Virus record (IMG/VR): IMGVR_UViG_3300027747_004417
DNA length: 64,000 nucleotides
Strand: one strand, 5' to 3'
From: a virus
The translations under genes and the position numbers were made by a program. Each line of letters starts with the position of its first letter. The stretch's first letter is position 1. This document shows, piece after piece, positions 1 to 64,000 of this stretch. The notes beneath the pieces were generated by a model. The model saw only the letters and a list, made by a program, of their open reading frames with translations. It was not told where the DNA came from and did not search any database.

Positions 1-198
1 GGCTTCTCCTAGTGCATAAGCTACGTTGTTTCTCTCGATCAACGGCACACCGGCACTTTTCATCATATTGAATACGAATCTATTCTCTAGTGGTATTTCT
101 AAAAATGCATTTACTTCTCTTTTGTAGGAAAAGTTGTTATCCTCTCCCCTTGTGCAGCAAACCAAATTGTAGGTACCACAGTCAAAACCAATAGGCAT
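1..198 (-). CDS. Actin-like ATPase (MreB/ParM/MamK-like), N-terminal fragment; runs off the left edge
   Basis: Not in ORF track. ATG at 198 with GGAGG upstream; translates MPIGFDCGTYNLVCCTRGEDNNFSYKREVNAFLEIPLENRFVFNMMKSAGVPLIERNNVAYALGEA. DxGTxN phosphate-1 motif and YALGEA segment fit the actin/Hsp70 fold. Confidence 0.65.
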   Translation of the reverse strand, partial: MPIGFDCGTYNLVCCTRGEDNNFSYKREVNAFLEIPLENRFVFNMMKSAGVPLIERNNVAYALGEA

Positions 199-441
199 TT
201 AAACCTCCTTCTTTCCAAAGTTTATTTTAGGGGCTTCTTCAAAATCAGGAATGGCCCATTCAAATTTTTCTTTTGATTCCTGGGACTTAACTTTGACCTC
301 TTCGTTTAACTGAAGGGACCGTACGCCCGAAGGCAATCCTTCCGAATTGACGTTTATGTTAAGATCAATGGTCAAAGAGACCTGAATTTCGCCTTCTTTA
401 GTCACTACCTTAACGGACCCTGGTTTAATTAATGAAGCCAC
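199..441 (-). CDS. Hypothetical protein (80 aa)
   Basis: ORF with AGGGAG upstream, abuts the actin-like gene. Confidence 0.6.
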   Translation of the reverse strand: MASLIKPGSVKVVTKEGEIQVSLTIDLNINVNSEGLPSGVRSLQLNEEVKVKSQESKEKFEWAIPDFEEAPKINFGKKEV

Positions 442-507
442 TGTTCTCCCTTATTATTTTAATATAGTTAGTATCTAACCATACTTTTTTGCCAAGGAAA
501 ACGGACG

Positions 508-1077
508 TTAGCTTTTGGGGCTGTTTAATACAGAAAGTATTATTTGTACGGTGGAATTTGTTCCACTTTCATTGCTAAATTCTAATTTGCTTATGCTAAC
601 GTCTCCTAGATTAAATTGTTGTATGCTTCCTTGCTCTAGGTCGAATACGGCATTGCTTATATTGTTCATTCTAACTTTTACAGGTCCGCTCGAAGCAAAG
701 TTGTTTATTTGGACGAACCCAGCCGCACCTCCATTATCACCGTATATGTCAACAATGTTTTCCTCAAATGAGGATCCGTCTTCTACTGATAGTGTGTAAA
801 CCCTGGGGGAGTTGTTTTCTTCCTTAATTGTGCTGTAAACTGACCCGTCGTCCGATACCACCTCTATAAACGCATCCTGCTCAGACATTTGAGGGTAGGC
901 AAATTGCTTCCAGTAATTGCAGTCTGTAAACACATCGCCGTCTTTAAGTTGCCTTCTTATTCCTCTAGGCCCCTGAACATATATGGATCTTTGAATGGAA
1001 GGTTCTAGCTCGACTCCTCCAAACACATCTAGCCCGCCTCTATACGTGTTGTTTAATTTTACTCTAAATGTGCTCAT
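508..1077 (-). CDS. Hypothetical protein, possibly structural (189 aa)
   Basis: Clean ORF, beta-rich C-terminal half, TATATA 4 nt upstream of ATG. Confidence 0.7.
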   Translation of the reverse strand: MSTFRVKLNNTYRGGLDVFGGVELEPSIQRSIYVQGPRGIRRQLKDGDVFTDCNYWKQFAYPQMSEQDAFIEVVSDDGSVYSTIKEENNSPRVYTLSVEDGSSFEENIVDIYGDNGGAAGFVQINNFASSGPVKVRMNNISNAVFDLEQGSIQQFNLGDVSISKLEFSNESGTNSTVQIILSVLNSPKS

Positions 1078-1191
1078 GTCTTATATATTATGTTAATTGA
1101 CCAAATATTTTGTTTTTTAGTCAAATTTTACCTAATTGCATTCTATAATAAAATCATATATAGGATATAAGCACAACACTCAATTAAAATT

Positions 1192-1347
1192 ATGTCAGAT
1201 AATTCAAATCAAGCTTTGGTTGGCACGGATGCTATCAAGGCCTTTCTGGAGCAGTTTGATTCACTAGATGGTGAAATTAAAAGAATTGTTGTAGAAGAAC
1301 TTCTTTTGTGCCTGCTCGGTGGAGATAAAGATGCTGGCTCTAATTGA
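1192..1347 (+). CDS. Small hypothetical protein (51 aa)
   Basis: Manual translation MSDNSNQALVGTDAIKAFLEQFDSLDGEIKRIVVEELLLCLLGGDKDAGSN; fills the gap and overlaps the next ORF start. Confidence 0.4.
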   Translation: MSDNSNQALVGTDAIKAFLEQFDSLDGEIKRIVVEELLLCLLGGDKDAGSN

Positions 1348-1681
1348 CACTTACATATATCTTGCAAAAAGAGACAAAAAAGGCATCAAAATACTAACCA
1401 CCTTTATGTCTCAAAACCACATACCAGAAAGAATAAAGGACCTCTCAATTATACCTTTAGATCCCACGGTTTATCAAAAGGTATCACAGATGATTTATGA
1501 CGAGAGATTGAACTGGGAGCCTTGGATAGAGTCCGCAGCTACTTACGATGATTTAAAGGCTAAGTTAAAAAAGAGAGGATACACAGGTATCCCACTTAGC
1601 TCACAACCAGAGATCTATACAGAGAATATTGTTATCAACACTCTGGTCAATAAAAAAGTTATGATACAAAAACCTAGTTGA
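1319..1681 (+). CDS. Hypothetical protein (~116-120 aa)
   Basis: ORF track; ATG at 1331 is a likely alternative start. Confidence 0.65.
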   Translation: MEIKMLALIDTYIYLAKRDKKGIKILTTFMSQNHIPERIKDLSIIPLDPTVYQKVSQMIYDERLNWEPWIESAATYDDLKAKLKKRGYTGIPLSSQPEIYTENIVINTLVNKKVMIQKPS

Positions 1682-1955
1682 TGTTTATATAAGACTTGCT
1701 TACTTTAAAACTTCCTTTTTTAGTTTTTATAGTTAGCATATCTTGATCTTCTTCTAAAATTGTTCCACCATTTCTGTGGAATTCAATTATGGCTTTTTCG
1801 TTATCCAAAGCCTCACTAACGACCCGCAGCTTCTTGAAAGAAACTTTAGAAGTCACTGTAGCTCCTATTGTGCTTTCGAGCTTGGGCGGCGTGGAGTCTT
1901 GCATCCACTTTTTAAATTCATTTACATTAAATATACTAAATGGGTCTCGTTTCAT
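1674..1955 (-). CDS. Hypothetical protein (93 aa)
   Basis: Overlap-coupled to the 1952..2797 ORF. Confidence 0.65.
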   Translation of the reverse strand: MKRDPFSIFNVNEFKKWMQDSTPPKLESTIGATVTSKVSFKKLRVVSEALDNEKAIIEFHRNGGTILEEDQDMLTIKTKKGSFKVSKSYININ

Positions 1956-2797
1956 TTTTCAAAAAAATCTCGTATGTCCGACTGCTCTATATAAGCAGCA
2001 GATTTATAGATTAAACCATCAGAAAAACTTCCTGCTTTAACGTCTCTGTACTTGTCGCTTAGTAACCAAAAAAGGTTTGTGTCTATTGTTTCTTGTGCTC
2101 TCAACTGTTGAGGGTAAGTCCATAGACCATTTTCTAGGCGAACCGATCCTGGCCTTTCTTCTTGAAAAGATTCATCGCAAAACATCAAAAGCAGTTTTTC
2201 TACGCCAAATTTATAGGCCAAGCCTATAGATGCACATATTGGGTTCCTATAGTCATCTATAGACCAAATTGCTTCCTTTTGTCCCGAACCCTTGTAATAC
2301 TTTTCGCTAACTGGATTGTATTTCAACACTGTTCCATTGTAGTTCTTTAAAAAGTTATGATTAGCTCTACATGAAGCTATACAACGCGGCAGCATTTTTT
2401 TTCTAGGAAGGTCTGATAAGGAGTCCTCGTAAGGATTATTGGTTAAATAAAAGGACATGCTTCTTTCACACGACCATTTTTTTAGACTACCATTAACTCC
2501 AATTATTGTTGCATCAATGCCTTTAATATTTTCTATTATTTCTTGATGCTTTTCTTTAAATTTATATCCATCTGATATTATTATTACGTTCGGTAGATAA
2601 AAGTTTTCTGTATCTACCCATGAGTACCTTTTCATGTTGTTTTCAAATTCATTGTTTATGAATAAAAAATGGTCCTCATTATTTATTGTGTTGTTGATAT
2701 CTAACAACGGGACATTCTCAATGGTAAAGTTTCTTACCCACACACCACCGGGTGTCATTAAATATTGATTTCCGTTTGGATATTTTTTGATCTTCAT
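1952..2797 (-). CDS. Maf/MptE-like (DUF115-type) protein, putative glycosyltransferase
   Basis: VIIISDG, ATIIGVNGSL and ICASIGLAYKFGVEKLLLMFCDESF follow the Maf/DUF115 motif order. Confidence 0.5.
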   Translation of the reverse strand: MKIKKYPNGNQYLMTPGGVWVRNFTIENVPLLDINNTINNEDHFLFINNEFENNMKRYSWVDTENFYLPNVIIISDGYKFKEKHQEIIENIKGIDATIIGVNGSLKKWSCERSMSFYLTNNPYEDSLSDLPRKKMLPRCIASCRANHNFLKNYNGTVLKYNPVSEKYYKGSGQKEAIWSIDDYRNPICASIGLAYKFGVEKLLLMFCDESFQEERPGSVRLENGLWTYPQQLRAQETIDTNLFWLLSDKYRDVKAGSFSDGLIYKSAAYIEQSDIRDFFEK

Positions 2798-2804
2798 AAA
2801 GGGC

Positions 2805-5800
2805 CTATTTACCTGGGCATGGAACTATGGCAACGCATTGTGCATCACCATTTTCGCCTGTTATTCTTCCTATATCCAGATTAATTTTTACGTCTATAGG
2901 AGCTCCTTTATAAACTAGTTCGATTTCAGGCTTTTCTGGTAGAACTAATTTAATTTCTGACGGTGCACCGACTAATTCTATCGTAGATGGAATGCCAACA
3001 ACCTGAATTCGATCTGGTATAGAAGTTGCATCAATTTTTATGTCAGGGAATGATTCCGGTGCTATTATCGGTATAGAACTGGGAAGGTTTTTAAAGTCTA
3101 CCTCTATTGAGCTTGGTAGATTAGTTGCTATAAAATCTACGGATATAACGCTTGGTATATCTGCTACCATCCTTATTTCTGAAGGGAAGTCCTTAGGAGA
3201 TATAATGTTTATATCAGGTATCTCAGGGGCTACCACTTTTATCATAGCTGGAACATCGTGTACAACTCTTATATCCGGCACTTCTGGGAACTTGACTAAT
3301 ATCTGTGAGGGTATATTAAATTCTCCTACATTCACTTCTATCGCGTCTGGCCCCGAATCTTCTACGTTTTCAAGTGCCCTAAAAGGAGATCCCCCAGGTG
3401 GACAAACTATTGTTACCGTACACTCGCATTGAGGTGGGTTGCCCCATATTACTGGAATTCCTGGCGGTGTACCGAACGATACACTTATAGGATCAATTGT
3501 AATGCGTGTTGGGAAAGTTAGTGGGTCAACAGTAATGTGTGTTGGGAAAGTCAGCGGATCAACATTAATGCGTGTTGGGAAAGTCAGCGGATCAACATTA
3601 ATGTGTGTTGGGAAAGTCAGCGGATCAACATTAATGCGTGTTGAGAAAGTTAGTGGGTCAACAGTAATGTGTGTTGGGAAAGTTAGTGGGTCAACAGTAA
3701 TGTGTGTTGGGAAAGTCAGCGGATCAACTGATATGTGTGTTGGGAAAGTCAGCGGATCAACTGATATGTGTGTTGGGAAAGTCAGCGGATCAACTGATAT
3801 GTGTGTTGGGAAAGTTAGCGGATCAACTGATATGTGTATTGGGAAAGTCAGCGGATCAACTGATATGTGTGTTGGGAAAGTCAGCGGATCAACTGATATG
3901 TGTGTTGGGAAAGTTAGCGGATCAACTGATATGTGTATTGGGAAAGTCAGCGGATCAACATTAATGCGTGTTGGGAAAGTTAGTGGGTCAACAGTAATGT
4001 GTGTTGGGAAAGTCAGCGGATCAACATTAATGCGTGTTGGGAAAGTTAGTGGGTCAACAGTAATGTGTGTTGGGAAAGTCAGCGGATCAACTGATATGTG
4101 TGTTGGGAAAGTCAGCGGATCAACTGATATGTGTGTTGGGAAAGTTAGTGGGTCAACAGTAATGTGTGTTGGGAAAGTCAGCGGATCAACTGATATGTGT
4201 GTTGGGAAAGTTAGCGGATCAACTGATATGTGTATTGGGAAAGTTAGTGGATCAACTTTTATGTTGGGGAAAGTTAGTGGATCAACTTTTATGTTGGGGA
4301 AAGTTAGTGGATCAACTTTTATGTTGGGGAAAGTTAGTGGATCAACTTTTATGTTGGGGAAAGTTAGTGGGTCAACTTTTATGTTGGGGAAAGTTAGTGG
4401 ATCAACTTTTATGTTGGGGAAAGTTAGTGGATCAACAGTAATGTGTGTTGGGAAAGTTAGTGGGTCAACAGTAATGTTTGTTGGGAAAGTTAGTGGGTCA
4501 ACAGTAATGTTTGTTGGGAAAGTTAGTGGATCAACAGTAATGTTTGTTGGGAAAGTTAGTGGGTCAACAGTAATGTTTGTTGGGAAAGTTAGTGGGTCAA
4601 CAGTAATGTTTGTTGGGAAAGTTAGTGGGTCGATTGATATATGTGTTGGGAATGTTAGTGGATCGATTGTTATATGTGTTGGAAACGTCAACGGATCAAT
4701 TGTAATATGTGTTGGAAAAGTTAGTGGGTCAATTGTTATATGTGTTGGGAAAGTTAGTGGATCGATTGTTATGTTTAGTGGATCGATTGTTATATTGGTT
4801 GGAAAAGTCAACGGATCAACTGTGATGTGAGTTGGGAAAGTTAACGAATCTACATGTATGTTTGGTATTGGACCGAAAGTTATGCTTGGAATATTAGGTA
4901 TTGGCCCAAACTCTACCATTGTTGGAAAACAAATTTGAACGTCAACATAAACGTTTGGCACTGGGCCAAACTCAATTAACGGATTAATTAAAGGTATAGG
5001 CCCGAATTCAACGTATGAGTTTATTGTAGGGACCGGCCCGAATTCGACCAAAGTTCCAAAAGACGGCACTGGGCCGAATTCTATTATTGTGGGTATAGGA
5101 GGATCTACAACTATTATTGATGGTATCTCTATAGGTCCTATAGGTCCTATGTCTAAACAGGGGAAAACTATAGGAGGTATTACAGGCGGTTCCACCGTTG
5201 GTATAGTAGGAATGGCTAATGCTGGTATTTTAGGTATCTGAGGTATGCTTAATTCAAATGTAGTATTTGTACTTGAAGGAGCTGGGTCTTTAGGTGAGTC
5301 CCTAGAAACTGGAGTTAGTACCAACTGGCACTTATCATTACTCAGTGTTAGAACAGGGTCTATCGTAGAGTTTGTTGCGTAAACGTGAGTCCCAGCTGTA
5401 GAATTAGCGGTGGACTGTCCATCTCCAAAATCTAGTCTGTAGCTTGTAAAACTGCCTTGTATTGATATGCTATACTGGGCTGTTGTGCCCAAAGCGTCAG
5501 AGCTAACTATATAAAAGTCAAAAACCACGTCAGGACAGGTATAATCATCAAACAGGACAGGTATGCTTTCAAGATGCCTAATTCTCCAGTCTAGTGTTTC
5601 CTTGTCTTCATCAAAATTAACTCCTATAAATTTTTCTGCATTTATTATGGCATCAGCGATTTGATTGTGATGCTCGGCAATAACAAACCCTCTGATCTCC
5701 GTACCAACAGGATTGTCTTTGGTTTTTTTTCCCCCTAAGTTCCTGCAACAACGCTTAAATTTTCTTACTTTTCCTTCAAACACAAGCTGTATGTCATCTA

Positions 5801-6245
5801 AAGAATATCCTGATCCTCCATGCACTACATCTAAGCTGGCAATAGAATTATTTTGTACGATTGCTGTTATTTTTGCTCCGCTGCCTTTTGAGCTGACAAT
5901 TTTAACGGAAGGGTAGAAATACCCAGACCCACCATCAATTATTGGTATGCTGATTATTGTGCCATCCTGGTTTATTTCTACTCTTCCTATAGAAAGACCA
6001 GACCCTAAAGGATCTGTTTTCTCTACATCGTCATAATAAAAAAGTTCTCCATTTATACTTGCAAACCCATTATCAGCCCATATCTCTGGTCTTTCATCAT
6101 TTACGGGTTCTATTGATATTTCATTTGCCCAAGCTAGATTGTCTTCCGTTGTGACAGTCTCAGATGTGTTGTAGACTAGGAACAGAGTTTCATCGCTGTC
6201 ATACTTTTTTGGATACGCAGGTTTTGGGGGAAAAAAATTTACCAC
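2805..6245 (-). CDS. Virion structural/fibre protein with HHN module, GGSGY repeats, PKD-like domain and long DPLTFP repeat tract (1146 aa)
   Basis: EHHNQIADAIINAEK, two GGSGY motifs, LDFGDG..GTHVY PKD signature, ~40 tandem DPLTFP units; lies in the tail operon. Confidence 0.75.
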   Translation of the reverse strand: MVNFFPPKPAYPKKYDSDETLFLVYNTSETVTTEDNLAWANEISIEPVNDERPEIWADNGFASINGELFYYDDVEKTDPLGSGLSIGRVEINQDGTIISIPIIDGGSGYFYPSVKIVSSKGSGAKITAIVQNNSIASLDVVHGGSGYSLDDIQLVFEGKVRKFKRCCRNLGGKKTKDNPVGTEIRGFVIAEHHNQIADAIINAEKFIGVNFDEDKETLDWRIRHLESIPVLFDDYTCPDVVFDFYIVSSDALGTTAQYSISIQGSFTSYRLDFGDGQSTANSTAGTHVYATNSTIDPVLTLSNDKCQLVLTPVSRDSPKDPAPSSTNTTFELSIPQIPKIPALAIPTIPTVEPPVIPPIVFPCLDIGPIGPIEIPSIIVVDPPIPTIIEFGPVPSFGTLVEFGPVPTINSYVEFGPIPLINPLIEFGPVPNVYVDVQICFPTMVEFGPIPNIPSITFGPIPNIHVDSLTFPTHITVDPLTFPTNITIDPLNITIDPLTFPTHITIDPLTFPTHITIDPLTFPTHITIDPLTFPTHISIDPLTFPTNITVDPLTFPTNITVDPLTFPTNITVDPLTFPTNITVDPLTFPTNITVDPLTFPTHITVDPLTFPNIKVDPLTFPNIKVDPLTFPNIKVDPLTFPNIKVDPLTFPNIKVDPLTFPNIKVDPLTFPIHISVDPLTFPTHISVDPLTFPTHITVDPLTFPTHISVDPLTFPTHISVDPLTFPTHITVDPLTFPTRINVDPLTFPTHITVDPLTFPTRINVDPLTFPIHISVDPLTFPTHISVDPLTFPTHISVDPLTFPIHISVDPLTFPTHISVDPLTFPTHISVDPLTFPTHISVDPLTFPTHITVDPLTFPTHITVDPLTFSTRINVDPLTFPTHINVDPLTFPTRINVDPLTFPTHITVDPLTFPTRITIDPISVSFGTPPGIPVIWGNPPQCECTVTIVCPPGGSPFRALENVEDSGPDAIEVNVGEFNIPSQILVKFPEVPDIRVVHDVPAMIKVVAPEIPDINIISPKDFPSEIRMVADIPSVISVDFIATNLPSSIEVDFKNLPSSIPIIAPESFPDIKIDATSIPDRIQVVGIPSTIELVGAPSEIKLVLPEKPEIELVYKGAPIDVKINLDIGRITGENGDAQCVAIVPCPGK
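3484..4850 (-). repeat. Coding tandem repeat: ~40 units of 33 bp (DPLTFPTHITV-type) including six 30-bp units (DPLTFPNIKV)
   Basis: Repeated gggaaagt(c/t)ag(c/t)gg(a/g)tc on the plus strand; counted in the translation. Confidence 0.97.
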
Positions 6246-6258
6246 AATCTAGTCTTTC

Positions 6259-8577
6259 TTAAAAAATGTACATTTGCCATTGTGTGGCGTTTGCTCTATC
6301 TGGACCATTAACTATAGACTTGAACGTCATGTCCGCCTCATTGAACTTTATAAAACATTTATTGCTGTAGTCATAACTTAAAAACACCAACTTATCTCCA
6401 TCGGAAGCTGATATCAAAGTATTTGCTGGGTCGTCAAACCCTATTTTACTTGTATCTTGAAGACTCCTAAACAGAGATGAGGTTGTCCCTGGACCTCCTG
6501 AGACCCATGATCCTGTGTTTGGGCTATAAGCTACCACCGATCCACTGTTATTAAAGAAATAAACTCCTTGACTTAATGAAACCAAAGATCCCTCAACCTT
6601 AGACCCAGGCATGTCTGAAACTTTTCTTATGTCTACAAATGGCTCTGATGTATTTCCACTCGTCTTGTAGAATGAACTTATCCTATAAAATAAGCCACCC
6701 TCATTTCTTAAAAGGTATCCTGAATCTTCATACCAAGTTGATCTATAAACACTAAAATAACCCTTACTTAGATTGCTATAATCGAAATCTAGTGTGTTTG
6801 TAGTAAGTTCGTTGGCACCATTTTTATAGTTTGAGCTTTGCATTGTTGAATCACTTGAACTAAAATCTAATATGTCATATTTAGTCTTTTGTTGTGATGT
6901 TGCTGCGTTGCCATCTGAAACTGCGCCGAACAGGAAATAAATACTTTGGTTGTAACCGAAACTAGCCCAGTTCCAAGGCCTATTTATGTGTCCTTTTGAT
7001 GTGTAGGTGTCTTCAAACCCATTGAACTCTGAGAACATAATTTTTTCGTTGCTAATCGGATCCGACAGATCTCTACCGCTAGCCCAATAAACCAGAGCTG
7101 TGCCGCCACCACCTGATGGTGTCGTTGTTCTTTTAATTGCTCCGTTATTCTTTAAAAATTCATTCTTTGACTTGGATTCCATCGATGAAGAATCTAGAAA
7201 GCTTGAGTTTGCATCAGATGTTAAATTGCTTCCTTTGACTTTAAAAGTTTCACTTATTATTCCAAATTCATAAGAATAAGATGTTGGCCCATTTGTGTAC
7301 CAAAGCCAAAGATTGTAGTTTTCAATAATGTCAAAAGCATTTTTATAATTCGTTATTCTGTAAGCATTGAACTCTGTGTCTGTTCTTAGTATTAAGTCAA
7401 AATATCCACCGCTCCCAAACAAAGCCTTCGTGCTTTTAGAGTTGTTATGAATCAAGTCATCAGAAAAAGACCAAGTATAAGTGTCTACGGCGTCTATGCG
7501 TTTATTTGATCCGTCAACTACTTCTCCTGAGTAGGTTCTGTAAGACCCATCTTCGCTGGTATAAGAGCCAGGCACGACTCTTATATTTTCATCGTGTATT
7601 CTTACATCTATCAAGGTGTTTATTGGTGCTCTTATTTTGGGGGTGGCATTTGTATATGGTTTATCATCCCCTCCTGGGAGTGGATCGCCTGGGGTTAAAG
7701 ATTGTCCACTTCTTTCTACTATCTCCACAGTTGCTTCATCCGGAGCAGGAAACCGGACATTTATAAGCTTAGGAAATACAACTACGTCGCTAAGCTGGTA
7801 AGAACCAAAATCATTTAGCACTGTTAGAGAAACATCGTATATTCCTGGGGAGCTATATGTCTTCTGTACTTTGCAAAGCCCCGATGAAGGGCATACAACT
7901 TCTGCCAATATGTTGGATATATTGGAAGGAACTACCGAATCGTTTACTGTTATCAAACTTATGTTGGTTATCTCTGTGTTGTCTCCAAAGTTCCAAATGT
8001 GTTTAACGGAACTAGCAACACCGTCTGTACCTAAGAAAAAGCTTTGATCGGTGAACTCCACAGTGAGAGGAGCTAACCCTACAACCTTATCCACTTTAAA
8101 CCAGGCCTTTGGAGCCAAGACTAACCTTCTTAGATAGTTTATCCTTTCTTCCATTGTTCCTCTTAGAGGATATTTTCCCACTTCGCCTTTTCTCCCAGCA
8201 AATCTTTCTACTTCTATTAAGGCATCTTTTAAATTGTTGTGGTGCAATGAAACAACGTTTTGCGTTACGTTCGTTGCTCTTTTAGGTTTAGGATTGTCTA
8301 TGAAACCTGGAAGAAGTTCGAGTCCATCAAATGATGTTAATGTTCTAGAAGAATAGTAAAATGACAAAGCTCTTAACTCTGGCTCGCTGCATTGCTCTGT
8401 TAATGTTATTATTCCTGTTGAATCAAATGTTCTAATAACATTTTCATCTCCCACAATTGATATATAAGTGTCACCGGGGTTATAATCTTCCGCTAGAGAT
8501 ACACGCAAGCTATCTGATACATGAAACAGATTCTGATCTGTGTCTATTGACTGTGGGTAGTTTACTTTTGGTATCAT
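6259..8577 (-). CDS. PKD-domain virion structural protein (772 aa)
   Basis: HHNNLKDALIEVE module; PKD motif GLAPLTVEFTDQS..WNFGD..TYSSPGIYDVSLTV; beta-rich C-terminus. Confidence 0.75.
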   Translation of the reverse strand: MIPKVNYPQSIDTDQNLFHVSDSLRVSLAEDYNPGDTYISIVGDENVIRTFDSTGIITLTEQCSEPELRALSFYYSSRTLTSFDGLELLPGFIDNPKPKRATNVTQNVVSLHHNNLKDALIEVERFAGRKGEVGKYPLRGTMEERINYLRRLVLAPKAWFKVDKVVGLAPLTVEFTDQSFFLGTDGVASSVKHIWNFGDNTEITNISLITVNDSVVPSNISNILAEVVCPSSGLCKVQKTYSSPGIYDVSLTVLNDFGSYQLSDVVVFPKLINVRFPAPDEATVEIVERSGQSLTPGDPLPGGDDKPYTNATPKIRAPINTLIDVRIHDENIRVVPGSYTSEDGSYRTYSGEVVDGSNKRIDAVDTYTWSFSDDLIHNNSKSTKALFGSGGYFDLILRTDTEFNAYRITNYKNAFDIIENYNLWLWYTNGPTSYSYEFGIISETFKVKGSNLTSDANSSFLDSSSMESKSKNEFLKNNGAIKRTTTPSGGGGTALVYWASGRDLSDPISNEKIMFSEFNGFEDTYTSKGHINRPWNWASFGYNQSIYFLFGAVSDGNAATSQQKTKYDILDFSSSDSTMQSSNYKNGANELTTNTLDFDYSNLSKGYFSVYRSTWYEDSGYLLRNEGGLFYRISSFYKTSGNTSEPFVDIRKVSDMPGSKVEGSLVSLSQGVYFFNNSGSVVAYSPNTGSWVSGGPGTTSSLFRSLQDTSKIGFDDPANTLISASDGDKLVFLSYDYSNKCFIKFNEADMTFKSIVNGPDRANATQWQMYIF

Positions 8578-9656
8578 GAAATTTTAATTCCTAGTCCTTT
8601 AACATTATTTGGATTTATAAATGCTTTTTTTAGAGTCTGATTACTCAGAAGCACCAGCAGAGAAGGATTGTATTCTCCCTTGTTTTTGTAAACTATTCTT
8701 ATCGTGTGTTCGTTTGGATCTTCTTTAAATATTGTTTGTGTGGTTTCTGTTGTTCCATATTCTCTTGCGTCCCCATCTAATATCCACCATCTTTTGATTA
8801 TGTCCCCGTCTGTTTGATCAACAAACTCAAAAACTGTTCCTTGGCTTACTTCCGGGTTTGACTCCACCCAACCAGCCGCCTCATCAGAAGTTCCATATAA
8901 GGGAGAAACGTAAAAGAACGCCTGCTTTTCTTCTTTATCCACTGTTATGTAGTTGGACTTTGTGCAATACCCTTGTGCTCCTAAAGATGTTATAACGTTT
9001 AGCTGAACCGTGAATATGCCTTCGGTCGTATAAACGTGCGTAGGAGACCTTTCTATAGATGTTGATCCATCTCCAAAGTCCCAAAGAGATCTAACAATAG
9101 GTCCCGTGCTAAAATTTTGAAATCTTACTGTTAATGGAGGAGAACCTCTGACTATTGATGCTCTAAAAAGAGCTTTAGGTGAAAGAAACCTTGCTTCCTG
9201 CCTTTTTAGTATTTCATTTAAGGATCCACTCGATGGCGTCAAAACGGTCCCCAGATTTTTTTCTATATTTATAAGAGCATCCTTTACGGCGTTGTGATGT
9301 TCTGCAAACACAGCATTGCTGACGCTACTCCCCATCGGCCATACATTTTGTCTAGACCCTGCAAACCCTCTTATTAAATCTTTGAAAACTCCTGAAGATT
9401 TATTCCCATAATAGACCATTTCTGCACTACCTGGTTTCCCTGGTGGCGGCCCTACCCTAAGTATGCCTGTATCTGGGAAGCCACTATTGTCTTCAACTAT
9501 CACATACTTTCCGTTGTAACTTAGACTCTGTTTAAGAGTAGTCACAGAATTGTTAGATGCTACATAGAGCTGTTCTTTATCATCGAGCACCACAGGATAA
9601 AGAGACAGTTGTCCTGACTCATATCCTAGATCTTGTGACGATACTTTACTTGCCAT
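8574..9656 (-). CDS. PKD-domain virion structural protein (360 aa)
   Basis: AEHHNAVKDALINIE module; canonical PKD (GSPPLTVRF..WDFGDG..PTHVY..GIFTVQLNV) plus a second degenerate PKD. Confidence 0.8.
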   Translation of the reverse strand: MASKVSSQDLGYESGQLSLYPVVLDDKEQLYVASNNSVTTLKQSLSYNGKYVIVEDNSGFPDTGILRVGPPPGKPGSAEMVYYGNKSSGVFKDLIRGFAGSRQNVWPMGSSVSNAVFAEHHNAVKDALINIEKNLGTVLTPSSGSLNEILKRQEARFLSPKALFRASIVRGSPPLTVRFQNFSTGPIVRSLWDFGDGSTSIERSPTHVYTTEGIFTVQLNVITSLGAQGYCTKSNYITVDKEEKQAFFYVSPLYGTSDEAAGWVESNPEVSQGTVFEFVDQTDGDIIKRWWILDGDAREYGTTETTQTIFKEDPNEHTIRIVYKNKGEYNPSLLVLLSNQTLKKAFINPNNVKGLGIKIS

Positions 9657-10374
9657 TTATTTTTCCTTTATTTTCTTCAATTTTCTTCACTAATTGCTCA
9701 TGCCTCAGAGTTAATGTATTTAATACTTGCTTTTTTATGTTCATATCATCGGGCAGTGCAACAATAGTCTCTACAAGTTCACTCTCTAGCTGTCCGCCTA
9801 ACAGCATCTTAAGATTTAATTTTTGGGTAAGTTTCTCGGACCAGTATTCTTTCTGTGCGTTAGTATCGTCTAAGCTTTTTAAGGGTTCGACCTTTTCTAA
9901 GCTTTTAAGCATTTCCAAAAAGAACTCTAATTCCTCTTCTATATACTTTTTTCTGCTTAAAAGTTGGGCAATATTGGATATTGTTGAGTTTTTCTTCCTT
10001 TTTATTTTTTTGATTTTTATTCTGTTTTCTTTATCTTTTAGCTCCTTCATTTCTTCATTATTGCCTTCAAAACTGGCTAATTTTAGCATTTCTTCTTCTA
10101 GTCCTAATAATTCAAGGGTATCGTTTTGCTCTTCAACTTCTAAGCTCAATGATTCTAGGGATTCTTTCCTAGCCTTGATTTCCCTCAAACACTGCCACAT
10201 TTTTGCCTGTGTTGTCGGTTCTTTGCCTATTACAAAATATCTTAGTTGGAAAAAGCTGTGCCTTTCCGGGACCGCACTCTCTATAGCTTTAGAAATTTCG
10301 TCTTTTTTAGAGTTTCCTATCATCACCTCTTCCTCACTCTCTATCCCCGACAACCCGATTTGATGGTTTGACAT
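9646..10374 (-). CDS. Hypothetical coiled-coil protein (242 aa)
   Basis: E/K/L-rich helical ORF coupled to the downstream gene; GGAG upstream. Confidence 0.7.
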   Translation of the reverse strand: MSNHQIGLSGIESEEEVMIGNSKKDEISKAIESAVPERHSFFQLRYFVIGKEPTTQAKMWQCLREIKARKESLESLSLEVEEQNDTLELLGLEEEMLKLASFEGNNEEMKELKDKENRIKIKKIKRKKNSTISNIAQLLSRKKYIEEELEFFLEMLKSLEKVEPLKSLDDTNAQKEYWSEKLTQKLNLKMLLGGQLESELVETIVALPDDMNIKKQVLNTLTLRHEQLVKKIEENKGKINGK

Positions 10375-10444
10375 TTATTCTCCTTTGTATTAAAGTACTC
10401 AATTAAATAGAGTTTCCTGCGGTTTATTATGGAGGAGAAATTAA

Positions 10445-10960
10445 ATGAACTATTTGAATGGTAAAAGAGCATACTTATCTGGTGCGATAGAATTTGGGGA
10501 GAAAAGTCATAATTGGCGCATAGATCCAATAAACGTTATGACAGCCAGATTTGGTATAAACGTTTTTGACCCATTTAGCGACCCAAAGCAGCAGTGGGTT
10601 GACCAGCTAGATATTGCAAGAAGCAATAAAGACTATTTAAAGATAAGAAAAATAGCAAGAAACTTTGTTAGGAAAGACCTTTGTATGGTTGATAGGAGCG
10701 ACTTTTTGGTTGCTTACATGCCATATAAAGTTCCAACAACGGGAACCATACACGAAATAGTAGTTAGCAATGAAGCAAAAAAGCCGACTCTTATAGTTTG
10801 TCCACAAGGTAAAGAGAACGCTCCAATATGGCTTTGGGGCATTTTACCCGAGAATTATTTTTTTGGTTGTTGGGATGACCTCTTCAACTACTTAGAAGAG
10901 GTCACACAAGGTAGGCATTCCCAAGATGATAGATGGGACTTTTGCTGCGGGCTGATTTAG
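10445..10960 (+). CDS. Nucleoside 2-deoxyribosyltransferase-like / nucleotide N-glycosidase family protein
   Basis: AYLSGAI, DLCMVDRSDFLVAY, GTIHEI, KPTLIV motif order; strong GGAGG RBS. Confidence 0.7.
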   Translation: MNYLNGKRAYLSGAIEFGEKSHNWRIDPINVMTARFGINVFDPFSDPKQQWVDQLDIARSNKDYLKIRKIARNFVRKDLCMVDRSDFLVAYMPYKVPTTGTIHEIVVSNEAKKPTLIVCPQGKENAPIWLWGILPENYFFGCWDDLFNYLEEVTQGRHSQDDRWDFCCGLI

Positions 10961-11493
10961 CATATTTTTACATTTGCTATAGCCTTAAATTTACAACCTT
11001 TGCTTATAGCTCTACAAGCCCATATTGTTTTTACGAAATCTAGTCCTCCGTCGTTATCTATGTTACCGATATCTTTAAAGGTACTAGTATTGACAAGTAT
11101 TCCATTAAGCGTGCCGCCTACAAAATCTGTCTTTCCTTCGACTATTGGAAAAAGTATATCTTTCTCGCTTTCTATAAAACCAAAATAACGTAGGTCTAAT
11201 TTTGGAGGAACTGTGCTTCCTGCAAACACTATAAAGTTCCATTCCGCTTTAGCATTTTTCATTCCTATATTTATAAGGGAAGAAAAAGTGTTCTTTCCTT
11301 TAAAAGTTGGACATATGTCTTTCATCTCTTTTATATCCCTAGCTTTTGCACTATCGTCTGTTGCACAGATATAATCCGCCTCAGGATATTTTCTTTTAAT
11401 AGAGTTGGCTGTCCCCTGTAAAAGCTTTACTGCTCTCTCGGAGCAAAGTATTACAAAGCCAAAGTTTAGCTTCTTGTATTGATACATTTTCAT
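10957..11493 (-). CDS. Degenerate GT-A (GT2-like) fold protein
   Basis: FGFVILC, LINIGMKNAKAEWNFIVFAG and GILVNTSTFKDIG resemble GT2 elements; DxD not evident. Confidence 0.4.
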   Translation of the reverse strand: MKMYQYKKLNFGFVILCSERAVKLLQGTANSIKRKYPEADYICATDDSAKARDIKEMKDICPTFKGKNTFSSLINIGMKNAKAEWNFIVFAGSTVPPKLDLRYFGFIESEKDILFPIVEGKTDFVGGTLNGILVNTSTFKDIGNIDNDGGLDFVKTIWACRAISKGCKFKAIANVKIC

Positions 11494-12374
11494 GATTGGG
11501 CAACGTCAAAATCGACTCTAATCACATCATATTCTGTTATAGAGTTGAGCAGTGTAAATGTTCCGTTCATGTGATTAGGTGTAAACATGTTTTTTTCTTG
11601 CTTAATCATGTTAGAGCTTGATGACCATGAAGAGTCTAATGGGTTTTTGGGGTAGAATATCTCATATTCACTACTTAGCCTTATTCCGTTTAAGTAGACC
11701 CTTAAGCTGCCCTCTATGTATGCTGTGCTGCTTCCGCTAGCATCATACTCATTTGTTGCCTCATCTGTTAATTCTGGCTCTATATCGTAATAATGTCTAT
11801 GTGCATACTGTAAGGAGGTATTTAAGATGGGCTTGATAGTATTTGGTCCTACACCTACTTCCCAGCTTATAAAAGAAGATGGCTGAAATTGTATCTTGCC
11901 TTGCTCAAACAGTATCACGTTCGAAGGGGTGCAAGCTTCATCAGTGCAAACCTCGATTGATACACTGGTTGCATTTGACGGAATGCCTGCAAGCTTATCT
12001 CTTTCTGATTCTAGCATTCTCACAAAAGGAACTGGGTTTACAACTTCTGTGTAGCCCAATGTTGAGTTGTAGTACTCTAGCTCAGATGACTCAACGTTTT
12101 TTGTTCCGTCCGAGTGTTCCGCTATGTTGTGAAGAGACTCGTCTATTGCTGTGCTTTTTAAGTTGCCATCTTCATCTATAGATTGGTTTATTCTATTTGC
12201 TATGTTGCCCTGGGTCCCAGCAGCGTCATTGAGTATTTGCGAATGTTTGTCTACTGCATTGTTTATTACATTGTCTCGATCCGCCAGTGTTTTTAAAGGC
12301 AGATTGTCATAAGTCCAATGGTATGGCTGGTTGGCCTCATGCTGAGGTACCGGTAATTTTGTTAAATCTGGCAT
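11490..12374 (-). CDS. Putative virion structural/tail-associated protein (294 aa)
   Basis: Operon position; DNLPLKTLADRD coiled N-terminus and LRVYLNGIRL beta module. Confidence 0.55.
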   Translation of the reverse strand: MPDLTKLPVPQHEANQPYHWTYDNLPLKTLADRDNVINNAVDKHSQILNDAAGTQGNIANRINQSIDEDGNLKSTAIDESLHNIAEHSDGTKNVESSELEYYNSTLGYTEVVNPVPFVRMLESERDKLAGIPSNATSVSIEVCTDEACTPSNVILFEQGKIQFQPSSFISWEVGVGPNTIKPILNTSLQYAHRHYYDIEPELTDEATNEYDASGSSTAYIEGSLRVYLNGIRLSSEYEIFYPKNPLDSSWSSSSNMIKQEKNMFTPNHMNGTFTLLNSITEYDVIRVDFDVAQS

Positions 12375-12375
12375 T

Positions 12376-12504
12376 TTATAAGTCTGGCTCCCATGGTTGG
12401 TCTTGGTCTCTCTCTTTATCTTTCTCTCTTGCTTCCGCTAGCATTCTGTTTATTCTTTCTATAGCTTCTCTATTATTAATTTTTTCTAACCAATAATTTA
12501 TCAT
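12376..12504 (-). CDS. Small charged protein (42 aa), not in ORF track
   Basis: TAAGGAGG RBS; MINYWLEKINNREAIERINRMLAEAREKDKERDQDQPWEPDL; exactly fills the gap between operon genes. Confidence 0.65.
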   Translation of the reverse strand: MINYWLEKINNREAIERINRMLAEAREKDKERDQDQPWEPDL

Positions 12505-12512
12505 CACCCTCC

Positions 12513-12983
12513 TTACACAAAACTTAAGCGCCAATTAAAGGTTATTTGCATTTCACTTGTCTTATTTAAATCAGGGAATGTTACCATGCTGTATAAATCT
12601 CCTGAAGACATTTGTAGGGCCATTTCGTTTAAGGCACTGCCATTAGCCTCATTGAATCTTAAAACGGATGTAAACGTCACCTGGTTAGGCAGGTTAGAAT
12701 CTACGTTTGAAAGTACAGGTTTTGAAACAACCTCAGTACCAAACAGTCCATTTCTACTTACATTAACGTTCTTTTTTGTTCCACTAGCTGTGCCGCCGTC
12801 CCCAAATATCATCCTAGATATGTAAAGGTTATATTCTCCTTCAAAAGACCTTGCCAAAGACTTTGCTAATGCTTGTCTTCCTTTCATAAGTACAGTGTTT
12901 TTAAAAGAAAAGTCTTCTTTTCTTCCGTCTATGTACTCTATGGTTCCATTAACATGACCTAAAGCTTTTATATCTTCATTCAT
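12513..12983 (-). CDS. Baseplate/tail-fibre attachment protein (tail-collar-fibre N-terminal-like)
   Basis: NTVLMKGRQALAKSL, ISRMIFGDGG, VTFTSVL, LNEMAL, KTSEMQITFNWRL pattern; baseplate context. Confidence 0.6.
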   Translation of the reverse strand: MNEDIKALGHVNGTIEYIDGRKEDFSFKNTVLMKGRQALAKSLARSFEGEYNLYISRMIFGDGGTASGTKKNVNVSRNGLFGTEVVSKPVLSNVDSNLPNQVTFTSVLRFNEANGSALNEMALQMSSGDLYSMVTFPDLNKTSEMQITFNWRLSFV

Positions 12984-15900
12984 TGTTTTCCCTCTTTTTG
13001 TATTCTACCGTAAAAGAAACTTCTTCTTCTTGGTTCACTAGATCTTCTACCCCACCCTTTGACAGCCCAGAAACTGTGTTTGATCCATTTTCAAGGATAT
13101 CGCTTGTTATTATTGCCCTTCCATCTCTATCCAAGGTTGGAAATGTGTGTGTAGGTAAGTATGTTTTCTGTCCTATAATTGTAGCCTCTTTTTTGTTATA
13201 TTTTAGTACTTCAAAGTTTACGGAAGACCCACTTAGTCCAAAATACTGCGGTGATCCTGCTAAAGTCACTACGTCGTCGTTTATTTCATATATCCAATAA
13301 GCTATACCATTAATTATAACGATAAAGTTCTCTTTAAAAGAGTTATTTTCAAGTAAATCCCCACCGCTATAAGAAGATCCATTTTGGATCCCCAACACCG
13401 ACTCCGTTGCTCCGCTTTGAAGCTTTAACCCTTTAAAGCTTAAATAACCTATTTTATCTTTTACCACCTTTTCTCTCATATCAATCGTAACGCCGTTCAT
13501 ATCACCCTGATCGTAATTTACTAAATAATATTTATCATTTGTGTTCTCCACAACACCAGAAACATGGTACTCAACTTCATCGATCTTTTGATAATAATTG
13601 TCTCTAAACAAAATGTTCTTTATTGGATGAAACGATGTATCTAAGGAGGTTACGACTCCTCTTTTTTGTACAATAATTCTTCCTTTGTTTGAGCCTCCAA
13701 CAGAAACTCCATTGTCTTTTAGCGTCCAAGTTTCTCCTGTTGTGTTAGAAGAAGGTAATAAAGAGTCGTAGTCTAATACTATTTGTCCGTTAACTATATC
13801 TTTTATTGGAAAAGTTCCATAGGAAAGCTCTACATCCCAAGCATACAAAGCCGTCGAATTTTCTACATCCTTTAAAGTTTTTATTTGTCCTTCATCTACT
13901 CCTAAAGTAAAGTCATAGTCTTCATCTGTTATGTAGAACAAACCATCCTGTAGGATATTGCAAAGGCTGCCGTTTATTGGATCAACTTTATTACTTACAT
14001 CGAATGTGAATGCACTAGAACTTAAAACGCCTCCATCAAATGGAGAGTCAATAACATTGATAGGCTCTAGACTTGAAGGGTCTGTTATCTTCAAGGTGTT
14101 GCCATCAGAAGACAATACAACAGTATACTCACCCGAAATAGCAGAAGGTTCCTTTACTTCAATAAAAGATTTTTCATTGGGAGCTATGCCACAACTGGAG
14201 AGAACAACATCCGGACAGAAAACCACCACTTCTTCATTCGAACAAGTTCCTGAGCCTTCATAAACAGATTCCTCATCAGCCAAATCTGATCGGGTCAGCC
14301 CCTCTGTAGGGTAGTTCAACATAATTCTAAAAAAATAATTCTGTGCATGACCAGCAACCATAAAGTCAGAACCTAAATAATTAACTAGCATCTCCAAGCT
14401 TTCTTGGGAGGGTTCTACAAACTCATTTATGCCTCCTATAAAGTTGCATGTGTGCATCATCGCGTGGAATGGGGTGTTCTCTAAAATTGTACCTTTTACT
14501 TCCTCTATTTTTTCATCACTTATTTGCTCAACTTCTACATCGATGTCATAGCTGCTGCTTATGCAAGCATAGCACGGGTCTGTAAACGACTTGTCTATAT
14601 CGCAAGGGTCCAACGAATCTCTGATTGATCCGTTGTACTCTTCCATGTGGTAGATGTTTTCGCTATAAGGAAATTCTGTTCTTATCTTTCCAAACACTAG
14701 CGGATCAAAGAATGGATTCCTTTCTGGAATCAGCACATTGAACATGGGATCATCTTCTCTTAAAGCACGAACATTCCAGTTTTTAGGTGGATTCTCAAAA
14801 CTCCTGAACGCTACAAAAGTGTTATTGTTTGTGCTAGTAGCAGCGGCAGAGACCTTTACCGTTGAGAAGTTTATTATTTCTAATATTTGCACAACATTCG
14901 CAAATTCAGGACAAGATATTTTTTGTCCCACTCTAAATTCTGACGATAAAGGAAGACCACTAATAACATTAGATCCAGACTTGACTTTTGCCTTTACTAT
15001 TGATTTGGGATCACGCATGTCTATTAAAGGTAAAAGTCTAATATAGTTTTCTATGTCTTGTTCACTTGGATCATTTACTTCTCTATACTTGTAAACAATC
15101 CTAACCTCATCTCCTTCAACCAGTGGCATGGTTCCTACCCAAGAAAACTTTGTAACACCGTCTTCTGTATAAAAATCAAAATCAGTTTCATTTATTTCTT
15201 CCCATTCTATGTTCTGAGCCGACCTAAACCAGAATTCAAAGTTCGACGACTCTGCCGGAAATATGGGGTTTTTCTCTAAAGTAAACTCTCCATTTTCACC
15301 ATCGAATACAAAAGACTCCTGCCAGGTTTTTGAAGAAATTACCTGCCATAGATGTGTGAATCCCTCTAATTTTGCTCCTATGTGTCCAAGGGCTTCTGAC
15401 AAGCCTCCTTTGGTGCCTTTCTTTTTGTACAAAGGTACCGCTCTTTTAATTTGACCTCTCCATCTAGTTGGATCATCAGTTTTCAGTTTTAGGCCAAAAT
15501 AATTAGATAGATAAGGAAGTAAAAACTCATGAAGCGAGTTAGCGTCCTGCAGATCGACTAGTTGATTCGCTAAGTCTTCTAAAGACTTAAACCCAGAAGC
15601 AATAGACTTATTAGTACGTGAAATAACGTCAGGCGATACATCGCCAGAAGATATTTGCGTTTTAAACATTTCGGGAAGATATCTGTCTAGCAAAGTTTCA
15701 TATTTGTTTTCTTTTGTATAATGACTAGGCAAAGAAGTTGTTGTTTGCGTGTCGCTCTCAAGATAAAACCTTGTCTGGTTCGATAAAGAGTCCCCAGCAG
15801 GCAAAGGCTTCCAAGTCCAACAAATGAAGTAGTCGCCTTCTCTTGCTTTTTTCGGTTCCCATATATATTTGAACTTACATGTGTCTGTGTTTTCTATAAT

Positions 15901-16200
15901 TGCATTGTCTGTGTCCGTTGATAACCAAGCTGGATAGTCATTTGTTCCTATCACTGCTATGGGCTCGGCTTCCCTAAAGTAAAACTCAGTTTGATATTTG
16001 TCATCTCCTACTTTTTCTTCGTATTTCCTTAAGTTGCCGCTCGAATAGTCTCTAGAAACAAAATAAATTGTTAGCCTGCTTACCTCGTAGGGATTAGACA
16101 ACAGAGAACCTCCTGCATTTGGCGTTTCTAGCTCAAATACAATTTTGTCTGTTATAGTTGGGTTCTCGCTTGTTTTTTTTTCATTCATAGTTGAACTCAA
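12976..16200 (-). CDS. Baseplate wedge protein (P2 gpI / T4 gp7-like), 1074 aa
   Basis: LLPYLSNYFG..RWRGQIKRAVPLYKKKGTKGGLSEAL motif; follows the gp6-like gene. Confidence 0.7.
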   Translation of the reverse strand: MSSTMNEKKTSENPTITDKIVFELETPNAGGSLLSNPYEVSRLTIYFVSRDYSSGNLRKYEEKVGDDKYQTEFYFREAEPIAVIGTNDYPAWLSTDTDNAIIENTDTCKFKYIWEPKKAREGDYFICWTWKPLPAGDSLSNQTRFYLESDTQTTTSLPSHYTKENKYETLLDRYLPEMFKTQISSGDVSPDVISRTNKSIASGFKSLEDLANQLVDLQDANSLHEFLLPYLSNYFGLKLKTDDPTRWRGQIKRAVPLYKKKGTKGGLSEALGHIGAKLEGFTHLWQVISSKTWQESFVFDGENGEFTLEKNPIFPAESSNFEFWFRSAQNIEWEEINETDFDFYTEDGVTKFSWVGTMPLVEGDEVRIVYKYREVNDPSEQDIENYIRLLPLIDMRDPKSIVKAKVKSGSNVISGLPLSSEFRVGQKISCPEFANVVQILEIINFSTVKVSAAATSTNNNTFVAFRSFENPPKNWNVRALREDDPMFNVLIPERNPFFDPLVFGKIRTEFPYSENIYHMEEYNGSIRDSLDPCDIDKSFTDPCYACISSSYDIDVEVEQISDEKIEEVKGTILENTPFHAMMHTCNFIGGINEFVEPSQESLEMLVNYLGSDFMVAGHAQNYFFRIMLNYPTEGLTRSDLADEESVYEGSGTCSNEEVVVFCPDVVLSSCGIAPNEKSFIEVKEPSAISGEYTVVLSSDGNTLKITDPSSLEPINVIDSPFDGGVLSSSAFTFDVSNKVDPINGSLCNILQDGLFYITDEDYDFTLGVDEGQIKTLKDVENSTALYAWDVELSYGTFPIKDIVNGQIVLDYDSLLPSSNTTGETWTLKDNGVSVGGSNKGRIIVQKRGVVTSLDTSFHPIKNILFRDNYYQKIDEVEYHVSGVVENTNDKYYLVNYDQGDMNGVTIDMREKVVKDKIGYLSFKGLKLQSGATESVLGIQNGSSYSGGDLLENNSFKENFIVIINGIAYWIYEINDDVVTLAGSPQYFGLSGSSVNFEVLKYNKKEATIIGQKTYLPTHTFPTLDRDGRAIITSDILENGSNTVSGLSKGGVEDLVNQEEEVSFTVEYKKRENNE

Positions 16201-17734
16201 TGCTTATTATATCTGGTCTTATTATTTGTCTGTAATTAGTTACAACATAAGTACCACTGTTGTTGGGATCATCGGTAGAGAGCATAACCTCTATCCTTAT
16301 TATTTCTTTTATATCATTAATAGCCTTGATTATATCAACGTCTTTTACGTTTTGATCATATTCCCAATTGTTTAATGAAAAGAATTTATTCACTCTATTT
16401 TCTACTTTTATCCTTATTTCGCTTTCAAACTTTCTATAAAATCTATCCATTATTACATCTATCGATACGTCAAGATTAATGATCTCTCCATTTTTTATAC
16501 ATACATGATCTGTGACCATTTTTAGCTCATCCATCCTCTGGTTTAGATCGTTCTTTAGCTCGTCAGAAGCTACTTTAAGTTTATCTGTTCCGTCTAAAGC
16601 CAAAACATAAAGGTCTATTATGTTCCCAGAGCAACCGTAGTTTCTTAGCACGGCATTAGATTTACCTATTTGTCCATGATAAGGAGTGGCAAATTGATCA
16701 GCTACAGTTTTGTAGTCTAAACCTGTGACTGCTCTATTCTGAACTCTTATCCATTTGGGAAGCTTATATCTGATGTCTTCTATTGTGTCTCCATCATATC
16801 CGTTGCTTCCTCGCGTGTAATTTGAAAAAGTTACTGGGACAGGGTACTCAACTCCAGCGGTGTTTATAATTGTTTGTTTTGTTACAGTATTACTTACAAG
16901 GTTTCCAACTGAACCGCCTCCTTGTCGATATACAACCCTAATTAAACTGCCTTGAGAAGGTATCAGTCCAGCTCGATTATTGCCGAATATAACAAAGGCC
17001 TGATAAGCCGAGTCAAATTCAACTCTATATTCTCTTCTTGGTTGAGAGTCTGTAAAGTATTCTACCCTTTCCCATTCTACGCCATCAACAAAAACCCTAA
17101 TAGAATCGTATATTACAGGGCTATCAATTAATGTTAAAGTTTGTGATATTGTTCCACTGCTTACTGTCTCTCTTGTTCTAGTTCTGCCTTCTAATCCTAT
17201 AACGCTAGCATTTGCAATGGCACCAGCAGGTATGATTATGTCCCTATCAAATATAGGAACATTTTTTGAATCAGCTGGATATAATTCTATGTATATTCTG
17301 GTGTCGCCCGCATTAACAGAAAGATCGAATGGAGCTGGTATCACTAGATCTGTTAATATTGGATTGTTTAAACTTGCTGTCCAAAGAGAAGAAGCAGCTA
17401 TTGGTGGTTGTGGCTGAAAACCTACAAGTTTTGCTAGTCTAAATGCATTGTCTATTTCTGTTACTGTGTCTATGAAAACCTCATTGGCTATTTGATCTAT
17501 TTTAAAGCTTAAAGTATCAGCTATAAAAGCCCAGTTTTCTATTAGCATTAAACCTAAAGACGACTCTACAAAATCTGTAAAATCAGCCGGAAATTTTTGT
17601 CTAATATAATCTATCAACCTGGTCTTCATGGACCAGAAGTCTTGGTTGGTATAGTTTAAATTAAATATATTTGGGGTTTTAATTGCGTTAGACTGTGCGT
17701 AAGGACTAACGTCAAAAGGGCAATTTTCAGTCAT
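16181..17734 (-). CDS. Baseplate wedge subunit (T4 gp6 / baseplate J-like)
   Basis: NYTNQDFWSMK..DFVESSLGLMLIENWAFIAD..RLAKLVGFQP and RAVTGLDY motifs. Confidence 0.88.
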   Translation of the reverse strand: MTENCPFDVSPYAQSNAIKTPNIFNLNYTNQDFWSMKTRLIDYIRQKFPADFTDFVESSLGLMLIENWAFIADTLSFKIDQIANEVFIDTVTEIDNAFRLAKLVGFQPQPPIAASSLWTASLNNPILTDLVIPAPFDLSVNAGDTRIYIELYPADSKNVPIFDRDIIIPAGAIANASVIGLEGRTRTRETVSSGTISQTLTLIDSPVIYDSIRVFVDGVEWERVEYFTDSQPRREYRVEFDSAYQAFVIFGNNRAGLIPSQGSLIRVVYRQGGGSVGNLVSNTVTKQTIINTAGVEYPVPVTFSNYTRGSNGYDGDTIEDIRYKLPKWIRVQNRAVTGLDYKTVADQFATPYHGQIGKSNAVLRNYGCSGNIIDLYVLALDGTDKLKVASDELKNDLNQRMDELKMVTDHVCIKNGEIINLDVSIDVIMDRFYRKFESEIRIKVENRVNKFFSLNNWEYDQNVKDVDIIKAINDIKEIIRIEVMLSTDDPNNSGTYVVTNYRQIIRPDIISIEFNYE

Positions 17735-18176
17735 TTATACCTCCTGGTAAAGGCACTTCCAGTGTTAGCTCTTGAACGCTTTGTATCTCATTTGGATCAA
17801 CAAAAATTATTCTTATGGCTAATAAGTGGTCGATTTGGCTTTTGTCATCTAATGGATTTAAAGCACCTTCATCGACTTTAGTTAGTACTTCTACCTGTTT
17901 TAATGCTATTCTTGGTTCCCACTGTTTAATTGAGTTAATTATTACATTTCTTGCCTCTGATATTAGCCTTGGATCGTTGGGCTCAAAAATAAGCTTTTTA
18001 AGGGGTGTTCCAAACCTCGGATTCATAACTCTTTCACCCGGATTGGTCAATAAAAGTATTAATAAATCTGATTTTATTTGATCGACGTCCTGTGACTGAG
18101 AAGAAAAGTATCCTCTTACTGTTTTTTGTACTGGATAAGGGAAACCTAAAAATTTAGCCATACTATCTCCTAACAC
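17727..18176 (-). CDS. gp25/GPW-like baseplate wedge (sheath initiation) protein
   Basis: IKSDLLILLLTNPGERVMNPRFGTPLKKLIFEP..IKQWEPRI; ATG at 18161 is a likely start. Confidence 0.92.
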   Translation of the reverse strand: MLGDSMAKFLGFPYPVQKTVRGYFSSQSQDVDQIKSDLLILLLTNPGERVMNPRFGTPLKKLIFEPNDPRLISEARNVIINSIKQWEPRIALKQVEVLTKVDEGALNPLDDKSQIDHLLAIRIIFVDPNEIQSVQELTLEVPLPGGIND

Positions 18177-20263
18177 TTAGCAAAAGGTTTAAACATAAAT
18201 ATTGATACCGGACTTCCATTGCATGAGCTAGCAATAACTCTATTGCTTAAGCACACACATCCTTTGCATATGTCATAGACCAAAATAGGTGCCGGGCACG
18301 GGCCAAATCCGCTATCATCCCCCGGAGCGGGACACTCGTTTCCAGCCAATAAAAAGATGTACTCTTTAGCAAGGAATAGATGGCTTTTTTCTGTCACATT
18401 AAGATATACATCTTTTGTATACACTAGTTTAAGTTTAGATATTATTTCAATCATATTAGAAGGCCTGCTGCAGCCACCTATGTCTCCCACCACAGTTATA
18501 TGATCGTCTGTTGTAAGCACGACATAATTACCAGCTACTCTTAAAAAGACTAGACCAGGTCCACTGGGTGCTTCTTGATATCTGTGTATATGAGGACCTC
18601 TGCAGTTGTCTTTGTGTGGACAGAATATTTGGATGTATTGCTGCTGAGTAGACTTTTGATCGAAGTCATCACCAAAATGCATTTCTAATCCATAACCTGT
18701 TCTTATTCTTACAAAAGCTTTGTTTGCATTTGGTATTGGTATGCCACCATCTTTTTTACAAGGGCTGCATTGCTTGTTGGTATTGTCTACCATGTCTATG
18801 GTGTGATTGCTGGTAGACTGTAGATGAATACCTCTTTTTTCACCCGCTTCGCATTCCGGCACTGTGTGATCATTCAATTCTATCTTATTACCAGTGGCAG
18901 TTAGTATTCTTATGAAGTTAGTATCTTCTCTTACGCAAGGTTTACAGTCTAACTCTACGTCGCTCATTTCTATTCTATGGCCTGTCGCAGACTGCCAATA
19001 AGTTCTACCTTCATAAAGATTTGTACAACCAAAGTCGAACTCTCTTTCCCATATTGGATCTCCAAAAGGCTCTGCAACTGAGTCGTCCATTACAAACGTG
19101 TGTCCGGACATAGACATAAATTGGATGCCTGACTGAGGAAGGTCTACGGTGGGATTTTGTGGAGTATTTGGTCCTCTGTAGGGCCTGCATTCTTGTCTAT
19201 GCTTGAAGTATGGATTAGATCCAACTTGAGATTTCTTGTACGTAGATCCTTCTGCACTAGTGGATGGATGCCCTCCTATTATTTTATCATTGCTTTTTGT
19301 GCCACATGGACCACCCTTGTCGCATGATGTATTTTCTTTTTTTGTTCCTTCTTTGGGAGTTATATCCTTAGCGTTGGCAACCTGCTCCGCAGTTGGATTC
19401 GGCACGCCTGTGTCTGATCCTGCTGCAACACCTTCCACGCAGCTTGTGTCTCCATAACTTACTGTTCCTCCGCACTGAGGATTTGCCCATTGACCGGCAT
19501 AATGCAAATGATCATCTTTTAGCATTATCCAATTACCGCAACTCGACATTATTTCAAATCTTTTCCACTTTCTGTTACATTTGGGGTCTCCGTCTACCAT
19601 TTTAATGGTGTGCTTTTCTGGTGTTCGGAAACCATATATGTTTGGATAGGTTATTAGCTTTTGAGCCTCAGGCTTTTCTGCAAAGTCAACAACTGTGTTT
19701 AAGTCATAACCGTTATAGTTTTCTGTGTTCCATGGCGGAAAGACCTGCGAACCATCATCAGGACCCACCATGTAGCCTTTTCTATGCCCCTCAGAAACTT
19801 TATAGTATTCTTCTATGTTGATGCCCCAATTGTGGTTTCCGTCTGGGCCTCTGTTTCTGTGCCAAGCTGTTCCTATGTAATATGCTGATTGTCTGTTTCC
19901 ATTTTCAAATACTATGCACAAAGTGCTCCCTGCTGGCGGCACCCATGTTAAGCCGCAATCATCAAAACCTCCCATCGATGAAACAGGAAAGGCCCAAGGA
20001 TATTCTTTTATTGGCCTCTTTGGGTCATGGAATATTGGACAATACCATCTAACTCTGTTTTGCTTCCATATGTCTATGGTTTCGAGACATAAAGCGGTAT
20101 ACATGCCAAATTGCATTTGTGGCTGTTCTACAACTGTAGAGTTTGCCACCAACTCGGCTTTTACCACTCCTTTCATCTCATAGTTTATATTTCCTAATCT
20201 GTTTTCTAAAGATGCTATTCTTTTAGTTAACTTTTCTATGTCTCTTTCTGTGATTATACCCAT
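18170..20263 (-). CDS. Baseplate central spike (gp5/VgrG/GpV-like), Cys-rich
   Basis: OB-fold motif PWAFP..GLTWVPPAGSTLCIVFENGN..YYIG; repeated SGH.IE beta-helix-type units. Confidence 0.8.
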   Translation of the reverse strand: MGIITERDIEKLTKRIASLENRLGNINYEMKGVVKAELVANSTVVEQPQMQFGMYTALCLETIDIWKQNRVRWYCPIFHDPKRPIKEYPWAFPVSSMGGFDDCGLTWVPPAGSTLCIVFENGNRQSAYYIGTAWHRNRGPDGNHNWGINIEEYYKVSEGHRKGYMVGPDDGSQVFPPWNTENYNGYDLNTVVDFAEKPEAQKLITYPNIYGFRTPEKHTIKMVDGDPKCNRKWKRFEIMSSCGNWIMLKDDHLHYAGQWANPQCGGTVSYGDTSCVEGVAAGSDTGVPNPTAEQVANAKDITPKEGTKKENTSCDKGGPCGTKSNDKIIGGHPSTSAEGSTYKKSQVGSNPYFKHRQECRPYRGPNTPQNPTVDLPQSGIQFMSMSGHTFVMDDSVAEPFGDPIWEREFDFGCTNLYEGRTYWQSATGHRIEMSDVELDCKPCVREDTNFIRILTATGNKIELNDHTVPECEAGEKRGIHLQSTSNHTIDMVDNTNKQCSPCKKDGGIPIPNANKAFVRIRTGYGLEMHFGDDFDQKSTQQQYIQIFCPHKDNCRGPHIHRYQEAPSGPGLVFLRVAGNYVVLTTDDHITVVGDIGGCSRPSNMIEIISKLKLVYTKDVYLNVTEKSHLFLAKEYIFLLAGNECPAPGDDSGFGPCPAPILVYDICKGCVCLSNRVIASSCNGSPVSIFMFKPFAKC

Positions 20264-20272
20264 AATTTGACC

Positions 20273-21799
20273 TTATTTCTTTGGTTCTGCTGCACTTGCT
20301 TCCAGCGGATATTCGTTTCCGCATCCACCTATAGGTTCTCCTGCAGGTATGTTTACGTTTGGAGCATCCAATCTAACCTTAAATGTAGTAACATAGGACC
20401 CCATATTTATTTGATGATCTACTCCCAGTATCATCCACCTCTTGTTGCTTAATATTGGGTTGCAGTCTGGTTGTTGTATCCATGTGCAGCTACCACCGTC
20501 AATTCCGGCACCCTCGCCTGCTCCGCCTTCAAAATAATATGGATCTATTACTACTATTGACATAAATCTTCCTGTATAAAATACTGGATTTACATATTTT
20601 GGATCTCCAAATATTTTTAGTTCTGCTTCTATTGGTTTTATCATCTGTTCCCAAGGCTTATTGGCTTCATTTTGTATGGAGAAGCTTTCCATGGTTTTTT
20701 CTCCCGATTCATTTGGATCACTCCACAACCATCGGTCATTAGGTTGATTTTGTGAGGTTTGTGTTCCTGTATTTTGTATTGGCTGCATTTCTTTTGATTT
20801 TACATCTTTACCTGAATTTCCACTTGCAGAACCAGCTGAGGTTCCGCCGCTTCCGGCATTGGCCCCTAAAGGCCATTCAACCTGAGGAGCAAACGATAAA
20901 ACAGGAGACTTATTTCCGCCATTAACTATAAAAGTTCCTATGTTGAGCTCCGTGTCACAACATTTTTTGTTAACAGGATCTTCTTGAAATACTATCCTTT
21001 TTTCGCATGGATCCCATACTATTAATACTCCAAGTTTCTCTTGGGTCTTTACATTGTTTAACCATTTTCTAGCACAAGCCACATTGCTTTCTTGCTCTGG
21101 AGCCCAAACAGACTTTGGACCTTCTGGTCCGCCATCGGAGTTTGCAAAGTCGAACTCACCGGTTTTGTCTTTATTCAAAAATATTGGGGTTCTGGACTCT
21201 GGATCTTTTGTAGTGAATAGATCTCTTAGAGCTGTTTTTAAAGGAGCTTTGTTAGATTCGTCGCCAATAGCTTTTTCTAGTCTTGCATCAAAAGACCTTA
21301 CAAAAATATCCTGTGCTTCAAATATAAACTTGATAATTCCATTATCAAAAGTAGTTTGAATGTTTTTAGGCAAAAACCACAGCTCACCACCACCGTCCCC
21401 GCAGCTACTTCTAGATTCATTTGTAATTACATCGGTGTTACCATCGCATGTTTTAACCACCCAACCAAATTTTGCTTTACAAGAATTAACACCCGTAACC
21501 GCCGATAGAGCCTTTGTTATATCAGCGTTTAATCCTTTGACTATATTTTTGTATAGAATTCCTCCTTCGTCTACTATTTCTACTTTTATTCCACACCCAC
21601 CTTGTCCCATTGTAGTTCCATACTGAAAAGACTGTATTGCAGCATGGTTCTGGACCTCGGGTGAAGATCGATTACCCGTCAATAAAACAACGTTTCCCCC
21701 AACTGTTAGTTCTACATAAGGAGTGTAAACAGCACCGTCTATTGGATGCTGCTCTTCGTTACACATATATTCTGATATACAAGATATTTCTGGTTCCAT
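20273..21799 (-). CDS. Baseplate hub protein (gp27/gpD-like)
   Basis: Lies between LysM/gp53 and spike genes; EAELKIFGDP and WMILGVDHQI..YVTTFKV motifs. Confidence 0.6.
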   Translation of the reverse strand: MEPEISCISEYMCNEEQHPIDGAVYTPYVELTVGGNVVLLTGNRSSPEVQNHAAIQSFQYGTTMGQGGCGIKVEIVDEGGILYKNIVKGLNADITKALSAVTGVNSCKAKFGWVVKTCDGNTDVITNESRSSCGDGGGELWFLPKNIQTTFDNGIIKFIFEAQDIFVRSFDARLEKAIGDESNKAPLKTALRDLFTTKDPESRTPIFLNKDKTGEFDFANSDGGPEGPKSVWAPEQESNVACARKWLNNVKTQEKLGVLIVWDPCEKRIVFQEDPVNKKCCDTELNIGTFIVNGGNKSPVLSFAPQVEWPLGANAGSGGTSAGSASGNSGKDVKSKEMQPIQNTGTQTSQNQPNDRWLWSDPNESGEKTMESFSIQNEANKPWEQMIKPIEAELKIFGDPKYVNPVFYTGRFMSIVVIDPYYFEGGAGEGAGIDGGSCTWIQQPDCNPILSNKRWMILGVDHQINMGSYVTTFKVRLDAPNVNIPAGEPIGGCGNEYPLEASAAEPKK

Positions 21800-21801
21800 T
21801 T

Positions 21802-22140
21802 TTAAGCCAATAAAGAGTTAGGAAGTTTAAGATTTAATCCGGCCTTAAAGTCAAATATGTCTTTTATGTTGTTGTACTCCATGACACGCCACCAAAAGTC
21901 AGGTGTTCCGTAAACTTTTGCTGATACTAGATCTGGTCTGTATTCGGTTCCTGGTGTGACTACATAAAACTTTGTTTTAAGACCTGTGTTTTTTGGTTGA
22001 TTATTTTGTTTCTTTTTATAAGTTGCGAAAGTTAGAAGTTTGTTTTCTGTGTAGTACACAACGTTAGAACTAGCATATCTGCTAGATACGGGAACAAATC
22101 TTCTAGGGTCTATGTTTGTTTCTTCTATATGATTAGCCAT
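21802..22140 (-). CDS. LysM-like / gp53-like baseplate (tail X) protein
   Basis: YVVTPGTEYRPDLVSAKVYGTPDFWWRVMEYNNIKD..GLNLKLP. Confidence 0.8.
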   Translation of the reverse strand: MANHIEETNIDPRRFVPVSSRYASSNVVYYTENKLLTFATYKKKQNNQPKNTGLKTKFYVVTPGTEYRPDLVSAKVYGTPDFWWRVMEYNNIKDIFDFKAGLNLKLPNSLLA

Positions 22141-22142
22141 TT

Positions 22143-22661
22143 TTAGATATCTCCTATTATGTCTGAAGTTATTGGCAAACTAGTTTGGTCATATACCACA
22201 TCAAACTGAAGGTCTATATCTAGCTTGTACGGTATCATCCAAGATTGTTCCCAAGGAACTGATGTGTCAAATTTTATACTGTAGCTTTTAAGCACACAGC
22301 ATAACTCTCCACCCGATAACAGACTTCCGCATTTAAGCCTACACAGTGGAGGAGGATGTCCCGACATATTTTCGGGATAGCAAGCACTCTGCAAGGTTCT
22401 TATGTAACCCAGATAAGTCTCAGGGTCCTCTGTCTTCTTTATAATCCAGTGACATGTCCAAGATATTGTTCTTAGCTCTCCGTTCGCAAATATAACGAAA
22501 GGAGATGTTCTTCCTATTGCGTTTTCATTCGTGTAATTTGCACTTTTTGAGTCAGAAATGTCCGGCAATATTGTCATTGGTATTGTTGCGTAATTTACCA
22601 CTTCAATATAGCATTCATCTATTTCTACTAAATCTCCGCCTGGTATTGTAGCTTTTGTCAT
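22143..22661 (-). CDS. Tail tube initiator (gp48/gp54/GpU-like)
   Basis: ISDSKSANY..IGRTSP..RTISW..PPLCRL..LKSYSIKFD; immediately follows the tape measure. Confidence 0.65.
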   Translation of the reverse strand: MTKATIPGGDLVEIDECYIEVVNYATIPMTILPDISDSKSANYTNENAIGRTSPFVIFANGELRTISWTCHWIIKKTEDPETYLGYIRTLQSACYPENMSGHPPPLCRLKCGSLLSGGELCCVLKSYSIKFDTSVPWEQSWMIPYKLDIDLQFDVVYDQTSLPITSDIIGDI

Positions 22662-22675
22662 TTAACCTCTAATTA

Positions 22676-25600
22676 TTATGAAACTGCTTTTGCTCCTAGA
22701 TTTACTGTTGCTTTTCCAGGTCCTTGACCAACATTTCCTGATACTCTTCTATAATAGTTAGTTGGCTTGCCAACTACATTCTTGGGTACGGTGCTACCTG
22801 GTTCTCCACCCTCTCCGGTACTTGCCTGCGACTTTGGCTTAAGCATTTCTAGGAATTGTTCAAATAGTTCTTTCATTTGGTTTAGTACCACTGTTTGTTC
22901 TTCTGTTTCTGTGGTAAGAGCTCCTAGCTCTGGCGACACCACCTCTGATTTAGCTGGCGATAGCGAAGCTTTGTCTTTCATCAACTTCTGTTCTATGTTG
23001 GCTCTGTTTGCCGCAGTCGGAGAAGCTGTGCTTACAGCCACTGGAACTGTAGTTGATGGTTTGCCCCCAACAGATTCTACTTGGCTTGGAATGGCTGCTT
23101 CTAAGCTGGTTCCCGGCATCGCGTTGCCTATATGAGATTCTTTTATAGATCCATAGGACAAGTTTCTTCCTGAAACAACTTCGTCTATGTGCCTAATTGA
23201 TTCTGGTGATGACAATTTACCTGATAAATTCTCAGTTGGTGCAGGATGATATTTTTCGCTCCATTCATCCGTGAATTGACTCTTAAAGTTTGTTGGAGTC
23301 ATTTTTCTTGTTTCTTGAACGGCCACATCAGACAAGGAGCTTTCTACTTTATTCGTTGGTGCTTCAACATTAGCTGCTAAAGAGCTTTCTGCTTTAGCTG
23401 TAGGTGTTTCAACGTTAGTTGTAGATTCTTTTGATGTTGCTGATTTCTTAGTTCCTCCTCCAAACAAGCCCTCTACTATCCATCCCGCATTTACGGCTGA
23501 GGCGGCTGCGTATAAAGCATTGTACATAGCACCAGGGATGGCGGATAAAAGAGAGGTTATGCCATCGAATATTGTTTTGCCTAACCAAACGGGTAGATCA
23601 AAGAATATGGCTTTCATTCCGCTGATTATTAAACCTCCCAATAAAGATGGAAGCGTAACAAACACAGCTTTTATTCCGTTAAGCACTACTGATCCCAATG
23701 ATCCCAAAGCAGACAAAAGCATTGTTGGAAGCTTGACAAACACCGCTTGCAACCCAGCTAATGCTAAAGAGGCTAAAGAACCCAAACCAGACATTATCAT
23801 TTGAGGCAAATCACTCAAAACAAACTTAAGTCCACCTAGTACAAATTTTCCTATCATTTTAGGAATGCCCATAAAAACCATCTTCAAACCAGATAATATT
23901 ATAGAACCTAAGGAACCTAATCCGCTTAAAACTAGATTTGGCAAATCAACAAACACGGCTTTTAATCCGGATATTAATAAGCCGCCAATCATTACTGGTA
24001 GATCAACAAATACGGCTTTTAATCCGGATATTAACAAGCCGCCAATCATTACCGGTAGATCAACAAATACAGCCTTTAGTCCGGAGTTGATTGTGTTTCC
24101 CATAGAACCGATGTCAAATACACCCTTTTCTTTTCCTTCTGCTTTGCCCGCAGATGCAAGAACTGCCTTCTCAGTGTTCTGGACTGGCGATACAGACGTG
24201 GCGTCCGTTTGTTTGCTCTGCACTAAAGAGGACTCCACAGCAGCGGTTGGAGAGGTTACTGATAATCCCGTTTCTTTTTTCTGTGCCAATGATGATTCTA
24301 TTTCTGACGTGGCTGAAACGGTCCCTGGTCCTGGGGCTGGGTGGTACTTTTCACTCCACTCATCTGTGAATTGACTCTTAAAGTTTGTTGGAGTCATTTG
24401 TCTTGTTTGAGTTTCTTGAATAGCAGCGGACTCAACAGTCGCTATTGGTGTAGCAACTTGTCCAATCGCTGGAATAGCAGCGGACTCAACAGTTGCTGTT
24501 GGTGTAGCAACTTGTCCAATCGCTGGAAGAGAGCTTAGTATTTCTAACATTGGAGCAACAGAACCTAAGTTTATTGCTACTTCTATTAGTCTGTTAAGAC
24601 CGGATTCTATTCCGTCTATGTTAGCTAGGCTTTCTTCAAAGGCAGATAAAGCTCCTGTTATAGTTGTAAGAGCCTGTGCAAAAGTATTTAAGTTGGGTCC
24701 TGCGTCTGCAAGTCTTACAATATTATCTAAGGTTGAACTGTTTCCCCCAAAGAAGCTTATCCAACCAGCAGCAGCAGTTGCTGCAGAGAAAGCTATTATG
24801 GCTCCGGACAGAACAACAAGTCCTCCTGCTATGCCAACAAGGCCCGCAGCTTTTTCTAGGCTCACCGCTCCTAAAAAGTTAACCATTCCATCTGCTACCG
24901 CAGTTATTATTCCGCTTATTCCGCCCAACACTGTCGATATAACACCTCCAAATGCTGCAACTAAAGGAGACAAAGTACTTAATGCATATCCAAGAGGTAT
25001 AAGGGCAGCACCCAGCCCTGCTATCGCTAGTATGCCTAGCCACATCATGGGGTTAGCAGCAGCTGAGCCAAAGCTTGTCAAACCTGTTGACAATGCAGTC
25101 AAACCAGAAGTAACCAAACCAGACATTGCTCCTAGTATGGCTAATCCTGGTAAAGCTGGTAACAGACCAAGTAAGCCTATTGAAGATAGTAATATGGCTC
25201 CTGCTCCTAGTAAAACCTTGCCGCTGGCCATGGACTTTAGACCCTCTGCTAGACCTCCAAGAGATGCTGCAATCTTTTTTCCGTCTGTTTTCTCTATTAG
25301 TTTGGCTCCAAGGAATCCAGGTATCATAGCCGTCAAACCAATTCCTGTTGGAATTAAGTTAAGAGCTCCTAAGAAAGATTCTTTATTTGCAAAGCTTTTA
25401 AGTCCTTCTGCTAAATTTTTGAGTGCTTCTTTGACTCCTTCAAAATTGCCCTTTACTGATTCACCTGCTTCACCAATCTTCTTAACGTTCTCTACAGGGG
25501 CTACTGCTGCTGTGGGAGCTCCAACTGAGGCGACTGCACCCTCTGGACCGGCCTTCTTGGAGAACAAGGACTTAACAGCACCACCTGCTGAACTGATTCC

Positions 25601-28600
25601 ACCTTGTGCTTTTTCTTTTAGTCCCTTTAGGGCTCCGCCCGCTAAGGTCATACCTTTCTTTCCATATTCTTTTATGCTACTGAAAGCATTGCCTGCTATT
25701 TCTGATATTGATTTTCCTTTGGTCAAAGACATAAATTGAGAAGTCATTCCTCTTGAAAGAGACTTAAATACTCCTTCTCCTGCTTCCATGGATCTGGTAA
25801 ATCCTTTGGTCAGAGGTGCAAAAGAACTGGAGAAGAATCCTGACATTCCGGAGAATGCTTTGCTTGCATATCCTCCAACAACATTAAACGCCTTAGCGGC
25901 ATTGTCCTTCAATGATTGTGGCACATTATTACTTATGTAGCTGAACGCTTTAGATCCTCCGTCTTTTATCTGGTCAAAAGCTCCCTTTGCTATTTCTGAT
26001 ATTGGCTTGCCCTTAGTAATAGACATATATTGTGACGTTATGCCACGAGAAACAGATTGAAACACGCCAGCACCAGATTCCATGGATCTTGTGAAGCCCT
26101 TTGTCAATGGTGCGAATGAACTAGACAGATAGCTCCCAGCACTAGATAAGGCTTTTCCACCTACGTCCTTTATTGTTCCAAAAGCTTTTGCTGCGTTATC
26201 TTTTACAGATTGTGGTATCTTATTGCTTATGTAATTAAATGCTTTGATACCACCATCCTTAACACTAGAGAAAGCCTTACCTGCATTATCCTTCCAAGAT
26301 TGTGGTATCTTGCTTTTTATAGTTTCGAATGCTTTGATTCCGTTGTCTTTTATCTGGCTGAAAGAATTAGATATTACTTCTGATACTGGCTTGCCTTTGG
26401 TTATGGACATGTATTGTGATGTTATGCCTCTAGACAAAGACTTAAATATACCTTCACCCGCTTCCATAGACCTTGTAAACCCCTTTGTTAGAGGGGCAAA
26501 GCTACTTGATAGATATCCTCCCACACTTGATATGGCTTTACTACCTTTTTCTTTTATTACTTTAAAAGCTTCTGCTGAAGTATCTTTTACCGATTGTGGT
26601 ATTTTATTGTTTATTGTAGAAAATGCTTTGCTTGCATTTTCTTTCCATGATTGAGGTATGTTACTGTTTATATAATTAAATGCTTTTACTCCGCTGCTCT
26701 TAATCTGTTCGAAAGCTCCTTGAGCCATCTCCGACACAGACTTTCCTTTTGTGATTGACATGTACTGTGACTGAATTCCTCTGGAGAGAGATGTAAATAT
26801 TCCTTCTCCTGCATTCATCGATCTTGTGAAACCCTTGGTTAGTGGAGCAAAAGAACTTGAGAAATAGCTTGACATTTCACTGAATGCTTTTCCTGAACGA
26901 GATTTAACGCCCTCAAAAGCAGATGTAGACTTATCAACAATAGACCTAGGCAGATTATTTTTTAAGCTTCCGAACAAACCGTCAGCAGATTCTGCGACAG
27001 CTCCACAACAATCTGCTGGATTAGATTCAAAAGAAGGAATCATTGAAAACAATCCTTCTCCAATAGAATATAATGTTCCTAGTATGCCCGACCCTTCGCT
27101 TGCTGCTGCCCCCTTAGCGGGTGTATTGTTTTTTGAGCTACCGCTTACAACCTTAACAATATCGGCCATGGATTTTTTAAATGATTCCAACATTTTTGAT
27201 ATAGCAGGGGCTAATGCAACACCTAAGCCAACAGATAGAGCACCTTTTCCTATATCAAGAAAAGTGTTTGTAACAGGAGCATCACCTTCGTCAAAGCTGC
27301 CTGCTTCTCCACGAGATATTGATGAAGTAAAAGCTTTTTTGCCGCTTTTAGTTATCTGGCTCAAAATTTTCTTTAGGGTTGAATTTATTTCATAAAGACC
27401 TGATATTATTCCACTTGAGTATTTTTCTATACCACTAAGAGGAACAACAGCCTCAGGTCCAGCTTCGCCTATAACACCTAATGTTGCTTTGCTAACAACA
27501 CCACCTTCTGCAAATTTTGGAATATATTCTGCCTCAACTTTTGCTTCACCGTGGTCTTTCATCCATTGAGCCTTAGACTTATACTTAACCCCAGATAGCA
27601 CCTCAGGTCCTATACTGTAATTTTCACCTGAAACTCCTTTTATTGCTTTAAGTATCTCTGCCTTAGCTAACATTGTGGCACTCTCTATGGCATCGTTTCT
27701 TTCTTCTGCATCATTGAACTCATACCTTTCTACAGCCTCAACTCTTATTGGTTCTTTCTTTTTACTTGCACCTTTAAGAGCCTCACTCGCCTCTGCTGTC
27801 TTGGGTTGAGGTGTGATTTGTCCCTTTTTAGGAGTTGCAGCTGCTGGCAAGGCCGATCTTCCTGGTCCACCTGCACCAGCATTGATTCCTTCGTTTACGG
27901 CTCTCACCTCTAGTGCATCATCATGATTTTCTTTAGACCATCTTGCTACAGCTTTAACAACTTTCTTCTCCATGTCCACTTGAGTGTCAACCTCAACACC
28001 AGACAAGTCTGTTCTTCCCGTCTTCTTGGATAGTGCAACTATCGCAGCAGCTTCGGCCTGTTTCTCGGCCATGTTTATTGCCATCTCGGATCTGCCTCTT
28101 ATGGCCTTTTGAACTTCTGCTTCAAACACCTTAGGATCAGATACTTTTTGGACCCCTTCTTTCATTGAAACTATGCCGTCTAGGTCCATAGGCTTTATTC
28201 CAAGAAAGGCTCGCCCAGCTAAGCCCATAGTGCTTGCTACTTTTTCTATTATCATGATGAACTCAGTCAGTTGATCATTGACCTCAGATAGCTCATCAGA
28301 ACTTGGTAAGAACTTTTGTATTGGTTTTACAATACCCTCATTTATAATGTTTGCCATTGAAATGAAGTTTTTACTTAATTTGCTTATCTTGAATCCGTTT
28401 ATTATTCTCCATAAGAATCCCTTTGAAAACAGGCTTATGGAGCCACCTAGTTCATCAAACATTTCTGGAATGGCTGACATGGAGGCTGTTAATACTCTTA
28501 ACTTTACTCTGACTCCGTCCATCTCTTTGGCATCTGGCACCAAAGCGTTCACAGGGTTTATTATGCCTACTTTTAGGAAGCTTATAATGCTGTAAAACCA

Positions 28601-31600
28601 ACCAGAAAACTTTTCTATTTGTGAGGCTATAAGTTCTGCTGGGGCTTCCCTAAGGCATTCTCTCTCATTTAACCCAACAAACATTTGTGCAAGATTTTTT
28701 ATTATACTTGACATTGAGCCTACAACGTTGCTCATTGCACTCAATGTCGAACCAGCTTTTCTTATTTCTTTTGGATCCCCGATAACATTGTTTATTGGGT
28801 TTACTACTCCATCTTTAAGAAAATGGGCTATCTCAAAGAACCATTTTGCAAATTTTTCTTTGCTGTTTATTATTGCTTCCATCGGGACTTCTTTGCTTAG
28901 GTCTTGCCCCGATTCAACAAGAGGCACAAAACCCTTAGACATTCCTAAGATTACCCTAGGCACTGAGCTTACTATATTGTTCATTGCTGATAGAGTAGAA
29001 GAAGCTTGTCTTATCCCCTTCGTATCAGGAAAAACCTCTTTAACTGGTATAACAATTCCGTCTCTTAAAAATACGGCTATCTTCTTGAAGTAGTCTGCAA
29101 ATAAATTTTTATAAGATAATATTTTGTCTATTGGGAAGTCGGTGTCTAGCTTGTCTACAGTTTCACCACTCATCATTCCCATGACGCCTGTTAGGTTCTT
29201 TATAATGGGAACTACAGACGCTACTATGTTTGACATAGCTGACATGGTTTTTGAAGATCCTGCTAAGTCTATTCCATCAAGCTCTTTTTTAACTGGGAGT
29301 GCTATTCCGTCTCTCACAAATGCTGCTATTTCTTTAAAGTAAGCAGAAAAAGCTCCTTTAGAATCTGCTATTTTTTTCATTGGTGTTTCACCAAAGAAGT
29401 CATCTTTATCAACCGCTAAAGACACAGCACCGACCAAACCCTTGATCACAACCGGAACGCCAGCCAGTAGATATGCCGTTTGCTTTAGGTTGTTTGCACC
29501 AACTGTTATCTCCTCAGAAGGAAGCTCCAACGACGGCTTCAGCAATCCTGAGAGTACAAAATCTTTTGCCGTTTCTAGGTACTTTGAGAATTGATCCTTG
29601 TTAATTCTTATTTTTTCTAATGGTGCTTTTTCAAATATTGATTTGCTCTCCATCAAAGAGAACACTCCGCTTAAGTTATCCAATATTAGTTTTATCCCAT
29701 AAATAAAACACCCTATATCTTTAAGTTTGGCCCCAGCCTCAACCAAACCTTCCGCATTGGTTATTTTCTTTATGGGCTCAAGAATTCCAGAGTTAATGAA
29801 ACCCGATACTCCAGCAAAATATTGTGTAAACTTATCCTTGTTTGCACTTATTGTTTTCATTGGGGAAGAAGAGAAAAATCCATCTGTGGTTAAACCTATC
29901 ATTGACTGCAAAGAGCTCATAGAAGACGATGTCTCTTTCAACAGTTGCGATACCCCAACTAACTTCTTAGCTGATTCTTTTAACTTAGATCCATCATCTA
30001 TGTTTGAAATTGGACCCACTATTCCATCTGTTATAAACTTAGAAATAGAAACAAAGAATCCATTGAACTTTGGTATAGCCCCTTTTATTGCTTCTACGTC
30101 TGATCCACTAAACCAACCTGATTTTGTTATCGGTACAATTTTTTCTCTTATTACAGCTACTGTCTCACCAACTTTTTGGAATATTTGTGATATAGAACTC
30201 AAGTTTTTAACAGTGGCTTTTAGTTCGCCAACATTTTTAAATGAACTGCTGACATTCTGTATCATTGAGTTTATGAATTGAGCCAATACTGGAAAGAACT
30301 TGTCCATTTCTTTTTTGGCCTTAACCATTTGTTCTATTGGAGAATCTACGAACCAACCGCTCTTTGTTAGTGGGTTTATTCTATCTTTCAAATGGTTTAG
30401 AACGCAACTAAACACCTCAACAACACCCGCTACTTGTTGTAAGCCTTTAACAGCAGCTTTAGCCTCTTGTGGTTTAACTTTGCTACCAACTTCTTTAGAG
30501 AAATCTGTTATAGAAGATACGTAGTTTATTATTGGGAGCTTAAGCTCTCCTAAGGCTTTCACTCCTTTATTCATTGCGTCTGGTATGTTGGTAGCCCATA
30601 GCCAGAACCCTTCACTCGTTTTTACTTTTACTAACTTATCTTTTGTTGCTACAATCTTTTCTGTTACATCACCTGATGCTCCAAGAATTTCTGCAACTCC
30701 TCTTGCCATGGATGCTGCTTGTCTAACATCTAACTTTCTACCTACTTCTGAAGAGAAGCCTTTTATTGTATCTACATATTCTATTATTGGTCCCGACAGC
30801 TCTTTGAGTGCTTTTACTCCTTCTCTAGACTTTTTGACATAGTCTTTTCTAAACCAGCCCCATCCTGTGGAGGTTTTTATCTTGCTTAGTTCTTCTCTTG
30901 TTTCAAGAACCTTTTTTGTAACTTCCCCCGTTCCAGATATTATTTCTGCAACACCATTAGCCATAGAAGCTGCTAGTCTTGGGTTGAGTCTTCTTCCCAG
31001 TCTCTTAGAGAACCTCTTTATTACTGCTACGTAGCTTAGGACTGGTTCACTCATCTTTTCCAAAGCAACGGCACCAGAATTCATTTGCTTGACGTAGTTT
31101 GTTCCGAACCAACCCCACTCTTTGTATTTTATTCCGCTAAGATTTTCTTTATTTTTAAGGATTATTCTTGAAACGCCCCCTACAGCACACAGTATATCTT
31201 CAACTCCAACTGCCATTTCAGCAGCCATCCTGGGGCTTAGAGTGCCTCCCACTTTAGATGAGAACGCTTTGATTGCTGCAACGTATCTTGTTATTGGCCC
31301 ACTTAAATTCTTTAATGCGTCTACTCCACTATCAACCATGTCTCCTACTGTTTTTCCACGTAACCAATTAAAAAATCCTTGGTACTTAGACATCTTCTTT
31401 AAAGGCTCAGCAGATTTGAATATAGAATCTGTTATAGAGGCACAAGACTGGAGTATTGAGCTAACTCCTTCTCCCATTGGCTTAGCTTCTCTTGGATCCA
31501 CTATTCTTCCAACTACACCTGAAAACAACTTGACTGCTGAAACGTACGCTATTATTGGAGCCATTAAATCCTTGAGGGCCCTGACTCCGTCCCACATGCG

Positions 31601-34600
31601 ATCTGATATTTTTGAGCCTATAAGCCAATTCCAAAATCCTCCGTAAACTGGCATAGACGCCAATGAAGTGGAGGCGGATGCTACATTTTTAGTTATATCA
31701 CCGACAGACTGAAGGATTGTGGCAATACCCTTAGACATACTCTCTGCTTCCGCAGGATTTATAGTTGTTCCTATCTTGTTAGATGCTTCTTTTACCGCTC
31801 CTATAAATCCGACTATTGGGTTTATTAGAGCATTAAATGCCCTAGTGCCTAACCACATAAGAGGTATAGCCAACATAGCAGATGCGAAGAATAGGCCTAA
31901 AATAGATAGCCCAGCAACGGAAGCCAAAATAGATAGTGCTATTTTAGCTGCTCCGCCAAGTATGGAGGAAACTCCTTCTACCACTTTTTTTATTTCATCG
32001 GAAGACAGCAAAGAACCAGCGATTGAACCAGCCATTTCTATTATCGAAGAAGCTAAAGATAGAACAACTGGTGTTAACGCATAAAGAGCTATTGCTCCAC
32101 CTATCATTGCTGGTATTGCAGCTGTAGTTGCAGCTGCAAGGTAACCTAGTCCAGCTAGTCCAGCCATTGCAGCCATCACCGATACAGCTATTGCACCTGC
32201 TGCAGCTATTATTCCTGCAACTTGATAAGCGGTTTTAGCTGCTGTTGAAGCATCCATTTCTCTTGTTGCTAATATTCCTTTCATCATATTAACTAAGGCA
32301 CTAGCTAGAACTACTATTGCCGGAGTAAGTATAAAAAGAGCAGCGGCACCGGCAGCCATTGGCCCAACATATGCCCAAGCTGTGGGTAACAATAGACCCA
32401 AGCCAGTTAATCCTGCTAAGGCTCCAATTATAGCCACAGATATAAGTGCGGTAGACGCTATCAATGCAGCAACGTCGTAAGCAACCTTAGCTGCTTTTCC
32501 TGCATCTACTCCCATTATTCCCAATATACCACTAATTAGTTTGTTTAGGGCTGCTGCTAAGAAAACTATAACAGGAGCTAGAATCATTAAGGCCATACCG
32601 CCTTTTATTATTTCTGGCACAAACTTTGAAGCATAATCATCTAAAAGGCCTAAGCCATATAAACCGGCCATAGCTCCAATTACCGCCCCAGCAATTGCCG
32701 CCGTTCCGGCTATCAGTGCCGCAACTTTTCCTGTAACCGCTCCTATCGTTGATGCATCAAGTCCCATTATGCCTAATATAATCTGAGAAATCTTAACTAT
32801 AGTGGCACCCAAAAGCACTAATCCTGGCCCTAGAATTAGGAGTGCTTTTGCTCCTTTCCACATCAAGTCTTTTATTTTGTTTGGGTCTTTTAGTAGATCG
32901 TTGTCTGATAGCTTTTTAAATCCTTCTAAAGCCTCACTAGCAGCTAGTGTTAACGCCCCCGCAGCCGCTACTATGGCCGCTACGGTTCCAGCTGTTTCTG
33001 CAACGGTCGATAAGTCTAAACCAAAAGCTCCAACAATCATTTGAGCTAGTTTAACTATAGTTGCACCCAATAGAACCAAAGCGGGTCCAAGTATAAGAAG
33101 GGCTGCTACTGTTGATGCTAGGTCTTCACTAAATATTTCACTTATCTTTGGAAATTTAACTATTTCTTGTTCACTTGTTAAAAGCTTGTAAGCTCCATAG
33201 CCAGCGGCTGCTATGGCTGCACCAGCAGCAGCTAAAGCCCCTACTGTACCAGCAGTCTGTATTATTTTTGTAGCGTCTAGATTAAATGCATCCATGATCT
33301 TTCCAGATAAGAATACTATGGCTGATGCCAAGGCTACTGCACCGGCTGCTAGTACTAATATCCCTGCAGCGGTTTTTGCCATTTCCTTGCCACTAGAAAT
33401 TAAATCATTAAGATCTATTCCAGCTACCTTTGGAACTTCAACTTGACTTATTCTTTTTTCTCTGGAGTCTATGTAAGACTGCTCAAGTTTAATTATATTT
33501 TTTGTTCTTTTTCCATTAGAAACTTCACTTATAAGTTCTTTTTTCTCTATCTTATTCAGGCCTTGCTGCTGCTTTATGTTTTTTATTTCTTGCTTCTTTG
33601 CCTGTCTCCAAACAGCAGGACTTACTCCCATGGTTTCTGCTTTTTGTTTGGCAGCTTGTCCCGAAGCTTTCCGAGCAGCTATTTCTTCTGGGGAAAGCTT
33701 TGCTCTTTTTGCTGCTTTACCTGCGGTCTGTTCCACTACTTGGGCTGGGGCACTCGCCTCAGGAGGCACTATCTTTCCCTCTTGTACAGTTATTGGTGTA
33801 AGGCCTTCTTGTATAGAAGGCATTGCTTTTTCTTTAGTTTGCTCGACCGTTTGTTTAGCCCCAGAACAAACACAGTCTGCTATTCTTTTCAATGTATCAA
33901 GCATAGAATTGTTTACACTTAGCAATTGGTCTTGCCAAGAGCTAGCAACTTCTTTAACAGTGTCTGGTCTTTTAGATCCTACAACCTTCGCAGCAGTTTC
34001 TTCTGCTTTTGAAGTAACTGTAGTCGCTGCCTTGCTAGCTTCATCAACTTTTATTGTTCCTCCAAGATCCGCAGCTACTTTTGGTCCAAATATAAAATCA
34101 CGTAAGTCTGCGAAGGCTTTTGTAATAAACCCTCTTGGGTCCTGCATCGTGTCTTGGCCGCTGGGATCTTTGTATCTAAAGAATGTGTTAAGGAACGCAG
34201 CTGTGTCTTTTACAAACTCTTTGCCTTGTGAGAAAGATGACGCTACTCCGCTTATCGTTCCAACAAGATAAAGTAACTCTTTTCCTATAAAACTACTGAA
34301 CAAACCGGATATCAAACTCTTGCTTATATCTCTTAAAGTATCATTCATTTGAAGCAGCGTTTGATTCATTGAGCTTAATGGGTCTAGCTGGGCTTTTTGT
34401 GCTGTTGAAAGTTCTTGTTCTGCTTTTGATAGCTCTGACGTTAATTCTCTAAATTTTGTTTCGTCTTTAAGGGCGTCTTCTATTTTCTTAGAATCTATAG
34501 AAAGCTCTTTCTTTCCAGCCTTCTTGAGCCCTTCATTTAAAGTATTAACAGCCGTTTTTAGAGATGATCTGGCTACGTCTCTCTCGCTTGTCCATGCTTG

Positions 34601-36901
34601 CCCTATTGCTGCTATGTCCTCTTCAAACTCTCCTCTTCTCTTTCCAAACTTGGCTAAAGCCTCATCCATGCTTTTCGTGCCTTTAGCAGCTTCAGAAATA
34701 GCAGTTAATGGGGCTAGGGCCGCTGTTAGTTTGAGTCTTCTTTCGTCCTCAGCTATTTTGGCTTTTTCTTCTAGCGTAAGGTTTTTTGCTTTTTCTTTAT
34801 TTAACTCTGTTAGTCTTTCTGCTAGAGTTCTTGACTTATTTTCTAGTGCTTCAATAGCACCAACTAGTTCTCCTGATTCCATTCCAAACGCAGCCTTAAA
34901 CCTCATGTTCAATAGTCGTTTATCCAGTGCAGACATATTTTCTAAGCTTGCTCTCATTTCTTCTGCATTACTTCCTGCTAAACCTAGAGCTCTTGCTTGC
35001 TGCATTAATCCACTATTAAATTGCTTTATATTTTTATTGCTTTTTAGTATCTCACCATTCCACATTTCTTGTGTTAATCCGGCTCTGGCTGCTGCATTAG
35101 CAACTAAGGCTAAGGTTTGTGTGTCTGCTTCTAGAAAACCTGATGTTGAGCTTAAGGCTCCTAATAATTTGCCTCCCTCCACTCCTACTTTTTGAAACTC
35201 AGCCTGAAGCCCTATGACATTAGAAACACTTCCTGCCGTTGCTGTGCTTGCCTTTCTCATTTGATCAACAAACTGCTTGCTTGAATCAACAGCTTGCTTT
35301 AATCGATCCCCCACCACCCCAGAATCTCTTCCTACGTTTCTAATTCCCCTTCCCACAGCAGCTATTTGATCTTCATTGAACTTAAAAGAATTGCCGAACT
35401 CTAAAAATTGTTCCCCAAGAGAACCAGCCTCTACTCCTATTTGCTTTTCTGTGTTTAACTGTGCACTAACTAGGGAATTAAGCTTTTTCTGGTCTCTCAA
35501 TCCAGACTTAGTTCCTCTTAAAAATGCTTCTTGAAATTTTTCTCTTGCAACACCTGTTCTTATGGAGCTTTTTCCTATGTCTTCATAACTTTTTTGTAGA
35601 GATCGCGTTTCTCCTGTAACCCCAGCTGTTTCATATGCTGCCGCTCTTATATCTTGTACAAACTTTCTTTCTTTGTCTATTAATCCTTCTATGGCTGTAT
35701 TGAGAACCTCAAACCCTAATGTAAATTTTTCTAAAGCTGATATGGTTCTTATCTGAAGGTCTCTATTTCTTTGCTCTATGTCTTCTCTTCTTCTTTCTTG
35801 TCTTCCCGAAGCTTTTAGCCTTCTCGCTTCTAGTTGTATTATGGATTCCATAACACCTTTTTTCTCTTGGTCTGTTTTAAGAGAATCATCATCAAACTTT
35901 CTGCCAGATCTGGCATATGCTGCTCTGAACTTTTCGTTGTTCTGGTATGCGTCTTCGAAGCTTAACCCGCCAATTTCTTTGCGAAAGTATTTGACTATGT
36001 CATCCACATTTGTCGAATAAGATCCAGCCCATGATTTAATTTGTTTATCCGTTAAATCTGCTGCTCCTACTAGTCCTTTGAACGCTTTGCCGGAACGCAA
36101 ACTTAGAAAAAAGTCTTTTGCGTCTTCAAGACTGCTTATTTGAATCTCAAAAGGTTCTGCTCGATCTAATCTTTCCATGAATTCTTGATATTCACTCTCA
36201 TCAAAGCTTCTTATACGAGGCTCTCTTGGAACTCCAAAATCCACACTAGAATTTCGCTCTGTAGCACTTGCGGAAGCTTTTTTTGCGTCATCAAAAAAGG
36301 AATCACCTTTTATTTCACTTACTATGTCGCTTGTTTTTACAACGTCCGCTACGGACATTTTTTCTGCTATTTTTGTTAGGGTATCATATACTTGGTGAAG
36401 CCATCTTTCACAGTAAACGTCATGTGTGTACCCAGATCCTTTTTTGCTAAATACTTTATAGAGTCCTTCTGTGGACTCAGAGACTATTTCTCCTTGCTTG
36501 AAATCCTTCTTAAAAAAGTTTTTAAGACTAGCCATGAACTTTTCTGGAAATGTTTCTTCTTTTTGTTCGCTTTTTTCTCCTTTATCCTTCTCTTGTCCTT
36601 TTGTTCCTTCTTTCTTTTGCCCAATATCAGACAGCAGCGATTTTATTTCTTCTACAAGGTTTGCTTGCTCGCTTATGTCTTGACTATGTCCTTTTACATA
36701 TTTTTCAAACGCCTGCACCAGTGGCCCGTAGTCAAATTGTCTATCTCCTGATGCTCCTTCTGACGGCTTCTCTGTATTGCTAATTGGTTTGGCAGGACCT
36801 ACCTTGCTTTTCATGAGGGTCCCGATAAGACCCTTCAGCTCACCAATGCTCATATTGGTGCTATTGATTTTTCTACCCAGGTTGTCTAAAGCTTCTGTCA
36901 T
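22676..36901 (-). CDS. Giant tape-measure-like protein (4741 aa)
   Basis: Upstream of tube-initiator/LysM/hub/spike genes; A/K/S/G-rich helical composition, hydrophobic Ala-rich blocks, and the motif FAEGGVVSKATLGVIGEAGPEAVVPL near aa 3130. Confidence 0.8.
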   Translation of the reverse strand: MTEALDNLGRKINSTNMSIGELKGLIGTLMKSKVGPAKPISNTEKPSEGASGDRQFDYGPLVQAFEKYVKGHSQDISEQANLVEEIKSLLSDIGQKKEGTKGQEKDKGEKSEQKEETFPEKFMASLKNFFKKDFKQGEIVSESTEGLYKVFSKKGSGYTHDVYCERWLHQVYDTLTKIAEKMSVADVVKTSDIVSEIKGDSFFDDAKKASASATERNSSVDFGVPREPRIRSFDESEYQEFMERLDRAEPFEIQISSLEDAKDFFLSLRSGKAFKGLVGAADLTDKQIKSWAGSYSTNVDDIVKYFRKEIGGLSFEDAYQNNEKFRAAYARSGRKFDDDSLKTDQEKKGVMESIIQLEARRLKASGRQERRREDIEQRNRDLQIRTISALEKFTLGFEVLNTAIEGLIDKERKFVQDIRAAAYETAGVTGETRSLQKSYEDIGKSSIRTGVAREKFQEAFLRGTKSGLRDQKKLNSLVSAQLNTEKQIGVEAGSLGEQFLEFGNSFKFNEDQIAAVGRGIRNVGRDSGVVGDRLKQAVDSSKQFVDQMRKASTATAGSVSNVIGLQAEFQKVGVEGGKLLGALSSTSGFLEADTQTLALVANAAARAGLTQEMWNGEILKSNKNIKQFNSGLMQQARALGLAGSNAEEMRASLENMSALDKRLLNMRFKAAFGMESGELVGAIEALENKSRTLAERLTELNKEKAKNLTLEEKAKIAEDERRLKLTAALAPLTAISEAAKGTKSMDEALAKFGKRRGEFEEDIAAIGQAWTSERDVARSSLKTAVNTLNEGLKKAGKKELSIDSKKIEDALKDETKFRELTSELSKAEQELSTAQKAQLDPLSSMNQTLLQMNDTLRDISKSLISGLFSSFIGKELLYLVGTISGVASSFSQGKEFVKDTAAFLNTFFRYKDPSGQDTMQDPRGFITKAFADLRDFIFGPKVAADLGGTIKVDEASKAATTVTSKAEETAAKVVGSKRPDTVKEVASSWQDQLLSVNNSMLDTLKRIADCVCSGAKQTVEQTKEKAMPSIQEGLTPITVQEGKIVPPEASAPAQVVEQTAGKAAKRAKLSPEEIAARKASGQAAKQKAETMGVSPAVWRQAKKQEIKNIKQQQGLNKIEKKELISEVSNGKRTKNIIKLEQSYIDSREKRISQVEVPKVAGIDLNDLISSGKEMAKTAAGILVLAAGAVALASAIVFLSGKIMDAFNLDATKIIQTAGTVGALAAAGAAIAAAGYGAYKLLTSEQEIVKFPKISEIFSEDLASTVAALLILGPALVLLGATIVKLAQMIVGAFGLDLSTVAETAGTVAAIVAAAGALTLAASEALEGFKKLSDNDLLKDPNKIKDLMWKGAKALLILGPGLVLLGATIVKISQIILGIMGLDASTIGAVTGKVAALIAGTAAIAGAVIGAMAGLYGLGLLDDYASKFVPEIIKGGMALMILAPVIVFLAAALNKLISGILGIMGVDAGKAAKVAYDVAALIASTALISVAIIGALAGLTGLGLLLPTAWAYVGPMAAGAAALFILTPAIVVLASALVNMMKGILATREMDASTAAKTAYQVAGIIAAAGAIAVSVMAAMAGLAGLGYLAAATTAAIPAMIGGAIALYALTPVVLSLASSIIEMAGSIAGSLLSSDEIKKVVEGVSSILGGAAKIALSILASVAGLSILGLFFASAMLAIPLMWLGTRAFNALINPIVGFIGAVKEASNKIGTTINPAEAESMSKGIATILQSVGDITKNVASASTSLASMPVYGGFWNWLIGSKISDRMWDGVRALKDLMAPIIAYVSAVKLFSGVVGRIVDPREAKPMGEGVSSILQSCASITDSIFKSAEPLKKMSKYQGFFNWLRGKTVGDMVDSGVDALKNLSGPITRYVAAIKAFSSKVGGTLSPRMAAEMAVGVEDILCAVGGVSRIILKNKENLSGIKYKEWGWFGTNYVKQMNSGAVALEKMSEPVLSYVAVIKRFSKRLGRRLNPRLAASMANGVAEIISGTGEVTKKVLETREELSKIKTSTGWGWFRKDYVKKSREGVKALKELSGPIIEYVDTIKGFSSEVGRKLDVRQAASMARGVAEILGASGDVTEKIVATKDKLVKVKTSEGFWLWATNIPDAMNKGVKALGELKLPIINYVSSITDFSKEVGSKVKPQEAKAAVKGLQQVAGVVEVFSCVLNHLKDRINPLTKSGWFVDSPIEQMVKAKKEMDKFFPVLAQFINSMIQNVSSSFKNVGELKATVKNLSSISQIFQKVGETVAVIREKIVPITKSGWFSGSDVEAIKGAIPKFNGFFVSISKFITDGIVGPISNIDDGSKLKESAKKLVGVSQLLKETSSSMSSLQSMIGLTTDGFFSSSPMKTISANKDKFTQYFAGVSGFINSGILEPIKKITNAEGLVEAGAKLKDIGCFIYGIKLILDNLSGVFSLMESKSIFEKAPLEKIRINKDQFSKYLETAKDFVLSGLLKPSLELPSEEITVGANNLKQTAYLLAGVPVVIKGLVGAVSLAVDKDDFFGETPMKKIADSKGAFSAYFKEIAAFVRDGIALPVKKELDGIDLAGSSKTMSAMSNIVASVVPIIKNLTGVMGMMSGETVDKLDTDFPIDKILSYKNLFADYFKKIAVFLRDGIVIPVKEVFPDTKGIRQASSTLSAMNNIVSSVPRVILGMSKGFVPLVESGQDLSKEVPMEAIINSKEKFAKWFFEIAHFLKDGVVNPINNVIGDPKEIRKAGSTLSAMSNVVGSMSSIIKNLAQMFVGLNERECLREAPAELIASQIEKFSGWFYSIISFLKVGIINPVNALVPDAKEMDGVRVKLRVLTASMSAIPEMFDELGGSISLFSKGFLWRIINGFKISKLSKNFISMANIINEGIVKPIQKFLPSSDELSEVNDQLTEFIMIIEKVASTMGLAGRAFLGIKPMDLDGIVSMKEGVQKVSDPKVFEAEVQKAIRGRSEMAINMAEKQAEAAAIVALSKKTGRTDLSGVEVDTQVDMEKKVVKAVARWSKENHDDALEVRAVNEGINAGAGGPGRSALPAAATPKKGQITPQPKTAEASEALKGASKKKEPIRVEAVERYEFNDAEERNDAIESATMLAKAEILKAIKGVSGENYSIGPEVLSGVKYKSKAQWMKDHGEAKVEAEYIPKFAEGGVVSKATLGVIGEAGPEAVVPLSGIEKYSSGIISGLYEINSTLKKILSQITKSGKKAFTSSISRGEAGSFDEGDAPVTNTFLDIGKGALSVGLGVALAPAISKMLESFKKSMADIVKVVSGSSKNNTPAKGAAASEGSGILGTLYSIGEGLFSMIPSFESNPADCCGAVAESADGLFGSLKNNLPRSIVDKSTSAFEGVKSRSGKAFSEMSSYFSSSFAPLTKGFTRSMNAGEGIFTSLSRGIQSQYMSITKGKSVSEMAQGAFEQIKSSGVKAFNYINSNIPQSWKENASKAFSTINNKIPQSVKDTSAEAFKVIKEKGSKAISSVGGYLSSSFAPLTKGFTRSMEAGEGIFKSLSRGITSQYMSITKGKPVSEVISNSFSQIKDNGIKAFETIKSKIPQSWKDNAGKAFSSVKDGGIKAFNYISNKIPQSVKDNAAKAFGTIKDVGGKALSSAGSYLSSSFAPLTKGFTRSMESGAGVFQSVSRGITSQYMSITKGKPISEIAKGAFDQIKDGGSKAFSYISNNVPQSLKDNAAKAFNVVGGYASKAFSGMSGFFSSSFAPLTKGFTRSMEAGEGVFKSLSRGMTSQFMSLTKGKSISEIAGNAFSSIKEYGKKGMTLAGGALKGLKEKAQGGISSAGGAVKSLFSKKAGPEGAVASVGAPTAAVAPVENVKKIGEAGESVKGNFEGVKEALKNLAEGLKSFANKESFLGALNLIPTGIGLTAMIPGFLGAKLIEKTDGKKIAASLGGLAEGLKSMASGKVLLGAGAILLSSIGLLGLLPALPGLAILGAMSGLVTSGLTALSTGLTSFGSAAANPMMWLGILAIAGLGAALIPLGYALSTLSPLVAAFGGVISTVLGGISGIITAVADGMVNFLGAVSLEKAAGLVGIAGGLVVLSGAIIAFSAATAAAGWISFFGGNSSTLDNIVRLADAGPNLNTFAQALTTITGALSAFEESLANIDGIESGLNRLIEVAINLGSVAPMLEILSSLPAIGQVATPTATVESAAIPAIGQVATPIATVESAAIQETQTRQMTPTNFKSQFTDEWSEKYHPAPGPGTVSATSEIESSLAQKKETGLSVTSPTAAVESSLVQSKQTDATSVSPVQNTEKAVLASAGKAEGKEKGVFDIGSMGNTINSGLKAVFVDLPVMIGGLLISGLKAVFVDLPVMIGGLLISGLKAVFVDLPNLVLSGLGSLGSIILSGLKMVFMGIPKMIGKFVLGGLKFVLSDLPQMIMSGLGSLASLALAGLQAVFVKLPTMLLSALGSLGSVVLNGIKAVFVTLPSLLGGLIISGMKAIFFDLPVWLGKTIFDGITSLLSAIPGAMYNALYAAASAVNAGWIVEGLFGGGTKKSATSKESTTNVETPTAKAESSLAANVEAPTNKVESSLSDVAVQETRKMTPTNFKSQFTDEWSEKYHPAPTENLSGKLSSPESIRHIDEVVSGRNLSYGSIKESHIGNAMPGTSLEAAIPSQVESVGGKPSTTVPVAVSTASPTAANRANIEQKLMKDKASLSPAKSEVVSPELGALTTETEEQTVVLNQMKELFEQFLEMLKPKSQASTGEGGEPGSTVPKNVVGKPTNYYRRVSGNVGQGPGKATVNLGAKAVS
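23940..24085 (-). repeat. 57-bp coding tandem repeat (GLKAVFVDLPVMIGGLLIS), ~2.5 copies
   Basis: Seen directly in DNA and translation. Confidence 0.9.
24419..24528 (-). repeat. 54-bp coding tandem duplication (PAIGQVATP[TI]ATVESAAI x2)
   Basis: Two near-identical copies of tagcagcggactcaacag..gtagcaacttgtccaatcgctggaa. Confidence 0.92.
25700..26900 (-). repeat. Four ~100-130 aa imperfect repeats with core SSSFAPLTKGFTRSMxAGEG..SLSRG..SQYMSITKGK
   Basis: Cores near 26840, 26490, 26100 and 25810. Confidence 0.9.
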
Positions 36902-36924
36902 CTTGTTGTTAAAAGAGTTTGAAT

Positions 36925-37440
36925 CTAATTAAATGGGGTTTCCTCGGTAGCGGTAGCTGGTGGATTAACTATGCGATTTATTTGATCCCGCACAGATTTT
37001 CTTATGGCTTCTATTTCGTTTGGATCTAGTGACCTAGACATAGCCATTGCGTTAACAATAAATCGGCAGTCGAGCTTTTTAAGCGATCCTATGCCTCTTT
37101 TTTTGTATTGTCGGAAGGCTGAGCTTATATATCCATTGTTTTTGATAGATTGATACGTAAAATTAGGATTTTGGCAGACAGATACGTTGTTATTTGGAAA
37201 AATTAACTTTTTTATGACTGGAAATGTCAGATAATGCAAATTAATGCCTCTTATGTATAGTCCTTTGTTTGGCTGTGCATTGACTGGATAGTCTGGATCT
37301 GTGACTAAAACTAGTGGAGAAGGATCATGCCCCGGCTTGTAAAAAGCATAGCTAAAAGAGATTAAGTCCCCTCTTGCTAGTGCCCCACTAAGGTTTGATC
37401 GATTGGAATTTAGGAGTATGTCTACAAATGGGGCGGCCAT
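36925..37440 (-). CDS. DNA end protector protein (T4 gp2-like)
   Basis: SFSYAFYKPGHDPSPLVLV..GINLHYL motif. Confidence 0.65.
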   Translation of the reverse strand: MAAPFVDILLNSNRSNLSGALARGDLISFSYAFYKPGHDPSPLVLVTDPDYPVNAQPNKGLYIRGINLHYLTFPVIKKLIFPNNNVSVCQNPNFTYQSIKNNGYISSAFRQYKKRGIGSLKKLDCRFIVNAMAMSRSLDPNEIEAIRKSVRDQINRIVNPPATATEETPFN

Positions 37441-37575
37441 AATTTTTATTTAGCTTTTGGTCGCCCTAAAATCAAAAATAGCCAAGAGCTTAAAATCGCC
37501 CGAATCAGTGGTATAATGATATTGTGTCACTGCTCAAATTTCAAATTAGCCTCAATTTCATTGTACCCTATGTAG

Positions 37576-38100
37576 GTGTCTCTTAAACGATTGGAGCTAA
37601 AAATGCACCTGTGTTGTCCTCGATGCGATACTGTCGTGAACGTTTATGACTACAACTTATTCGAAATTTGGACTTGCAAAAAGTGTGAGTGGAGATTTAG
37701 AGGAGTTCATGCAAGGTTTCCTGGACTCAGGAATCTGATCAATAGCATTATCGCTCCTATTTACACTAATACTCAACTTATTCATCTTGCCAATTGCACC
37801 CATTGTGGATCTTTGGTAGACCTTAAATGCATAGGAGTCCACACTTATGCTCCTAGAGATTTTGGACAATATAGACACATAGGTTATAATGGACCTTATG
37901 TGTGCAAAAGATGCTGTAGACCTTTGCCATGGGACTACCCAGATCAATTTGAACACGTTGCAAGAGCTTTCAACGAAGAATTAGACAAACGAAACAGTTC
38001 TAGAAAAGAAACGCCCCAAGCATCTGGGGAGTCTTTAAACCCACTAGACTTGTCTAAGATGGCTCAAGAGCTATACAAAAATAAACACAAAGTATCTTAG
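37576..38100 (+). CDS. Zinc-ribbon protein (four CxxC pairs)
   Basis: CPRC, CKKC, CTHC, CKRC; TATAAT upstream near 37513. Confidence 0.65.
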   Translation: MSLKRLELKMHLCCPRCDTVVNVYDYNLFEIWTCKKCEWRFRGVHARFPGLRNLINSIIAPIYTNTQLIHLANCTHCGSLVDLKCIGVHTYAPRDFGQYRHIGYNGPYVCKRCCRPLPWDYPDQFEHVARAFNEELDKRNSSRKETPQASGESLNPLDLSKMAQELYKNKHKVS

Positions 38101-38108
38101 GAAGTATA

Positions 38109-38231
38109 ATGTACGTAACTAATATGCAATACTTTTGTGCTTGTTTAAGCACTATGTTTGTTGGAATAGCTTTAGGAATTTGTCTAACTTCTTTTTTTAT
38201 GGAGAGCAAAAATGAAAGACCCTCTGATTAG
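38109..38231 (+). CDS. Small putative membrane protein (40 aa)
   Basis: Manual translation MYVTNMQYFCACLSTMFVGIALGICLTSFFMESKNERPSD. Confidence 0.3.
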   Translation: MYVTNMQYFCACLSTMFVGIALGICLTSFFMESKNERPSD

Positions 38232-38340
38232 TCTTATCGAGAACGATGCTATGTTTCGTATAATGTTTTTGGAGTATGATGCCAAGACTTCTTTTTGGTC
38301 AAAGATAGTGTACAGACTCAGGCTGTTTTTTAATCTTTAG
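38212..38340 (+). CDS. Small hypothetical protein (42 aa)
   Basis: MKDPLISLIENDAMFRIMFLEYDAKTSFWSKIVYRLRLFFNL; GGAG upstream. Confidence 0.4.
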   Translation: MKDPLISLIENDAMFRIMFLEYDAKTSFWSKIVYRLRLFFNL

Positions 38341-38396
38341 ATCTAACCATCAAGTAGTTAATGGAACTTTAAAGTTCATAAGCATACATAAAGCTA

Positions 38397-39479
38397 ATGA
38401 ACTTCACAGAGTGGTTAGAAAAAACCGGCAAAACAAAGCTCCTATCAGAAAAAGCGGTCCGCTCAGGAACCGCCCATTGGGCTTATCCCGATGGGTATAT
38501 GAGAAGTCACTATTCTTCTCTGTACTTCACGCCTACAGCAGCAGATGCTGTTCAAAAGATGGGGCCAAAAACTGATGAGGAAGAAGTTGATCATGGGCAA
38601 AAAACTTATGCTCACCATGAGCGTATGATTAAGCACGAAAGAACTCCCTCGACCCTAAAGTCGGCAACGCAGGTCGAATGCCATGGATTAGACTTTAAGG
38701 AACATCTAAGCATACAGCAAGATTATGAAGTTTTAATGAGTCTCGATGAAGTGGACTTGGTAAAGCTGCTCGCCAGCCCATCTATGTTTGCTGCCGGGGC
38801 CGCAGGTAACATACTAGGACAGGCTGTTAGGGGATCGGGAAATATAGTTGGTGGAGGACTTGATGCTTTAGGAGGACTAGGCTCAAGTGCCGTAGGTGCC
38901 CTTCAATACCTAGGTGGCAATAAAGCAGCAAGAGAAAAGGCCAAAAAAAGACTAAAATCTGGCCTCGGCGGTATCGCAGGAGGAGCAGGCAAGGTCTTAA
39001 GAGGTGCGGCTCAAATAGCTGCTACCCCTGTTACTGCACCTATTAGGGGAGCACAAGTTGTAGATGATCCGGGATCATTGAGCGGAGTCTTTGCTCCCAA
39101 TGATCCTGATAGAAACTATTGGCAAGATTTATTTGGACTTGCTTCTGGTTCCGAAAGAAAAGAAGAACAGCCCAAGACCAAAGAGGTTTCCAAAGCTGAG
39201 AGCGAACAATTAGAAAAAGTTAAGTCTGTTAGGTCTGCTGTGATAAATGGATCAAAAGTTCTACATGACGCTCCTGACGAATGGGCGAGGCTTGTAGAGT
39301 CTTTAAGAAACGCTCTTACCGCAAAAGAAGCGATACGCATTATGTCTTATATGAAGAAGAAGTTTCCCGAAGCTTATAGGGGAGCATTAGATAGAGCCAG
39401 ACAGTTAAGCAGAAGCAGGCCTTCAACTAATCCATCGGGTCTTTTAAGATCCGGTTCTCGAAGACCTAAGCCATTCTAA
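38397..39479 (+). CDS. Hypothetical protein with CTS-like N-terminus and Gly/Ala-rich segment (360 aa)
   Basis: Starts MNFTEWLE; glycine-zipper-like middle region. Confidence 0.75.
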   Translation: MNFTEWLEKTGKTKLLSEKAVRSGTAHWAYPDGYMRSHYSSLYFTPTAADAVQKMGPKTDEEEVDHGQKTYAHHERMIKHERTPSTLKSATQVECHGLDFKEHLSIQQDYEVLMSLDEVDLVKLLASPSMFAAGAAGNILGQAVRGSGNIVGGGLDALGGLGSSAVGALQYLGGNKAAREKAKKRLKSGLGGIAGGAGKVLRGAAQIAATPVTAPIRGAQVVDDPGSLSGVFAPNDPDRNYWQDLFGLASGSERKEEQPKTKEVSKAESEQLEKVKSVRSAVINGSKVLHDAPDEWARLVESLRNALTAKEAIRIMSYMKKKFPEAYRGALDRARQLSRSRPSTNPSGLLRSGSRRPKPF

Positions 39480-39483
39480 AATA

Positions 39484-39510
39484 ATAGCCCTCCATTTTGT
39501 GAAGGGCTAT
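39484..39510. terminator. Hairpin between convergent genes, probable intrinsic terminator
   Basis: atagccct / agggctat 8-bp stem; T-rich tail on the minus strand. Confidence 0.5.
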
Positions 39511-39526
39511 CAAACCGACTCCGAAA

Positions 39527-39700
39527 TTAGTCTTTCAGTATAACGTATAATGCATGAATTATTCCTGGTATGTAGCCCAGAAATGTAAGAACTACGTTTA
39601 CAACTAACTGCAAACCAAGTCCTTTTTTGATTGCTACCCCTACTGGTGGTAGGAATATTGCTAACAATAATGCAACTAAGTCTAAATCTTCTTTTTCCAT
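39527..39700 (-). CDS. YqaE/Pmp3 family small membrane proteolipid (57 aa)
   Basis: LLLAIFLPPVGV..NVVLTFLGYIPGIIHALYVI; start moved to ATG 39700 with GGAGGT RBS. Confidence 0.9.
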   Translation of the reverse strand: MEKEDLDLVALLLAIFLPPVGVAIKKGLGLQLVVNVVLTFLGYIPGIIHALYVILKD

Positions 39701-39790
39701 GTTTACCTCCTTGTAACTATATTTATCATTTTTGCAATTCATTTTCTAAAAAACACACCAAAAACTAAATATTGTTGAGGAAAAATACCA

Positions 39791-40489
39791 ATGAATTTTA
39801 GAAAATGGCTTTATGAAGTTGTCGCCCAAGAAGAATTTGGTGATGAAAACCACAACAATAAAAAAGAGATAGTTGTTTTAGTTGGACCGCCTGCTGTAGG
39901 GAAGAGTACGTTCATAAAAAACAAGTTCCCCAAAGACATGGTGTACCTAGTGAGCAGAGACAACATAGTCGATGAGGTTTCATCTTCTTATGGCATGACT
40001 TACGACAACATGTTTGAAACGCCTCCTAGCGACTCTGAAATAGGGTCTAAAGTTTCTGGCAAAGAAAACTTTGGTGTTGTGATACAGGCTCCTCCTTGGA
40101 TGAAATGGGCCACTCGCGTTTATTCCAACATTCAAGAGGCAAACGATTTAATTAACAAAATGTTAGAACAAGAATTTAAAAAGGCCGTAGACTCGGGCAA
40201 ACACGTTGTTGTAGACATGACCAACATGACAATAGGAGCAAGAAAAGGAGCTTTAAAGTACGTAGAAGGCAAAGACTTTTTTAAGAGGGCAATAGTATTC
40301 ACGCTACACGAGTCAGATCTGCCTGAACTTTTAAGAAGAATGAAGACAAGAAGCGAACAGATAAAAGCAAATGGAGGGTCTAAAACTATAGGGGCTGATG
40401 TTATAGATCGTATGATTAAAAGCTTTCAACAAATTGGTCCTGATGAAGGGTTTGATAAAGTCGATACCTTCAGTTCTTTTGCCCCTTAG
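39791..40489 (+). CDS. P-loop kinase (polynucleotide-kinase/AAA_33-like) with CTS-like N-terminus
   Basis: VLVGPPAVGKST Walker A, VSRDNI, VVVDMTNMT..ARK; starts MNFRKWLYE. Confidence 0.8.
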   Translation: MNFRKWLYEVVAQEEFGDENHNNKKEIVVLVGPPAVGKSTFIKNKFPKDMVYLVSRDNIVDEVSSSYGMTYDNMFETPPSDSEIGSKVSGKENFGVVIQAPPWMKWATRVYSNIQEANDLINKMLEQEFKKAVDSGKHVVVDMTNMTIGARKGALKYVEGKDFFKRAIVFTLHESDLPELLRRMKTRSEQIKANGGSKTIGADVIDRMIKSFQQIGPDEGFDKVDTFSSFAP

Positions 40490-40959
40490 ACTTTGCTTGT
40501 TACCATACCTGAGTAATCTGTTCCGCCTGTTTTGATTATTACAGGCTTAGAGTCGCCCAGTTCTTCTATTGCAGTCTGTGCCTTAGCACTTTTTGAAAAG
40601 AATTGTTTTATCTCGTTAATCACTCCCTTTATGACTGCTTTGCCTGCTTGTTCCTCTTTCATATTCTCTCCCATGAAATCATTAAACATTTCTTCAAGAT
40701 CTAGAGAGTAAGCTTTTCCAAATGGCTCTGTGTCTTTTTCTTTTTGTACTCTATAGGCTAAAGATCTTCCTATTTCGTATATTCTTATCCCTTCAAAAGG
40801 GAGATCTTTATTGTCAGACTTTACATAGATGTATGAGTCTTCATGATCTATATGGTTATAAGTGTGCAACCCAGACTCTTTAAGAGCTTTTAAGACGATT
40901 TTTAAGTGCCTTCTTGATTCTCTTTCTTTTCTGTCAACGAATTCTAAGAATTGTTTCAC
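40486..40959 (-). CDS. Hypothetical protein with CTS-like N-terminus
   Basis: MKQFLEFV; AGGAG RBS, GTG start. Confidence 0.7.
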   Translation of the reverse strand: MKQFLEFVDRKERESRRHLKIVLKALKESGLHTYNHIDHEDSYIYVKSDNKDLPFEGIRIYEIGRSLAYRVQKEKDTEPFGKAYSLDLEEMFNDFMGENMKEEQAGKAVIKGVINEIKQFFSKSAKAQTAIEELGDSKPVIIKTGGTDYSGMVTSKV

Positions 40960-40981
40960 CTTTTCTCCTTTGATTGACTTG

Positions 40982-42319
40982 TTAGCACTGTCTCATTAAA
41001 ACTTCTGGAGCCGAGGGTACACACCTCATTATAACTTTTAGGTCACTAGGATTGCCTGAGTATGGTATTTCTTTAAGCACCATGCCCGAGAACCCAGATG
41101 AAACTTCTTTTATCGTGTTAAACTGAGCGGTTAAAAAGAGCATACCATCTATTCTTTCTAAGAAGTCTATTTCCTCTTTCATTGGTTTGCCATCTTCATC
41201 AACCTCACCAGTCTCTTTGCTATATTGTATTTTTATGTCAATGTAAGGAGTGATCGAACCATTGTCATCTATCATGGCCTCAGAGTTTGTACTCTGAATC
41301 ATTTTAACAACAATTTTTCCATCTGTATAAGCATCCTTTATACTGCCAGATATATCCCAACCTAACGTGTATATTGTACCATCTTCGCCAACTATGTTGA
41401 TCAAGAACCCTCTTTTCTTGAACATGTCGGCAATGCTTTCGATTATTACTCTTTTTCTTAGAACATCCTTTTCTTCAGGAGAACCTTCTTCAAGCCTTCT
41501 TTGCTCAGGGTCTGTTAGATACTTTGAAGCATCCTCTTCTTTTAGGCACCATTTGCCGATATCAACTCTTCCCCATTTGTCATTATATCTTGTAGATATT
41601 CTTATGGAGTAATCTCTCTCGTTGTATATAACGTCTTCATTGTTTCCACCCGTGCCTACTTGAACTCCTCCTATAATCGATGATATAAACTTACGGTGTA
41701 GGTCCCCTTTCATACCTAAAAGACCTTTTAGTTTAATAAACACATTATTAAGGTCTGGTGTCTTTTGAAAAGAGGCATCCATGTGATTCACTAAAGAAAC
41801 CGTTGGATTATTTCTATCAAGATCCTCTTTAACGAGTCTTCTTACTTCTTTGCTTGCCTTGTCAATATTTGCATGTTGTCTTAAGAAACATATTTGTAGG
41901 TTGTCCTCAACAAACTTTCTGGGATAGGAATCTAGATCTTCATCTCTAACTTTTTGTATTAATTCAATTAGCTTGTTGACATCGCCTTTTATAGATTCTT
42001 TAAAGTAGTTGTTTTTCCACTGTTCAAAGTCTGCACTTTCTTTTTCTTCCGGCATGTCAGGGGCCACAGGATCCTGACTCACGTCTGGCATTTCTTGGCT
42101 CTGATCCTGGCTCTGTGCTTGGTCCGTTTCGCCGTTTTCTTGGTTAGATACGTTCGGGTCTTCTTGAGGGGCATTGCCCATTTGATTCATTTGGGCGTTT
42201 GGGTCTTGGGTTTGTCCCGCCTGTGGATTGGCACCCATATCTGGCGAAGCCATGCCTTGTTGGCCTTGCATCCCCGTCTCATCTTCTTCTTTTAACCATT
42301 CTTCTATTGCGTATCTCAT
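40982..42319 (-). CDS. Hypothetical protein with CTS-like N-terminus and Q/P/D-rich disordered linker (445 aa)
   Basis: MRYAIEEWLKE; AGGAG RBS. Confidence 0.75.
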   Translation of the reverse strand: MRYAIEEWLKEEDETGMQGQQGMASPDMGANPQAGQTQDPNAQMNQMGNAPQEDPNVSNQENGETDQAQSQDQSQEMPDVSQDPVAPDMPEEKESADFEQWKNNYFKESIKGDVNKLIELIQKVRDEDLDSYPRKFVEDNLQICFLRQHANIDKASKEVRRLVKEDLDRNNPTVSLVNHMDASFQKTPDLNNVFIKLKGLLGMKGDLHRKFISSIIGGVQVGTGGNNEDVIYNERDYSIRISTRYNDKWGRVDIGKWCLKEEDASKYLTDPEQRRLEEGSPEEKDVLRKRVIIESIADMFKKRGFLINIVGEDGTIYTLGWDISGSIKDAYTDGKIVVKMIQSTNSEAMIDDNGSITPYIDIKIQYSKETGEVDEDGKPMKEEIDFLERIDGMLFLTAQFNTIKEVSSGFSGMVLKEIPYSGNPSDLKVIMRCVPSAPEVLMRQC

Positions 42320-42320
42320 C

Positions 42321-42866
42321 CTACTCCTTCTTTTTCTTCTTGGCTTGATTTATGGCCTTGATCAATTCTTTTCTGCTGAAGTCCGCCTCAGAACCTATAT
42401 TAAAATTGTTTTGCTGCATGGCATTAAGGTGGGGTCCTGAATATGCATACGTGTTTTTTAGCTTTAACCTTGTCATAAGATCTGCGGCCTTAAGCATCTT
42501 GTCTTGTAAATCTGTTTTTATTTTGACAAGATTCACTAATGCTTCTTTTGACGAAGTCGTCGCATCGCCTTCATTTATTACCATTTCTGCAAAATTATCT
42601 ATGTAATCACTCACCTGTTTTCTGTCTTCTTTAATGTCTGTTAGTATGCCGGTAATAACATCCATGTATTGTTCGTCGCTTATCAACATTTCTTTTTGTT
42701 CTAGACTAGGAGTCATAGCAACGTTCATCTTAGGAACCATGCTCTCTATGTCTTCCGGTCTTATTTCGTTTGCATCAACGTCTAATACGTCATTTTTTTG
42801 CGTAATTAGGGGCTCACCCTCGATTATGACCTCTGCCTCTAATTTTTGTTCTTCTTGTTTTGTCAT
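42321..42866 (-). CDS. Hypothetical helical protein, weakly T4 gp16 small-terminase-like
   Basis: EALVNLVKIKTDLQDKML and QQNNFNIGS resemble gp16 segments; the ORF is solid, the product call is weak. Confidence 0.3.
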   Translation of the reverse strand: MTKQEEQKLEAEVIIEGEPLITQKNDVLDVDANEIRPEDIESMVPKMNVAMTPSLEQKEMLISDEQYMDVITGILTDIKEDRKQVSDYIDNFAEMVINEGDATTSSKEALVNLVKIKTDLQDKMLKAADLMTRLKLKNTYAYSGPHLNAMQQNNFNIGSEADFSRKELIKAINQAKKKKKE

Positions 42867-42908
42867 GTTGTAATATATAGATTATAAGGTCTTAGAAATG
42901 GAAACAAT

Positions 42909-43205
42909 ATGTCAAGACACAACTTGAGTCTATCCCAACTATCAGATACCGTACTAAGAAACGATGAAAGACTTAAAGTTGTTATAAATGAGCAAGAAAA
43001 CATAAAAAAAAGCTTTTCTAGTTTAGAAGAAAAGACCCAAAAGCTTGAGATCAAAGTAGAATCGGCCTCCATGAGGATTGGCTCTCATGATGCAAAATGG
43101 TCAACAATAATGGATATGGTCTGGAAATGTGCTTTGATGATAATAGCTGGCTACATTTTATATGCACTAGGACTGCAAGCCGATTTAGCCTTTCCTCCTC
43201 CTTAA
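42909..43205 (+). CDS. Coiled-coil protein with C-terminal transmembrane helix (holin/hemolysin-like architecture)
   Basis: Heptad region then WKCALMIIAGYILYALGL. Confidence 0.55.
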   Translation: MSRHNLSLSQLSDTVLRNDERLKVVINEQENIKKSFSSLEEKTQKLEIKVESASMRIGSHDAKWSTIMDMVWKCALMIIAGYILYALGLQADLAFPPP

Positions 43206-43247
43206 AAAAATGTTGACCTACTAAATAAATAGATAAACGAGGTACAA

Positions 43248-44723
43248 ATGAGATTTTCAAACTATATTCAGCTAAGGGAAGCTTCTTCAAAAGAGCCAAG
43301 TTTTATTACATCAAAGATAAAGCTGCAAAAGGAAACAGGCTCAAAGGAATTTTCTCCTTTTACTGTTAACAAAAGCTCTAGGGCAAATTTAAGGCCTATA
43401 ATAAAAGCGTTCTTAAGTTCTAATCAAGTCGGTTTGGGTTACACCACTATAGACAAGTCAAAAGGCGAGGTTGAGCCACAACTTAAGAAGAAAGCTTTGT
43501 ATCTCACTGGTGGTGCTGTTCGTGACCATCTAAAGGGCAAGACACCAAGAAACTATGACCTTGTAACAGACGCAACTATTAGTGAAATAAAGATGATTCT
43601 AGATCAATCAGAGGAAGACTTTACAGAAGTCAAGCCAAGATCACAGAAGCACAAAGATGACTCAAGATATAAAGATCTTCCAACAACCGCTAAGGGTAAG
43701 AAATTTTATGTTTCTAGATGGGATAAAAAAGGAAAAGAGTTAGAGGTCACAATAGAAATAAATGGAGAAGAATTTAACATAGCTCCATTAAGTAAAAGTT
43801 CAAAGAGTAGAAGAGTAGAACCAGATGAAGGGCTAATTGCTCCTTCTATAGAAGATGACGCTTCAAATAGGGACTTAACAATAAATTCTTTGTACATACC
43901 ACTTGGAACACCTGACGGCGATAACTCTGAACTGCTTGATCCGTACGGCGGAATTAACCATTTAAAAAACGGTCAAATAAAGTTTGTAGGCGACAAAATA
44001 GAAGACAGGCTTAAAGAAGACCCAATGACAGCGTTTAAGGTTTTGAATTTGAACTCACGTTACGGTGGATCGAGCCTTTCTAAAGAGTACGAGAAAACTA
44101 TTAAAGGACATATTAAGAATATAGCATCTCTGCCAAAAGAAGACTTAAAGAAAGAATTCATATCAGGATTAGAGCACCCAGACTCAGATCCAAGAGGGTA
44201 TATGAAGTCAGCTTACGGCTTGGATCTCCTGAGACTAGTCTTTCCAGACGTAGAATTTAATCCACAAGACCTACCAGAGAACTTTAGGGGCGACAGATGG
44301 CTATCTACAGCTTGGATGCTTAGAAACAACTCTCCCGACTCGGTTAAAGAGCTTCTTTCGTCCAATGGTTGGACGGATCAAGAAGCAAATGACGTTTCAT
44401 TCTTGGTTAAGCTATACAGCTGGGCCTCAAAAGAAGGCTTTAGCCCTGATTCTTTTTACGACATTAAGTCTGCTCATACCGGACTAACGAAGTCTAAAAT
44501 AAAGGAATGGATGAAAATGGTCGATTTAGATAAAGATGAATTCAATAAATTTATTGATTGTGATTCAAGCGACCTAACTCCATATGTGGCGGATTCTTAC
44601 GGAAAAAAGACTCTTAACCCCTTATTTCGTAAAGTCTTAGGAAGAACTCCAATAGGTAAGGAATTCGATTACGTAAAGAAGAGTTTATTTAAAAACAGGT
44701 GGAAAGACACCCTAGGTCAATAA
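43248..44723 (+). CDS. Class II CCA-adding/poly(A) polymerase family nucleotidyltransferase, divergent active site
   Basis: LYLTGGAVRDHLKG..NYDLVTDAT, IEDDASNRDLTINSL, DPYGGINHL..IKFVG..RLKEDP. Confidence 0.85.
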   Translation: MRFSNYIQLREASSKEPSFITSKIKLQKETGSKEFSPFTVNKSSRANLRPIIKAFLSSNQVGLGYTTIDKSKGEVEPQLKKKALYLTGGAVRDHLKGKTPRNYDLVTDATISEIKMILDQSEEDFTEVKPRSQKHKDDSRYKDLPTTAKGKKFYVSRWDKKGKELEVTIEINGEEFNIAPLSKSSKSRRVEPDEGLIAPSIEDDASNRDLTINSLYIPLGTPDGDNSELLDPYGGINHLKNGQIKFVGDKIEDRLKEDPMTAFKVLNLNSRYGGSSLSKEYEKTIKGHIKNIASLPKEDLKKEFISGLEHPDSDPRGYMKSAYGLDLLRLVFPDVEFNPQDLPENFRGDRWLSTAWMLRNNSPDSVKELLSSNGWTDQEANDVSFLVKLYSWASKEGFSPDSFYDIKSAHTGLTKSKIKEWMKMVDLDKDEFNKFIDCDSSDLTPYVADSYGKKTLNPLFRKVLGRTPIGKEFDYVKKSLFKNRWKDTLGQ

Positions 44724-44817
44724 TTTTACCAAATTGCATTATTTTTTATTTTGCTAATATCCGTTATCTCTGTGACCGTCCTGGATATATACTATAGACG
44801 TCAAAAGGAGATGCGAT

Positions 44818-45198
44818 ATGAGTTCAAAACCCTATAAATCTTACAGGAAGTTAGTTTCTTTACTTAAGGAGAAGTGCCCTTTGGCATACCCAGTTAGTGT
44901 TAGAAGAAAAGAAATAAGCGATTTTGACGGTGACTGCTCACTACAGTCTAAGAAATTCTTTATTAGAATAAACAAGTCTTTGAACGAATCGGCCGCAATA
45001 GATACTTTGATCCATGAATGGGCACACGCTAGAGCGTGGAACCATCTGCATGATAAGTTGTCTTGGGAGGAATTTGAAGAAAGATCCCACGATGCTTCTT
45101 GGGGGGTTGCATATAGTGAAGTATACAAAACATACGAACAAAACTTTTTTCCCTCTAACACTCCGATTTATAAATGTGGCAAGTTCAAAATTAAGTAG
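44818..45198 (+). CDS. HExxH zinc metallopeptidase-like protein (SprT/IrrE-like)
   Basis: DTLIHEWAHA and a downstream HDASWG. Confidence 0.7.
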   Translation: MSSKPYKSYRKLVSLLKEKCPLAYPVSVRRKEISDFDGDCSLQSKKFFIRINKSLNESAAIDTLIHEWAHARAWNHLHDKLSWEEFEERSHDASWGVAYSEVYKTYEQNFFPSNTPIYKCGKFKIK

Positions 45199-45241
45199 TT
45201 TTTACTCTAATTCATTTAGTGGAAGACACAAATGAGGACAG

Positions 45242-46102
45242 ATGGACTATTTTTTAAGCGTTCCAAATTCGACATATTTTTATTGGCAACTAGAATTGCT
45301 AATACAAAGCTTTAAAGATCTAAACAAAGAAGAAAATCTCTCTATATTTATTTATTCTCGGCCTGAAGATAGCACACAGTACCTGAATAACATGTTCTCT
45401 AAGAATCTAATTGCTCACAAGAAAAAGATTTATACAAACAACCCTGGGTTGGTTAAAGGATGCCCTGAGCTTAACAAAATTTACAATCTTCTAACAGCCG
45501 TAAACTCTGGGTACATAAAGCAACCTTTTGTTCTGTTGGAGCCCTGCACCGTATTTCGAAAGGACTACTTCTTTCCTGAGCCGGATGCTTCGACATTTGC
45601 GTTTGCGGTTGATCCTTTCTTTACTGTAGAAGAAGTAGAAAAGAATGTTGGGCCTTTTTACGAGTGGTTTAACTTAGAAAAAAGTGTTTTTGAATCAAGC
45701 TGGATTCCTATAGGAGAAGTTTATGCATTTAATAATCTTACCTCCGATTTCTTTTCTTCTTGTGTGATTATAGCTGAGAAACTAGCTTTACATCAAATGC
45801 TTGATAATAAAAAAGTTTGGGAACGAACTGCTGACTTGGCCATAGCAATTTGTGTTTTAGTAAAGTCCTCCCAGGTGTCCTGCAGAGGTGATTGCTCAAT
45901 AGTTGGCCCTATTAACTCTGACTTTGATTCCTTCTTAGTAGGTTATAAGGATGGTTATCCTCCTACATTTTTGAGATCTATGTATCCGTTTAACCCTCTC
46001 TCTTTTGGTGATCCAATAGAAGAACTCTCCAAAATAAATTATACAAATAACTCAAGCTATATTTCAAACATAGCAAGGAGGATAATTGCAAGAAGATCGT
46101 AA
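45242..46102 (+). CDS. Putative glycosyltransferase resembling plant/algal peptidyl O-glycosyltransferases (HPAT/SGT-like)
   Basis: SVPNSTYFYWQLELLIQSF, ELNKIY and FVLLEPCTVFRK recall the YFDWQ..SF / NKP / ILDxD motif order; overlaps patatin and sits upstream of the multi-GT. Confidence 0.4.
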   Translation: MDYFLSVPNSTYFYWQLELLIQSFKDLNKEENLSIFIYSRPEDSTQYLNNMFSKNLIAHKKKIYTNNPGLVKGCPELNKIYNLLTAVNSGYIKQPFVLLEPCTVFRKDYFFPEPDASTFAFAVDPFFTVEEVEKNVGPFYEWFNLEKSVFESSWIPIGEVYAFNNLTSDFFSSCVIIAEKLALHQMLDNKKVWERTADLAIAICVLVKSSQVSCRGDCSIVGPINSDFDSFLVGYKDGYPPTFLRSMYPFNPLSFGDPIEELSKINYTNNSSYISNIARRIIARRS

Positions 46103-46934
46103 AAAGATCGGATTCTGCTTTACAGGTGAAGGGGCAAGAGGATCCATTCAGGCTGGAATAGCTCTTGGATTGGCAAAGTCTGGCATACACGCTGATTATA
46201 CCATTGGAATATCATCTGGTTCTATATGTGCGGCCTCTTACTGCTACCTTGGGCCTCAAGGTCTTGCTGACATGTGGTCCGATATATCTGGTGTTTTTGA
46301 TGTTTTCGGCATAAATTTTGACTTTCCATTTAGGACTGGTTTGTTGAATCAGAAACCAATGCAGAGAATCGTTAATAAAGCCCTTAAGAATGATGCCATA
46401 TGTGAAAGTGTGGTCTGCAGAATGAATATACAGACTGGAGATTTAGAGTATGTTTCTAATTCTAATGTAAGCAAAGATCAATTCGAAGATGCGGTTCTAG
46501 GAAGTGTTGCCATCACTGGATTAGTAGAAGATCATAAAGGATACGTAGACGCAGGTAGCAGACAGTTGGCTCCCCTTGAGCAATGCATAAAAGCTGGTTG
46601 TAAAGAAATCTATGTTATAATGGGCAGGCCGTCATATTTAGAAAACTGGACAATACCTAAAGGACTGTTTAGACAACACAAGATGGCTTTTAGAGCTTTG
46701 GACATAACACTTTATGAAATAATGATAAGAGACATTTTTTCTTGCATCAGATCAGAAGGTCACCCAGACTTTAAAGGCGTAGACATACATTTGGTCGAGC
46801 CGAGCAGTCTCTTCTTTGAAAGCGTCGAGTTTTCAAAATGCAAGTCAGGTGTGGCTTACGGCGAAAACAACTATTACATTAGCGACAAAAAGGGAATAAT
46901 TAAATCATTAAGTTTCAATGAGAGTAAAATATAA
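46086..46934 (+). CDS. Patatin-like phospholipase
   Basis: GEGARG oxyanion loop, GISSG nucleophile, YVDAG catalytic Asp. Confidence 0.88.
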   Translation: MQEDRKKIGFCFTGEGARGSIQAGIALGLAKSGIHADYTIGISSGSICAASYCYLGPQGLADMWSDISGVFDVFGINFDFPFRTGLLNQKPMQRIVNKALKNDAICESVVCRMNIQTGDLEYVSNSNVSKDQFEDAVLGSVAITGLVEDHKGYVDAGSRQLAPLEQCIKAGCKEIYVIMGRPSYLENWTIPKGLFRQHKMAFRALDITLYEIMIRDIFSCIRSEGHPDFKGVDIHLVEPSSLFFESVEFSKCKSGVAYGENNYYISDKKGIIKSLSFNESKI

Positions 46935-49900
46935 AGGTTCTATTGAACCCAACAACAACTGGGAAGATCTAGCGAAAAAGGCTGTGGAATTATCCTTTCG
47001 CAATGATTTTGAGCTCGATCCATCAAAAAGTCATAACTACGCAGAATCTAGTTCTCTTCTTGAAAAGAGTATGGAGGTGTGTACTTCTGCCTGGCCCTTT
47101 CTTAGATATGCAGAACTCTGCCGGGACTATGAATCTAAAATAAGTACTTACGAACGTTCTGTTAAAGTAGAAGCGACCAGCCTAGCGATTGCTAGATTAG
47201 TTTATCTTAACTCCGTCTTAGATAATCTCGATAAAGCAAAGTACTGGCTGGATCAATTGATATCTCTTTATCCTAATGATCCCTACATAAAGAACTTCAT
47301 GTTTTTGAAGGACACCTTTGTAGGTAAAGATAAAGTCACGCGCTGTAGTCTTGTACCTTACGACTTTGACCCAGTCTTTTACAGGGAAGCACACAAGGAA
47401 CTCGGTCTTCAGTCAGACATAGAATCAATATTTCACTTTATTGAATATGGAAGAAATGAGTTAAGAGATTACAAGAGGCCCATAGACATACCTGTGGTAA
47501 AAGTAGTCTTGTTCACTCAATATTACGCTTGCGACGAGCAAACAAAAAATGATATAGTTTACTGTTTGAACAAAAACATTGAGAATCCACTAATAAACGA
47601 GTTAGTTCTGTTCTATGATCAAGATGAATTAAAAAATGAACTTATAGAATTATCTCAAGCGTCAGATAAAATTCGTATTGTTAAAATAGAAGAAAGACTT
47701 ACTTTTAAACAATGGTTTGAGTTCAGCTCGCAGAATTATTCAGAAAGTTGGATAAAAGTACTTGCTAATTCTGACATATACTTTGATAGCACATTAAGCT
47801 TCTTATACAATCTAGAATACAGAAAAGATATATTTTATTCTTGTTCAAGAGTAGACCTAGACGACTCAGGCAACCTTATTCCTAGTCGTATAACTAACAG
47901 TAAAGATTCACCATTAATAAATAATTACACATCACAAGATTGTTGGGTTTATAAAGAAGATTTGCTGCCCTTTAAGTCTGATTTTAAGCTAGGGTATGAG
48001 AACTGTGACGTTTTTCTTAAAGATCATTGTTTAGCTTCTGGTTGTCATTTCTTGAACCTTTTTAACCATATAAACTGTGTCCATGTTGACAGAAGATCTA
48101 TCAAGGTGAGAGGCAAATATGAGTTCTCACCAAAAGAATCTTCAAACAACAGTGATTACGAAGGTGATTGGGTTGGTTTCGCTTTAGCAGCTTTAGAAGA
48201 AAAAGACCAAACAAGTGCAATCAAATTGTTTCGTAGGTCCATAGAACTTAAACCAAGTGCATCATGGCCCTACATAAAACTCGCAGCGATGTTAAATGAC
48301 ACCAAAGAGAAAATAGAATTACTCACAGAAGCAATAAAAATTGATAATAACTGTTGGGGTTATATCATGCTAATACGTTCTTTTTTGAGTACCAATGATT
48401 ATTATAAAGCTAATGATCTTTTGTCTACTCTAGAAGAATTAGTTGCGAACGAAGCAGGGGCGGAAGCAGATGTTCTAAAAGAAGTTAAAGAACTTAAAAG
48501 CTATATCGAAATAAAATTAAGAACAAAGATTTATCTTAGAGTTTATGGAAACTTGTTTAAAAGACTAAGGACTATAAATTCGTTTTATTCTTTTGCTAAG
48601 CAGCACAAAAAAGATTTATTTGTATATTGGGGCGAAGGTTTTCAATGGTCTTCACAAAAGTTTGATGATCTGTTTGAGAAAGTGGAATCTATTTCTTTTG
48701 TAGAAAAAGAGTTTATCGAAACCAATTCTAAAAACACTTTAGACCTAAGTTTGTTGATGAACGCTAAAGGAAAAGATTTGAGTGACAAAGAGATCTTAGA
48801 ACATCTTAAAAAAGAAAGCTTCACTTATTTTGGAGATGAATGTTTAGAAGATGTAATAGATGGATTTTCCGTAGATAACAACTTTTATCAACTGCTTGTT
48901 CCAAAGCTTTCATTAGATCAAAGCTACAAGGTAGACGCCATACTAAAGCAATTCGTGGATGGAAAGACTTTTGGTATTTTTATAGACAACCCAGATACCT
49001 CTTTGTTAAAGAAAGAAATAGATAAACAAATAGAAGAAGAACCCAAATCTGTTTTCTTTGTATCCTGTAATCGTGCTGATTTATTGAGTTCTTTGATTGA
49101 AGATTATCCTGAGAGAATCGTTTTTCAAGAAAAAGAATTTGAGGATACAGAATCCTATGAAATGCTCGGTGATCAAACCAACAAATTAGTTGACTTGTTT
49201 TTACTAGCTTCAACAAACAAAATAATTAGCTGTCCTTGCAACGAGATAACTAATGTGTCATCGAAAATGTCCGGCGTGCCGCTTATAGAATTACCTGGGT
49301 ATGAATGTAAAGAAAAGACTTTGAAACCTAATTTAATCAGGGTGCACCATCAATTGGGATGGCAAACTCCTGCGTTTACAGAAAAGCAAGCGTTTATTAA
49401 TCACGATAATAATTACCTATGTCCTTCTGACAAAATTTATATTGCTTGCCCCTGGGCTTCTATAATAGATTTCATTGTTTCTAGGTTTCAAAATTCAATT
49501 AGATTATCTGACTTTTATGAATCTCAAGAAATACGAAACTACTTAGAAAACCACATGAGAACGAACGGCTACGATTCAAAAAAACTTTTAGATTACGACA
49601 CACACACAGTGTGCCAACACATTTTTTGGCATAAGCTAATAAGATTCTGGGTCTCGCATGGCATAAAAAATGTTCATGCGTCTCATTTAACAAAAAACTT
49701 TGTTCATGTTGATGGAATAAAGTTCTATCCTTGGTTTCTTGTTGGGTCTAATATAGAGAACCCAAAAAGAAACTTTAACATGACATTTAAGAGAGATAGA
49801 AAATACCTCTGTTCTTTTATCGGAGCCACTACAAAAGCATATAGGTCAAATATTAGACAAAAGATTAATGACTCATTCATAAAGTTAAAAAAAGAAACTC

Positions 49901-50325
49901 TAAAAAAAGATGTCTATGTTTCTTTAAACAACACTTGGTTTTATGAAGGTCTAGTTTATGAAAACCAAATCAACCAAAGACAGATAAAGCAGGCCCATCT
50001 AGAGCAACAACAGTTTGATACAATTCGTTTCAACACGATTTTATCAAACTCTGTATTTAGCCTTTGTCCTGAAGGCACAGGCCCCAATACAATTAGACTC
50101 TGGGAAAGCATGGCCATAGGTTCAATTCCAGTATTGTTTGAAAATGACTGGGAGCGGCCTTCTATAGATAACTTAAGTTGGGATGAATTTTCTATAACAA
50201 TTAGACCCAACCAGGTTGAAGACGTTTTTTACATCTTAAACGAAATTCCTAAAGAAAAAATAGAAGAAATGAGAACAAACTGCATAAATGCTTATAATTC
50301 TATAAGGACAAGGACTTGTTTTTAG
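46918..50325 (+). CDS. Multidomain glycosyltransferase (TPR + GT-A-like + fucosyltransferase-like + exostosin/GT47 C-terminus), 1135 aa
   Basis: FDPVFY..HFIEYG motif; LANSDIYFD..SQDCWV; TPR-like helices; GNLFKRLRTINS..DLFLLAS; SVFSLCPEGTGPNTIRLWESMAIGSIPV. Confidence 0.8.
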   Translation: MRVKYKGSIEPNNNWEDLAKKAVELSFRNDFELDPSKSHNYAESSSLLEKSMEVCTSAWPFLRYAELCRDYESKISTYERSVKVEATSLAIARLVYLNSVLDNLDKAKYWLDQLISLYPNDPYIKNFMFLKDTFVGKDKVTRCSLVPYDFDPVFYREAHKELGLQSDIESIFHFIEYGRNELRDYKRPIDIPVVKVVLFTQYYACDEQTKNDIVYCLNKNIENPLINELVLFYDQDELKNELIELSQASDKIRIVKIEERLTFKQWFEFSSQNYSESWIKVLANSDIYFDSTLSFLYNLEYRKDIFYSCSRVDLDDSGNLIPSRITNSKDSPLINNYTSQDCWVYKEDLLPFKSDFKLGYENCDVFLKDHCLASGCHFLNLFNHINCVHVDRRSIKVRGKYEFSPKESSNNSDYEGDWVGFALAALEEKDQTSAIKLFRRSIELKPSASWPYIKLAAMLNDTKEKIELLTEAIKIDNNCWGYIMLIRSFLSTNDYYKANDLLSTLEELVANEAGAEADVLKEVKELKSYIEIKLRTKIYLRVYGNLFKRLRTINSFYSFAKQHKKDLFVYWGEGFQWSSQKFDDLFEKVESISFVEKEFIETNSKNTLDLSLLMNAKGKDLSDKEILEHLKKESFTYFGDECLEDVIDGFSVDNNFYQLLVPKLSLDQSYKVDAILKQFVDGKTFGIFIDNPDTSLLKKEIDKQIEEEPKSVFFVSCNRADLLSSLIEDYPERIVFQEKEFEDTESYEMLGDQTNKLVDLFLLASTNKIISCPCNEITNVSSKMSGVPLIELPGYECKEKTLKPNLIRVHHQLGWQTPAFTEKQAFINHDNNYLCPSDKIYIACPWASIIDFIVSRFQNSIRLSDFYESQEIRNYLENHMRTNGYDSKKLLDYDTHTVCQHIFWHKLIRFWVSHGIKNVHASHLTKNFVHVDGIKFYPWFLVGSNIENPKRNFNMTFKRDRKYLCSFIGATTKAYRSNIRQKINDSFIKLKKETLKKDVYVSLNNTWFYEGLVYENQINQRQIKQAHLEQQQFDTIRFNTILSNSVFSLCPEGTGPNTIRLWESMAIGSIPVLFENDWERPSIDNLSWDEFSITIRPNQVEDVFYILNEIPKEKIEEMRTNCINAYNSIRTRTCF

Positions 50326-50765
50326 TTCTCCCAAGGAAACACTACCCATTGTCTCTCAGTGTTTCTATCAATTTTTCTTGCCTTAAAGTCTACATTAAAC
50401 TTTTGTCGTATGTTGAAAAACAAAGAACATGTTTTATAGTTTTTAATCCCATTCTTTTCTAGTGTCTCGCACACTAAAGATAAGGTGGCACCTTCGTCAC
50501 ATATGTCGTCTACGATAAGTAGTCTCTTGTCTTTGACTTTTTCGTCAACCTCAATTAGTTCTACAAAGTTTTTACCATCTCGCAGTTGACATGATGCCAC
50601 CAGCATAGGCAGATACATGTAGTGGCTTATCATTGTTGCTGGAACCAGACCGCCTCTTTTTATTCCAACTACACAATCGGGGTACCATTCCCCAAAATTA
50701 ATTTGTGCTATTATAGACTTGACATCATCTTTTAGCTGGTCCCATGTGTAAAATATTTTTTCCAT
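50322..50765 (-). CDS. Type I phosphoribosyltransferase (xanthine/guanine PRT-like)
   Basis: VVGIKRGGLVPA, LLIVDDICDEGATL PRPP motif, WVVFPWE. Confidence 0.92.
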   Translation of the reverse strand: MEKIFYTWDQLKDDVKSIIAQINFGEWYPDCVVGIKRGGLVPATMISHYMYLPMLVASCQLRDGKNFVELIEVDEKVKDKRLLIVDDICDEGATLSLVCETLEKNGIKNYKTCSLFFNIRQKFNVDFKARKIDRNTERQWVVFPWEN

Positions 50766-50783
50766 TTTGTTCCCTCAAAATGA

Positions 50784-50811
50784 ATTATAGTGTTTTAATT
50801 TTGTAAATCAA
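50784..50811 (-). promoter_or_regulatory. sigma70-like promoter for the PRTase
   Basis: TTGATT-N16-TATAAT on the minus strand; GAGGGA RBS downstream. Confidence 0.55.
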
Positions 50812-50861
50812 CAACACTCATGAACTGTTCACCAAAATGACAAAAATTTTGAACTCATTTT

Positions 50862-51614
50862 TTATTTGCCTATTGTTTCCTCAATCCATTCTTTGTATCT
50901 ACTAATTCTTGTATGGCAACTTTCATCTCCGTAATTCGAATCCGTGTTTCCATCCTTTGAAAGAACTGAGGAATTCACACCTGCGAGCATTCCGTCTATA
51001 AATAGGCCGCCTCCACTGTCGCCATGAGATATTAAAAATTCCAACTCAGTTGGATTCTTCCTGTTCATAACACAGAAAACCGCACCATCTGAAACTGCTT
51101 CTATCTTATTAGAGCCAGCTCTTTTTACGTCTCCTTCTTTTTTAGAGCCGGTTAGTCCTGTTCCTGTTCTGCCGAATCCTGCTATACCACATGTCTTTCC
51201 TATTTCATCTTTGTTTCCATAAAGTTTTGGATAATGCGAAATTTTAATTTTTCCTTTTACTTTGCACAAAGCCAAGTCTCCTGGCCCGAAGTCTCCTTTA
51301 AAATCAGGACACATGAAGGTTTCTTGTATTGGTATTTCTACTCCTTCAAAAAAGACGCATGTGCTTTTGGCGTCTTTTACAACATGGCCTGCTGTTATAA
51401 CCCATACTTCTGATATGGCCGTGCAACTTCCAAAATATTTTATTTCTTTTCCTTTTTCTTCAAGAGTGCCACCTAATTTAAGAACGCACTCATGTTCTTT
51501 TCCGTATTTTAGGTATCTTTCATCCTGAACGTCGTGTCTTATTGTACCACCAAAACTAACTCCACTTAAAGCAAGCAATAAAGTTGCTACACTGATTATT
51601 GTCGTTTTTTTCAT
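50862..51614 (-). CDS. Trypsin-like (S1) serine protease with signal peptide
   Basis: N-terminal MKK+hydrophobic signal; TAGH, DLAL, GDSGGG triad. Confidence 0.92.
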   Translation of the reverse strand: MKKTTIISVATLLLALSGVSFGGTIRHDVQDERYLKYGKEHECVLKLGGTLEEKGKEIKYFGSCTAISEVWVITAGHVVKDAKSTCVFFEGVEIPIQETFMCPDFKGDFGPGDLALCKVKGKIKISHYPKLYGNKDEIGKTCGIAGFGRTGTGLTGSKKEGDVKRAGSNKIEAVSDGAVFCVMNRKNPTELEFLISHGDSGGGLFIDGMLAGVNSSVLSKDGNTDSNYGDESCHTRISRYKEWIEETIGK

Positions 51615-51681
51615 TTTACTCCTTCATTCGTTTTAGTCCTTCGTCTGGATTCTATTGGTGTAAGCCTTTATATTTAGTTGT

Positions 51682-51710
51682 TTGACAAGCAAAAGAGTGA
51701 TGGTTATAAT
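51682..51710 (+). promoter_or_regulatory. Consensus sigma70 promoter
   Basis: TTGACA (51682-87), 17-nt spacer, TATAAT (51705-10). Confidence 0.85.
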
Positions 51711-51716
51711 AGAGGT

Positions 51717-51851
51717 ATGATTCAATATTTGCTGCATTTATTGGGTTTTTGCCCTTGTTCTCATTTTCACTTTGACATCAAGGACCTTTTTTTACTGTTT
51801 CCCTCGGCCTATCTTTGCCTACAATATATTTTTACCAAACTTTGGAAATAA
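51717..51851 (+). CDS. Small hydrophobic protein (44 aa), not in ORF track
   Basis: GAGGT RBS after the promoter; MIQYLLHLLGFCPCSHFHFDIKDLFLLFPSAYLCLQYIFTKLWK. Confidence 0.6.
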   Translation: MIQYLLHLLGFCPCSHFHFDIKDLFLLFPSAYLCLQYIFTKLWK

Positions 51852-51860
51852 AGGAAAAAC

Positions 51861-52475
51861 ATGTATTTAATTACAGATAAAGAAAATAAAACATTTGGTG
51901 GTTTTTTGTGGACCAACGAAACCACAAATGAGACAGATAATCCAAATCATTACTTTCGCTTATATGATTCTTTAGAATCGGCAATCTACTTGTGCCCTTT
52001 CTTTGGACACAAGGAGTTTAACGTCTGGGAAGCCGAAGGCTCTGGTGAATGCATAGAGGAAAGAACATCTAAAAAGTTCTCTATATGCAAAACTTTATCT
52101 ATAAAAGAAGTCTCGTTGCCTAGTAATGAGAAAAGAATGTTAGCCGCTATCCTGTGCTCGCTTAACATAGTAAAGGACCAAGAGTTCATTAGCTGGTGCT
52201 CCTCGTATCTAAAAAATGAAGATAGAACCAAAGAAAAAGCCTTCATTGTAAAAGAGTCTTTTGCCAACCTAGAAGAAGACTGTGAGAGATTTAGTTGTGC
52301 GATACCACTTCTTTCGTCCCTATCAGCAGAAGATAGAACGGTAGAGTTAACAGCCTACTCGATCTTCAGAGCAATTTCAGACTCCGTTGATCTTGAAGAA
52401 AAGATTGAGCTGAATAAGGTACTTAAAATAGCCTCTTTCATCCCAGCAAATGAGATAGCTTCTATAATTAATTAG
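51861..52475 (+). CDS. Hypothetical protein (204 aa)
   Basis: AAGGA RBS, clean ORF. Confidence 0.7.
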   Translation: MYLITDKENKTFGGFLWTNETTNETDNPNHYFRLYDSLESAIYLCPFFGHKEFNVWEAEGSGECIEERTSKKFSICKTLSIKEVSLPSNEKRMLAAILCSLNIVKDQEFISWCSSYLKNEDRTKEKAFIVKESFANLEEDCERFSCAIPLLSSLSAEDRTVELTAYSIFRAISDSVDLEEKIELNKVLKIASFIPANEIASIIN

Positions 52476-52492
52476 TTGTGCATAAATAATGC

Positions 52493-52987
52493 ATGGCTAA
52501 GTATTACAACATCTCTATAGAAGAGATGAATGAGTTCTTGGTACGCCAAGGGTTCACTAGAATTCCGCAAGAAATGCTCCCAAATACTAGAGAATTAGTA
52601 TATGGTAAAAGAGTGGATGCAATAGGCATACCACTAACAATAAGGGTTTATACCGGAATCGACTCTTCTGGCCAGTCTAGAGACGTTGGCGAAGATGCAA
52701 TGAGGGTTGTTCTGTTTACTAAGATTCCGGATGTACAAAACCCTAGCAAAATGGTTACAAAGCAATTATTTGGCTCTAAAAGAGTACATAGAGTCGCTGG
52801 GTGGGCCAAAAACCTACAATCCAGAATAAATGAAGTAATAGAAAAAGCCAAGCAGCAAAAAATATGCGACAAGTGTGGACTTCCAATGATTCTTAGGGAA
52901 GGCAAAAGCAAGACAACAGGGTCACCATATAGCTTTTATGGTTGCTCTGGTTATCCATCCTGCACAAACACCAAGCCAGTCAATTAG
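52493..52987 (+). CDS. Hypothetical protein with C-terminal topoisomerase-type C4 zinc finger
   Basis: CDKCGLPMILREGK..FYGCSGYPSC. Confidence 0.78.
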   Translation: MAKYYNISIEEMNEFLVRQGFTRIPQEMLPNTRELVYGKRVDAIGIPLTIRVYTGIDSSGQSRDVGEDAMRVVLFTKIPDVQNPSKMVTKQLFGSKRVHRVAGWAKNLQSRINEVIEKAKQQKICDKCGLPMILREGKSKTTGSPYSFYGCSGYPSCTNTKPVN

Positions 52988-53602
52988 TCACCAAGGTCTA
53001 GAAGACTTTAGCCCCACAGACTTGGCATATCTAGCTATGTTGCAAGACCAGTAACCAGGAGTGGTCCTGTCTTTCTTTTGCGAGCATTTGTGTCTTGCTC
53101 TAAAACTCTTTGCTCTAGCAGGGCTGCTGTTTTTTATTGAAAGGCCTGATGCCTTTGAGTCCCCAAATCTAACGGTCTTAACCTTACCGCCAGATGTTTT
53201 TACAAAAACCTTAAACTTTTTTGGTCCGCCTGGTGTTCTCATTGGTTTGTTTAAAGGTCCCTTTTTATTCCCTGATTTGTTCTTTTTTCCTTCTGATATC
53301 AATTCTTTATCAACAATCGGAGCATCTAAGTGAAAAACTCTTCCATTAACTTCCACAACAGAACCTATGTCCGTATCTAAAAGATCTGCGTCTTCGTCGT
53401 TGACCTTTATTAGATCATTTTCGTATAAATCTCTAACCTCATTGATTAGATCAAAGTAAGATTTGCTATAAACTCTAAAAGCATTCTCACATAGAGAAAT
53501 TTTATTGTCTATGTGGTATTGAAGATTTTCACTTATTTTTACCTTCTTTACAAGCTCCATTGGAGTTGAAGGCTTATTGTTTACATAATCTTTAAAGCTC
53601 AT
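52988..53602 (-). CDS. Conserved-type T4-like phage protein with basic C-terminal domain (204 aa), CTS-like start
   Basis: Start moved to ATG 53602 (MSFKDYV); C-terminus KKFKVFVK..VRFGD..SFRARHKC..PGYWSC. Confidence 0.7.
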   Translation of the reverse strand: MSFKDYVNNKPSTPMELVKKVKISENLQYHIDNKISLCENAFRVYSKSYFDLINEVRDLYENDLIKVNDEDADLLDTDIGSVVEVNGRVFHLDAPIVDKELISEGKKNKSGNKKGPLNKPMRTPGGPKKFKVFVKTSGGKVKTVRFGDSKASGLSIKNSSPARAKSFRARHKCSQKKDRTTPGYWSCNIARYAKSVGLKSSRPW

Positions 53603-53641
53603 AAAATTATGTATGCTGCCAATGGTTTTTTTGGGTTTTTG

Positions 53642-53649
53642 TATAAATA
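53642..53649 (+). promoter_or_regulatory. T4 late-type promoter TATAAATA
   Basis: Exact consensus 5 nt before ATG 53655. Confidence 0.6.
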
Positions 53650-53654
53650 TTCTC

Positions 53655-53924
53655 ATGGAACTCCCATTCTCAGAAAAAAGCCTAGGGAACAACAACTTCA
53701 TTAGAACCTTTTCTAGCGATGTTGATTCGCATGAGCTCAAATGGCACAGAGACAAAGAAGATAGGACTGTTACGCCCTTAAACAAGAATGACTGGCTTTT
53801 TCAGCGAGACAATGAACTACCCCGTCCTCTGGACAAAGAAATCACTATAAAAGCAAATGAATGGCATAGGGTAATAAAGGGAACAAGCGAATTAGTAGTG
53901 AGAGTCTTAAAACATGAAAAATAA
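53655..53924 (+). CDS. Small cupin-like hypothetical protein (89 aa)
   Basis: ELKWHRDKEDR..IKANEWHRVIKGT; start moved to ATG 53655. Confidence 0.55.
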   Translation: MELPFSEKSLGNNNFIRTFSSDVDSHELKWHRDKEDRTVTPLNKNDWLFQRDNELPRPLDKEITIKANEWHRVIKGTSELVVRVLKHEK

Positions 53925-54867
53925 AATACTAATCATTGTGTGTTTGTTGTTGGCTTCAATTATATTGTTTTCCAAGAATGGAAGCTTTTATGGAGCAAAA
54001 GAAGTTGGACTCCCTTTCGATGTTAACGACAAAGACAATAACCGGGCTCTACTCTTCACAATGACAGACGAGTCAGGCAGAATGAGAAATATAGATTTGA
54101 TGCGAAGCGTTTTTGAAAACGGCAAGTTAGGATTTAAGTGTGAATACTATCACAACAAAACTTCTTCTTACATTTATGGAAAAATCAAAGAAACGGTTAA
54201 GCAAATGGATCAAGACGGAACCCTTCTTCTTTACCTAAACAGTCATGGCGGTGGTTCTGGGAAGAATTTTGGTATGACCACTAATGGAGGATGGTTTAAG
54301 TTTGGTGAGGTTCTTAAATCAATATCATCTGTTAAAAAAATAAAAAGGCTAATAGTTCTTGTTGATACATGCCACGCGGAAGGAGCCATTAATGAGGGCT
54401 TTGAAGGCGGCGGCAAACTAATTAAGAACGTGAACACAATGATGGTGGAGCTCCCAGATAGTTATGGTCGTTGGCCAAACCCTTCTCTTAGGATTCCTTC
54501 TTTTATGAGGTTCTTCGAGAAAGACAACAATACATTTTATTATGGAGAGAATAGTGAAGCATATGAAGAAGCTTTAATAATCACATCATCAAGTGCCCAA
54601 GATCTATCTATGAGAGGAACTTTTGCTTCAAACTTTAAGAAAGCTTTTGACAAGGTAAGCTCCCAAGAAGACGTAAAAGTAATAGACTTCTTGAAGACAT
54701 TTGCTTTATCACACTCACAAGGAGGCCAGCAGCCATACTACAAATGTATACCAAATTCTATATTGAATGAGTCCCTTTTTAAAGGCTTCCCTGCTAGGTC
54801 AATTCCAATATCCGATAAAAATGATTCTAGTTCTTCATTCAAAAGAGATTATATTTTGGTGCCATAA
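53914..54867 (+). CDS. Caspase/metacaspase-like (clan CD) cysteine peptidase with N-terminal signal/anchor
   Basis: LLLYLNSHGGG (His) and LIVLVDTCHAEG (Cys) dyad, LIITSSS; hydrophobic N-terminus. Confidence 0.75.
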   Translation: MKNKILIIVCLLLASIILFSKNGSFYGAKEVGLPFDVNDKDNNRALLFTMTDESGRMRNIDLMRSVFENGKLGFKCEYYHNKTSSYIYGKIKETVKQMDQDGTLLLYLNSHGGGSGKNFGMTTNGGWFKFGEVLKSISSVKKIKRLIVLVDTCHAEGAINEGFEGGGKLIKNVNTMMVELPDSYGRWPNPSLRIPSFMRFFEKDNNTFYYGENSEAYEEALIITSSSAQDLSMRGTFASNFKKAFDKVSSQEDVKVIDFLKTFALSHSQGGQQPYYKCIPNSILNESLFKGFPARSIPISDKNDSSSSFKRDYILVP

Positions 54868-54869
54868 TA

Positions 54870-55739
54870 CTAAAGGTTAGATACAAAATTCTTAAAAGTA
54901 CTGTTTGCTAAAGTGAAAAGCTTCTCTGTTTCATCCATTAAGTCGTTCACTTCACTGTAAGAAATACCATATCCAAAAACAACGCATCTGACACAATCAT
55001 TTGGAACGTTTATTCCTGAATATACACACTGTCTAACTATTGGGTCCAATAACTTCGACGTGTCTTCCTTGGGATGTGTTTTGTTAAATTCAATTAGGCT
55101 ATCAGGAAGAATAGGTAAAAGATTACTTTTTTCTTTATCAAACTCTCTGTAGTCTGATCCGCCGTTATTTCCATGACCAAAAAATCCTGCGTACTTTCCC
55201 TCCAAATGGTTCTTTAAAAGCTTAATGTTCTTTTCATTCTTTTCTATTGCTCTTGTCTTTTTGCTATTCTTTATGTCGTCTTCTCCCAACATATCTTTTG
55301 CTTCATCTGCTGTTATCGTGAGGCTTGCACAAACGAGTCTGTCAAAGAAACTCTTAACCACGCTGCTGCAAGCACTCCAGTTGATGGGTGTGATTACAAA
55401 AAAACCATCACATTCTTCTAGTTTCTTATAGACATCTTCTTCATGCATTAGATCCTTTGGATCAGATTTCTTGCTATAGCAATCACAGGGCCAATGACAG
55501 TGAAAGCTGCTAGTGCTTGTACATCCTTTGCACGGCAGAACGTTTATACCGTCACATTTAACAGATAAGTCTATGGTTTCAAAAGATACCGAATCTTTAA
55601 AATCTTCTTTTATCCTGTTAGCTAATTTGTGCGTCTTGCTTAACTCGTCAGGACAGCAATTAGAAGATCTGGCGGATCCTACTATTAGGACAACCTTTTT
55701 TTTATTCTTGGTTTTTACGAATTCTAGAAATGTTGACAT
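54870..55739 (-). CDS. Iron-sulfur flavoprotein / NADPH-dependent FMN reductase family protein, CTS-like start
   Basis: VVLIVGSAR, PCKGC..HCHWPCDC, DGFFVITPINW..KSFFDRL; starts MSTFLEFV. Confidence 0.85.
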   Translation of the reverse strand: MSTFLEFVKTKNKKKVVLIVGSARSSNCCPDELSKTHKLANRIKEDFKDSVSFETIDLSVKCDGINVLPCKGCTSTSSFHCHWPCDCYSKKSDPKDLMHEEDVYKKLEECDGFFVITPINWSACSSVVKSFFDRLVCASLTITADEAKDMLGEDDIKNSKKTRAIEKNEKNIKLLKNHLEGKYAGFFGHGNNGGSDYREFDKEKSNLLPILPDSLIEFNKTHPKEDTSKLLDPIVRQCVYSGINVPNDCVRCVVFGYGISYSEVNDLMDETEKLFTLANSTFKNFVSNL

Positions 55740-55777
55740 AAATTAAAACTTGTATTTGAAGTACTACATATATAGCG

Positions 55778-56569
55778 ATGAAGATACTAGTTTGCGACCC
55801 ATCGTTTTATCAAATAGATTATGAAATTAATCCCTGGATGAGTGTGTCACATAAGGCGGACACAAACTTAGCTATTCAACAATGGAATACACTCATAAAT
55901 GAATTGCTGGGACTGGGAGTTGATGTAGTAAGAATACCACCTCAGTCCGGTCTGCCCGACATGGTGTTCACCGCCAATGGTGGAGTAATGGCATATAATT
56001 ATGTTATTTTGTCCAACTTTAAACACAAAGAAAGGCAAGATGAAAAAGAGTTCTTTAAGAAGTGGTTTAATGAAAACGGCATTAGAGTTATAGAAATCAG
56101 CAACGGCATTAGATTTGAAGGAGCGGGAGATTGCCTTGTAAAAGACCATACGGTCTTTATGGGATACGGATTTAGAACTGACCAAGAAGCTTATTACGAT
56201 AACATTTGGGATGTTTTGGATATGAGGTCTTTTAGATTAAGACTTTTTGATCCGTACTTTTACCACCTTGATACTTGCTTTTGCCCATTAAACAAAAATC
56301 AGATTCTTATTTACCCTGAGGCGTTTGACAAAAACGATCTAGTGAATCTGAGAAGAAATAATTTTGAGCTACTCTGTGTTCCTAAAGAAGATGCTCATAA
56401 GTTTGCATGTAATGCCGTTCTAGTGGGTGACCATATTTTGATTCCAAAAGGCTGTGATGAGACTAGGGATATACTTACTCAAAACTACTATATTGTTCAC
56501 GAACTAGACATGAGCGAGTTTATCAAAGCCGGTGGGGCTTGTAAGTGCTTAACTATGGTCGTTGGCTGA
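55778..56569 (+). CDS. Amidinotransferase / dimethylarginine dimethylaminohydrolase superfamily enzyme
   Basis: YEINPWM, PDMVFTANGG, FEGAGD, YHLDT, GGACKCLT. Confidence 0.92.
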   Translation: MKILVCDPSFYQIDYEINPWMSVSHKADTNLAIQQWNTLINELLGLGVDVVRIPPQSGLPDMVFTANGGVMAYNYVILSNFKHKERQDEKEFFKKWFNENGIRVIEISNGIRFEGAGDCLVKDHTVFMGYGFRTDQEAYYDNIWDVLDMRSFRLRLFDPYFYHLDTCFCPLNKNQILIYPEAFDKNDLVNLRRNNFELLCVPKEDAHKFACNAVLVGDHILIPKGCDETRDILTQNYYIVHELDMSEFIKAGGACKCLTMVVG

Positions 56570-57011
56570 GAATGTCTTTTATTTCTAAAAGAGTTTTTTC
56601 CTGCAGAGTTAGCTCACCTTCTTCTTTTTCCTGCTCGAATACACAATATAACAATTTTTGAATAAGTAAAAACAAAAATAGAGATACAATCAAAAAAGTA
56701 ATCATGTCAGCAAAAAACAACCCAAAAGGAATGTCTTTCCCACAAAAGGTCACTTTCCAGTTTTTATAGCTTGATTCAAAAGGCAATAATATACTCACTA
56801 TAGGCATTAAAACATTATCTACTAAGCTAGATATTATCTTGTTGAAGGAACCACCTATTATTACTCCAACCGATAAGTCTAAAAACCTTCCTCTGAAAAC
56901 GAACTTTTTGAACTCTTTTAATAAGTCAAAAGCCTCTCTTCTAGAAATTAGTTCTTTATTCAATTGATTGTTATGCCTATATCTCATAAAAACAAAATTA
57001 TTTTTATACAC
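56553..57011 (-). CDS. mscL: Large-conductance mechanosensitive channel MscL (true start probably near TTG 56963)
   Basis: EFKKFVFRGRFLDLSVGVIIGGSFNKIISSLVDNVLMP; second TM; LLEIKDIL tail. Confidence 0.88.
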   Translation of the reverse strand: MYKNNFVFMRYRHNNQLNKELISRREAFDLLKEFKKFVFRGRFLDLSVGVIIGGSFNKIISSLVDNVLMPIVSILLPFESSYKNWKVTFCGKDIPFGLFFADMITFLIVSLFLFLLIQKLLYCVFEQEKEEGELTLQEKTLLEIKDILSQRP

Positions 57012-57572
57012 ATTCCTAAAAATGCTGGTACCTCTATTGTGGAGTCAAAAGAGTTAGAGTTCTCAACAGTAGGCCACCAATGCTTTTCACACTACAAAGA
57101 TAGATATCCAGTTCAGTGGGAAAATTATACAAAAGCTTGTATAGTAAGAAACCCTTGGGACAGGTTTGTTTCATGCTATGAATATGCAAGGATGACAAAA
57201 AGTTATTGGCACTCTAACGAAGGATACCCCTCTAGTAAATTTGGGCCACACCCTGATTACAAGAAAGTCAAAAATCTTTGCTTTGAGGGTTTCACAAGAA
57301 AGTTCTTTAACAAAGAACTTAATCTGAGTCATCCATGCTGGGCTCCACAAAAGAATTGGGTGTTCTCAGAGGAAAAACTAATGGTAGACGAGGTGTTTAG
57401 ACTAGAGAGCATAGAAGATAACAAAAAGTTTAAAGAAATTTTTGGTGTTATAGAAAAGCTTAATCAAAGCAAGAGGTCCGAATATAGGTCCTACTATAAA
57501 ACAAAAGAGTCTATAGACATAATAGCGGAAGCCTATAGAGATGATATAGAATTTCTTAACTACTCTTTTTAG
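56964..57572 (+). CDS. Carbohydrate sulfotransferase (Sulfotransfer_2-type)
   Basis: IFIHIPKNAGTSI 5'-PSB and VRNPWDRFVSCY 3'-PB motifs. Confidence 0.9.
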   Translation: MIVMPISHKNKIIFIHIPKNAGTSIVESKELEFSTVGHQCFSHYKDRYPVQWENYTKACIVRNPWDRFVSCYEYARMTKSYWHSNEGYPSSKFGPHPDYKKVKNLCFEGFTRKFFNKELNLSHPCWAPQKNWVFSEEKLMVDEVFRLESIEDNKKFKEIFGVIEKLNQSKRSEYRSYYKTKESIDIIAEAYRDDIEFLNYSF

Positions 57573-57876
57573 CCTTATTCTTTCTTTTTCTTCTCCAAGG
57601 CCAATATCCATAAAGTCCACAACACCCATAGGGTTTATTTGCAACGTCGGTCGTTTTTGTTCCCCCAGAATTGTTGCCAACGACAGATCCGGTACTTCCA
57701 CCGGTACTTCCACCGGTACTTCCACCGGTACTTCCACCGGTACTTCCACCGGTACTTCCACCGGTACTTCCACCGGTACTTCCACCGGCACTTCCACCGG
57801 CACTTCCACCGGCACTTCCACCGGCACTTCCACCGGCACCGTCTTCTGTTATTCTAAGCCACTTCTTGAAATTCAT
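57556..57876 (-). CDS. Small Gly/Ser-repeat protein with CTS-like start and basic tail (106 aa)
   Basis: MNFKKWLRITE, (GGSA)4(GGST)8, WPWRRKRKNKAKK. Confidence 0.75.
   Translation of the reverse strand: MNFKKWLRITEDGAGGSAGGSAGGSAGGSAGGSTGGSTGGSTGGSTGGSTGGSTGGSTGGSTGSVVGNNSGGTKTTDVANKPYGCCGLYGYWPWRRKRKNKAKKSS
57689..57838 (-). repeat. 12-bp coding tandem repeat ccgg(t/c)acttcca, about 12 copies
   Basis: Directly visible. Confidence 0.97.
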
Positions 57877-57893
57877 AATTTATATACTATAAT
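57866..57893 (+). promoter_or_regulatory. sigma70-like promoter upstream of the hairpin-controlled sulfotransferase
   Basis: TTGAAA-N16-TATAAT. Confidence 0.55.
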
Positions 57894-57907
57894 GTTCTGT
57901 AATTTAA

Positions 57908-57951
57908 CTTTGCTCCCTAGTCTTATAAATAATGTAAACTAGGGAGCAAAG
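57908..57951 (+). promoter_or_regulatory. RBS-sequestering 14-bp hairpin with T4 late promoter TATAAATA in its loop
   Basis: ctttgctccctagt (57908-21) / actagggagcaaag (57938-51); TATAAATA 57924-31; AGGGAG 57941-46; TTG start 57953. Confidence 0.85.
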
Positions 57952-57952
57952 A

Positions 57953-58555
57953 TTGTTAAGTTCAAGTAATAAAATATTTGTTATTGGTTTTCCAAAATGT
58001 GGAACAACTTCATTGCAAGAATCTTTTTTGCGTGTTGGGATGCCATCTATTCATTGGGGTAATTCTATTGATAACACCCATGTTTTCCTCGCAGCACATA
58101 AAATAGAAACCGCTAAGAAGGAAGGATTGCCACTTCTGACTTATTTAAGTGACTACAAAGCTTTTACTCAAATGGAAGCTTGCATCTATGAATATTGTTA
58201 TTGGCCTCAAATGCTGGACACTCCCGCATTAGATAGTCAACACCCAAATAGCAAGTTTATATTTAACGACAGAAATACTGAAAAGTGGATAAAATCTGTT
58301 AGTAGATGGGTCGTTCATGGTCAAAACTTAAGGGAAAGATTCATTAAATTCGACATTCCTGGACTACCTAAGGGCAAGGGAAAAGAAGATAAAGAACTTG
58401 AAGATTGGTATCTCTGGCATAAAAACAACATGATTGATTATTTTAAGAACAAGGATAACTTTATCGTTTTTAATATTGAAAATGATGATCCTAAAAAATT
58501 AGGAGAATTCCTTCAAATTGAAAATTTCTCTTTGCCACACTTAAACAGGAGTTGA
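57953..58555 (+). CDS. P-loop sulfotransferase family protein
   Basis: KIFVIGFPKCGTTSL, SKFIFNDR..WIKSV, and WY..H...I.YF..K motifs. Confidence 0.85.
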   Translation: MLSSSNKIFVIGFPKCGTTSLQESFLRVGMPSIHWGNSIDNTHVFLAAHKIETAKKEGLPLLTYLSDYKAFTQMEACIYEYCYWPQMLDTPALDSQHPNSKFIFNDRNTEKWIKSVSRWVVHGQNLRERFIKFDIPGLPKGKGKEDKELEDWYLWHKNNMIDYFKNKDNFIVFNIENDDPKKLGEFLQIENFSLPHLNRS

Positions 58556-58556
58556 A

Positions 58557-58793
58557 ATGCCGTCTAAAAGTAAAAGCCAACAAAGATTGTTTGGTATGGT
58601 TCACGCCTGCCAGAATAAGGGTAAGTGTGCTAGCAAAGAAATAAAGAAGATAGCAAAAAGTATATCAAAGGAAGATGCTAAAGACTTCGCTAAAACAAAG
58701 CACGAAGGATTGCCGAACAAAGTAAAAAAGAAAAAGAAAAATAAAAAGATGTCCTTTAAAGAATACGTTGAGTTGAGAGAAGGCACAAAATGA
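58557..58793 (+). CDS. Small basic phage protein (MPxKSKxQQR type)
   Basis: MPSKSKSQQRLFGMVHA..DFAKTKHEGLP; GGAG RBS. Confidence 0.7.
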   Translation: MPSKSKSQQRLFGMVHACQNKGKCASKEIKKIAKSISKEDAKDFAKTKHEGLPNKVKKKKKNKKMSFKEYVELREGTK

Positions 58794-58942
58794 ACTCCTT
58801 TATTAAATGGTTAGAACAAAAACATCCGGAACTTTTCTCTGCTATAGAAATTATAAAAGAACCAAAAAGAAAAAAGTCTAACATTAAGCACGATGGATGG
58901 AAGATAGTAAAAGACCACAAAGAGGCTGACAATGCAGTTTAA
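58790..58942 (+). CDS. Small protein with CTS-like start (50 aa), not in ORF track
   Basis: ATGA overlap with the upstream stop; MNSFIKWLEQKHPELFSAIEIIKEPKRKKSNIKHDGWKIVKDHKEADNAV. Confidence 0.65.
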   Translation: MNSFIKWLEQKHPELFSAIEIIKEPKRKKSNIKHDGWKIVKDHKEADNAV

Positions 58943-60506
58943 AGATTGGATTCTAAATGAGGAAATATTTCCCAATAAAACTGCTACGGTGTTTCATAGA
59001 ACTAAAGATATAAACTATGTTGAAAGAATTTTTCGTTCTGGTTTTAAACCAGGTGGTGGGGCAATGTATGGTCCGGGTTTGTATACAACATTTGACCTAC
59101 GCAGTCAGTTTAAACCTCAAATGAGTCTATATGGTGAGTTTGTTATAAAATTTAAGGCAACTAATTTAGACAAGTACTTAATTACTTCTTTTAACGTTGC
59201 TAAATATGTGTTTGGAAGAAACTATAAAATAAGTGACCAGTTTAAATCTTTTGGTTGGAGTCAAACAATAAGACCTAAAAGCATGGACGTTGAAACCTAT
59301 GGTACTGGGTTTGAAGAATATGACCTTTTACAAAAAAGTAGCACATACAGCAGCGATCTGGCTTTTAAAATATATGAAGAAAATAGATGGATAGCACATA
59401 GTTTAACAGGCTTGATATACAACGGAAGACAAGACGGCTATTGTTTAGTTAAGTATGAACCTATTAATGACGGTTTAGTTATGGTGGGATACGCTCAAGC
59501 TCCTGTTAATGATCAAAATAAGCTACAAGAACTAGAAGCTAATGAGGGATGGATTACTTCCAATAGATCCGGAAAGATAAAGCACATGTACAGCAAGGCT
59601 GACCTTTGGAACTCAGGAAGAAACACCATAGATTCTACAAAGGCATTTAGGCTGTCCAGAAACAGCTTCCAAGAAAAGCTAGAGGACATTCTAGAAGACT
59701 CTAAAGGCTCTGTAAAACAAGATAAAGAAGGCGTTCACTTGAAGAGGCTACAGTGGCTTTTGATTAAAGAAGAAGTCGATGAAGAAAAATTAATTTATAT
59801 TATAAGAAGGTATCCTAATAAAGATATTGTTAAAACCACTGTCTTAACCCTTGCCAAAAATAAACCAAATTTGATAACTAAAAAGCTTGTAGAAAATTTA
59901 GATCACTCAGCTTATGATACTTATGGATTATATTCTATCATTATAGACCTTAATAGCCTTCTTAAGGAAGATGTTATTGAATCGATGATATCAGCGGCTA
60001 ATAATTTCGGAAAAAATAAAAAGCCTTTTCTCAAATCCTTAGCAGAAAAACAACCAAGGCTATCACATAAAAATGTACTCTTTTTAATAAAGTGTTATGG
60101 AGTCTTTGGCGGAGGGAACTACGATTCAGCGGTAGACATAATAAATTTTATGGGCGAATTAGGATATTTTTCCTCTTTAACGTTTAAGATAATTGATTAT
60201 GTCTTTGATGATATTGTTAGCGATTTAACATCTTCTTTTAGCTTCAAAAAGACAACAGGCAGACCCGATGACTTTGGTATTATTCAAATAGTTAAAGCTT
60301 TTGCATCTCATAAATCTATGAGTTTGACCGAGCTTTCCACCCTAATCAGATCGGCTTATAACCTACTTTATTCACAAGATGAAAGAAGTGAACAGAGTCT
60401 TAGAAAATTTACTATAAAGGTTGCTAAAAACTTAGAAGGCAATGAGACCTATAGTAGTTTTATTAGCAAGGTTTTGAGCCCAAGAGGTCTTGAGGCGGTT
60501 TCATAA
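58932..60506 (+). CDS. ADP-ribosyltransferase-fold (PARP/ART-like) N-terminal domain plus helical C-terminal region; CTS-like start
   Basis: TVFHRT..SGFKPGGGAMYGPGLYTT..LYGEFVIK; starts MQFKDWILNE. Confidence 0.65.
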   Translation: MQFKDWILNEEIFPNKTATVFHRTKDINYVERIFRSGFKPGGGAMYGPGLYTTFDLRSQFKPQMSLYGEFVIKFKATNLDKYLITSFNVAKYVFGRNYKISDQFKSFGWSQTIRPKSMDVETYGTGFEEYDLLQKSSTYSSDLAFKIYEENRWIAHSLTGLIYNGRQDGYCLVKYEPINDGLVMVGYAQAPVNDQNKLQELEANEGWITSNRSGKIKHMYSKADLWNSGRNTIDSTKAFRLSRNSFQEKLEDILEDSKGSVKQDKEGVHLKRLQWLLIKEEVDEEKLIYIIRRYPNKDIVKTTVLTLAKNKPNLITKKLVENLDHSAYDTYGLYSIIIDLNSLLKEDVIESMISAANNFGKNKKPFLKSLAEKQPRLSHKNVLFLIKCYGVFGGGNYDSAVDIINFMGELGYFSSLTFKIIDYVFDDIVSDLTSSFSFKKTTGRPDDFGIIQIVKAFASHKSMSLTELSTLIRSAYNLLYSQDERSEQSLRKFTIKVAKNLEGNETYSSFISKVLSPRGLEAVS

Positions 60507-60532
60507 ACTTTAAAAAAGATCAATAAAATACA

Positions 60533-60727
60533 ATGAACTTTAAAAAATGGCTGAATTTAACTGAAGTTGGCACTATGGCGTCCGGCCCAACAGGCGGCGG
60601 GGGCGATATAGCTCCATTTAAGGCGCCTATGGGATGGGGAGTTATAAGAAGAAACTGGCCTGCTATTGATCCCTTTTTCACTCAAAAAAGCAAGAAAAAA
60701 AGGTCTAGAGGGGTTGAAAAGAGTTAA
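60533..60727 (+). CDS. Small protein with CTS-like start and basic tail (64 aa)
   Basis: MNFKKWLNLTE..GGGGDIAPF..RRNWP..KSKKKRSR. Confidence 0.7.
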   Translation: MNFKKWLNLTEVGTMASGPTGGGGDIAPFKAPMGWGVIRRNWPAIDPFFTQKSKKKRSRGVEKS

Positions 60728-60732
60728 TTATA

Positions 60733-60760
60733 TTGACCCACAACTCATTTTAAGTATAAT
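60733..60760 (+). promoter_or_regulatory. sigma70-like promoter
   Basis: TTGACC-N16-TATAAT upstream of 60790. Confidence 0.65.
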
Positions 60761-60789
60761 GATTTTATGACTCTAACATAAAACATTAT

Positions 60790-61428
60790 ATGATTTTTAG
60801 ACCACCAATTAAAGATTATTTTTTCAATCATAAGGCATTAGAAAATAACGGTTTAAGCTGGAAGATGCTTCATGATGGCATCAATTATACCTATAAAACG
60901 TTAGATAAAATAGAAAGTTCATTGCTTGAAGAAGGAGCTCCAAGGCTATCAAGGATGGGAGAGCTAGCTACTCTTTCATCAATAATAGGAAATTTTTTCG
61001 CAACAGGAATTATCAAAAGCTCTAAGGGAGCCTTTGATCGAGCAGGCTCGAATAAATACCAAGATTTACGATCAAAAAAGTATCGCAACGTAGAAATCAA
61101 AATGTCTATAGAGAAAAACAAACCCAAAGCTCATCTTCCAAAAGAGGGTTTTTATCTCACATGTCGCTATGTGCTAGGCAATGAGGATGGGACTTACACC
61201 CTTAATAAAAGGGGAGATTTTATATGGATCTGGGAAATAAGATTTGGCTATCTGCGTAAAGAACACTTTAATCTGAGTTCAACTGAGAATGACTCTGGCA
61301 AGACTGCTGTTGTAAACTCTGTGGGAATGAAGAGATTAGTCCCTGTTTTCTTTAATCAAAATCATTGTCCTTATGGTGAAAAAAGTAAACTAAGAAAAAG
61401 CTTGTCTGTTATATGCAATACTAAATAA
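60790..61428 (+). CDS. PD-(D/E)xK restriction-endonuclease-like protein
   Basis: KYQDL..NVEIKMS resembles PD..ExK. Confidence 0.45.
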   Translation: MIFRPPIKDYFFNHKALENNGLSWKMLHDGINYTYKTLDKIESSLLEEGAPRLSRMGELATLSSIIGNFFATGIIKSSKGAFDRAGSNKYQDLRSKKYRNVEIKMSIEKNKPKAHLPKEGFYLTCRYVLGNEDGTYTLNKRGDFIWIWEIRFGYLRKEHFNLSSTENDSGKTAVVNSVGMKRLVPVFFNQNHCPYGEKSKLRKSLSVICNTK

Positions 61429-61432
61429 GTGC

Positions 61433-61528
61433 ATGGAAGTAAAAATATTAAGTGAGACACCGCTCAGGATGGCCGGAGCAGGTGGGCCTCCAAGAATAAC
61501 CCTAATAAAAATAGCGTCTAGTGGCTAA
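61433..61528 (+). CDS. Possible 31-aa peptide
   Basis: CTAAATA 5 nt upstream; MEVKILSETPLRMAGAGGPPRITLIKIASSG. Confidence 0.3.
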   Translation: MEVKILSETPLRMAGAGGPPRITLIKIASSG

Positions 61529-61536
61529 ATAGGGTT

Positions 61537-61920
61537 ATGAGGTCTTTTAACGAATATAAGGGAAACCAAGGCGTAGCTGCACTCTTTGGCAGCTTAATAA
61601 GCTATAGAGCTCAGGCTCATATTCTGCACCTATCAACAAAGAGCTTTTCTGAACACAAGGCACTAGAAAAGTTCTATGATTCCCTTAGTGACCTAACAGA
61701 TACCCTTATAGAGACCTACCAAGGACAATACGGTTTGGTAAATATAGACCAAGTACAAATTAAGTCCAATCAAGCATCGGACTTGTTAAAAAAGGTCGCC
61801 CAAGAAGCACAGGAAGCTCGTGATATCTTTGATAAAAAAGATACTCATTTACATAACATTCTGGATGAGTTAGTGTCTTTGACATACTCAACATTGTATA
61901 AAGTAAACAACCTAAAATAA
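61537..61920 (+). CDS. Ferritin/Dps-like four-helix bundle protein, CTS-like start
   Basis: AHILHL..SFSEHKALEKFYDSL..TDTLIETYQGQYG..NILDE; starts MRSFNEY. Confidence 0.7.
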   Translation: MRSFNEYKGNQGVAALFGSLISYRAQAHILHLSTKSFSEHKALEKFYDSLSDLTDTLIETYQGQYGLVNIDQVQIKSNQASDLLKKVAQEAQEARDIFDKKDTHLHNILDELVSLTYSTLYKVNNLK

Positions 61921-61941
61921 CTTCGGAAGGCTCGTATCTAA

Positions 61942-64000
61942 ATGAAAATAAGGTCTTTAGCTGAAAATCAAGTTCGGGTCGCCATGCAAAATGGCTCACC
62001 CAGGATGCAACAAGGAGGTAAGTCAAAGGACCCCGGTGGTAATGCACCTTGTGGTTCAAAAAACGGAGAGCCTATACCAGTCGAAGACTTTACAACAACA
62101 AACGAATACGTAGACAAGTTCGATCCCGCTAGCGGATGGGCGGGGGAGGTCACAAATGGAAACGGTACAAAAGTTCCAGTGACGCCGCTTCCAGTGACTC
62201 CAAAAGATATAAATGACTGGATCCAACAGCAAATAGCAAACTACTTCACAGTACAAGGTCAAACACCTCCAACGCAAATACCAAACCCTAGGTTTCCTAT
62301 AAGGTTTGTTAATGGAGCCTGGCAGGGCCAGAGCCCTCAGATGAGCCAGTTTTTAACTGCTCTTTTTAATGCCTTTGGTTTAAATCCTCAACAATATCCC
62401 AACGGAATGAACCAGACCCAGTGGGATAATTACACAAATGGCGTTAAGACAATTGTTGAGAATAATTACAAGGAACAGTATTGCAAAGAGTGGCTTGCTG
62501 AAATGAATAAAATCGTAGCAAGGGACAAAAAGCATTGCGGCAAATTAGGGTACGCAGTCGTTAAATCCGACACAAAATACTACAGCAGCGTGTGTGGATG
62601 GTGTCGAGATAAACAAGATGTAATATGTAATAAATGTAACAGTCCATCTGACTGCGTAGAAGTTGGTTCGTCACTTTCTTCCGAATGCTATGATTGTAAA
62701 AAAACTGAAGATTATTACATAAGGAGATGTCTTGTTAAAGACCCCCTCCCAGAAAATTGTGTTACGCCAACTCCTACAGTAACAGTCACAGTGACTACGA
62801 CACAAAGGCCCCGATTTTGCTCTGATATTGGAGCTTCCTGTCAAGACCTGGGATACGAAGCAAACTGTTCATGTAAAAATAGTCAAGGGCAACCGTGCGG
62901 TGAAGGAGACGCTGCTTGTGAGTGTAAGTGTGAATGCGACTGCTCAATTATAGACCAAACGGGCGGGGTAGGAACTGGTTTGGATGCAAGCTGCAGAACT
63001 GAGTGTTGTTGCGATAAACCCGGAGAAGTCAACCAATATAAGAACACCAGGTTCTGTACAGGTGGGGCTGGTTTTATGGGAATCCTCTCGCTCGATTACG
63101 AGTGTGGTGTTACACCAACTCCAACGGTTACCCCAACAGAAACGCCAACGGTCACGCCGACTGAGACTCTAACTCAGACCCCAACTCTCACACCAACAGA
63201 AACACCAACAGAAACACCAACAGAAACACCAACAGAAACACCAACAGAAACACCAACAGAAACACCAACAGAAACACCAACAGAAACACCAACATACACT
63301 CCTACATACACTCCTACAGAAACACCAACAGTAACTCCTACAGAAACACCAACAGTAACTCCTACAGAAACACCAACAGTAACTCCTACAGAAACACCAA
63401 CAGTAACTCCTACAGAAACACCGACTGAAACACCAACAGAAACACCAACAGAAACACCAACAGAAACACCAACAGAAACACCAACAACAACACCAACAAC
63501 AACACCAACAACAACACCAACAGAAACACCAACAGAAACACCAACAACAACACCAACAACAACACCAACAGAAACACCAACAGAAACACCAACAGAAACA
63601 CCAACAGAAACACCAACAGAAACACCAACAGAAACACCAACGGTCACGCCGACTGAGACTCTAACTCAGACCCCAACTCTCACGCTCACAGAAACACCAA
63701 CAGAAACACCAACAGAAACTCCAACAACAACTCCTACAGAAACTCCTACAGAAACTCCTACAGAGACACCAACAACAACAACACCAACAACAACACCAAC
63801 AACAACACCAACAACAACAACAACAACAACACCAACAACAACACCAACAACAACAACACCAACAACAACACCAACAACAACAACACCAACAACAACACCA
63901 ACAACAACACCAACAACAACACCACCAACAACACCAACAACAACACCAACAACAACACCAACAACAACACCAACAACAACACCAACAAAAACACCAACAA
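61942..64000 (+). CDS. Cys-rich plus Thr/Pro mucin-like protein, at least 686 aa, runs off the right edge (not in ORF track)
   Basis: Manual translation from ATG 61942 (MKIRSLAE..) with no stop to the window end; 28 Cys in the first ~390 aa, then TPTE/TPTT repeats. Confidence 0.85.
63112..64000 (+). repeat. Low-complexity coding repeat: acagaaacacca (TETP), acaacaacacca (TTTP), TETPTVTP units; 47-bp segment duplicated at 63145 and 63637
   Basis: Directly visible. Confidence 0.97.

Follow-up and report, generated by a model that had tools for sequence, protein, structure and literature searches.

[quoted passage not shown] The frame was found in a viral DNA stretch of 64,000 nucleotides (IMG/VR record IMGVR_UViG_3300027747_004417), called the window hereafter at its full length. 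An earlier note, made from the DNA letters without database searches, had taken the 4741-aa product for a tape-measure-like protein far longer than usual and had proposed either an extreme tail or a TMP fused to a large injected membrane-channel or cargo region. The follow-up analysis supports the unusual length and, through the position of the gene, the fold of a core domain, a characteristic motif and the hydrophobic helices, the identity. The reading favoured here, to which a probability of about 0.8 is given, is that the product is an intact tail TMP which grew by repeat amplification and by internal insertion. It is a genuine and extreme member of an unannotated TMP family of huge phages.

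Integrity of the gene and support for its assembly

The ORF listing and its translation give one open frame that starts at an ATG and has no internal stop codon, in line with the single ORF first noticed.

22676..36901 (-): whole TMP gene, 4741 aa (P0001), defined by the ORF and by purifying selection in comparison with scaffold L005

Base composition is even along the ORF, and the identical 4741-aa protein is found on three contigs in the protein database, the longest of 198 kb. Further evidence comes from L005, a scaffold assembled from another sample; its nucleotide identity to the window is 96-98%, and the two are collinear from aa ~1097 of the protein through the stop codon into the baseplate genes. 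Its frame is open across the core, the motif, the insertion and the terminal module described below, and indeed throughout, save for a 100-N scaffold gap located exactly at a 57-bp tandem repeat. The window and L005 differ by 138 synonymous and 38 non-synonymous codons among 3,118, and the frame is thus under purifying selection both in the core and in the part that follows the motif.

An assembly artefact, in which a chimeric join or mis-assembled repeats would have created an artificially long ORF, might be suspected from the near-perfect 57-bp and 54-bp tandem copies inside the gene and from the coincidence of the L005 gap with the 57-bp repeat, whose copy number is for this reason uncertain by a few units. 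The recurrence of the same protein on three contigs, the collinear and open frame of the independent L005 assembly over core, motif, insertion and terminal module, the purifying selection acting on core and insertion, and the same architecture in P0002 (5,363 aa, 74% identity) and L004 speak against it and reduce its chance to almost nil. The mis-assembly or chimeric join that the earlier note had kept in mind is effectively excluded by this independent collinear assembly and by the existence of relatives of 3,100-5,363 aa. The TMP gene is genuine and intact, and its integrity is regarded as established.

P0159 (1,189 aa) and P0161 (438 aa) were considered as split genes and rejected as such, their ORF calls being cut by 100-N scaffold gaps.

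Gene neighbourhood

The TMP gene is flanked by the following features.

12976..22661 (-): downstream baseplate operon, recognised by gene order and by domain and PHROG matches
36925..37440 (-): gene of 171 aa directly upstream of the TMP gene, in a position conserved in relatives

On the 3' side of the TMP gene and on the same strand come, in this order, genes for products of 172, 112, 508, 697, 149, 517 and 1074 aa. The 112-aa product matches baseplate PHROGs, the 697-aa product is a spike with a Phage_base_V OB domain, and the last three are gp25-like, gp6/J-like and P2-I-like, respectively. The 508-aa product is a candidate for the hub; a profile search of the PDB with it gave no match. This gene order is kept beside the TMP homologues in L001 (a 381-kb contig), L002 (a 390-kb contig) and L005, and the genes after a TMP are arranged in this way in P2/Mu/pyocin-like systems. 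Sheath initiators of the gp25 type are a mark of contractile systems, and the baseplate genes are of the contractile-tail type.

The upstream side is less canonical. The 171-aa product is possibly a TMP chaperone. A conserved gene of 445 aa (40982-42319), ~4 kb upstream of the TMP gene, was considered as a sheath gene and rejected: its AF2 model has a pLDDT of 69, the 94 amino-terminal residues are disordered and the rest is not sheath-like. Past aa 94 the model bears a weak likeness to PD-(D/E)xK endonucleases (Z ~5). Phmmer and profile searches against the PDB provided no sheath or tube match for the upstream products of 445 and 157 aa, and the Atlas gave no useful information in this respect. 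The window has no recognisable sheath or tube gene, and no frameshifted chaperone gene was identified beside the TMP gene. Of the canonical tape-measure slot in the earlier note, consequently, only the downstream half, with the baseplate genes, is borne out. The window has no tRNAs, and no other long helical ORF was found in its tail module.

Organization of the 4741-aa protein

The segments of the protein are listed from the amino to the carboxyl terminus, with their positions in the window where these were assigned.

36362..36901 (-): N-terminal segment, aa 1-180, conserved in close relatives (blastp map)
34202..35764 (-): conserved N-proximal helical core, aa ~380-900, which defines the family (clusters, AF2, Foldseek)
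aa 900-1165: charged linker
28145..33361 (-): tandem array of 21 units of ~83 aa (79-87), aa 1181-2919 (tiled BLAST self-comparison and hydropathy)
aa 2920-3130: linker
27440..27505 (-): GG..GEAGPE..VP motif, aa 3133-3154 (PHROG and RcGTA_tape matches)
23132..27439 (-): lineage-specific insertion, aa ~3155-4590 (comparison with relatives)
25562..27004 (-): four repeats of ~98-128 aa, aa ~3300-3780 (self-comparison; TMP PHROG matches)
24731..25255 (-): second hydrophobic helix block, aa ~3883-4057 (hydropathy)
aa 4130-4190 and 4496-4555: duplicated segment
23483..24127 (-): third hydrophobic block, with ~45-aa repeats, aa ~4259-4473 (hydropathy and self-comparison)
22679..23134 (-): conserved C-terminal module, aa ~4590-4741 (conservation in relatives)

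All 21 units of the array are in register. Units 1-6 (aa 1181-1687, window 31841-33361) are hydrophobic, with ~12 membrane-like helices. In the 15 units numbered 7-21, which are amphipathic, Pro/Gly breaks and aromatic turns are conserved. Kyte-Doolittle hydropathy indicates ~20 membrane-like helices per chain, distributed over three blocks; the hydrophobic helical blocks that had been noticed past the motif are indeed seen, at aa ~3890-4050 and ~4264-4440. A near-perfect 57-bp tandem repeat (x2.5, 23945-24085) lies inside the third block. No Pfam or NCBIfam domain was detected across the protein apart from a match to RcGTA_tape at the motif, which is below the cut-off. Searches of ten segments with Pfam, PHROG and NCBIfam yielded no lysozyme, transglycosylase or peptidase domain, and the motifs DxDxD and HExxH are absent over all 4741 aa.

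Identification as a tape-measure protein

The N-proximal core was found in at least 391 representative clusters, always ~200-350 aa from the amino terminus, in proteins whose lengths span ~1,000 to 5,363 aa continuously. Membership of the 4741-aa protein in this family is established. The AF2 prediction that the earlier note had recommended gave a confident model of the core (pLDDT 86.9, pTM 0.85), all-helical with many short helices, whose named structural matches are almost all TMPs: among the best 50 Foldseek matches in BFVD about two thirds bear the name TMP or minor tail protein, the others none. The named matches have a probability of ~1.0 and E-values of 5e-5 to 4e-3, and one of them is annotated as 'Tape_meas_TP901 core region'. 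Foldseek of the N-proximal domain against the PDB gave no match below E 1e-3.

Two further regions carry TMP signatures. The motif region matches phrog_1535, phrog_12798 and phrog_10093, all of them TMP families, as well as RcGTA_tape, in each case at the C-terminal positions of the profile. The repeats past the motif match the TMP families phrog_1272 (E=1.4e-11), phrog_1535 (E=1.2e-8), phrog_3336 and phrog_167. Overall the TMP PHROG matches are modest (E 1e-4 to 1e-11), and no curated TMP model of Pfam or NCBIfam scored above its cut-off, RcGTA_tape reaching 20.7 bits at the motif against a cut-off of 220.

The lack of a sequence-level TMP match in Pfam and NCBIfam, the low TM-scores of the Foldseek alignments with TMP models (0.2-0.4) and the absence of adjacent tube and sheath genes are what would be expected if the product were a giant virion, ejection or inner-membrane-targeting protein of TMP-like helical composition, the real ruler being encoded elsewhere. 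This is very improbable in view of the conserved position beside the hub genes, the presence of the TMP motif and the pattern of fixed ends with a variable middle that is typical of a ruler. Moreover, wherever one of the best 50 structural matches is named, the name is TMP or minor tail protein, and the window contains no other long helical ORF in its tail module that could fill the role.

The motif, the insertion and the conserved C-terminal module

The motif GGVVSKATLGVIGEAGPEAVVP occupies aa 3133-3154 (window 27440-27505) and is followed by 1,587 aa, which bears out the GGVV..GEAGPEAVVPL motif described at aa ~3130 with ~1600 aa beyond it. The accompanying remark that such a motif usually lies near the carboxyl terminus holds in the TMP profiles, where it spans positions 1001-1091 of 1152 (phrog_1535), 928-968 of 1031 (phrog_12798), 1791-1846 of 1899 (phrog_10093) and 132-167 of 220 (RcGTA_tape), and also in distant family members, in which it is 127-320 aa from the protein end. 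Conservation is strong over the last ~110 aa of family proteins of 2,046-5,363 aa, a stretch that belongs to a terminal module of ~110-150 aa. In distant members which have retained the motif, namely P0012 (6,185 aa), P0122, P0115, P0089 and P0009, this module comes within 40-70 aa after it.

Close relatives show how the two elements became separated in the protein studied here. A BLAST map reveals that in P0003 (3,161 aa), P0006 (3,112 aa), P0005 and P0008 the match to aa 1-~3012 is followed at once by a match to aa ~4590-4741. The insertion is missing from these four proteins (~3,100-3,800 aa) and whole in P0002 and L005; L004 (~4,400 aa) has only aa ~3072-4138 of the region and is devoid of aa ~4138-4598, and P0004 (4,404 aa) carries a different insert. 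Since distant members keep motif and terminal module 40-70 aa apart, the ancestral order had both at the carboxyl terminus, and ~1,440 aa were inserted between them in this sub-lineage. The architecture itself, with its repeats and its insertion, is established.

The inserted material has counterparts in other proteins. Homologues of the second hydrophobic block occur in the TMP-like proteins P0164-P0179 (900-2,500 aa), P0165 (2,566 aa) combines the insert repeats and the hydrophobic block with the family core, and the ~45-aa repeats are present also in P0170 and P0176. The repeat of ~98-128 aa is found in four copies here and in L004. P0002 has five, as does L005, which comes from a near-identical strain and whose additional copy is of ~98 aa. 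Variation of copy number between strains is thus established, and these differences, together with the near-perfect 54-bp and 57-bp duplications, show that the insert is still changing.

From these comparisons the insertion is assigned to TMP-type material placed within two fixed ends, and not to cargo beyond the carboxyl terminus. The proposed fusion of a TMP to a C-terminal cargo or channel region finds no support in the form in which it was put forward: the conserved module is still terminal, the extra ~1,440 aa are internal and no enzyme domain was detected. A cargo enzyme, also considered for the insert, was rejected in the absence of any Pfam domain and of DxDxD or HExxH.

A related possibility is that the ruler comprises aa 1-~3150 (~470 nm) and that the ~1,440-aa insert is a payload which does not measure. 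Such a payload would perhaps be cleaved near the motif and ejected to build an unusually large membrane conduit or for action in the host; both the payload and this fate of it are judged improbable. The location of the motif near the carboxyl terminus of other TMPs fits with the idea, as do the two additional hydrophobic blocks brought by the insertion and the several close relatives of ~3,100-3,800 aa that lack it and presumably have working tails. Processing of TMPs near the carboxyl terminus is also known from lambda gpH and T5 pb2. A payload is, however, difficult to reconcile with a terminal module that stays at the extreme carboxyl terminus, which puts the insertion within the fixed ends, and with insertion repeats that match TMP PHROGs and differ in copy number as ruler repeats do; no enzyme domains or catalytic motifs were detected in it. 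TMP-type material added inside the protein is the preferred interpretation.

The phage, its relatives and the growth of the protein

The source looks like an uncultured freshwater huge phage, apparently lytic. Close relatives are located on contigs of 340-444 kb from freshwater metagenomes. No relative was found in prokaryote genomes (a set with one genome per species), which gave no hint of a prophage or of a host, and cultured phages gave no nucleotide or protein match. The sole other match, at 33% identity over the core, is to the uncultured huge phage LR756511, whose genome is of 595 kb and whose homologue has only 1,640 aa. The extreme length of the TMP is therefore a trait of the clade rather than a consequence of genome size, and it is not a general need of huge phages. 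The comparison of lengths in relatives, suggested in the earlier note, gave proteins of 3,100-5,363 aa in the same slot within the clade, and in other relatives from IMG/VR the ORF runs to 3,100-3,500 codons or more.

In the family as a whole, the length of the protein follows the count of residues that lie in copies of the ~83-aa unit (r=0.65, slope ~1). Both ends of the protein are conserved, the N-terminal region with its TP901-like core as well as the C-terminal module of ~110-150 aa, whereas the middle is highly extensible. In the favoured reading this middle grew in two ways. Tandem amplification brought the ~83-aa helical unit to 21 copies (aa 1181-2919), of which the first six turned hydrophobic. 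In addition, in this sub-lineage, ~1,440 aa of further TMP-type material, made of four ~117-aa repeats and two more hydrophobic helix blocks, came to separate the motif from the terminal module.

Tail length and proposed function

At 0.15 nm per residue, 4,741 aa correspond to ~710 nm, which is an upper bound, and the 5,363 aa of P0002 to ~800 nm. The part up to the motif (~3,154 aa) would give ~473 nm and the clade baseline of ~3,100 aa ~465 nm. An extreme tail of ~470-710 nm is the leading reading and is considered possible. The TMP chain may not be one extended helix, because the units have Pro/Gly breaks and the N-domain is built of short helices; packing in hairpins is thus possible, and the tail may be shorter than 0.15 nm per residue implies. 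A tail of 300-600 nm, with parts of the chain folded as helical hairpins, is given not quite even odds. One of 600 nm or more is given a smaller but substantial chance, and one shorter than 300 nm appears unlikely.

By analogy with TMPs already characterised, an oligomer of the protein would dock by its carboxyl terminus, through the terminal module, on the baseplate hub. Tube and sheath would then polymerise along it and stop at its N-terminal end, such that the extended length sets the length of the tail. At infection, contraction would be accompanied by expulsion of the TMP through the tube, and the ~20 hydrophobic helices of each chain might build a conduit across the host envelope. That the entire chain serves as a ruler, that it forms a channel and what it docks on are all proposed on these grounds.

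A bolder view, which is doubtful at present, is that the clade has contractile tails of ~0.45-0.8 µm, with ~0.7 µm in this member, and that the ~83-aa repeat is the evolving unit of length. If so, these would be the longest contractile tails known, each repeat would account for ~12.4 nm in extended form, roughly three tube rings, the 20-plus hydrophobic helices per chain would make an exceptionally long trans-envelope conduit, and gain or loss of repeats at the strain level would tune tail length in nature.

Significance

This work identifies a TMP gene for an uncultured clade of freshwater phages with contigs of 340-444 kb, and with it a family of at least 391 sequence clusters that no curated sequence model recognises. 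A recent paper on a different, not necessarily related lineage of aquatic jumbo phages failed to find any TMP (PMC12619734). The predictions for the tail can be tested: about 465, 710 and 800 nm for proteins of 3,100, 4,741 and 5,363 aa. The natural variants in repeat number offer a ready system for testing the rule of 0.15 nm per residue in very long contractile tails. The novelty is modest because giant TMPs and the growth of TMPs by repeats are already known; a contractile tail that does measure ~0.7 µm would be needed to make the case notable.

Comparison with known systems

The size of the protein is not unprecedented. Thermus phage P23-45, a siphovirus, has a non-contractile tail and a small genome, whereas the 4741-aa protein goes with contractile-type baseplate genes and a huge phage. 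The TMP of P23-45, gp96, is likewise giant, of a comparable size, and also has membrane-spanning segments; with 5,002 aa for a tail of 800 nm it corresponds to ~0.16 nm per residue (bioRxiv 10.1101/2022.12.01.518664). No sequence similarity was found between the two proteins, and the N-terminal virion RNA polymerase (DFDGD) and the metallopeptidase of gp96 have signatures that are both absent here.

The lactococcal TP901-1-type TMP is comparable in design. The helical core matches predicted structures of this type, and the plan of core, repeats, hydrophobic segment and C-terminal motif is shared. The 4741-aa protein differs in being four to five times longer and in having three hydrophobic blocks instead of one, and it has no sequence-level match to the TP901-type models in Pfam and NCBIfam. 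It is also unlike the hydrolase-bearing TMPs of the mycobacteriophage TM4 and phiKZ gp181 types, having no lysozyme, transglycosylase or peptidase domain.

Among contractile tails, that of T4 is ~100 nm long and its TMP, gp29, has about 590 aa. Gp29 docks at the hub, as might the protein described here, with which it shares no detectable similarity. After contraction it reportedly makes up the channel through which the genome is translocated (bioRxiv 10.64898/2026.03.06.709160). Two long-tailed jumbo myoviruses, phage G and Bacillus phage 0305phi8-36 (gp146; tail of 486 nm), have contractile tails of ~450-490 nm and a correspondingly long TMP assigned by length and position. Homology to these is not detectable. 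The clade members of 3,100 aa predict a similar tail length, and from the 4,741 aa of the protein studied here the contractile tail would be expected to exceed theirs about 1.5 times.

[quoted passage not shown]

The following genes lie on the upstream side of the gene coding the 4741-aa tail tape-measure protein (TMP):

36925-37440 (-), 171-aa gene adjoining the TMP gene
39791-40489 (+), P-loop kinase of polynucleotide-kinase type (AAA_33), a few kb from the TMP gene
40982-42319 (-), gene of a 445-aa protein
43248-44723 (+), tRNA nucleotidyltransferase-like gene, a few kb from the TMP gene

The 171-aa gene keeps its place beside the TMP gene in L001, L002 and L004, contigs of relatives with TMP homologues. 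Judged by this position its product could be the chaperone of the TMP or of tail assembly. It has a weak match to the PHROG 'DNA end protector' (E=3.6e-6). The 445-aa protein is very strongly conserved at the sequence level, with 982 homologues at E <= 1e-5, the best 120 of which have an identity of at least 62% and are found in contigs of up to 602 kb. Its first ~94 amino acids are proline-rich and disordered, and its carboxyl-terminal alpha/beta domain features a weak likeness to PD-(D/E)xK restriction endonucleases (VIA Z 5.2, 5.0 and 4.7). A tail sheath identity was rejected for this protein. In relatives, PolyA_pol and Metallophos genes are present in the same place, a few kb upstream of TMP, as the kinase and nucleotidyltransferase-like genes.

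Translation start and internal repeats

The A/T-rich leader preceding the TMP start codon (36902-36930, -) has no Shine-Dalgarno sequence; AGAGG is present at the gene that follows TMP (start near 22661). Such a start may point to a host in which Shine-Dalgarno sequences are only weakly used, for example Bacteroidota. The TMP gene also carries two near-perfect, in-frame tandem repeats:

23945-24085, 57 bp x 2.5 copies, 92%
24418-24528, 54 bp x 2.1 copies, 96%

The N gap of L005, an independent scaffold from another sample, falls exactly on the 57-bp repeat, which suggests assembly difficulty or copy-number heterogeneity at this site.

A TMP core homologue in a GenBank phage record

A homologue of the TMP core, the amino-proximal helical domain, is detectable in only one GenBank phage record, that of a 595-kb uncultured phage (LR756511.1; 18279-23201, 1,640 aa). 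It is followed on the same strand by ORFs of 719, 742, 522 and 617 aa which, compared on placement and strand alone, are like the baseplate genes downstream of TMP.

Follow-up and report, generated by a model that had tools for sequence, protein, structure and literature searches.

[quoted passage not shown] IPII and IPIII start MKTYQEFIAE while IPI starts MKTFKEF(T), and suppressor genetics has assigned residues 4 and 7 to targeting, and residues 8 and 10 to processing (PMC9026906). The polymorphic internal-protein loci of T-even and T4-related phages encode diverse small proteins, presumed to be anti-defence cargo, that have nothing but the CTS in common (PMC9026906). The phiKZ-like giant phages (SPN3US, 201phi2-1) have ejection or inner-body proteins with propeptides (PMC5694885, PMC7411985).

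We have analysed a 64,000 nt stretch of DNA (the window) that comes from a huge uncultured freshwater phage. A sequence-only reading had noted that 12 open reading frames begin with nearly the same peptide, and had proposed that this is a capsid-targeting tag that loads enzymes into the head. All 12 peptides are present at the coordinates given there. The proteins are listed below, together with a thirteenth tag-like peptide.

38397..39479, + strand: tagged protein of 360 aa, MNFTEWLE..LSE; Gly-rich middle, pI 9.5
39791..40489, + strand: P-loop kinase of 232 aa, tag MNFRKWLYE; AAA_33, polynucleotide-kinase-like
40486..40959, - strand: tagged protein of 157 aa, GTG start, (M)KQFLEFVDRKE
40982..42319, - strand: protein of 445 aa with a variant tag, MRYAIEEWLKEE (MRYAIEEWLKE)
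43248..44723, + strand: CCA/poly(A)-polymerase-family nucleotidyltransferase of 491 aa, tag MRFSNYIQLRE followed by A
52988..53602, - strand: probable tagged protein of 204 aa, MSFKDYV; basic (pI 9.8), DUF5754-like C-terminus
54870..55739, - strand: Cys-rich FMN-reductase/flavodoxin-fold protein of 289 aa, tag MSTFLEFVKTKNKKK before the domain
57556..57876, - strand: tagged small protein of 106 aa, MNFKKWLRITE; Gly/Ser/Thr repeat, basic tail, pI 10.2
58749..58793, + strand: orphan tag-like peptide (the thirteenth), MSFKEYVELREGTK (MSFKEYVELRE), at the C-terminal end of a DUF3008 ORF (58557-58793); the first of three tags within 200 nt
58790..58942, + strand: tagged basic mini-protein of 50 aa, MNSFIKWLE
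58932..60506, + strand: ADP-ribosyltransferase-like-fold protein of 524 aa, tag MQFKDWILNE followed by E
60533..60727, + strand: tagged small protein of 64 aa, MNFKKWLNLTE; Gly-rich, basic tail, pI 10.8
61537..61920, + strand: DUF5856/Dps-like four-helix protein of 127 aa, partial tag MRSFNEYKG

The explanation that we favour, with a probability of about 0.7, is that the common N-terminus is an expanded CTS of the T4 type that carries enzymes.

Enrichment of the peptide at gene starts

The strict form of the tag was defined as M-x(1,2)-[FY]-x-x-[WFY]-[LIVM]. It is matched at the first ATG of the frame at 38397+, 39791+, 43248+, 55739-, 57876-, 58790+, 58932+ and 60533+, i.e. by 8 of the 64 genes called in the window (12.5%). 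Around 0.5 would be expected from the N-terminal composition (binomial P ~1e-7), and among 200 draws of N-termini from that composition the maximum was four matches. The pattern occurs at 0.9% of internal Met residues in the window; enrichment is confined to true starts. The pattern is absent from all 21 genes of the tail/baseplate module (1-37440) and is found in 8 of the 34 genes downstream of that module. Over the 24 kb between 38 and 62 kb about a third of the genes carry the tag.

The other four of the 12 differ in quality. The 157-aa protein starts at a GTG codon behind a good SD site (AAAGGAG); in LR756511.1, the nearest relative, the orthologue starts MLEFKEFIDKKE. In the 445-aa protein an aliphatic residue replaces the first aromatic (I-x-x-W), and the DUF5856 protein has both aromatics without the aliphatic residue, like T4 IPI (MKTFKEFT). 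Of the 12 tags all but one begin at the first ATG or GTG of the frame; the exception is that at 53602, whose probable start lies at an ATG inside a longer open frame. Two or three of the 12 are weak, the tags at 42319 and 61537 being partial. The core [FY]-x-x-[WFY] is present in 10 of 12 tags (11 of 13 counting the orphan), with Trp preferred as the second aromatic. The proteins are otherwise unrelated, as had been claimed; after removal of the first 14 residues no pair of the 12 gave a BLASTP match at E <= 1.

LR756511.1 (595 kb) is syntenic with the window, with 44-50% amino acid identity. The strict pattern is found in 30 of its 1,094 genes against 4.7 expected (binomial P 2e-12), and at 0.5% of internal Met. 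Several of these matches look like false positives; the suspects include the hydrophobic leader of a CAP-domain protein, a transmembrane start and SpoVR. The tagged proteins of LR756511.1 are not significantly more basic than its remaining proteins (P = 0.12). A PSSM derived only from the tags of the relative placed eight of the 12 starts within the eleven best N-termini of the window, with the mini-protein at 58790 scoring highest. The three others in this set are 42319, a 42-aa ORF, and the gene at 40486-40959 as mis-called from an internal ATG.

N, K and F have A/T-rich codons and the G+C content of the genome is 35-40%, so that the motif might in principle be a compositional or translational artefact, arising from A/T-rich codons after the start or by chance in an AT-rich genome. 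This is highly improbable. The motif is enriched 14-fold over both internal Met and composition-matched random N-termini, and of its residues Trp (TGG) is the best conserved. There is free variation among synonymous codons; the tags use five Leu codons, and share 36% identity at third codon positions, which is near random, compared with 57% at positions 1 and 2. T4 has a similar G+C content, and a scan of its 267 ORFs found the motif on the internal proteins, on gp61.1 and in two background matches only. The enrichment, the T4 scan and the codon tests together effectively refute an artefact. Since synonymous codons vary while orthologues retain the tag, selection has acted on the peptide and not on the DNA.

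Correspondence with the T4 signal and its processing

The tags of the window read M-x-(x)-F-x-x-W/F/Y-L/I/V...E, and those of LR756511.1 are often MKTFxxWLE. As judged by comparison of the peptides, the conserved residues coincide with those defined in T4, that is the aromatics at 4 and 7 for targeting and the aliphatic-x-Glu for cleavage. A [LIVMFWY]-x-E site lies within residues 4-20 in 35 of 38 strict tags, compared with 342 of 1120 other N-termini (30%; Fisher 8e-15) and 6 of 17 internal matches to the pattern (Fisher 2.5e-5). The spacing to the site differs while L/I-x-E is kept, as in WLYE, WILNE, IQLRE, WLRITE and WLNLTE. At 55739 (F-L-E) and 61537 the sole hydrophobic-x-E site is inside the tag. 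The site is weak for the protein at 53602, where the first occurs at residue 25.

The head genes were read in LR756511.1. It encodes a Peptidase_S77 protein (95.9 bits) that is 35% identical to T4 gp21 and retains the equivalents of the catalytic His85 and Ser140. Its gene belongs to a portal-protease-scaffold-capsid array, in which the capsid protein matches Gp23 (290 bits). The scaffold position is occupied by a 310-aa gene; this putative scaffold has no detectable sequence similarity to T4 gp22. From the relative we infer that the phage of the window probably has such a prohead protease too, and in its own genome the gene would be expected ~25 kb upstream of the window.

We suggest that the tag would act as follows. 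The short amphipathic peptide (aromatic, x, x, aromatic, aliphatic) would dock the new protein on the scaffolding core of the assembling prohead. A gp21-type prohead protease would then cut after the Glu of the hydrophobic-x-Glu site, at or just past the tag, so that the mature protein would remain in the head with the DNA and enter the host at infection. Docking, cleavage, packaging and injection are each put forward by analogy with T4.

The peptide could instead be an address or interaction helix with no connection to the head, directing proteins to a phage chaperone, a membrane or a replication compartment, or acting as a proteolytic timer. Many targeting systems use a short amphipathic helix, and in this phage the link to the capsid has been drawn from sequence. 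We nevertheless regard such a role as quite unlikely, given that the residues and their spacing coincide with the map of targeting and gp21 processing in T4, that the lineage has a T4-type protease and capsid protein, and that no tail or baseplate protein bears the tag. A signal peptide was also considered and rejected, as the tags bear little likeness to the genuine signal peptides of the window (51614- and 53914+).

Possession of the motif alone is not proof of packaging, because T4 gp61.1, the product of an early gene beside the primase gene, begins MKTFKEFIKED and yet is not a known head protein. It is therefore conceivable that the motif descends from a CTS and that only some of its bearers, the small basic late proteins, are packaged. 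The tags on the enzymes would then be a relic left by recombination between segments that encode tags, or serve some other interaction as may be the case for gp61.1. The three tags in tandem at 58749-58960, one of them lacking a gene body, suggest exchange at tag sequences, and the T4 late-promoter motif showed no association with the tagged genes. We consider this unlikely, since the enzyme families retain the tag over long divergence, a persistence not expected of a relic, and the tags on the enzymes retain the hydrophobic-x-E site. All the computational tests able to refute capsid targeting came out in its favour, namely the enrichment at starts, the T4 residues, the cleavage-type site, the conservation of the peptide, its position before the Pfam domains, its variable presence in an enzyme family and the head genes of the relative. 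The earlier proposal is partly supported; as gp61.1 shows, the tag by itself is insufficient evidence of packaging.

The tagged proteins

In this phage the tag behaves as a portable module that many unrelated genes have acquired. It precedes the Pfam domains (AAA_33 from residue 28, FMN_red from 15 and PolyA_pol from 84), and the AlphaFold2 (AF2) models of the ADP-ribosyltransferase-fold and 445-aa proteins show it as a short helix outside the modelled domain. Its presence also varies inside a single enzyme family. Members of the kinase family may be tagged, may start straight at the P-loop strand (MKKIYVLVGPP) or may have other extensions; close orthologues are nearly all tagged, and distant homologues are of all three kinds. 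In LR756511.1 the CCA enzyme and the 157-aa and 445-aa proteins have orthologues that retain the tag. It is kept in 10 of 10 homologues of the ADP-ribosyltransferase-fold protein and in nearly all those of the flavoprotein, to about 42-47% identity; by family it persists to 47% identity for the flavoprotein, 42% for the ADP-ribosyltransferase-fold protein and 50% for the kinase.

Enzymes and small basic proteins are probably packed together as a kit that the phage would inject. The most likely cargo comprises the kinase, the CCA-type nucleotidyltransferase, the flavoprotein, the ADP-ribosyltransferase-fold protein and the Dps-like protein, and would also include the small basic Gly-rich proteins that resemble the internal proteins of T4. 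The labels previously given to the kinase, nucleotidyltransferase, flavoprotein and ferritin-like protein hold by Pfam matches. The kinase matches PF13671 (54.8 bits, cut-off 27) and the phrog_505 polynucleotide kinase (8.6e-12), and has the Walker A sequence GPPAVGKST; tag and linker form a 27-aa extension. The flavoprotein matches PF03358 (44 bits, cut-off 24), and among 120 homologues almost all the full-length ones begin M-x-x-F-x-E-[FY]. The nucleotidyltransferase matches PF01743 (70.9 bits, cut-off 23) after an 83-aa N-terminal extension. Its GGAVRD sequence (GGxVRD) is intact but NYD replaces the catalytic DxD, so that it belongs to the family by sequence while catalysis is doubtful. 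The LR756511.1 orthologue starts MRTTFLEFMGLKE followed by A, and has DYD.

The protein at 58932 had been called ART-like. Its N-terminal domain is predicted to have an ADP-ribosyltransferase-like fold and its C-terminal half is helical (AF2 model, pLDDT 75; under 50 for residues 1-12). The best 50 VIA matches are all entries with an ADP-ribosyltransferase-fold domain, at low Z (5.6-7.8); 49 are ART-superfamily proteins (MbcT, cholix, scabin, ParT, PARP10 and others) and the other is a cyanophage A4 pre-ejectosome chain. Foldseek gave E values of 3e-3 or weaker, and the Atlas leads (ART-PolyVal, PARP/DarT, Arr) were all under 0.9. The 10 homologues all start MNFKxWLLSEE. Over the 11 sequences of the family H22 (H-R-T) and Y51 (Y-G-x-G-L-Y) are invariant, while residue 69, the candidate third catalytic position, is E/D in eight and R/K in three. 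The label is supported for the fold, with a third position that is not always acidic, and the protein would belong to the H-Y clade.

The DUF5856 protein matches PF19174 (75.9 bits, cut-off 34.6) and phrog_858 (1.5e-26). The N-terminal extension is present in the RB43 member as well as in that of the window, and absent from the Kuttervirus member, which is annotated as a structural protein.

No known family was matched by the 360-aa protein at 38397 or by the 157-aa protein at 40959, the latter in a conserved position adjoining a gp2-like gene. In the 445-aa protein a disordered Q/P/D-rich linker of ~80 aa follows the tag, and then a confident 350-aa domain (pLDDT above 90 for residues 95-445, and ~61 for a helix at 3-14). 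Structure comparison gave no clear fold match for this domain; W-[LM]-x-E is found near the N-terminus throughout the family.

Comparison with known systems

The tag resembles the T4 CTS in being an N-terminal peptide of ~10 residues on otherwise unrelated proteins, with aromatics at 4 and 7, an aliphatic residue at 8, and a Glu two residues past a hydrophobic residue as in the gp21 site. The protease and the capsid protein of the lineage, as read in LR756511.1, are of the gp21 and gp23 types. The cargo, as predicted here, has small basic proteins and a large ADP-ribosyltransferase-fold protein that would be the functional counterpart of Alt. It differs in scale, with 4-5 bearers in T4 compared with at least 30 strict matches among the 1,094 genes of LR756511.1. 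The tags of the window favour Trp as the second aromatic, and have a variable spacing of 0-4 residues before the Glu. The predicted cargo takes in metabolic and RNA-end enzymes, and its ADP-ribosyltransferase-fold protein appears to be of the H-Y clade where Alt is of the R-S-E clade.

The heads of the phiKZ-like phages similarly contain many different proteins, including enzymes, that enter the host by ejection once a prohead protease has trimmed them after a Glu. However, their propeptides are mostly of at least 100 residues with no common short motif, unlike the tags of the window. The cleavage motif is S/A/G-x-E and the protease is a diverged relative, and the head genes are outside the gp23 and gp21 sequence families, unlike those of LR756511.1.

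The RB43 DUF5856 protein (MQTFNEIVE) provides a CTS-like start in a T4-related phage. The internal-protein sets of T-even and T4-related phages are described as few in number, small and basic, and encoded at only one or two loci, whereas here dozens of tagged proteins, enzymes included, are dispersed across a 0.6-Mb genome.

Enrichment of the shared N-terminal peptide

The sequence-only reading had described a similar short peptide, here called the tag, at the N-terminus of twelve proteins of the window with starts from 38397 to 61537; 12 of 12 are present at those positions. A strict form of the motif, ^M-x(1,2)-[FY]-x-x-[WFY]-[LIVM], was applied to the genes of a simple non-overlapping ORF call. 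The proposed enrichment is borne out, with 8 matches in 64 genes against 0.5 expected from the N-terminal amino-acid composition. The maximum in 200 composition-matched draws was 4, and the rate at internal methionines of the window is 0.9% (binomial P for starts ~1e-7). Each strict tag begins only 1-7 codons past the preceding stop and is therefore at the first ATG of its frame. The starts at 40959, 53602, 42319 and 61537 were left out of this ATG-first count. The first has a GTG start codon preceded by AAAGGAG, and the second is an ATG internal to a longer frame; the motif is matched in part at 42319 (MRYAIEEWLKE) and at 61537 (MRSFNEYKG), the latter resembling T4 IPI (MKTFKEFT). The twelve proteins had also been called unrelated, and without their first 14 residues no pair matches at BLASTP E <= 1.

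The nearest record to the window is LR756511.1, an uncultured phage of 595,163 bp that is unannotated, with 44-50% amino-acid identity and synteny across 0.5-45 kb of the window. Strict motif starts are found in 30 of its 1,094 called genes, where 4.7 are expected (P ~2e-12), compared with 0.5% of internal methionines and 0.4% of rejected ORFs. The bearers are scattered across the entire genome; a common form is MKTFxxWLE, e.g. MKTFNQWLE, MKTFSEWLE and MKTFAEWMEE. Some strict matches are background-like (a CAP-domain leader, a transmembrane start and SpoVR). A PSSM built from these tags alone places eight of the twelve starts within the top eleven N-termini of the window, the remaining three being 42319, an internal ATG called in error within the gene at 40486-40959, and an ORF of 42 aa.

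The tag might in principle be an artefact of composition, but this is excluded. Chance and codon bias were rejected because the motif is enriched over composition and its synonymous codons vary: F is encoded by TTT or TTC, and the aliphatic position by eleven codons, five of them for Leu. Identity between tags is 36% at third codon positions and 57% at positions 1+2. A signal-peptide reading was also rejected. Basicity is higher in the tagged proteins of the window (P = 0.02), though not significantly so in those of LR756511.1 (P = 0.12). The T4 late-promoter sequence TATAAATA occurs 5 times in the window, with no occurrence just upstream of the tagged genes.

The motif is present in 0 of 21 tail or baseplate genes, compared with 8 of 34 downstream genes. 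The left 37 kb, on the minus strand, is a contractile-tail module encoding gp6-, gp25- and gp53-like baseplate wedge proteins, a 4,741-aa tape-measure-like ORF and a gp2-like DNA end protector. Within the tape-measure-like ORF (22676-36901) an internal Met at residue 4675 (~22876, -) is followed by MKELFEQFLEML, 66 residues before the protein's end; it has a tag-like score of 11.4 with the PSSM trained on LR756511.1, and may be a chance occurrence or a nested start. A small conserved gene of the module (1674-1955, -) encodes a tag-like NEFKKWMQD ~12 residues from its start, with NDFRKWMS at the same place in the LR756511.1 orthologue.

The tagged proteins

Tagged proteins of the window (coordinates or start; strand; description)
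38397; protein without assignable family
39791; AAA_33 / polynucleotide-kinase-like kinase
40486-40959; -; 157-aa protein without assignable family
40982-42319; -; 445-aa protein without assignable family
43248-44723; +; CCA/poly(A)-polymerase-family protein
54870-55739; Cys-rich FMN-reductase fold protein
57876 and 60533; small proteins, rich in Gly and with a basic tail, recalling the internal proteins of T4
58932; +; protein with a predicted ADP-ribosyltransferase (ART)-like fold in its N-terminal domain
61537; DUF5856 / Dps-like protein

The fold of the 58932 protein is assigned from its model. All 50 of the 50 best structural matches to its N-terminal domain are entries with an ART-fold domain (Z 5.6-7.8). 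Sequence searches with the domain (phmmer against PDB sequences, and Pfam) returned zero matches. Its homologues all keep H and Y, with variation at the third residue. The N-terminal domain is ART-like in the model, and the enzyme activity is putative. The ART-like model (58932-59621, +) additionally aligns over 140 residues (Z 6.2) with residues 1418-1608 of 9k3a_B; this chain from the pre-ejectosome of cyanophage A4 is a capsid-internal ejection protein.

The CCA-type protein has N-Y-D at residues ~108-110 in place of the catalytic D-x-D, where the LR756511.1 orthologue has D-Y-D. Judged by this substitution, the copy in the window may be inactive or altered. The tags of the enzymes could in part be relics, a weaker explanation than that of a working targeting sequence.

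Searches of Foldseek PDB, BFVD and VIA-wide gave no convincing fold match for the 445-aa protein; the sole lead is that residues 172-445 weakly resemble the restriction endonuclease ThaI (Z 7.3). This protein, in which the tag is followed by a disordered Q/P/D-rich linker of 80 aa and then by a confidently modelled domain, is the first member of a conserved gene pair (40982-42866, -) adjoining the gp2-like gene. The second is an acidic helical protein of 181 aa with a C-terminal KKKKKE, and orthologues lie in the same order in LR756511.1.

Three tag-coding segments, MSFKEYVELRE, MNSFIKWLE and MQFKDWILNE, lie in tandem within ~200 nt at 58749-58960 (+). The leading segment is joined in frame to the C-terminal end of a DUF3008 protein and lacks a gene body. 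The arrangement looks like the trace left by exchange or deletion of genes at tag sequences; an analogous process has been proposed for the polymorphic internal-protein loci of T4.

Further tag-like starts were observed in LR756511.1. On segment L027 (11779-12324, +) there is a tagged 2H-phosphoesterase (tRNA_lig_CPD-like, MMNFAQWVENE), and on segment L033 (1964-2461, -) a NADAR-domain protein beginning MLTWTEFLEARQ, ~1 kb from the capsid gene. The N-terminus of a DnaG-like primase is MVDFDSFVDW.

The peptide across homologues

Orthologues in LR756511.1 retain the tag: the 157-aa protein has MLEFKEFIDKKE, the CCA-type enzyme MRTTFLEFMGLKE|A and the 445-aa protein ..LEDWLDQ. All 10 of 10 homologues of the 58932 protein begin MNFKxWLLSEE, with M1, F3, W6 and E10 invariant, and nearly all of 120 flavoprotein homologues begin M-x-x-F-x-E-[FY]. 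The 445-aa family has W-[LM]-x-E near the N-terminus, upstream of a Pro-rich linker. The DUF5856 protein of the T4-like phage RB43 begins MQTFNEIVE; the homologues in Ackermannviridae (Kuttervirus phages GEC_vB_GOT and selz), which are annotated as structural, are without an N-terminal extension.

In the kinase family close orthologues are tagged, and distant members are mixed. These are of three types, with a tag abutting the P-loop strand (MKTFIQWLNEE..), a start at the strand (MKKIYVLVGPP) or unrelated extensions. The tags precede the Pfam domains, with AAA_33 beginning at residue 28, FMN_red at 15 and PolyA_pol at 84. The tags form short helices in the AF2 predictions and are not built into the domains; residues 1-12 of the ART-like protein have pLDDT <50, and in the 445-aa protein a helix at 3-14 (pLDDT ~61) is followed by ~80 disordered residues.

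DNA of the window is contained in freshwater metagenomes, and none of the sequencing runs carrying it is listed as RNA. A search for related loci using the CCA enzyme found none and one using the kinase found one close locus; no close homologue of the tagged kinase was found in any cultured phage.

Comparison with capsid targeting in T4

Run on T4 as a positive control, the same pattern gave 5 matches in 267 ORFs: IPII and IPIII (MKTYQEFIAE), gp61.1 (MKTFKEFIKED) and two background. The gene for gp61.1 (NC_000866 18966-19130) adjoins the primase gene and encodes a 54-aa hypothetical protein with a near-perfect capsid-targeting sequence (CTS). We know of no report of it as a head protein. IPI begins MKTFKEFT...ITE. 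In the tags the most conserved residues are the first F and the W/F/Y three residues later, followed by an aliphatic residue and then Glu. Genetics of IPIII assign targeting to residues 4 and 7 and processing to residues 8 and 10 (PMC9026906); residues 4 and 7 are the equivalents of the two aromatic positions of the window tag. Independently of the search pattern, [LIVMFWY]-x-E is present within residues 4-20 of 35 of 38 strict tags, compared with 342 of 1,120 other N-termini (Fisher 8e-15) and 6 of 17 internal pattern matches (2.5e-5). L/I-x-E is retained despite differences in spacing (WLYE, WILNE, IQLRE|A, WLRITE, WLNLTE).

LR756511.1 also encodes a Peptidase_S77 protein (95.9 bits) with 35% identity to gp21, the T4 prohead protease; its GELDHP and GMSSRG align with the motifs of His85 and Ser140. 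The array to which it belongs consists of a large gene in the portal position, the protease, a 310-aa gene in the scaffold position and a Gp23 capsid protein (290 bits). The N-terminal region of the capsid protein aligns with the T4 gp23 propeptide (LLEG) and reads F-N-E|IATD where T4 has L-T-E|AEIGG.

The simplest account of these sequence comparisons is that the shared N-terminus is an expanded T4-type CTS, to which we assign a probability of about 0.7. The tag would dock its bearer to the prohead core, and a gp21-type protease would trim it after the Glu, leaving the mature protein to be delivered together with the DNA. We are aware of no identified binding partner for the CTS within the core, even for T4. 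Against this account, gp61.1 bears the motif yet is not known as a packaged protein. The tag could instead be an address for another function, which we consider less probable than capsid targeting.

A broader and more doubtful proposal is that the tag serves huge T4-related phages as a general export label, through which a ready-made kit for RNA-end repair and anti-defence would be injected. The kit would comprise the polynucleotide-kinase-like enzyme, the 2H phosphoesterase, the CCA-type nucleotidyltransferase, the ART-fold protein, the ADP-ribose-removing NADAR enzyme, the flavoprotein and the Dps-like protein. If this were true, the kit would act in the host ahead of transcription of any phage gene, and upon entry could, for instance, undo tRNA cleavage or DNA ADP-ribosylation inflicted by host defences; the injected proteome would be readable directly from the genome.

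Known since 1996, the CTS is noted in reviews as a possible means by which T4-like phages load varied proteins. In the literature searched it is described only for T4 and close relatives; we found no report of such an expansion, of dozens of bearers per genome or of enzyme cargo in huge phages. Should the tag function as it does in T4, the protein set carried in by huge phages would be predictable from sequence across thousands of uncultured genomes, giving access to the earliest stage of infection, which is transcription-independent, and to counter-defence. For protein delivery in T4-type capsids, it would also provide a loading peptide that is both natural and portable. Huge phages would then be using their additional capsid volume to deliver pre-made proteins, enzymes included, and these would number dozens rather than a few small inhibitors.

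Follow-up and report, generated by a model that had tools for sequence, protein, structure and literature searches.

A plausible glycan-extending and sulfating gene set in a large T4-like water phage

Large phages can carry glycosyltransferases (GTs) and sulfotransferases side by side, which raises the question of whether such enzymes form one system and what they act on. The locus studied here lies in a 64,000-nt stretch of DNA (the window) from a large uncultured T4-like water phage, which is tailed and has a contractile-tail baseplate. For positions 45-64 kb, a phage-encoded system that builds a sulfated, proteoglycan-like coat on a mucin-like virion protein had been proposed from the sequence. 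The open reading frames (ORFs) named in that original prediction were recovered at their positions; nevertheless, we lean slightly towards reading this part as a mosaic of accessory genes rather than as a single dedicated system.

Enzymes encoded at 45-64 kb

The enzymes and domains concerned are the following, all on the plus strand:
45242..46102, +, ORF 45242, a 286-aa GT-A-fold protein (AF2, Foldseek, VIA)
46086..46934, +, patatin-like phospholipase (PF01734, 32.4 bits)
46918..50325, +, 1135-aa fusion (Pfam, AF2 model, Foldseek, 98 homologues)
47500..48117, +, N-terminal GT-A-like domain of the fusion (alignment, AF2 pLDDT profile)
48526..49302, +, NodZ/GT23-like fucosyltransferase fold of the fusion, degenerate (Foldseek TM 0.59 to NodZ; alignment columns)
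49330..50325, +, GT47 (exostosin) domain of the fusion (PF03016, PF24785, phmmer, alignment invariants)
56973..57572, +, Sulfotransfer_2-family sulfotransferase (PF03567, phrog_3347)
57953..58555, +, Sulfotransfer_4-family sulfotransferase (PF17784)

The fusion consists of a TPR block (aa 15-132), the GT-A-like domain (aa 195-400), a second TPR block (aa 418-533), the NodZ-like domain (aa 537-795) and the GT47 domain (aa 805-1135). Its predicted exostosin-like C terminus was confirmed by PF03016 (64.3 bits, cut-off 33.4, 1.5e-17) and PF24785 (1.5e-8), and phmmer linked the domain to EXT1/EXT2 (E 1e-3). Every invariant or near-invariant residue in the alignment of viral and bacterial homologues is present, including CPEGTGPNTxRLWES, and homologues of the GT47 protein are carried by many giant-virus MAG contigs. 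Foldseek matched the fusion to NodZ, FUT1, FUT8, EXTL3, EXT2, SPY, OGT, SunS and 8qoy, the last being a capsule synthesis multienzyme and the best match for the whole model (E 4.6e-10; global TM 0.18). In the GT-A-like domain, for which the AF2 model is of low confidence past approximately residue 284, the alignment shows that N[SA]D.YFD, SQD.W and CD are kept and are common to stand-alone ORFs in two viral loci (L001, L002). Judged by these motifs, the GT47 and GT-A-like domains are apparently functional, glycan-building enzymes. The description of the fusion as a "multi-GT" holds for these two domains but not for the NodZ-like one, where the homologue alignment shows a deletion of H-[IV]-R-R-G-D plus approximately 14 residues and a different sequence in place of GSxxSSFS. 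The motif loss is identical in a 61%-identical relative (P0005), while HxRRGD is retained by most NodZ-like homologues, which adjoin GDP-fucose synthesis genes. Because the H-x-R-R-x-D motif is lost, the NodZ-like domain of the fusion is probably inactive, and it probably serves a merely structural role or binds substrate without catalysis.

The expectation of two sulfotransferases from different families was borne out, with both above their Pfam cut-offs and carrying PKxxGTS and RxxxxxxS-type PAPS motifs. The Sulfotransfer_2 protein (34.7 bits against 22, 2.6e-8; ATG start at 56973, the listed start being the TTG at 56964) keeps the invariant K of PKxxGTS as well as RNPxxRxxS, is soluble with no hydrophobic segment, and has a 44%-identical homologue in the huge phage LR756500. 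In the Sulfotransfer_4 protein (64.3 bits against 22.8, 1.9e-17), GFPKxGTTS and NDRNxxxWxxS are conserved, and an early-type sigma70-like promoter match (11/12) lies upstream of its gene at 57866-57893. Neither a membrane segment nor an N-terminal packaging-type tag was found on the GT and sulfotransferase enzymes.

Two acquisitions in a conserved gene backbone

ORF 45242 had been taken for an O-glycosyltransferase-like member of the system. A GT-A fold was indeed recovered (AF2 pLDDT 88.8), nearest to retaining GT8/GT6/GT24 enzymes, with Foldseek matches to BoGT6a, UGGT and glycogenin, VIA Z scores of 13.6-12 to WbbM, LgtC, Skp1 GalT and glycogenin, and the PBCV-1 capsid GT and Mimivirus R699 GT (PDB 2p6w, 9dyt) among the fold matches. 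The O-type assignment, however, is unsupported: the protein has EPC at the DxD position, no DxD, and no Pfam family or PHROG match. Its membership in the system did not hold up either, as its homologues in 80 metagenome loci neighbor SprT-like (33), CCA-like enzyme (43) and patatin (16) genes, and GT47 or Sulfotransfer_4 genes in 0/80. ORF 45242 forms part of the conserved backbone in this lineage, outside the variable island. The adjacent patatin gene, which overlaps each neighboring gene by 17 nt, encodes intact GxSxG and D-x-G motifs (GISSG, VDAGS) and has homologues in 16 loci; being 60-70% identical in relatives, it also belongs to the backbone, together with genes for the CCA-like enzyme, an SprT-like protein, a PRTase, a secreted trypsin, a caspase-like protein, an arginine dihydrolase and MscL.

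In the closest syntenic relatives (L054, L055) the order P0002-patatin-PRTase-trypsin is the same, but neither sulfotransferase is present, nor is the GT47 fusion, which is missing between their patatin and PRTase genes. In L054 the order continues with caspase-ArgZ-like-MscL, and LicD+IspD+RgpF+GT25 directly follow MscL, in the slot that the sulfotransferases occupy here, which points to a swappable glycan island. The comparison thus shows two acquisitions in a conserved backbone, namely the 1135-aa fusion and the sulfotransferase pair. They do not form a single cassette: the GT block is separated from the sulfotransferases by 6.6 kb, in which eight genes without relation to them occupy both strands, the transcription units are separate, and the two sulfotransferase genes are themselves split by an opposite-strand ORF.

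The anticipated co-occurrence of GT and sulfotransferase genes in relatives was seen in part. A sulfotransferase lies 1-7 kb from a GT47 homologue in 8/49 viral loci from several independent lineages, and the locus comparison gave 8/49 vs 3/80 (p=0.017), but 8/47 vs 3/41 (p=0.15) when restricted to loci measuring 10 kb or more. This is a modest enrichment of a pairing that is not obligatory, and it gives the GT47-sulfotransferase link moderate support. All three close IMG/VR homologues of the Sulfotransfer_4 protein (56%; in L002, L003 and L007) are encoded 0.9-2.6 kb downstream of GT47. L002/L003 and L007 represent a single lineage (74% identity), and their relatives L001 and L004 have no sulfotransferase. 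Sulfotransfer_2-like genes occur 1.5-7 kb from GT47 in L005, L007, L024, L027, L034 and L045, and in a complete 230-kb phage only 5 kb separate GT47 from the sole Sulfotransfer_2 gene. As exceptions, G005 (94% complete) has GT47 and no Sulfotransfer_2 gene, and in G007 (459 kb) the two are 213 kb apart. The glycan island of L007 combines Gmd and Fcl (identified by reading their N-terminal sequences), GT17, GT11, GT34/8, GT2, RgpF and GT-D with Sulfotransfer_4 and Sulfotransfer_2-like genes. In the relatives, GT47/sulfotransferase genes adjoin RNR, ligase and rIIA, outside structural operons; as accessory genes cluster anyway, proximity overstates a functional link.

Repeat proteins as candidate acceptors

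The proposed substrate and the tail-operon genes are:
1952..2797, -, MptE-like/DUF115 (Maf-like) candidate (Atlas score 0.96)
10957..11493, -, 178-aa ORF, GT2-like in the first reading (TIGR01556, sub-threshold)
61942..64000, +, Cys-rich orphan of ~390 aa, then >295 aa of TETP/TTTP repeats (translation, tandem repeats)

Translation and tandem repeats agree on a Cys-rich ORF with >295 aa of Thr/Pro repeats, whose coding sequence at 63117-64000 is made up of 12/24-nt tandem units; the length is a lower bound because the 3' end lies beyond the window. An exhaustive HMMER search of 1.84 billion representatives returned one clear homologue (P0113, 403 aa, with a ~35-aa TP tail) and one further marginal match (E 1e-4), while neither viral and metagenome loci nor the Atlas gave a match. 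Being a near-orphan, this protein cannot be the conserved partner of widespread enzyme families. Its gene belongs to another transcription unit, 3.4 kb past the last sulfotransferase, and a strongly T/P/S-rich ORF lies within 10 kb of GT47 in only 3/49 loci, all of which leaves the claim that the enzymes act on it unsupported. GT and sulfotransferase genes showed no consistent co-occurrence with repeat proteins, an outcome that the original prediction had itself named as counting against it and on which its acceptor part fails. TP linkers are frequent in the multidomain fibre-like proteins of the lineage, with or without nearby GT47/sulfotransferase genes, and an expandable linker or stalk of this kind is the simpler reading of the repeat. 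At most, the protein is one among many possible acceptors, and a dedicated "mucin" substrate is unsupported.

In the tail operon, ORF 1952 lies directly downstream of a 1146-aa fibre gene with ~60 copies of the 11-residue unit DPLTFPTHITV. The fibre had been read as Thr/Pro-rich, but the unit looks structural rather than mucin-like. The Maf-like label of ORF 1952 draws on Atlas matches to viral clusters in which 11-37% of members carry PF01973 (MptE-like/DUF115), against no Pfam match, and we retain the gene as a lead for virion glycosylation, apart from the GT47/sulfotransferase set. The GT2-like reading of ORF 10957 was not confirmed, its TIGR01556 rhamnosyltransferase match (E 0.004, 16 bits) being far under cut-off and no Pfam family being found.

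Possible function, alternatives and known systems

Taken together, the genes plausibly make up a set for glycan extension and sulfation, and we give slightly better than even credence to the whole reading, in which the acquired GT47 fusion and the sulfotransferases are a swappable glycan-tailoring island for which a dedicated mucin target is unsupported. The soluble enzymes would act in the infected cell's cytoplasm, where the GT-A-like and GT47 domains would lengthen a glycan chain using nucleotide sugars of the host, with the TPR blocks scaffolding the modules or docking the acceptor. GT47 enzymes serve as chain extenders and do not prime polypeptides. The chain might then be sulfated by one or both sulfotransferases with host PAPS as the source; no phage-encoded APS kinase was found in the relatives. 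As acceptor we tentatively name a glycan on a phage-made fibre or virion protein and, hardly behind it, host envelope glycan intermediates, each less likely than not and anything else taking up the remainder.

The mucin-like coat as first proposed, in which the Thr/Pro-repeat protein and other virion proteins would carry a sulfated, proteoglycan-like O-glycan, appears quite improbable. It fits soluble, cytoplasmic enzymes, relatives whose records (two at least 90% complete) contain no lipid-carrier priming transferase or Wzx flippase, a TPR+GT architecture like that of the protein/peptide GTs SPY, OGT, SunS and ThuS, and the Maf/DUF115-like gene behind the fibre gene. It also fits L042, where GT47 is flanked by three large TP/poly-T proteins, L089 and L110, where a TP-linker protein is encoded immediately upstream of the ORF 45242 homologue, and the precedents of the PBCV-1 capsid GT among the fold matches and of mycobacteriophage virion glycosylation, as cited in PMC12619734. 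Against it stand the orphan state of the Thr/Pro protein, whose sole clear homologue has ~35 aa of TP, the 46/49 GT47 loci that lack a strongly T/P/S-rich ORF at a distance of up to 10 kb, and the location outside structural operons; further, no polypeptide-priming GT family was detected at 45-64 kb, the promoter match before the second sulfotransferase is early-type, and the T4 late-promoter motif occurs no more often than expected (5 vs 5.2). As the top fold match is itself a TPR-scaffolded capsule polymerase, the TPR blocks are no sign of a protein acceptor. That match, the non-structural setting of the islands and the early-type promoter are consistent with remodelling of the host surface, whereby lipid-linked LPS, capsule, EPS or cell-wall intermediates would be hijacked at the membrane's inner face, and an altered or sulfated surface would lead to superinfection exclusion or to less progeny loss on debris. 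Genes with envelope or periplasm links lie nearby (MscL, the patatin lipase, and trypsin and caspase-like proteins with signal peptides), the same-slot L054 cassette comprises classical envelope-glycan families, and huge-phage GTs have been classed as envelope-associated (bioRxiv 10.64898/2026.10.24.761521). Yet none of the enzymes has a membrane anchor, the relatives' records contain no polymerase in addition to the missing priming transferase and flippase, and the gain for a lytic phage is uncertain, so that we consider this explanation possible but doubtful.

It is unlikely that the fusion, the sulfotransferases and ORF 45242 share no pathway and are independent genes with their own substrates in a hyperplastic region. 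The separate transcription units, the unrelated genes that lie in between, the non-significant enrichment in loci of at least 10 kb, the exceptions G005 and G007, the demonstrable independence of ORF 45242 from GT47, and a phage sulfotransferase function that has been called unclear (PMC10580990) agree with this, but GT47-sulfotransferase closeness recurs in distant viral lineages, and the GT47 fusion and both sulfotransferases are present here but absent from the syntenic relatives L054 and L055. Glycosylation of hydroxymethylated phage bases, as in T-even phages and in the systems of bioRxiv 10.1101/2023.12.21.572611, would suit a T4-related phage whose cassette varies among relatives as an arms race would predict, and viral GT-A and GT-B enzymes are able to glycosylate DNA. 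We nevertheless hold it to be very improbable, as the usual cluster partners of DNA-GT pathways (5mYOX, C5-methyltransferase and hydroxymethylase neighbors) were not seen in the window and the folds match NodZ, FUT and EXT rather than T4 beta-GT or JGT. To our knowledge, sulfotransferase, LicD and RgpF partners have no precedent in DNA modification.

Among known systems, the mycobacteriophages Che8, Corndog and Myrna glycosylate their virions (Freeman et al. 2023, Cell Host Microbe; via PMC12619734). As cited there, they likewise encode cytoplasmic GTs, and such enzymes could decorate Ser/Thr-rich segments of phage proteins; their GT genes, however, belong to other families, adjoin capsid/tail-tube genes whose C-terminal extensions are modified, and have no known link to sulfation, whereas the genes here lie in a non-structural accessory region. 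Giant viruses (PBCV-1, PDB 2p6w; Mimivirus R699, PDB 9dyt) also cluster eukaryote-like GT families in variable islands, but, unlike this tailed phage, infect eukaryotic hosts and have chemically demonstrated capsid or fibril glycans. With EXT1/EXT2/EXTL3 (CAZy GT47) and the heparan-sulfate sulfotransferases, the phage shares the GT47 fold and motifs and PAPS-type sulfotransferases in the same genome; the sequence identity is very low, the phage enzymes are soluble rather than Golgi membrane proteins, and a GT64 partner domain, a xylosyltransferase and linker-tetrasaccharide enzymes are missing. The middle domain has the fold of NodZ, a GT23 alpha-1,6-fucosyltransferase (TM 0.59), but its GDP-fucose-binding motif is deleted both here and in the 61%-identical relative. 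Finally, the capsule multienzyme of Actinobacillus pleuropneumoniae serotype 3 (PDB 8qoy) superposes poorly overall (TM 0.18), and the phage modules are GT47 and NodZ-like, one of them degenerate, but both are built as one polypeptide whose transferase modules are parted by TPR blocks.

Gene order and the conserved backbone

All ORFs named in the original prediction, which had read them as candidate parts of a phage system that may build a sulfated, proteoglycan-like coat on a mucin-like protein, exist in the window. The minus-strand genes at 2–37 kb include a baseplate wedge protein (phrog_219, 3.6e-32), a P2-I-type tail protein, a gp5-like OB-fold protein, PKD-domain fibres and a 4741-aa ORF. 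This tail module ends near 36.9 kb, and the GT47 fusion and the sulfotransferases lie 8–20 kb beyond it, among metabolic and host-directed genes. The recovered relatives contain rIIA, ribonucleotide reductase (RNR), DNA ligase and a baseplate hub, and their GT47/sulfotransferase genes adjoin RNR, ligase and rIIA. A megablast search with 45–64 kb gave no match among deposited phage records.

Consecutive genes for ORF 45242 (286 aa), a patatin-like lipase whose Ser-Asp dyad is intact (46086–46934) and the 1135-aa GT47 fusion (46918–50325, plus strand) overlap by 17 nt, and the sulfotransferases are found 6.6 kb beyond the fusion. The interval encodes, on both strands, a phosphoribosyltransferase, a secreted trypsin-like protease, a zinc-ribbon protein, a secreted or anchored caspase-like protein, a flavodoxin-like reductase, an ArgZ-like arginine dihydrolase and MscL. 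A small minus-strand ORF sits between the two sulfotransferase genes, and the Thr/Pro (TP) protein starts 3.4 kb past the second of them, behind three unrelated genes. The GT47, sulfotransferase and Thr/Pro genes are not one cassette.

Several of the intervening genes deserve mention in their own right. The trypsin-like protease (50862–51614, minus strand) carries a signal peptide and the caspase-like (C14) protein (53914–54867, plus strand) an N-terminal hydrophobic segment; both are conserved in four related loci (L054, L055, L089 and L097) and are apparently phage proteases exported to the host envelope. The “DDAH-like” ORF at 55778–56569 (plus strand) matches a cyanobacterial-type arginine dihydrolase (ArgZ domain, NF052232, E 1e-77), has a 53% identical copy in the syntenic relative L054, and may be an auxiliary nitrogen-metabolism gene as well as a hint to the host.

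ORF 45242, described originally as O-glycosyltransferase-like, matches no Pfam or PHROG family, GT families of Pfam included, and folds with confidence (pLDDT 88.8) into a GT-A domain nearest to retaining GT8/GT6/GT24 enzymes (Foldseek probability 1.0), with VIA Z values of 13.6–12.7 to WbbM, LgtC, Skp1 GalT, glycogenin and UGGT over 213–233 residues. No DxD was found after beta-4, where the sequence reads L-L-E-P-C, and the position varies among 12 homologues (EP, QP, HP, IP). The protein has a GT-A fold, lacks DxD, is untyped and is unrelated to the island. Scanning metagenome contigs with ORF 45242 retrieved 80 loci, in which its homologues accompany a CCA-like nucleotidyltransferase (43/80), an SprT-like gene (33/80), ORF 40982 (33/80) and a patatin gene of 60–70% identity (16/80). 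GT47 or Sulfotransfer_4 occurred within 10 kb in none of the 80, and a Sulfotransfer_2-like gene was near three.

The window’s order, headed by protein P0002 and continuing with patatin, PRTase and trypsin, is reproduced in the related loci L054 and L055, the former going on to caspase, the ArgZ-like gene and MscL. Both have a small zinc-ribbon ORF at the position of the GT47 fusion and no sulfotransferases. After MscL, in what is the sulfotransferase slot of the window, L054 (16812–20619) encodes LicD, an IspD-type cytidylyltransferase, an RgpF-like protein and GT25, which is an alternative ribitol/alcohol-phosphate-type glycan cassette. Because of this order and these absences in relatives, we assign ORF 45242 and patatin to a backbone and regard the GT47 fusion and the sulfotransferases as acquired; the slot is occupied by different glycan cassettes from one relative to another.

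The GT47 fusion and the two sulfotransferases

The expected exostosin-like end of the 1135-aa protein was confirmed by PF03016 (64.3 bits against a cut-off of 33.4), which matches residues 956–1110 with the C-terminal half of the model; RXYLT1_C and TPR models also match the protein, and the GT47 domain aligns with EXT1/EXT2 by phmmer (E 0.001). An AlphaFold model built on an alignment with 18 homologues (pLDDT 75.7) divides the fusion into the following blocks.

Blocks of the fusion (46918–50325, plus strand) by residue
15–132, TPR
195–400, alpha/beta domain
418–533, TPR
537–795, Rossmann-type domain
805–1135, GT47

The C-terminus superposes on the GT-B exostosins EXTL3 (7au2, 8og4) and EXT2 (7scj_B) with a Foldseek E of ~1e-6 over 368–392 aligned columns, and its GT47 domain keeps all invariant and near-invariant columns, including the CPxGxGPNxxRxxE block (alignment A1, 18 sequences). 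By sequence, modelled fold and conserved residues it is a member of CAZy GT47/PF03016, with glycosyl transfer to a glycan acceptor, from a nucleotide sugar, as the predicted activity. The middle domain resembles NodZ in Foldseek (3siw, 2hhc; TM 0.58–0.60 on target), with further matches to FUT1 and FUT8. Most other homologues keep the H-x-R-R-x-D (H-[IV]-R-R-G-D; GDP-fucose binding) and G-S-x-x-S-S-F-S blocks of this domain, which the window protein and its 61% identical relative P0005 have lost by deletion or replacement. Since both NodZ-type motif blocks are lost, this fucosyltransferase-like domain is very probably inactive, and the label “multi-GT” takes in one domain that is in all likelihood dead. 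The N-terminal domain keeps N[SA]D.YFD, SQD.W and CD, which are common to stand-alone ORFs of relatives in the alignment. According to Foldseek, the TPR+GT layout resembles SPY, OGT and the glycocin S-glycosyltransferases SunS/ThuS, and the top match of the whole fusion is the TPR-scaffolded capsule multienzyme 8qoy.

Two sulfotransferases of different families are present, as had been proposed: Sulfotransfer_2 (PF03567, 34.7 bits against 22) and Sulfotransfer_4 (PF17784, 64.3 against 22.8). Their 5′-phosphosulfate loops read HIPKNAGTS and GFPKCGTTS, and their 3′-phosphate motifs RNPWDRFVS and NDRNTEKWIKS, respectively, with the Lys, Arg and Ser of these PAPS motifs invariant in alignments A3 and A4. 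Against PDB sequences (phmmer) both gave chance-level matches only, and the Sulfotransfer_4 protein had no tblastn match among deposited phage genomes. To our knowledge, no phage sulfotransferase has an assigned substrate. Our literature searches likewise returned no assigned function for these enzymes, and their function is called unclear in PMC10580990.

No APS kinase was found in five relatives’ records (it is present in 11/14 control genomes), nor did the relatives’ records, of which two are complete to at least 90%, contain a polyprenyl-phosphate priming transferase (Bac_transf, Glycos_transf_4) or a Wzx flippase; PAPS and any lipid-linked pathway would therefore probably have to be supplied by the host.

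Recurrence of GT47 and sulfotransferase genes in other viruses

A protein search with the fusion returned 98 homologues, mostly NodZ-like+GT47 proteins of 650–800 aa on long contigs. Scanning viral contigs with the fusion as a single protein found nothing, and an alignment-based scan of IMG/VR recovered 49 GT47 loci, from T4-like phages and giant-virus MAGs. Literature searches gave no description of exostosin-type GT47 enzymes in phages. In three of these loci (L002, L003 and L007) a Sulfotransfer_4 homologue (56% identity) lies 0.9–2.6 kb downstream of GT47 on the same strand, and a scan with the Sulfotransfer_4 alignment found only these homologues plus one distant one. Sulfotransfer_2-like genes occur within 10 kb of GT47 in L005, L007, L024, L027, L034 and L045. 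The island of L007 also encodes GDP-mannose dehydratase and GDP-fucose synthase, both read from N-terminal sequences, together with GT17, GT11, GT34/8, GT2, RgpF and GT-D-like genes, and in the complete 230-kb record G002 the sole Sulfotransfer_2 gene is 5 kb away from GT47. The two kinds of gene do not always occur together: L001 and L004, which are closely related to L002, are without a sulfotransferase, as is the 94% complete genome record G005, and in G007 (459 kb) a distance of 213 kb separates them. In L045 the Sulfotransfer_2-like gene (15272–16630, minus strand) is fused at its C-terminal end to a long NTEEISS/T tandem repeat, acidic and Ser/Thr-containing.

With the 80 loci centred on ORF 45242 homologues as a lineage-matched control set, a sulfotransferase was near GT47 in 8/49 loci versus 3/80 control loci (p = 0.017), and in 8/47 versus 3/41 (p = 0.15) when only loci of at least 10 kb were counted. 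In our reading the enrichment moderately supports a shared glycan island and does not prove a shared pathway. A phage-borne set of glycan-extending and sulfating genes that recurs in other viruses is plausible. The comparison shows GT47 and sulfotransferase genes recurring together in distant viruses and, as far as gene content predicts, making up a swappable island set into a conserved backbone in the window.

Candidate acceptors and site of action

The acceptor proposed originally was the last ORF (61942–64000, plus strand), which does encode a Cys-rich protein and, after it, a TETP/TTTP stretch of more than 295 residues, specified by 12/24-nt tandem repeats. Its 393-residue non-repeat part has one clear homologue in a word-indexed database, P0113 (403 aa, 54% identity), which ends in ~35 residues of TP-rich sequence; an exhaustive HMMER search of 1.84 billion representatives retrieved P0113 again and one marginal match. 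The N-terminus had no relatives in viral or metagenome contigs, no usable Atlas match, and a low-complexity match only in PHROG. The gene is real, its Cys pattern being conserved, and its product is a lineage-specific orphan of very variable repeat length. T/P/S-rich ORFs were near 3/49 GT47 loci (L008, L042 and borderline cases), which, with one clear homologue of the TP protein, amounts to no conserved co-occurrence of a mucin-like substrate with the enzymes; the analysis clears away the inviting view, for which there is no support, that the enzymes act on a Thr/Pro repeat protein encoded close by.

A striking exception is L042 (5752–18602 of a 323-kb phage contig), where a stand-alone GT47 has on its flanks two M43 metalloprotease/TP-linker/FN3 proteins and a Cys-rich poly-Thr protein of 1395 aa that carries RCC1-like repeats; of the natural arrangements it is the one best suited to asking whether GT47 acts on phage proteins rich in TP. 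TP linkers are also found in multidomain fibre-like proteins that adjoin ORF 45242/patatin homologues (L089, L109, L110, L122) and have no GT47 or Sulfotransfer_4 nearby, and so they are a general trait of the lineage’s accessory fibre-like proteins, independent of the enzymes. Among the 20 ORFs at 43–64 kb there was no Pfam match to a polypeptide-priming transferase (GT27, GT41 or GT14/xylosyltransferase type), which leaves ORF 45242 and the N-terminal GT-A-like domain as untyped candidates.

Two small paralogous ORFs (57556–57876, minus strand; 60533–60727, plus strand) both start MNFKKWL..TE. The former, between the sulfotransferase genes, contains GGS/GGT repeats over ~50 residues (tandem units of 12 nt, 99% matches) and a basic Cys/Trp-rich tail; by analogy, its Ser-Gly repeats recall glycosaminoglycan attachment sites.

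The leads in the tail operon fared less well. ORF 1952, taken as Maf-like, had no Pfam match even at E 5 but an Atlas feature match of 0.96 to viral clusters in which 11–37% of members carry PF01973 (MptE-like), which keeps a Maf/DUF115 lead; ORF 10957 was not confirmed as GT2-like, and both gave chance-level matches only to PDB sequences (phmmer). The 1146-aa tail-appendage (fibre) protein next to ORF 1952 (2805–6245, minus strand) looks structural rather than mucin-like; its PKD region and its Pro-rich C-terminal region are separated by ~60 tandem 11-residue units (DPLTFPTHITV or variants of it), and it may be a fibre shaft or long solenoid whose periodicity is unusual. The gene identities of the original prediction largely stand, except for the dead domain, the DxD-less ORF 45242 and the weak tail-operon “GTs”.

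No hydrophobic segment was found in ORF 45242, the fusion or the sulfotransferases, while the trypsin-like, caspase-like and MscL proteins have them. An N-terminal M-x-F-K-x-W-L tag occurs on five window ORFs, none of them a GT or sulfotransferase gene; as all the enzymes lack this tag, they are not predicted to be capsid cargo, and the packaging idea was rejected. To judge from their sequences, the GT and sulfotransferase enzymes should act in the infected cytoplasm.

Two acceptors are comparably likely for such enzymes. Phage proteins assembled in the cytoplasm, as a virion coat would have it, are favoured by the lack of export machinery, by a TPR+GT layout that resembles those of protein glycosyltransferases, by the tail-operon lead to Maf, by the gene arrangement of L042 and by giant-virus parallels. 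Host envelope glycan intermediates would fit the envelope-directed neighbours, the LicD/RgpF/GT25 set of the alternative cassette and a capsule polymerase as top fold match. They would also fit the non-structural site, which relatives have beside RNR, ligase and rIIA, and the 11/12 match to a sigma70-like promoter that precedes the Sulfotransfer_4 gene. Promoter motifs gave no usable timing signal across the window (59 sigma70-like sites versus 52±8 expected; five occurrences of the T4 late-promoter motif TATAAATA versus 5.2). DNA glycosylation is a minor alternative, as the known pathways cluster with base-hydroxymethylating enzymes and their folds differ. The sulfated virion coat retains a plausible glycan and sulfation gene set, finds no support for its mucin-like substrate, and is one of two roughly equal options.

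A bolder version, which we hold to be improbable, is that a tailed phage attaches a sulfated proteoglycan-like glycan made by GT47 and PAPS-dependent enzymes to its own Ser/Thr-rich repeats, with the cassette swapped among relatives in the manner of a serotype locus (sulfation in the window, ribitol-phosphate/LicD type in L054). The candidate acceptors would be the protein with the TETP/TTTP repeats and the small one with (GGS/GGT)n, encoded between the sulfotransferase genes, and, if true, this would be the first bacterial virus with a sulfated glycoprotein. The fusion and the two 200-aa sulfotransferases make up a clonable enzyme set, and hence a means to ask whether bacterial viruses make sulfated glycans. 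What the present analysis contributes is the dissection of backbone versus island and a negative result for the acceptor.

Phage glycosyltransferases are known to modify DNA, host O-antigen and, in mycobacteriophages, virions. Virion glycosylation by the phage GTs of mycobacteriophages is cited in PMC12619734. Unlike the GT47 and sulfotransferase genes of the window, the GT genes of this mycobacteriophage-type cassette adjoin the structural genes whose products are modified.

What the first reader, a model, noticed from the sequence alone, without database searches (positions are those of the whole stretch)
57866..57955. Early/late translational switch: RBS-sequestering hairpin with a late promoter in its loop controls a sulfotransferase
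Seen: sigma70-like promoter TTGAAA-N16-TATAAT (57866-93), then a perfect 14-bp inverted repeat (57908-21 / 57938-51). The right arm contains the SD AGGGAG 6 nt before TTG 57953, and the 16-nt loop contains the exact T4 late promoter TATAAATA. Established: T4 genes e, soc, 49 and I-TevI use this logic, where early transcripts fold and hide the RBS and late transcripts start inside the hairpin and are translated. Inference: this sulfotransferase is restricted to late infection, consistent with modifying virion components.
Basis: partly seen in the sequence, partly recalled or inferred. Interest (0 to 1): 0.8.

Follow-up and report, generated by a model that had tools for sequence, protein, structure and literature searches.

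The report
Promoter-in-hairpin switch on phage sulfotransferase
A strong RNA hairpin hides the ribosome-binding site of a sulfotransferase gene in an uncultured huge phage and carries the phage's own late-type promoter box in its loop, so it is probably a new example of phage T4's known early-off/late-on device, though no transcript data exist.

Summary
It is the only perfect 14-bp short-range inverted repeat in 64 kb, none appeared in 100 simulated sequences, and it folds at -27.7 kcal/mol (z -6.6).

It lies in a 76-bp divergent intergenic region upstream of a Sulfotransfer_4 gene. RNA started at the sigma70-like promoter (about 57900) never exposes the SD, and opening the RBS costs about 29 kcal/mol. 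RNA started after the loop box (57936-38) needs about 5 kcal/mol.

The exact 8-mer TATAAATA is not enriched in the window. Its core, TAnATA, is a real promoter class in this lineage: it peaks 4-5 nt before SD-less ATGs, is conserved upstream of a structural operon, has the consensus (g/a)CTAAATA like the Aeh1 variant of T4-family late promoters, and the nearest full-length relative has gp55-like small sigmas.

A second gene (61537) shows the same box-in-hairpin design. Against the reading, available relatives (56-60% identical) lack the hairpin, the box is low-information, and the "late" timing is inferred.

It is a new member of a known kind. This scan has already reported the same design in other phage genomes.

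The parts
57866..57893 (+). Sigma70-type promoter candidate P1 (TTGAAA-N16-TATAAT). Predicted start is about 57899-57901, so its RNA contains the whole hairpin.
   Evidence: 11/12 match. It is one of 7 sites scoring 11/12 or better in 64 kb. Three of those have an intergenic -10, and all three point at a same-strand gene 29-150 nt away. The -35 overlaps codons 2-4 of the minus-strand gene.
57901..57907 (+). 5' side of an outer 7-bp helix that pairs with 57956-57962, just after the TTG. It includes a G.U pair, so it forms only in + strand RNA.
   Evidence: MFE structures. The + strand folds at -27.7 and the - strand at -24.6 kcal/mol.
57908..57921 (+). 5' arm of the perfect 14-bp stem (the anti-SD arm, containing CTCCCT).
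57922..57937 (+). 16-nt loop holding TATAAATA at 57924-31 (lineage core TAAATA at 57926-31). The predicted box-driven start is at A57936-A57938, the loop/3'-arm boundary.
   Evidence: The start position is inferred from the box-to-ATG gap of 4-5 nt at leaderless genes.
57938..57951 (+). 3' arm of the stem, containing the SD AGGGAG at 57941-46.
   Evidence: SD P(unpaired) is 0.000 in the long leader and 0.47-0.58 in the short leader.
57953..58555 (+). Sulfotransferase gene (200 aa, TTG start). In the folded leader the start codon sits in a 4-nt internal loop between two helices.
   Evidence: Pfam PF17784, E 1.9e-17. Homologue alignment. Fold.
57556..57876 (-). Divergent gene (106 aa) with an N-terminal MNFKKWL motif and a Gly/Ser/Thr repeat. 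Its own TATATA box (57881-86, minus strand) lies 4 nt before an SD-less ATG.
   Evidence: The motif is shared with at least 5 other ORFs. Box. 12-bp tandem repeat.
61485..61544 (+). Second instance of the design. A helix of 9 + 6 bp pairs the whole ATG of gene 61537-61920 in read-through RNA, and the CTAAATA box (61525-31) lies in its loop, 5 nt before the SD-less ATG.
   Evidence: Fold at -20.9 kcal/mol, z -3.0. It has the second-highest RBS-opening cost of 54 genes. Box.

Best explanation
This is a two-promoter translational gate of the phage T4 type. Transcripts that enter from the left carry both arms of a very stable hairpin. These would start at the sigma70-type promoter at 57866-93, or read through from further upstream. 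The hairpin pairs the Shine-Dalgarno sequence AGGGAG and brackets the TTG start, so ribosomes cannot load on the sulfotransferase cistron, while downstream cistrons with their own SDs remain translatable. A second, -10-only promoter box (TAAATA, here in the full T4 form TATAAATA) sits in the hairpin loop. It belongs to a promoter class that this phage lineage uses widely, probably read by a gp55-like small sigma factor. RNA started about 5-6 nt after the box (A57936-38) lacks the 5' arm, has a 15-17-nt open leader with a free SD, and is translated. Shown here: the hairpin, its exceptional stability, the difference between the two leaders, and the reality of the box class in the lineage. Inferred: that both promoters fire, that the box class is 'late', and that expression is therefore restricted to late infection.
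For: 1. Hairpin statistics: only perfect 14-bp inverted repeat in the window, 0 of 100 simulations, z -6.6.
2. Energetics: in the long leader the SD has P(unpaired) 0.000 and opening costs about 29 kcal/mol. In the loop-start leader it is 0.47-0.58 and about 5 kcal/mol.
3. It has the highest RBS-opening cost of 54 window genes (20.6 against a median of 5.1). Ranks 2 and 4 are also box genes.
4. The + strand RNA gains two extra helices through G.U pairs and is 3 kcal/mol more stable than the - strand.
5. The TAnATA box lies 3-8 nt before the start of 9 of 54 genes, and those starts lack an SD.
6. The box is conserved 4-6 nt before the ATG in 11 orthologous loci whose other upstream DNA has diverged. 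Some of those sit directly after a terminator, leaving no room for a -35.
7. In a 340-kb relative the box shows a sharp peak at gaps of 4-5 nt, 17 genes against about 0.5 per offset.
8. The consensus (g/a)CTAAATA equals the Aeh1-type variant of the T4-family late promoter (PMC2988020).
9. The box heads the gp2-like/tail/baseplate operon and, in the relative, a terminase fragment.
10. gp55-family small sigma ORFs are present in the nearest GenBank relative and in another sulfotransferase-bearing contig.
11. The T4 e leader has the same layout (PMC3014915).
12. Gene 61537 is a second instance of the box-in-hairpin design.
13. The P1 promoter is among the three best intergenic sigma70 matches.
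Against: No transcript or protein data exist. The hairpin could not be tested for covariation. In all fetched relatives (56-60% identical) the gene has an ATG start coupled or closely spaced to an upstream same-strand gene, with no hairpin. The 72-77% homologues could not be fetched. The box carries only about 10 bits, and many equal matches lie in coding DNA. The chance of a TAnATA in an AT-rich 16-nt loop is roughly 0.03-0.1. TATAAATA as an 8-mer is not enriched. Box-driven genes in the relative include methyltransferases and unknowns, not only structural genes, so 'late' is not established. No gp55 match was found in the 340-kb relative, which is 69% complete, and the window's own genome could not be searched. 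The -35 of P1 is partly a by-product of coding sequence.
Confidence: 0.5

Rival explanations
1. The hairpin masks the RBS in RNA, but there is no internal promoter. The gene is kept at a low level or is unmasked in trans, for example by RNase III-type cleavage of the roughly 26-bp composite helix, by an RNA-binding or helicase protein, or by temperature. On this reading the TAAATA in the loop is a coincidence of an AT-rich loop.
For: SD sequestration is robust. The box is low-information, and many equal matches are non-functional. The composite helix of 7 + 14 + 5 bp approaches the length of a double-strand RNase substrate.
Against: A 16-nt loop is unnecessarily long for a plain masking hairpin. 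The box matches a positionally validated promoter class. Gene 61537 repeats the box-in-loop layout. No Rfam family or thermometer-like motif matches.
Confidence: 0.2
2. The element acts on DNA. The inverted repeat is an operator for a dimeric regulator, or a cruciform, that controls the two divergent promoters of the 76-bp region, and RNA folding is incidental.
For: The arms are perfectly complementary with no G.U pairs, as expected for a DNA palindrome. The repeat sits between two divergently transcribed genes, next to both candidate promoters.
Against: 14-bp half-sites 16 bp apart are atypical for operators. The arm sequence occurs nowhere else in the window above chance. One arm coincides exactly with the SD at correct spacing to the start. 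The extra flanking and inner helices form only in + strand RNA.
Confidence: 0.1
3. The hairpin is a transcription terminator or insulator. It would stop + strand read-through coming from the upstream sulfotransferase gene (56964-57572), which runs antisense through the minus-strand gene.
For: The convergent genes overlap with no terminator between them. In the relative, terminator hairpins often sit directly upstream of box promoters.
Against: There is no U-tract after the stem (AGAUUGUUAAG). Genuine terminators in this lineage have GC-rich stems, short loops and T-runs. The loop is 16 nt long.
Confidence: 0.07
4. There is no regulatory role. The palindrome is a recent insertion or duplication remnant that happens to overlap the RBS.
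For: It is absent from all fetched relatives. There is no exact copy in IMG/VR. Perfect arms could mean a young element.
Against: A 29 kcal/mol lock on the RBS of an intact, conserved gene would be strongly deleterious unless it is bypassed. It is not a dispersed repeat. The layout coincides with a known functional design.
Confidence: 0.08

Closest known systems
Phage T4 gene e (lysozyme) leader; also soc, 49, I-TevI/II/III, segB and Aeh1 mobE (PMC3014915, PMC2988022)
   Same: A helix pairs the SD and/or start codon on transcripts from upstream promoters. A -10-only late promoter lies within or at the 5' arm or loop, so late RNA lacks the 5' arm. In T4 e the order is TATAAATA, then AGGAGG, then AUG, as here. 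About 100-fold repression is documented for e.
   Different: The phage here is a distant huge-phage lineage (baseplate protein 44% identical to LR756511.1), not a T-even. The stem is longer and stronger (-27.7 against -15 and -19 kcal/mol). The box lies wholly in a 16-nt loop. The long RNA would come from a dedicated sigma70-type promoter only about 8 nt upstream of the structure, in a divergent region, instead of from a long polycistronic early RNA. The gated gene is a sulfotransferase, not a lysis, capsid or nuclease gene.
T4-family gp55 late promoters, including the Aeh1 variant (a/g)CTAAATA (PMC2988020)
   Same: An 8-bp -10-only element with no -35 is followed by a start about 6 nt downstream. 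The lineage consensus (g/a)CTAAATA matches the Aeh1 variant. gp55-like small sigmas occur in relatives.
   Different: The third core position is degenerate (TAAATA, TATATA, TACATA, TAGATA). Most sites sit 4-5 nt from an SD-less ATG, implying leaderless mRNAs, which is not the T4 norm. The temporal class is unproven.
Generic RBS-sequestering 5'-UTR hairpins (RNA thermometers, RNase III-activated leaders)
   Same: An anti-SD arm pairs with the SD, and translation depends on opening the helix.
   Different: Those are opened by heat, ligands or cleavage. Here a promoter-like box inside the loop offers a transcriptional bypass. No Rfam family matches.

Membership tests
T4-type promoter-in-hairpin translational gate | A stable RNA helix pairs the SD and/or start codon on transcripts that begin upstream | tested here: met
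   14 + 7 + 5 bp structure at -27.7 kcal/mol, z -6.6. SD P(unpaired) is 0.000 and opening costs about 29 kcal/mol. Highest opening cost of 54 genes.
T4-type promoter-in-hairpin translational gate | A phage promoter lies between the 5' arm and the RBS, so its RNA lacks the 5' arm | tested here: inconclusive
   Sequence criterion met: TATAAATA/TAAATA in the loop, with a predicted start at 57936-38. The box class is validated by position and conservation. This individual site is low-information, and no start site has been mapped.
T4-type promoter-in-hairpin translational gate | Upstream (earlier-class) transcription crosses the hairpin | tested here: inconclusive
   An 11/12 sigma70 consensus lies at 57866-93, one of three top intergenic, correctly oriented matches. 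There are no RNA data, and the -35 overlaps coding sequence.
T4-type promoter-in-hairpin translational gate | The short transcript has an accessible RBS | tested here: met
   SD P(unpaired) is 0.47-0.58 and opening costs 4.8-6.1 kcal/mol for starts at 57935-39.
T4-type promoter-in-hairpin translational gate | Time-dependent translation (off early, on late) demonstrated | not testable with these tools
   This needs infection time-course RNA and protein data.
T4-type promoter-in-hairpin translational gate | Leader structure retained in related phages | tested here: not met
   Relatives at 56-60% identity (L001-L005) have an ATG start with stop/start overlap or a spacer of about 16 nt after an upstream gene, and no hairpin.
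gp55-dependent (T4-family) late promoter | -10-only TATAAATA-like box, no -35, variable -13/-12 | tested here: met
   The consensus is (g/a)C-TA[A/T/C/G]ATA. Some boxes lie within about 25 nt of an upstream terminator. Compared with PMC2988020.
gp55-dependent (T4-family) late promoter | The phage encodes a gp55-type sigma (with gp33 and the sliding clamp) | tested here: inconclusive
   phrog_234 matches occur in LR756511.1 (186-aa and 124-aa ORFs, E 2.9e-7 and 1.7e-4) and in G004 (E 1.8e-7), but none in G001. The window's own genome is not held. gp33 and gp45 were not searched.
Intrinsic (Rho-independent) terminator | GC-rich stem, short loop, U-tract immediately 3' | tested here: not met
   The loop is 16 nt and the 3' flank is AGAUUGUUAAG. 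It was not called by the terminator scan.
Curated RNA families (Rfam 15) | Match at or above the gathering score | tested here: not met
   The best hits score 21 and 20 bits against gathering scores of 100 and 97, E about 0.3.
Pfam Sulfotransfer_4 (PF17784) - the gated gene | Profile match above the curated cut-off, with the N-terminal PAPS-binding P-loop motif | tested here: met
   64.3 bits against a cut-off of 22.8, E 1.9e-17. GFPKCGT is invariant in 12 homologues.

The most novel reading that the evidence does not exclude
The inverted repeat acts on DNA as well. On supercoiled or replicating phage DNA it would extrude as a hairpin or cruciform that presents the -10-only box single-stranded in its loop to a region-2-only sigma. 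Promoter opening would then be built into the template, a host-RNAP analogue of phage N4's hairpin promoters, and the same sequence would double as the RNA lock. Genes 57953 and 61537 would be two examples.
Probability: 0.05. Interest if true: 0.8.

Novelty: new member of a known kind. Interest (0 to 1): 0.38.

Why it matters
If confirmed, it would show that T4's economical device operates in an uncultured huge-phage lineage only distantly related to T-evens. In that device one hairpin and a nested -10-only promoter make a gene translatable only from its own transcript. Here it acts on an auxiliary carbohydrate/protein-modifying enzyme instead of a lysis gene or selfish nuclease. It also provides a practical handle: the TAnATA/(g/a)CTAAATA box with leaderless starts can be used to annotate transcription units and temporal classes in these unannotated genomes. 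It would place the sulfotransferase in the same regulatory class as the structural genes, which is a testable hint that it modifies virion or late-stage targets. The design has been reported repeatedly by this scan in other phages, so this instance adds breadth and is not a new principle.

Tried and rejected
1. Covariation test of the hairpin. Scans of viral contigs, metagenome contigs and genome contigs returned only relatives at 60% identity or less, without the hairpin. An exact-pattern scan of IMG/VR found nothing. GenBank phages have no homologue.
3. The reading 'exact T4 late promoter' is rejected as stated, because the 8-mer is at chance frequency and the other copies are in coding DNA.
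4. Dispersed repeat or MITE is rejected, because near-matches to the arm are at chance level.
5. A known RNA family is rejected.
6. An intrinsic terminator is rejected on anatomy.
7. I looked for further strict instances (perfect stem of 9 bp or more over the RBS with a box inside) in 54 + 514 genes. Only this locus qualified. The energy-based ranking then also picked out 61537 and 52493.
8. A weight matrix of the box did not separate functional sites from coding-region matches.
9. phrog_12791 gave no hits anywhere, including the controls, so that search is uninformative.

Full report
OBSERVATION. Reading the window confirms each element.
- TTGAAA (57866-71), a 16-nt spacer and TATAAT (57888-93).
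- 5' arm CTTTGCTCCCTAGT (57908-21).
- Loop CTTATAAATAATGTAA (57922-37), with TATAAATA at 57924-31.
- 3' arm ACTAGGGAGCAAAG (57938-51), containing AGGGAG (57941-46).
- Six nt, then TTG at 57953.

TTG is the only canonical start after the in-frame TAA at 57935-37. Twelve homologues start 3-6 residues before the invariant N[KR]IFV[IV]GFPKCGT motif, as this ORF does. The ORF is a Sulfotransfer_4 protein (PF17784, E 1.9e-17).

The inverted repeat is the only perfect one of 14 bp or more with a short spacer in the 64 kb. None arose in 100 Markov-simulated windows. The RNA folds at -27.7 kcal/mol against -9.7 +/- 2.7 for shuffles (z -6.6). The arm is not a dispersed repeat, and no Rfam family matches.

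CONTEXT. The window is part of a large myovirus-type phage. It carries baseplate J/gp6-like, gp25-like, gpV/gp5-like and P2-I-like tail proteins, a 4741-aa ORF and a CCA-adding enzyme. It has almost no DNA similarity to GenBank phages. Its baseplate protein is 44% identical to that of LR756511.1, a 595-kb uncultured huge phage.

The hairpin lies in a 76-bp divergent intergenic region (57877-57952). On the right is the sulfotransferase. On the left is a minus-strand gene (57556-57876) that is real: its N-terminal MNFKKWL motif recurs at five or more other ORF starts. It contains a 12-bp tandem repeat. Genes in the window commonly use GGAG-type SDs, so AGGGAG followed by 6 nt and TTG is a credible initiation site.

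WHAT THE HAIRPIN DOES TO RNA. I folded leaders with alternative 5' ends.
- From 57899-57901, the expected start of the sigma70-like promoter, the SD has an unpaired probability of 0.000 and opening 57938-57968 costs about 29 kcal/mol. The TTG sits in a 4-nt internal loop between the 14-bp stem and an outer 7-bp helix (57901-07 with 57956-62).
- Read-through RNA from further upstream behaves the same way (25 kcal/mol).
- From 57935-57939 the SD is 43-58% unpaired and opening costs 4.8-6.1 kcal/mol.

Among the 54 genes of the window this gene has the highest opening cost (20.6 against a median of 5.1 kcal/mol in a uniform -80/+40 context). The outer and inner accessory helices use G.U pairs and exist only in + strand RNA (-27.7 against -24.6 kcal/mol). 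That is mild evidence for an RNA-level role on the sense strand.

IS THERE AN UPSTREAM PROMOTER? Sigma70-type matches are not enriched overall. The strongest ones are informative, though. Seven sites in the window score 11/12 or better, and three of them have their -10 in the 3.4% of the window that is intergenic. All three are oriented towards a same-strand gene 29-150 nt away. They are a perfect TTGACA-N17-TATAAT at 51682, the site at 60733, and the site at 57866-93. One caveat is that its -35 is the reverse complement of the Phe-Lys codons of the minus-strand gene's motif.

IS THE LOOP BOX A PROMOTER? As an 8-mer, TATAAATA is at chance frequency (5 against 5.2), and the other four copies are in coding DNA. 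So the reading 'exact T4 late promoter' is not supported as such. An earlier first-reader note on this window had flagged TAnATA boxes before SD-less starts, and I tested that idea.
- Nine of 54 genes have TA[ACT]ATA 3-8 nt before a start without an SD, nearly all at the start of a transcription unit.
- The first gene of the long gp2-like/giant-protein/baseplate operon is one of them.
- In 11 orthologous loci from IMG/VR (about 60% protein identity) the upstream DNA has diverged completely. A TA[ACG]ATA box is still kept 4-6 nt before the SD-less ATG, in several cases only about 25 nt after an intrinsic terminator, which leaves no room for a -35.
- In a 340-kb relative (G001) the box shows a sharp positional peak at gaps of 4-5 nt, 17 genes against about 0.5 per offset. 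Its consensus is (g/a)CTAAATA or CTATATA.
- Geiduschek and Kassavetis (PMC2988020) describe T4-family late promoters as -10-only boxes whose -13/-12 positions vary, with (a/g)C in Aeromonas phage Aeh1. That is the same variant.
- gp55-family (phrog_234) matches occur as 186-aa and 124-aa region-2-only ORFs in LR756511.1, and next to the sulfotransferase cluster of another contig. None was found in G001, which is 69% complete.
- Box-driven genes in G001 include a terminase fragment and the tail operon, but also methyltransferases and unknowns.

The box is therefore very probably a real -10-only promoter class that gives leaderless mRNAs. It is plausibly read by a gp55-like sigma and plausibly late, but its timing is not shown.

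The loop site (T-A-TAAATA) is an average member of the class. The matrix carries only about 10 bits, and many equal matches lie in coding DNA. I estimate a 0.03-0.1 chance of such a hexamer in an AT-rich 16-nt loop. By analogy with the leaderless genes, the start would be A57936-A57938, exactly at the loop/3'-arm boundary.

A SECOND INSTANCE. Gene 61537-61920 is preceded by CTAAATA (61525-31), 5 nt before an SD-less ATG. In read-through RNA a helix of 9 + 6 bp (61485-90 and 61496-61504 with 61530-44) pairs all three bases of the ATG, at -20.9 kcal/mol (z -3.0). The box lies in the loop, so a leaderless RNA lacks both 5' arms. This gene ranks second of 54 for opening cost, and box gene 52493 ranks fourth. 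It also lies downstream of a sigma70-type promoter (60733-60). This repeat of the layout raises my confidence that the arrangement is deliberate.

COMPARISON WITH THE PARADIGM. Uzan and Miller (PMC3014915) and Edgell et al. (PMC2988022) document the device for T4 e, soc, 49, I-TevI/II/III, segB and Aeh1 mobE, with about 100-fold repression for e. I folded the T4 e and 49 leaders from AF158101. In e the order is UAUAAAUA at the 5'-arm/loop boundary, then AGGAGG in the 3' arm, then AUG, at -15.1 kcal/mol. Gene 49 folds at -19.4 kcal/mol. The present locus has the same order with a longer, perfect stem (-27.7 kcal/mol). It differs in four ways: the lineage, the gated gene, the box lying wholly in the loop, and a dedicated promoter immediately upstream in a divergent region.

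WHAT ARGUES AGAINST. There are no transcript data, and no covariation test was possible. In L001-L003 the orthologue starts at an ATG that overlaps the stop of an upstream gene. In L004 and L005 it follows a gene after about 16 nt. No hairpin exists in any of them, so the device is not ancestral to the gene. The window's whole genome is not held.

ALTERNATIVES. These are a masking hairpin relieved in trans (0.2), a DNA operator or cruciform (0.1), a terminator or insulator (0.07, since there is no U-tract), and a non-functional young palindrome (0.08).

VERDICT. 'Late' timing and 'virion modification' remain inference. This is a new member of a known kind. The scan's records show that follow-up agents have already described the same promoter-in-hairpin design in several other uncultured phages, mostly on nuclease genes, so the principle is not new. 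The sulfotransferase target and the link to a leaderless late-promoter class are the modest additions.

Noticed in passing
window 1082-87(-), 37447-52(-), 38385-90, 42874-79(-), 52483-88, 55769-74, 57881-86(-), 61526-31; L022-L032; G001 (L045-L062): There is a lineage-wide -10-only promoter class, TAnATA (consensus (g/a)CTAAATA), 4-5 nt before SD-less ATGs, which implies leaderless mRNAs. It is conserved at orthologous positions while the flanks diverge, and it often sits directly after the upstream terminator.
   Followed up: yes
window 61485-61544: Gene 61537 (phrog_858-like regulator) has its ATG fully paired in read-through RNA (-20.9 kcal/mol, z -3.0) with its CTAAATA box in the loop. Gene 52493 has a mini-palindrome TGCAT-aaata-ATGCA across its box and ATG.
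   Followed up: partly
window 39791, 53602(-), 57876(-), 58790, 58932, 60533: At least six ORFs begin with a shared N-terminal motif, M-x-F-K/R-x-W/Y-L/I/V (MNFKKWL, MNFRKWL, MQFKDWI and others). This could be a targeting or packaging tag. Two of them (57876-, 60533+) also share a Gly-rich middle and a basic tail.
   Followed up: partly
window 57689-57836: A 12-bp tandem repeat (12.3 copies, 99% matches) has two sub-variants (GGTACT... and GGCACT...). It encodes (GGS[TA])n inside the minus-strand gene and is probably a length-variable region.
   Followed up: no
L040:1285-1845 and L041:1468-1842 (LR756511.1): Two small ORFs (186 and 124 aa) that contain only sigma region 2 match the gp55 late-sigma family in the nearest huge-phage relative. 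Two paralogues could mean two late promoter sub-classes.
   Followed up: partly
L002 (G004) 5076-6630; L004 1-400; L005 3380-3740: The sulfotransferase family moves between contexts. In some phages it is inside glycosyltransferase clusters, in one case next to a gp55-like gene. In others it sits behind a trypsin-like protease gene, always with an ATG start and tight coupling. Only this window has a TTG start with its own leader.
   Followed up: partly
G001 86607-87854(+), 152943-153374(+), 155954-156901(+): Three genes of the 340-kb relative have hairpins whose 3' arm carries the SD (GGGAG, GAGGAAA, AGGAGG). The 5' arm or loop carries TATAAT-like or AT-rich sequence. These are possible further promoter-in-hairpin gates using a different box.
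   Followed up: no
window 56553-57011(-), 56964-57572(+), 57556-57876(-): An MscL-like gene, a second sulfotransferase (Sulfotransfer_2) and the tagged minus-strand gene overlap one another at their ends (48 nt divergent, 17 nt convergent) with no terminator between the convergent pair.
   Followed up: no
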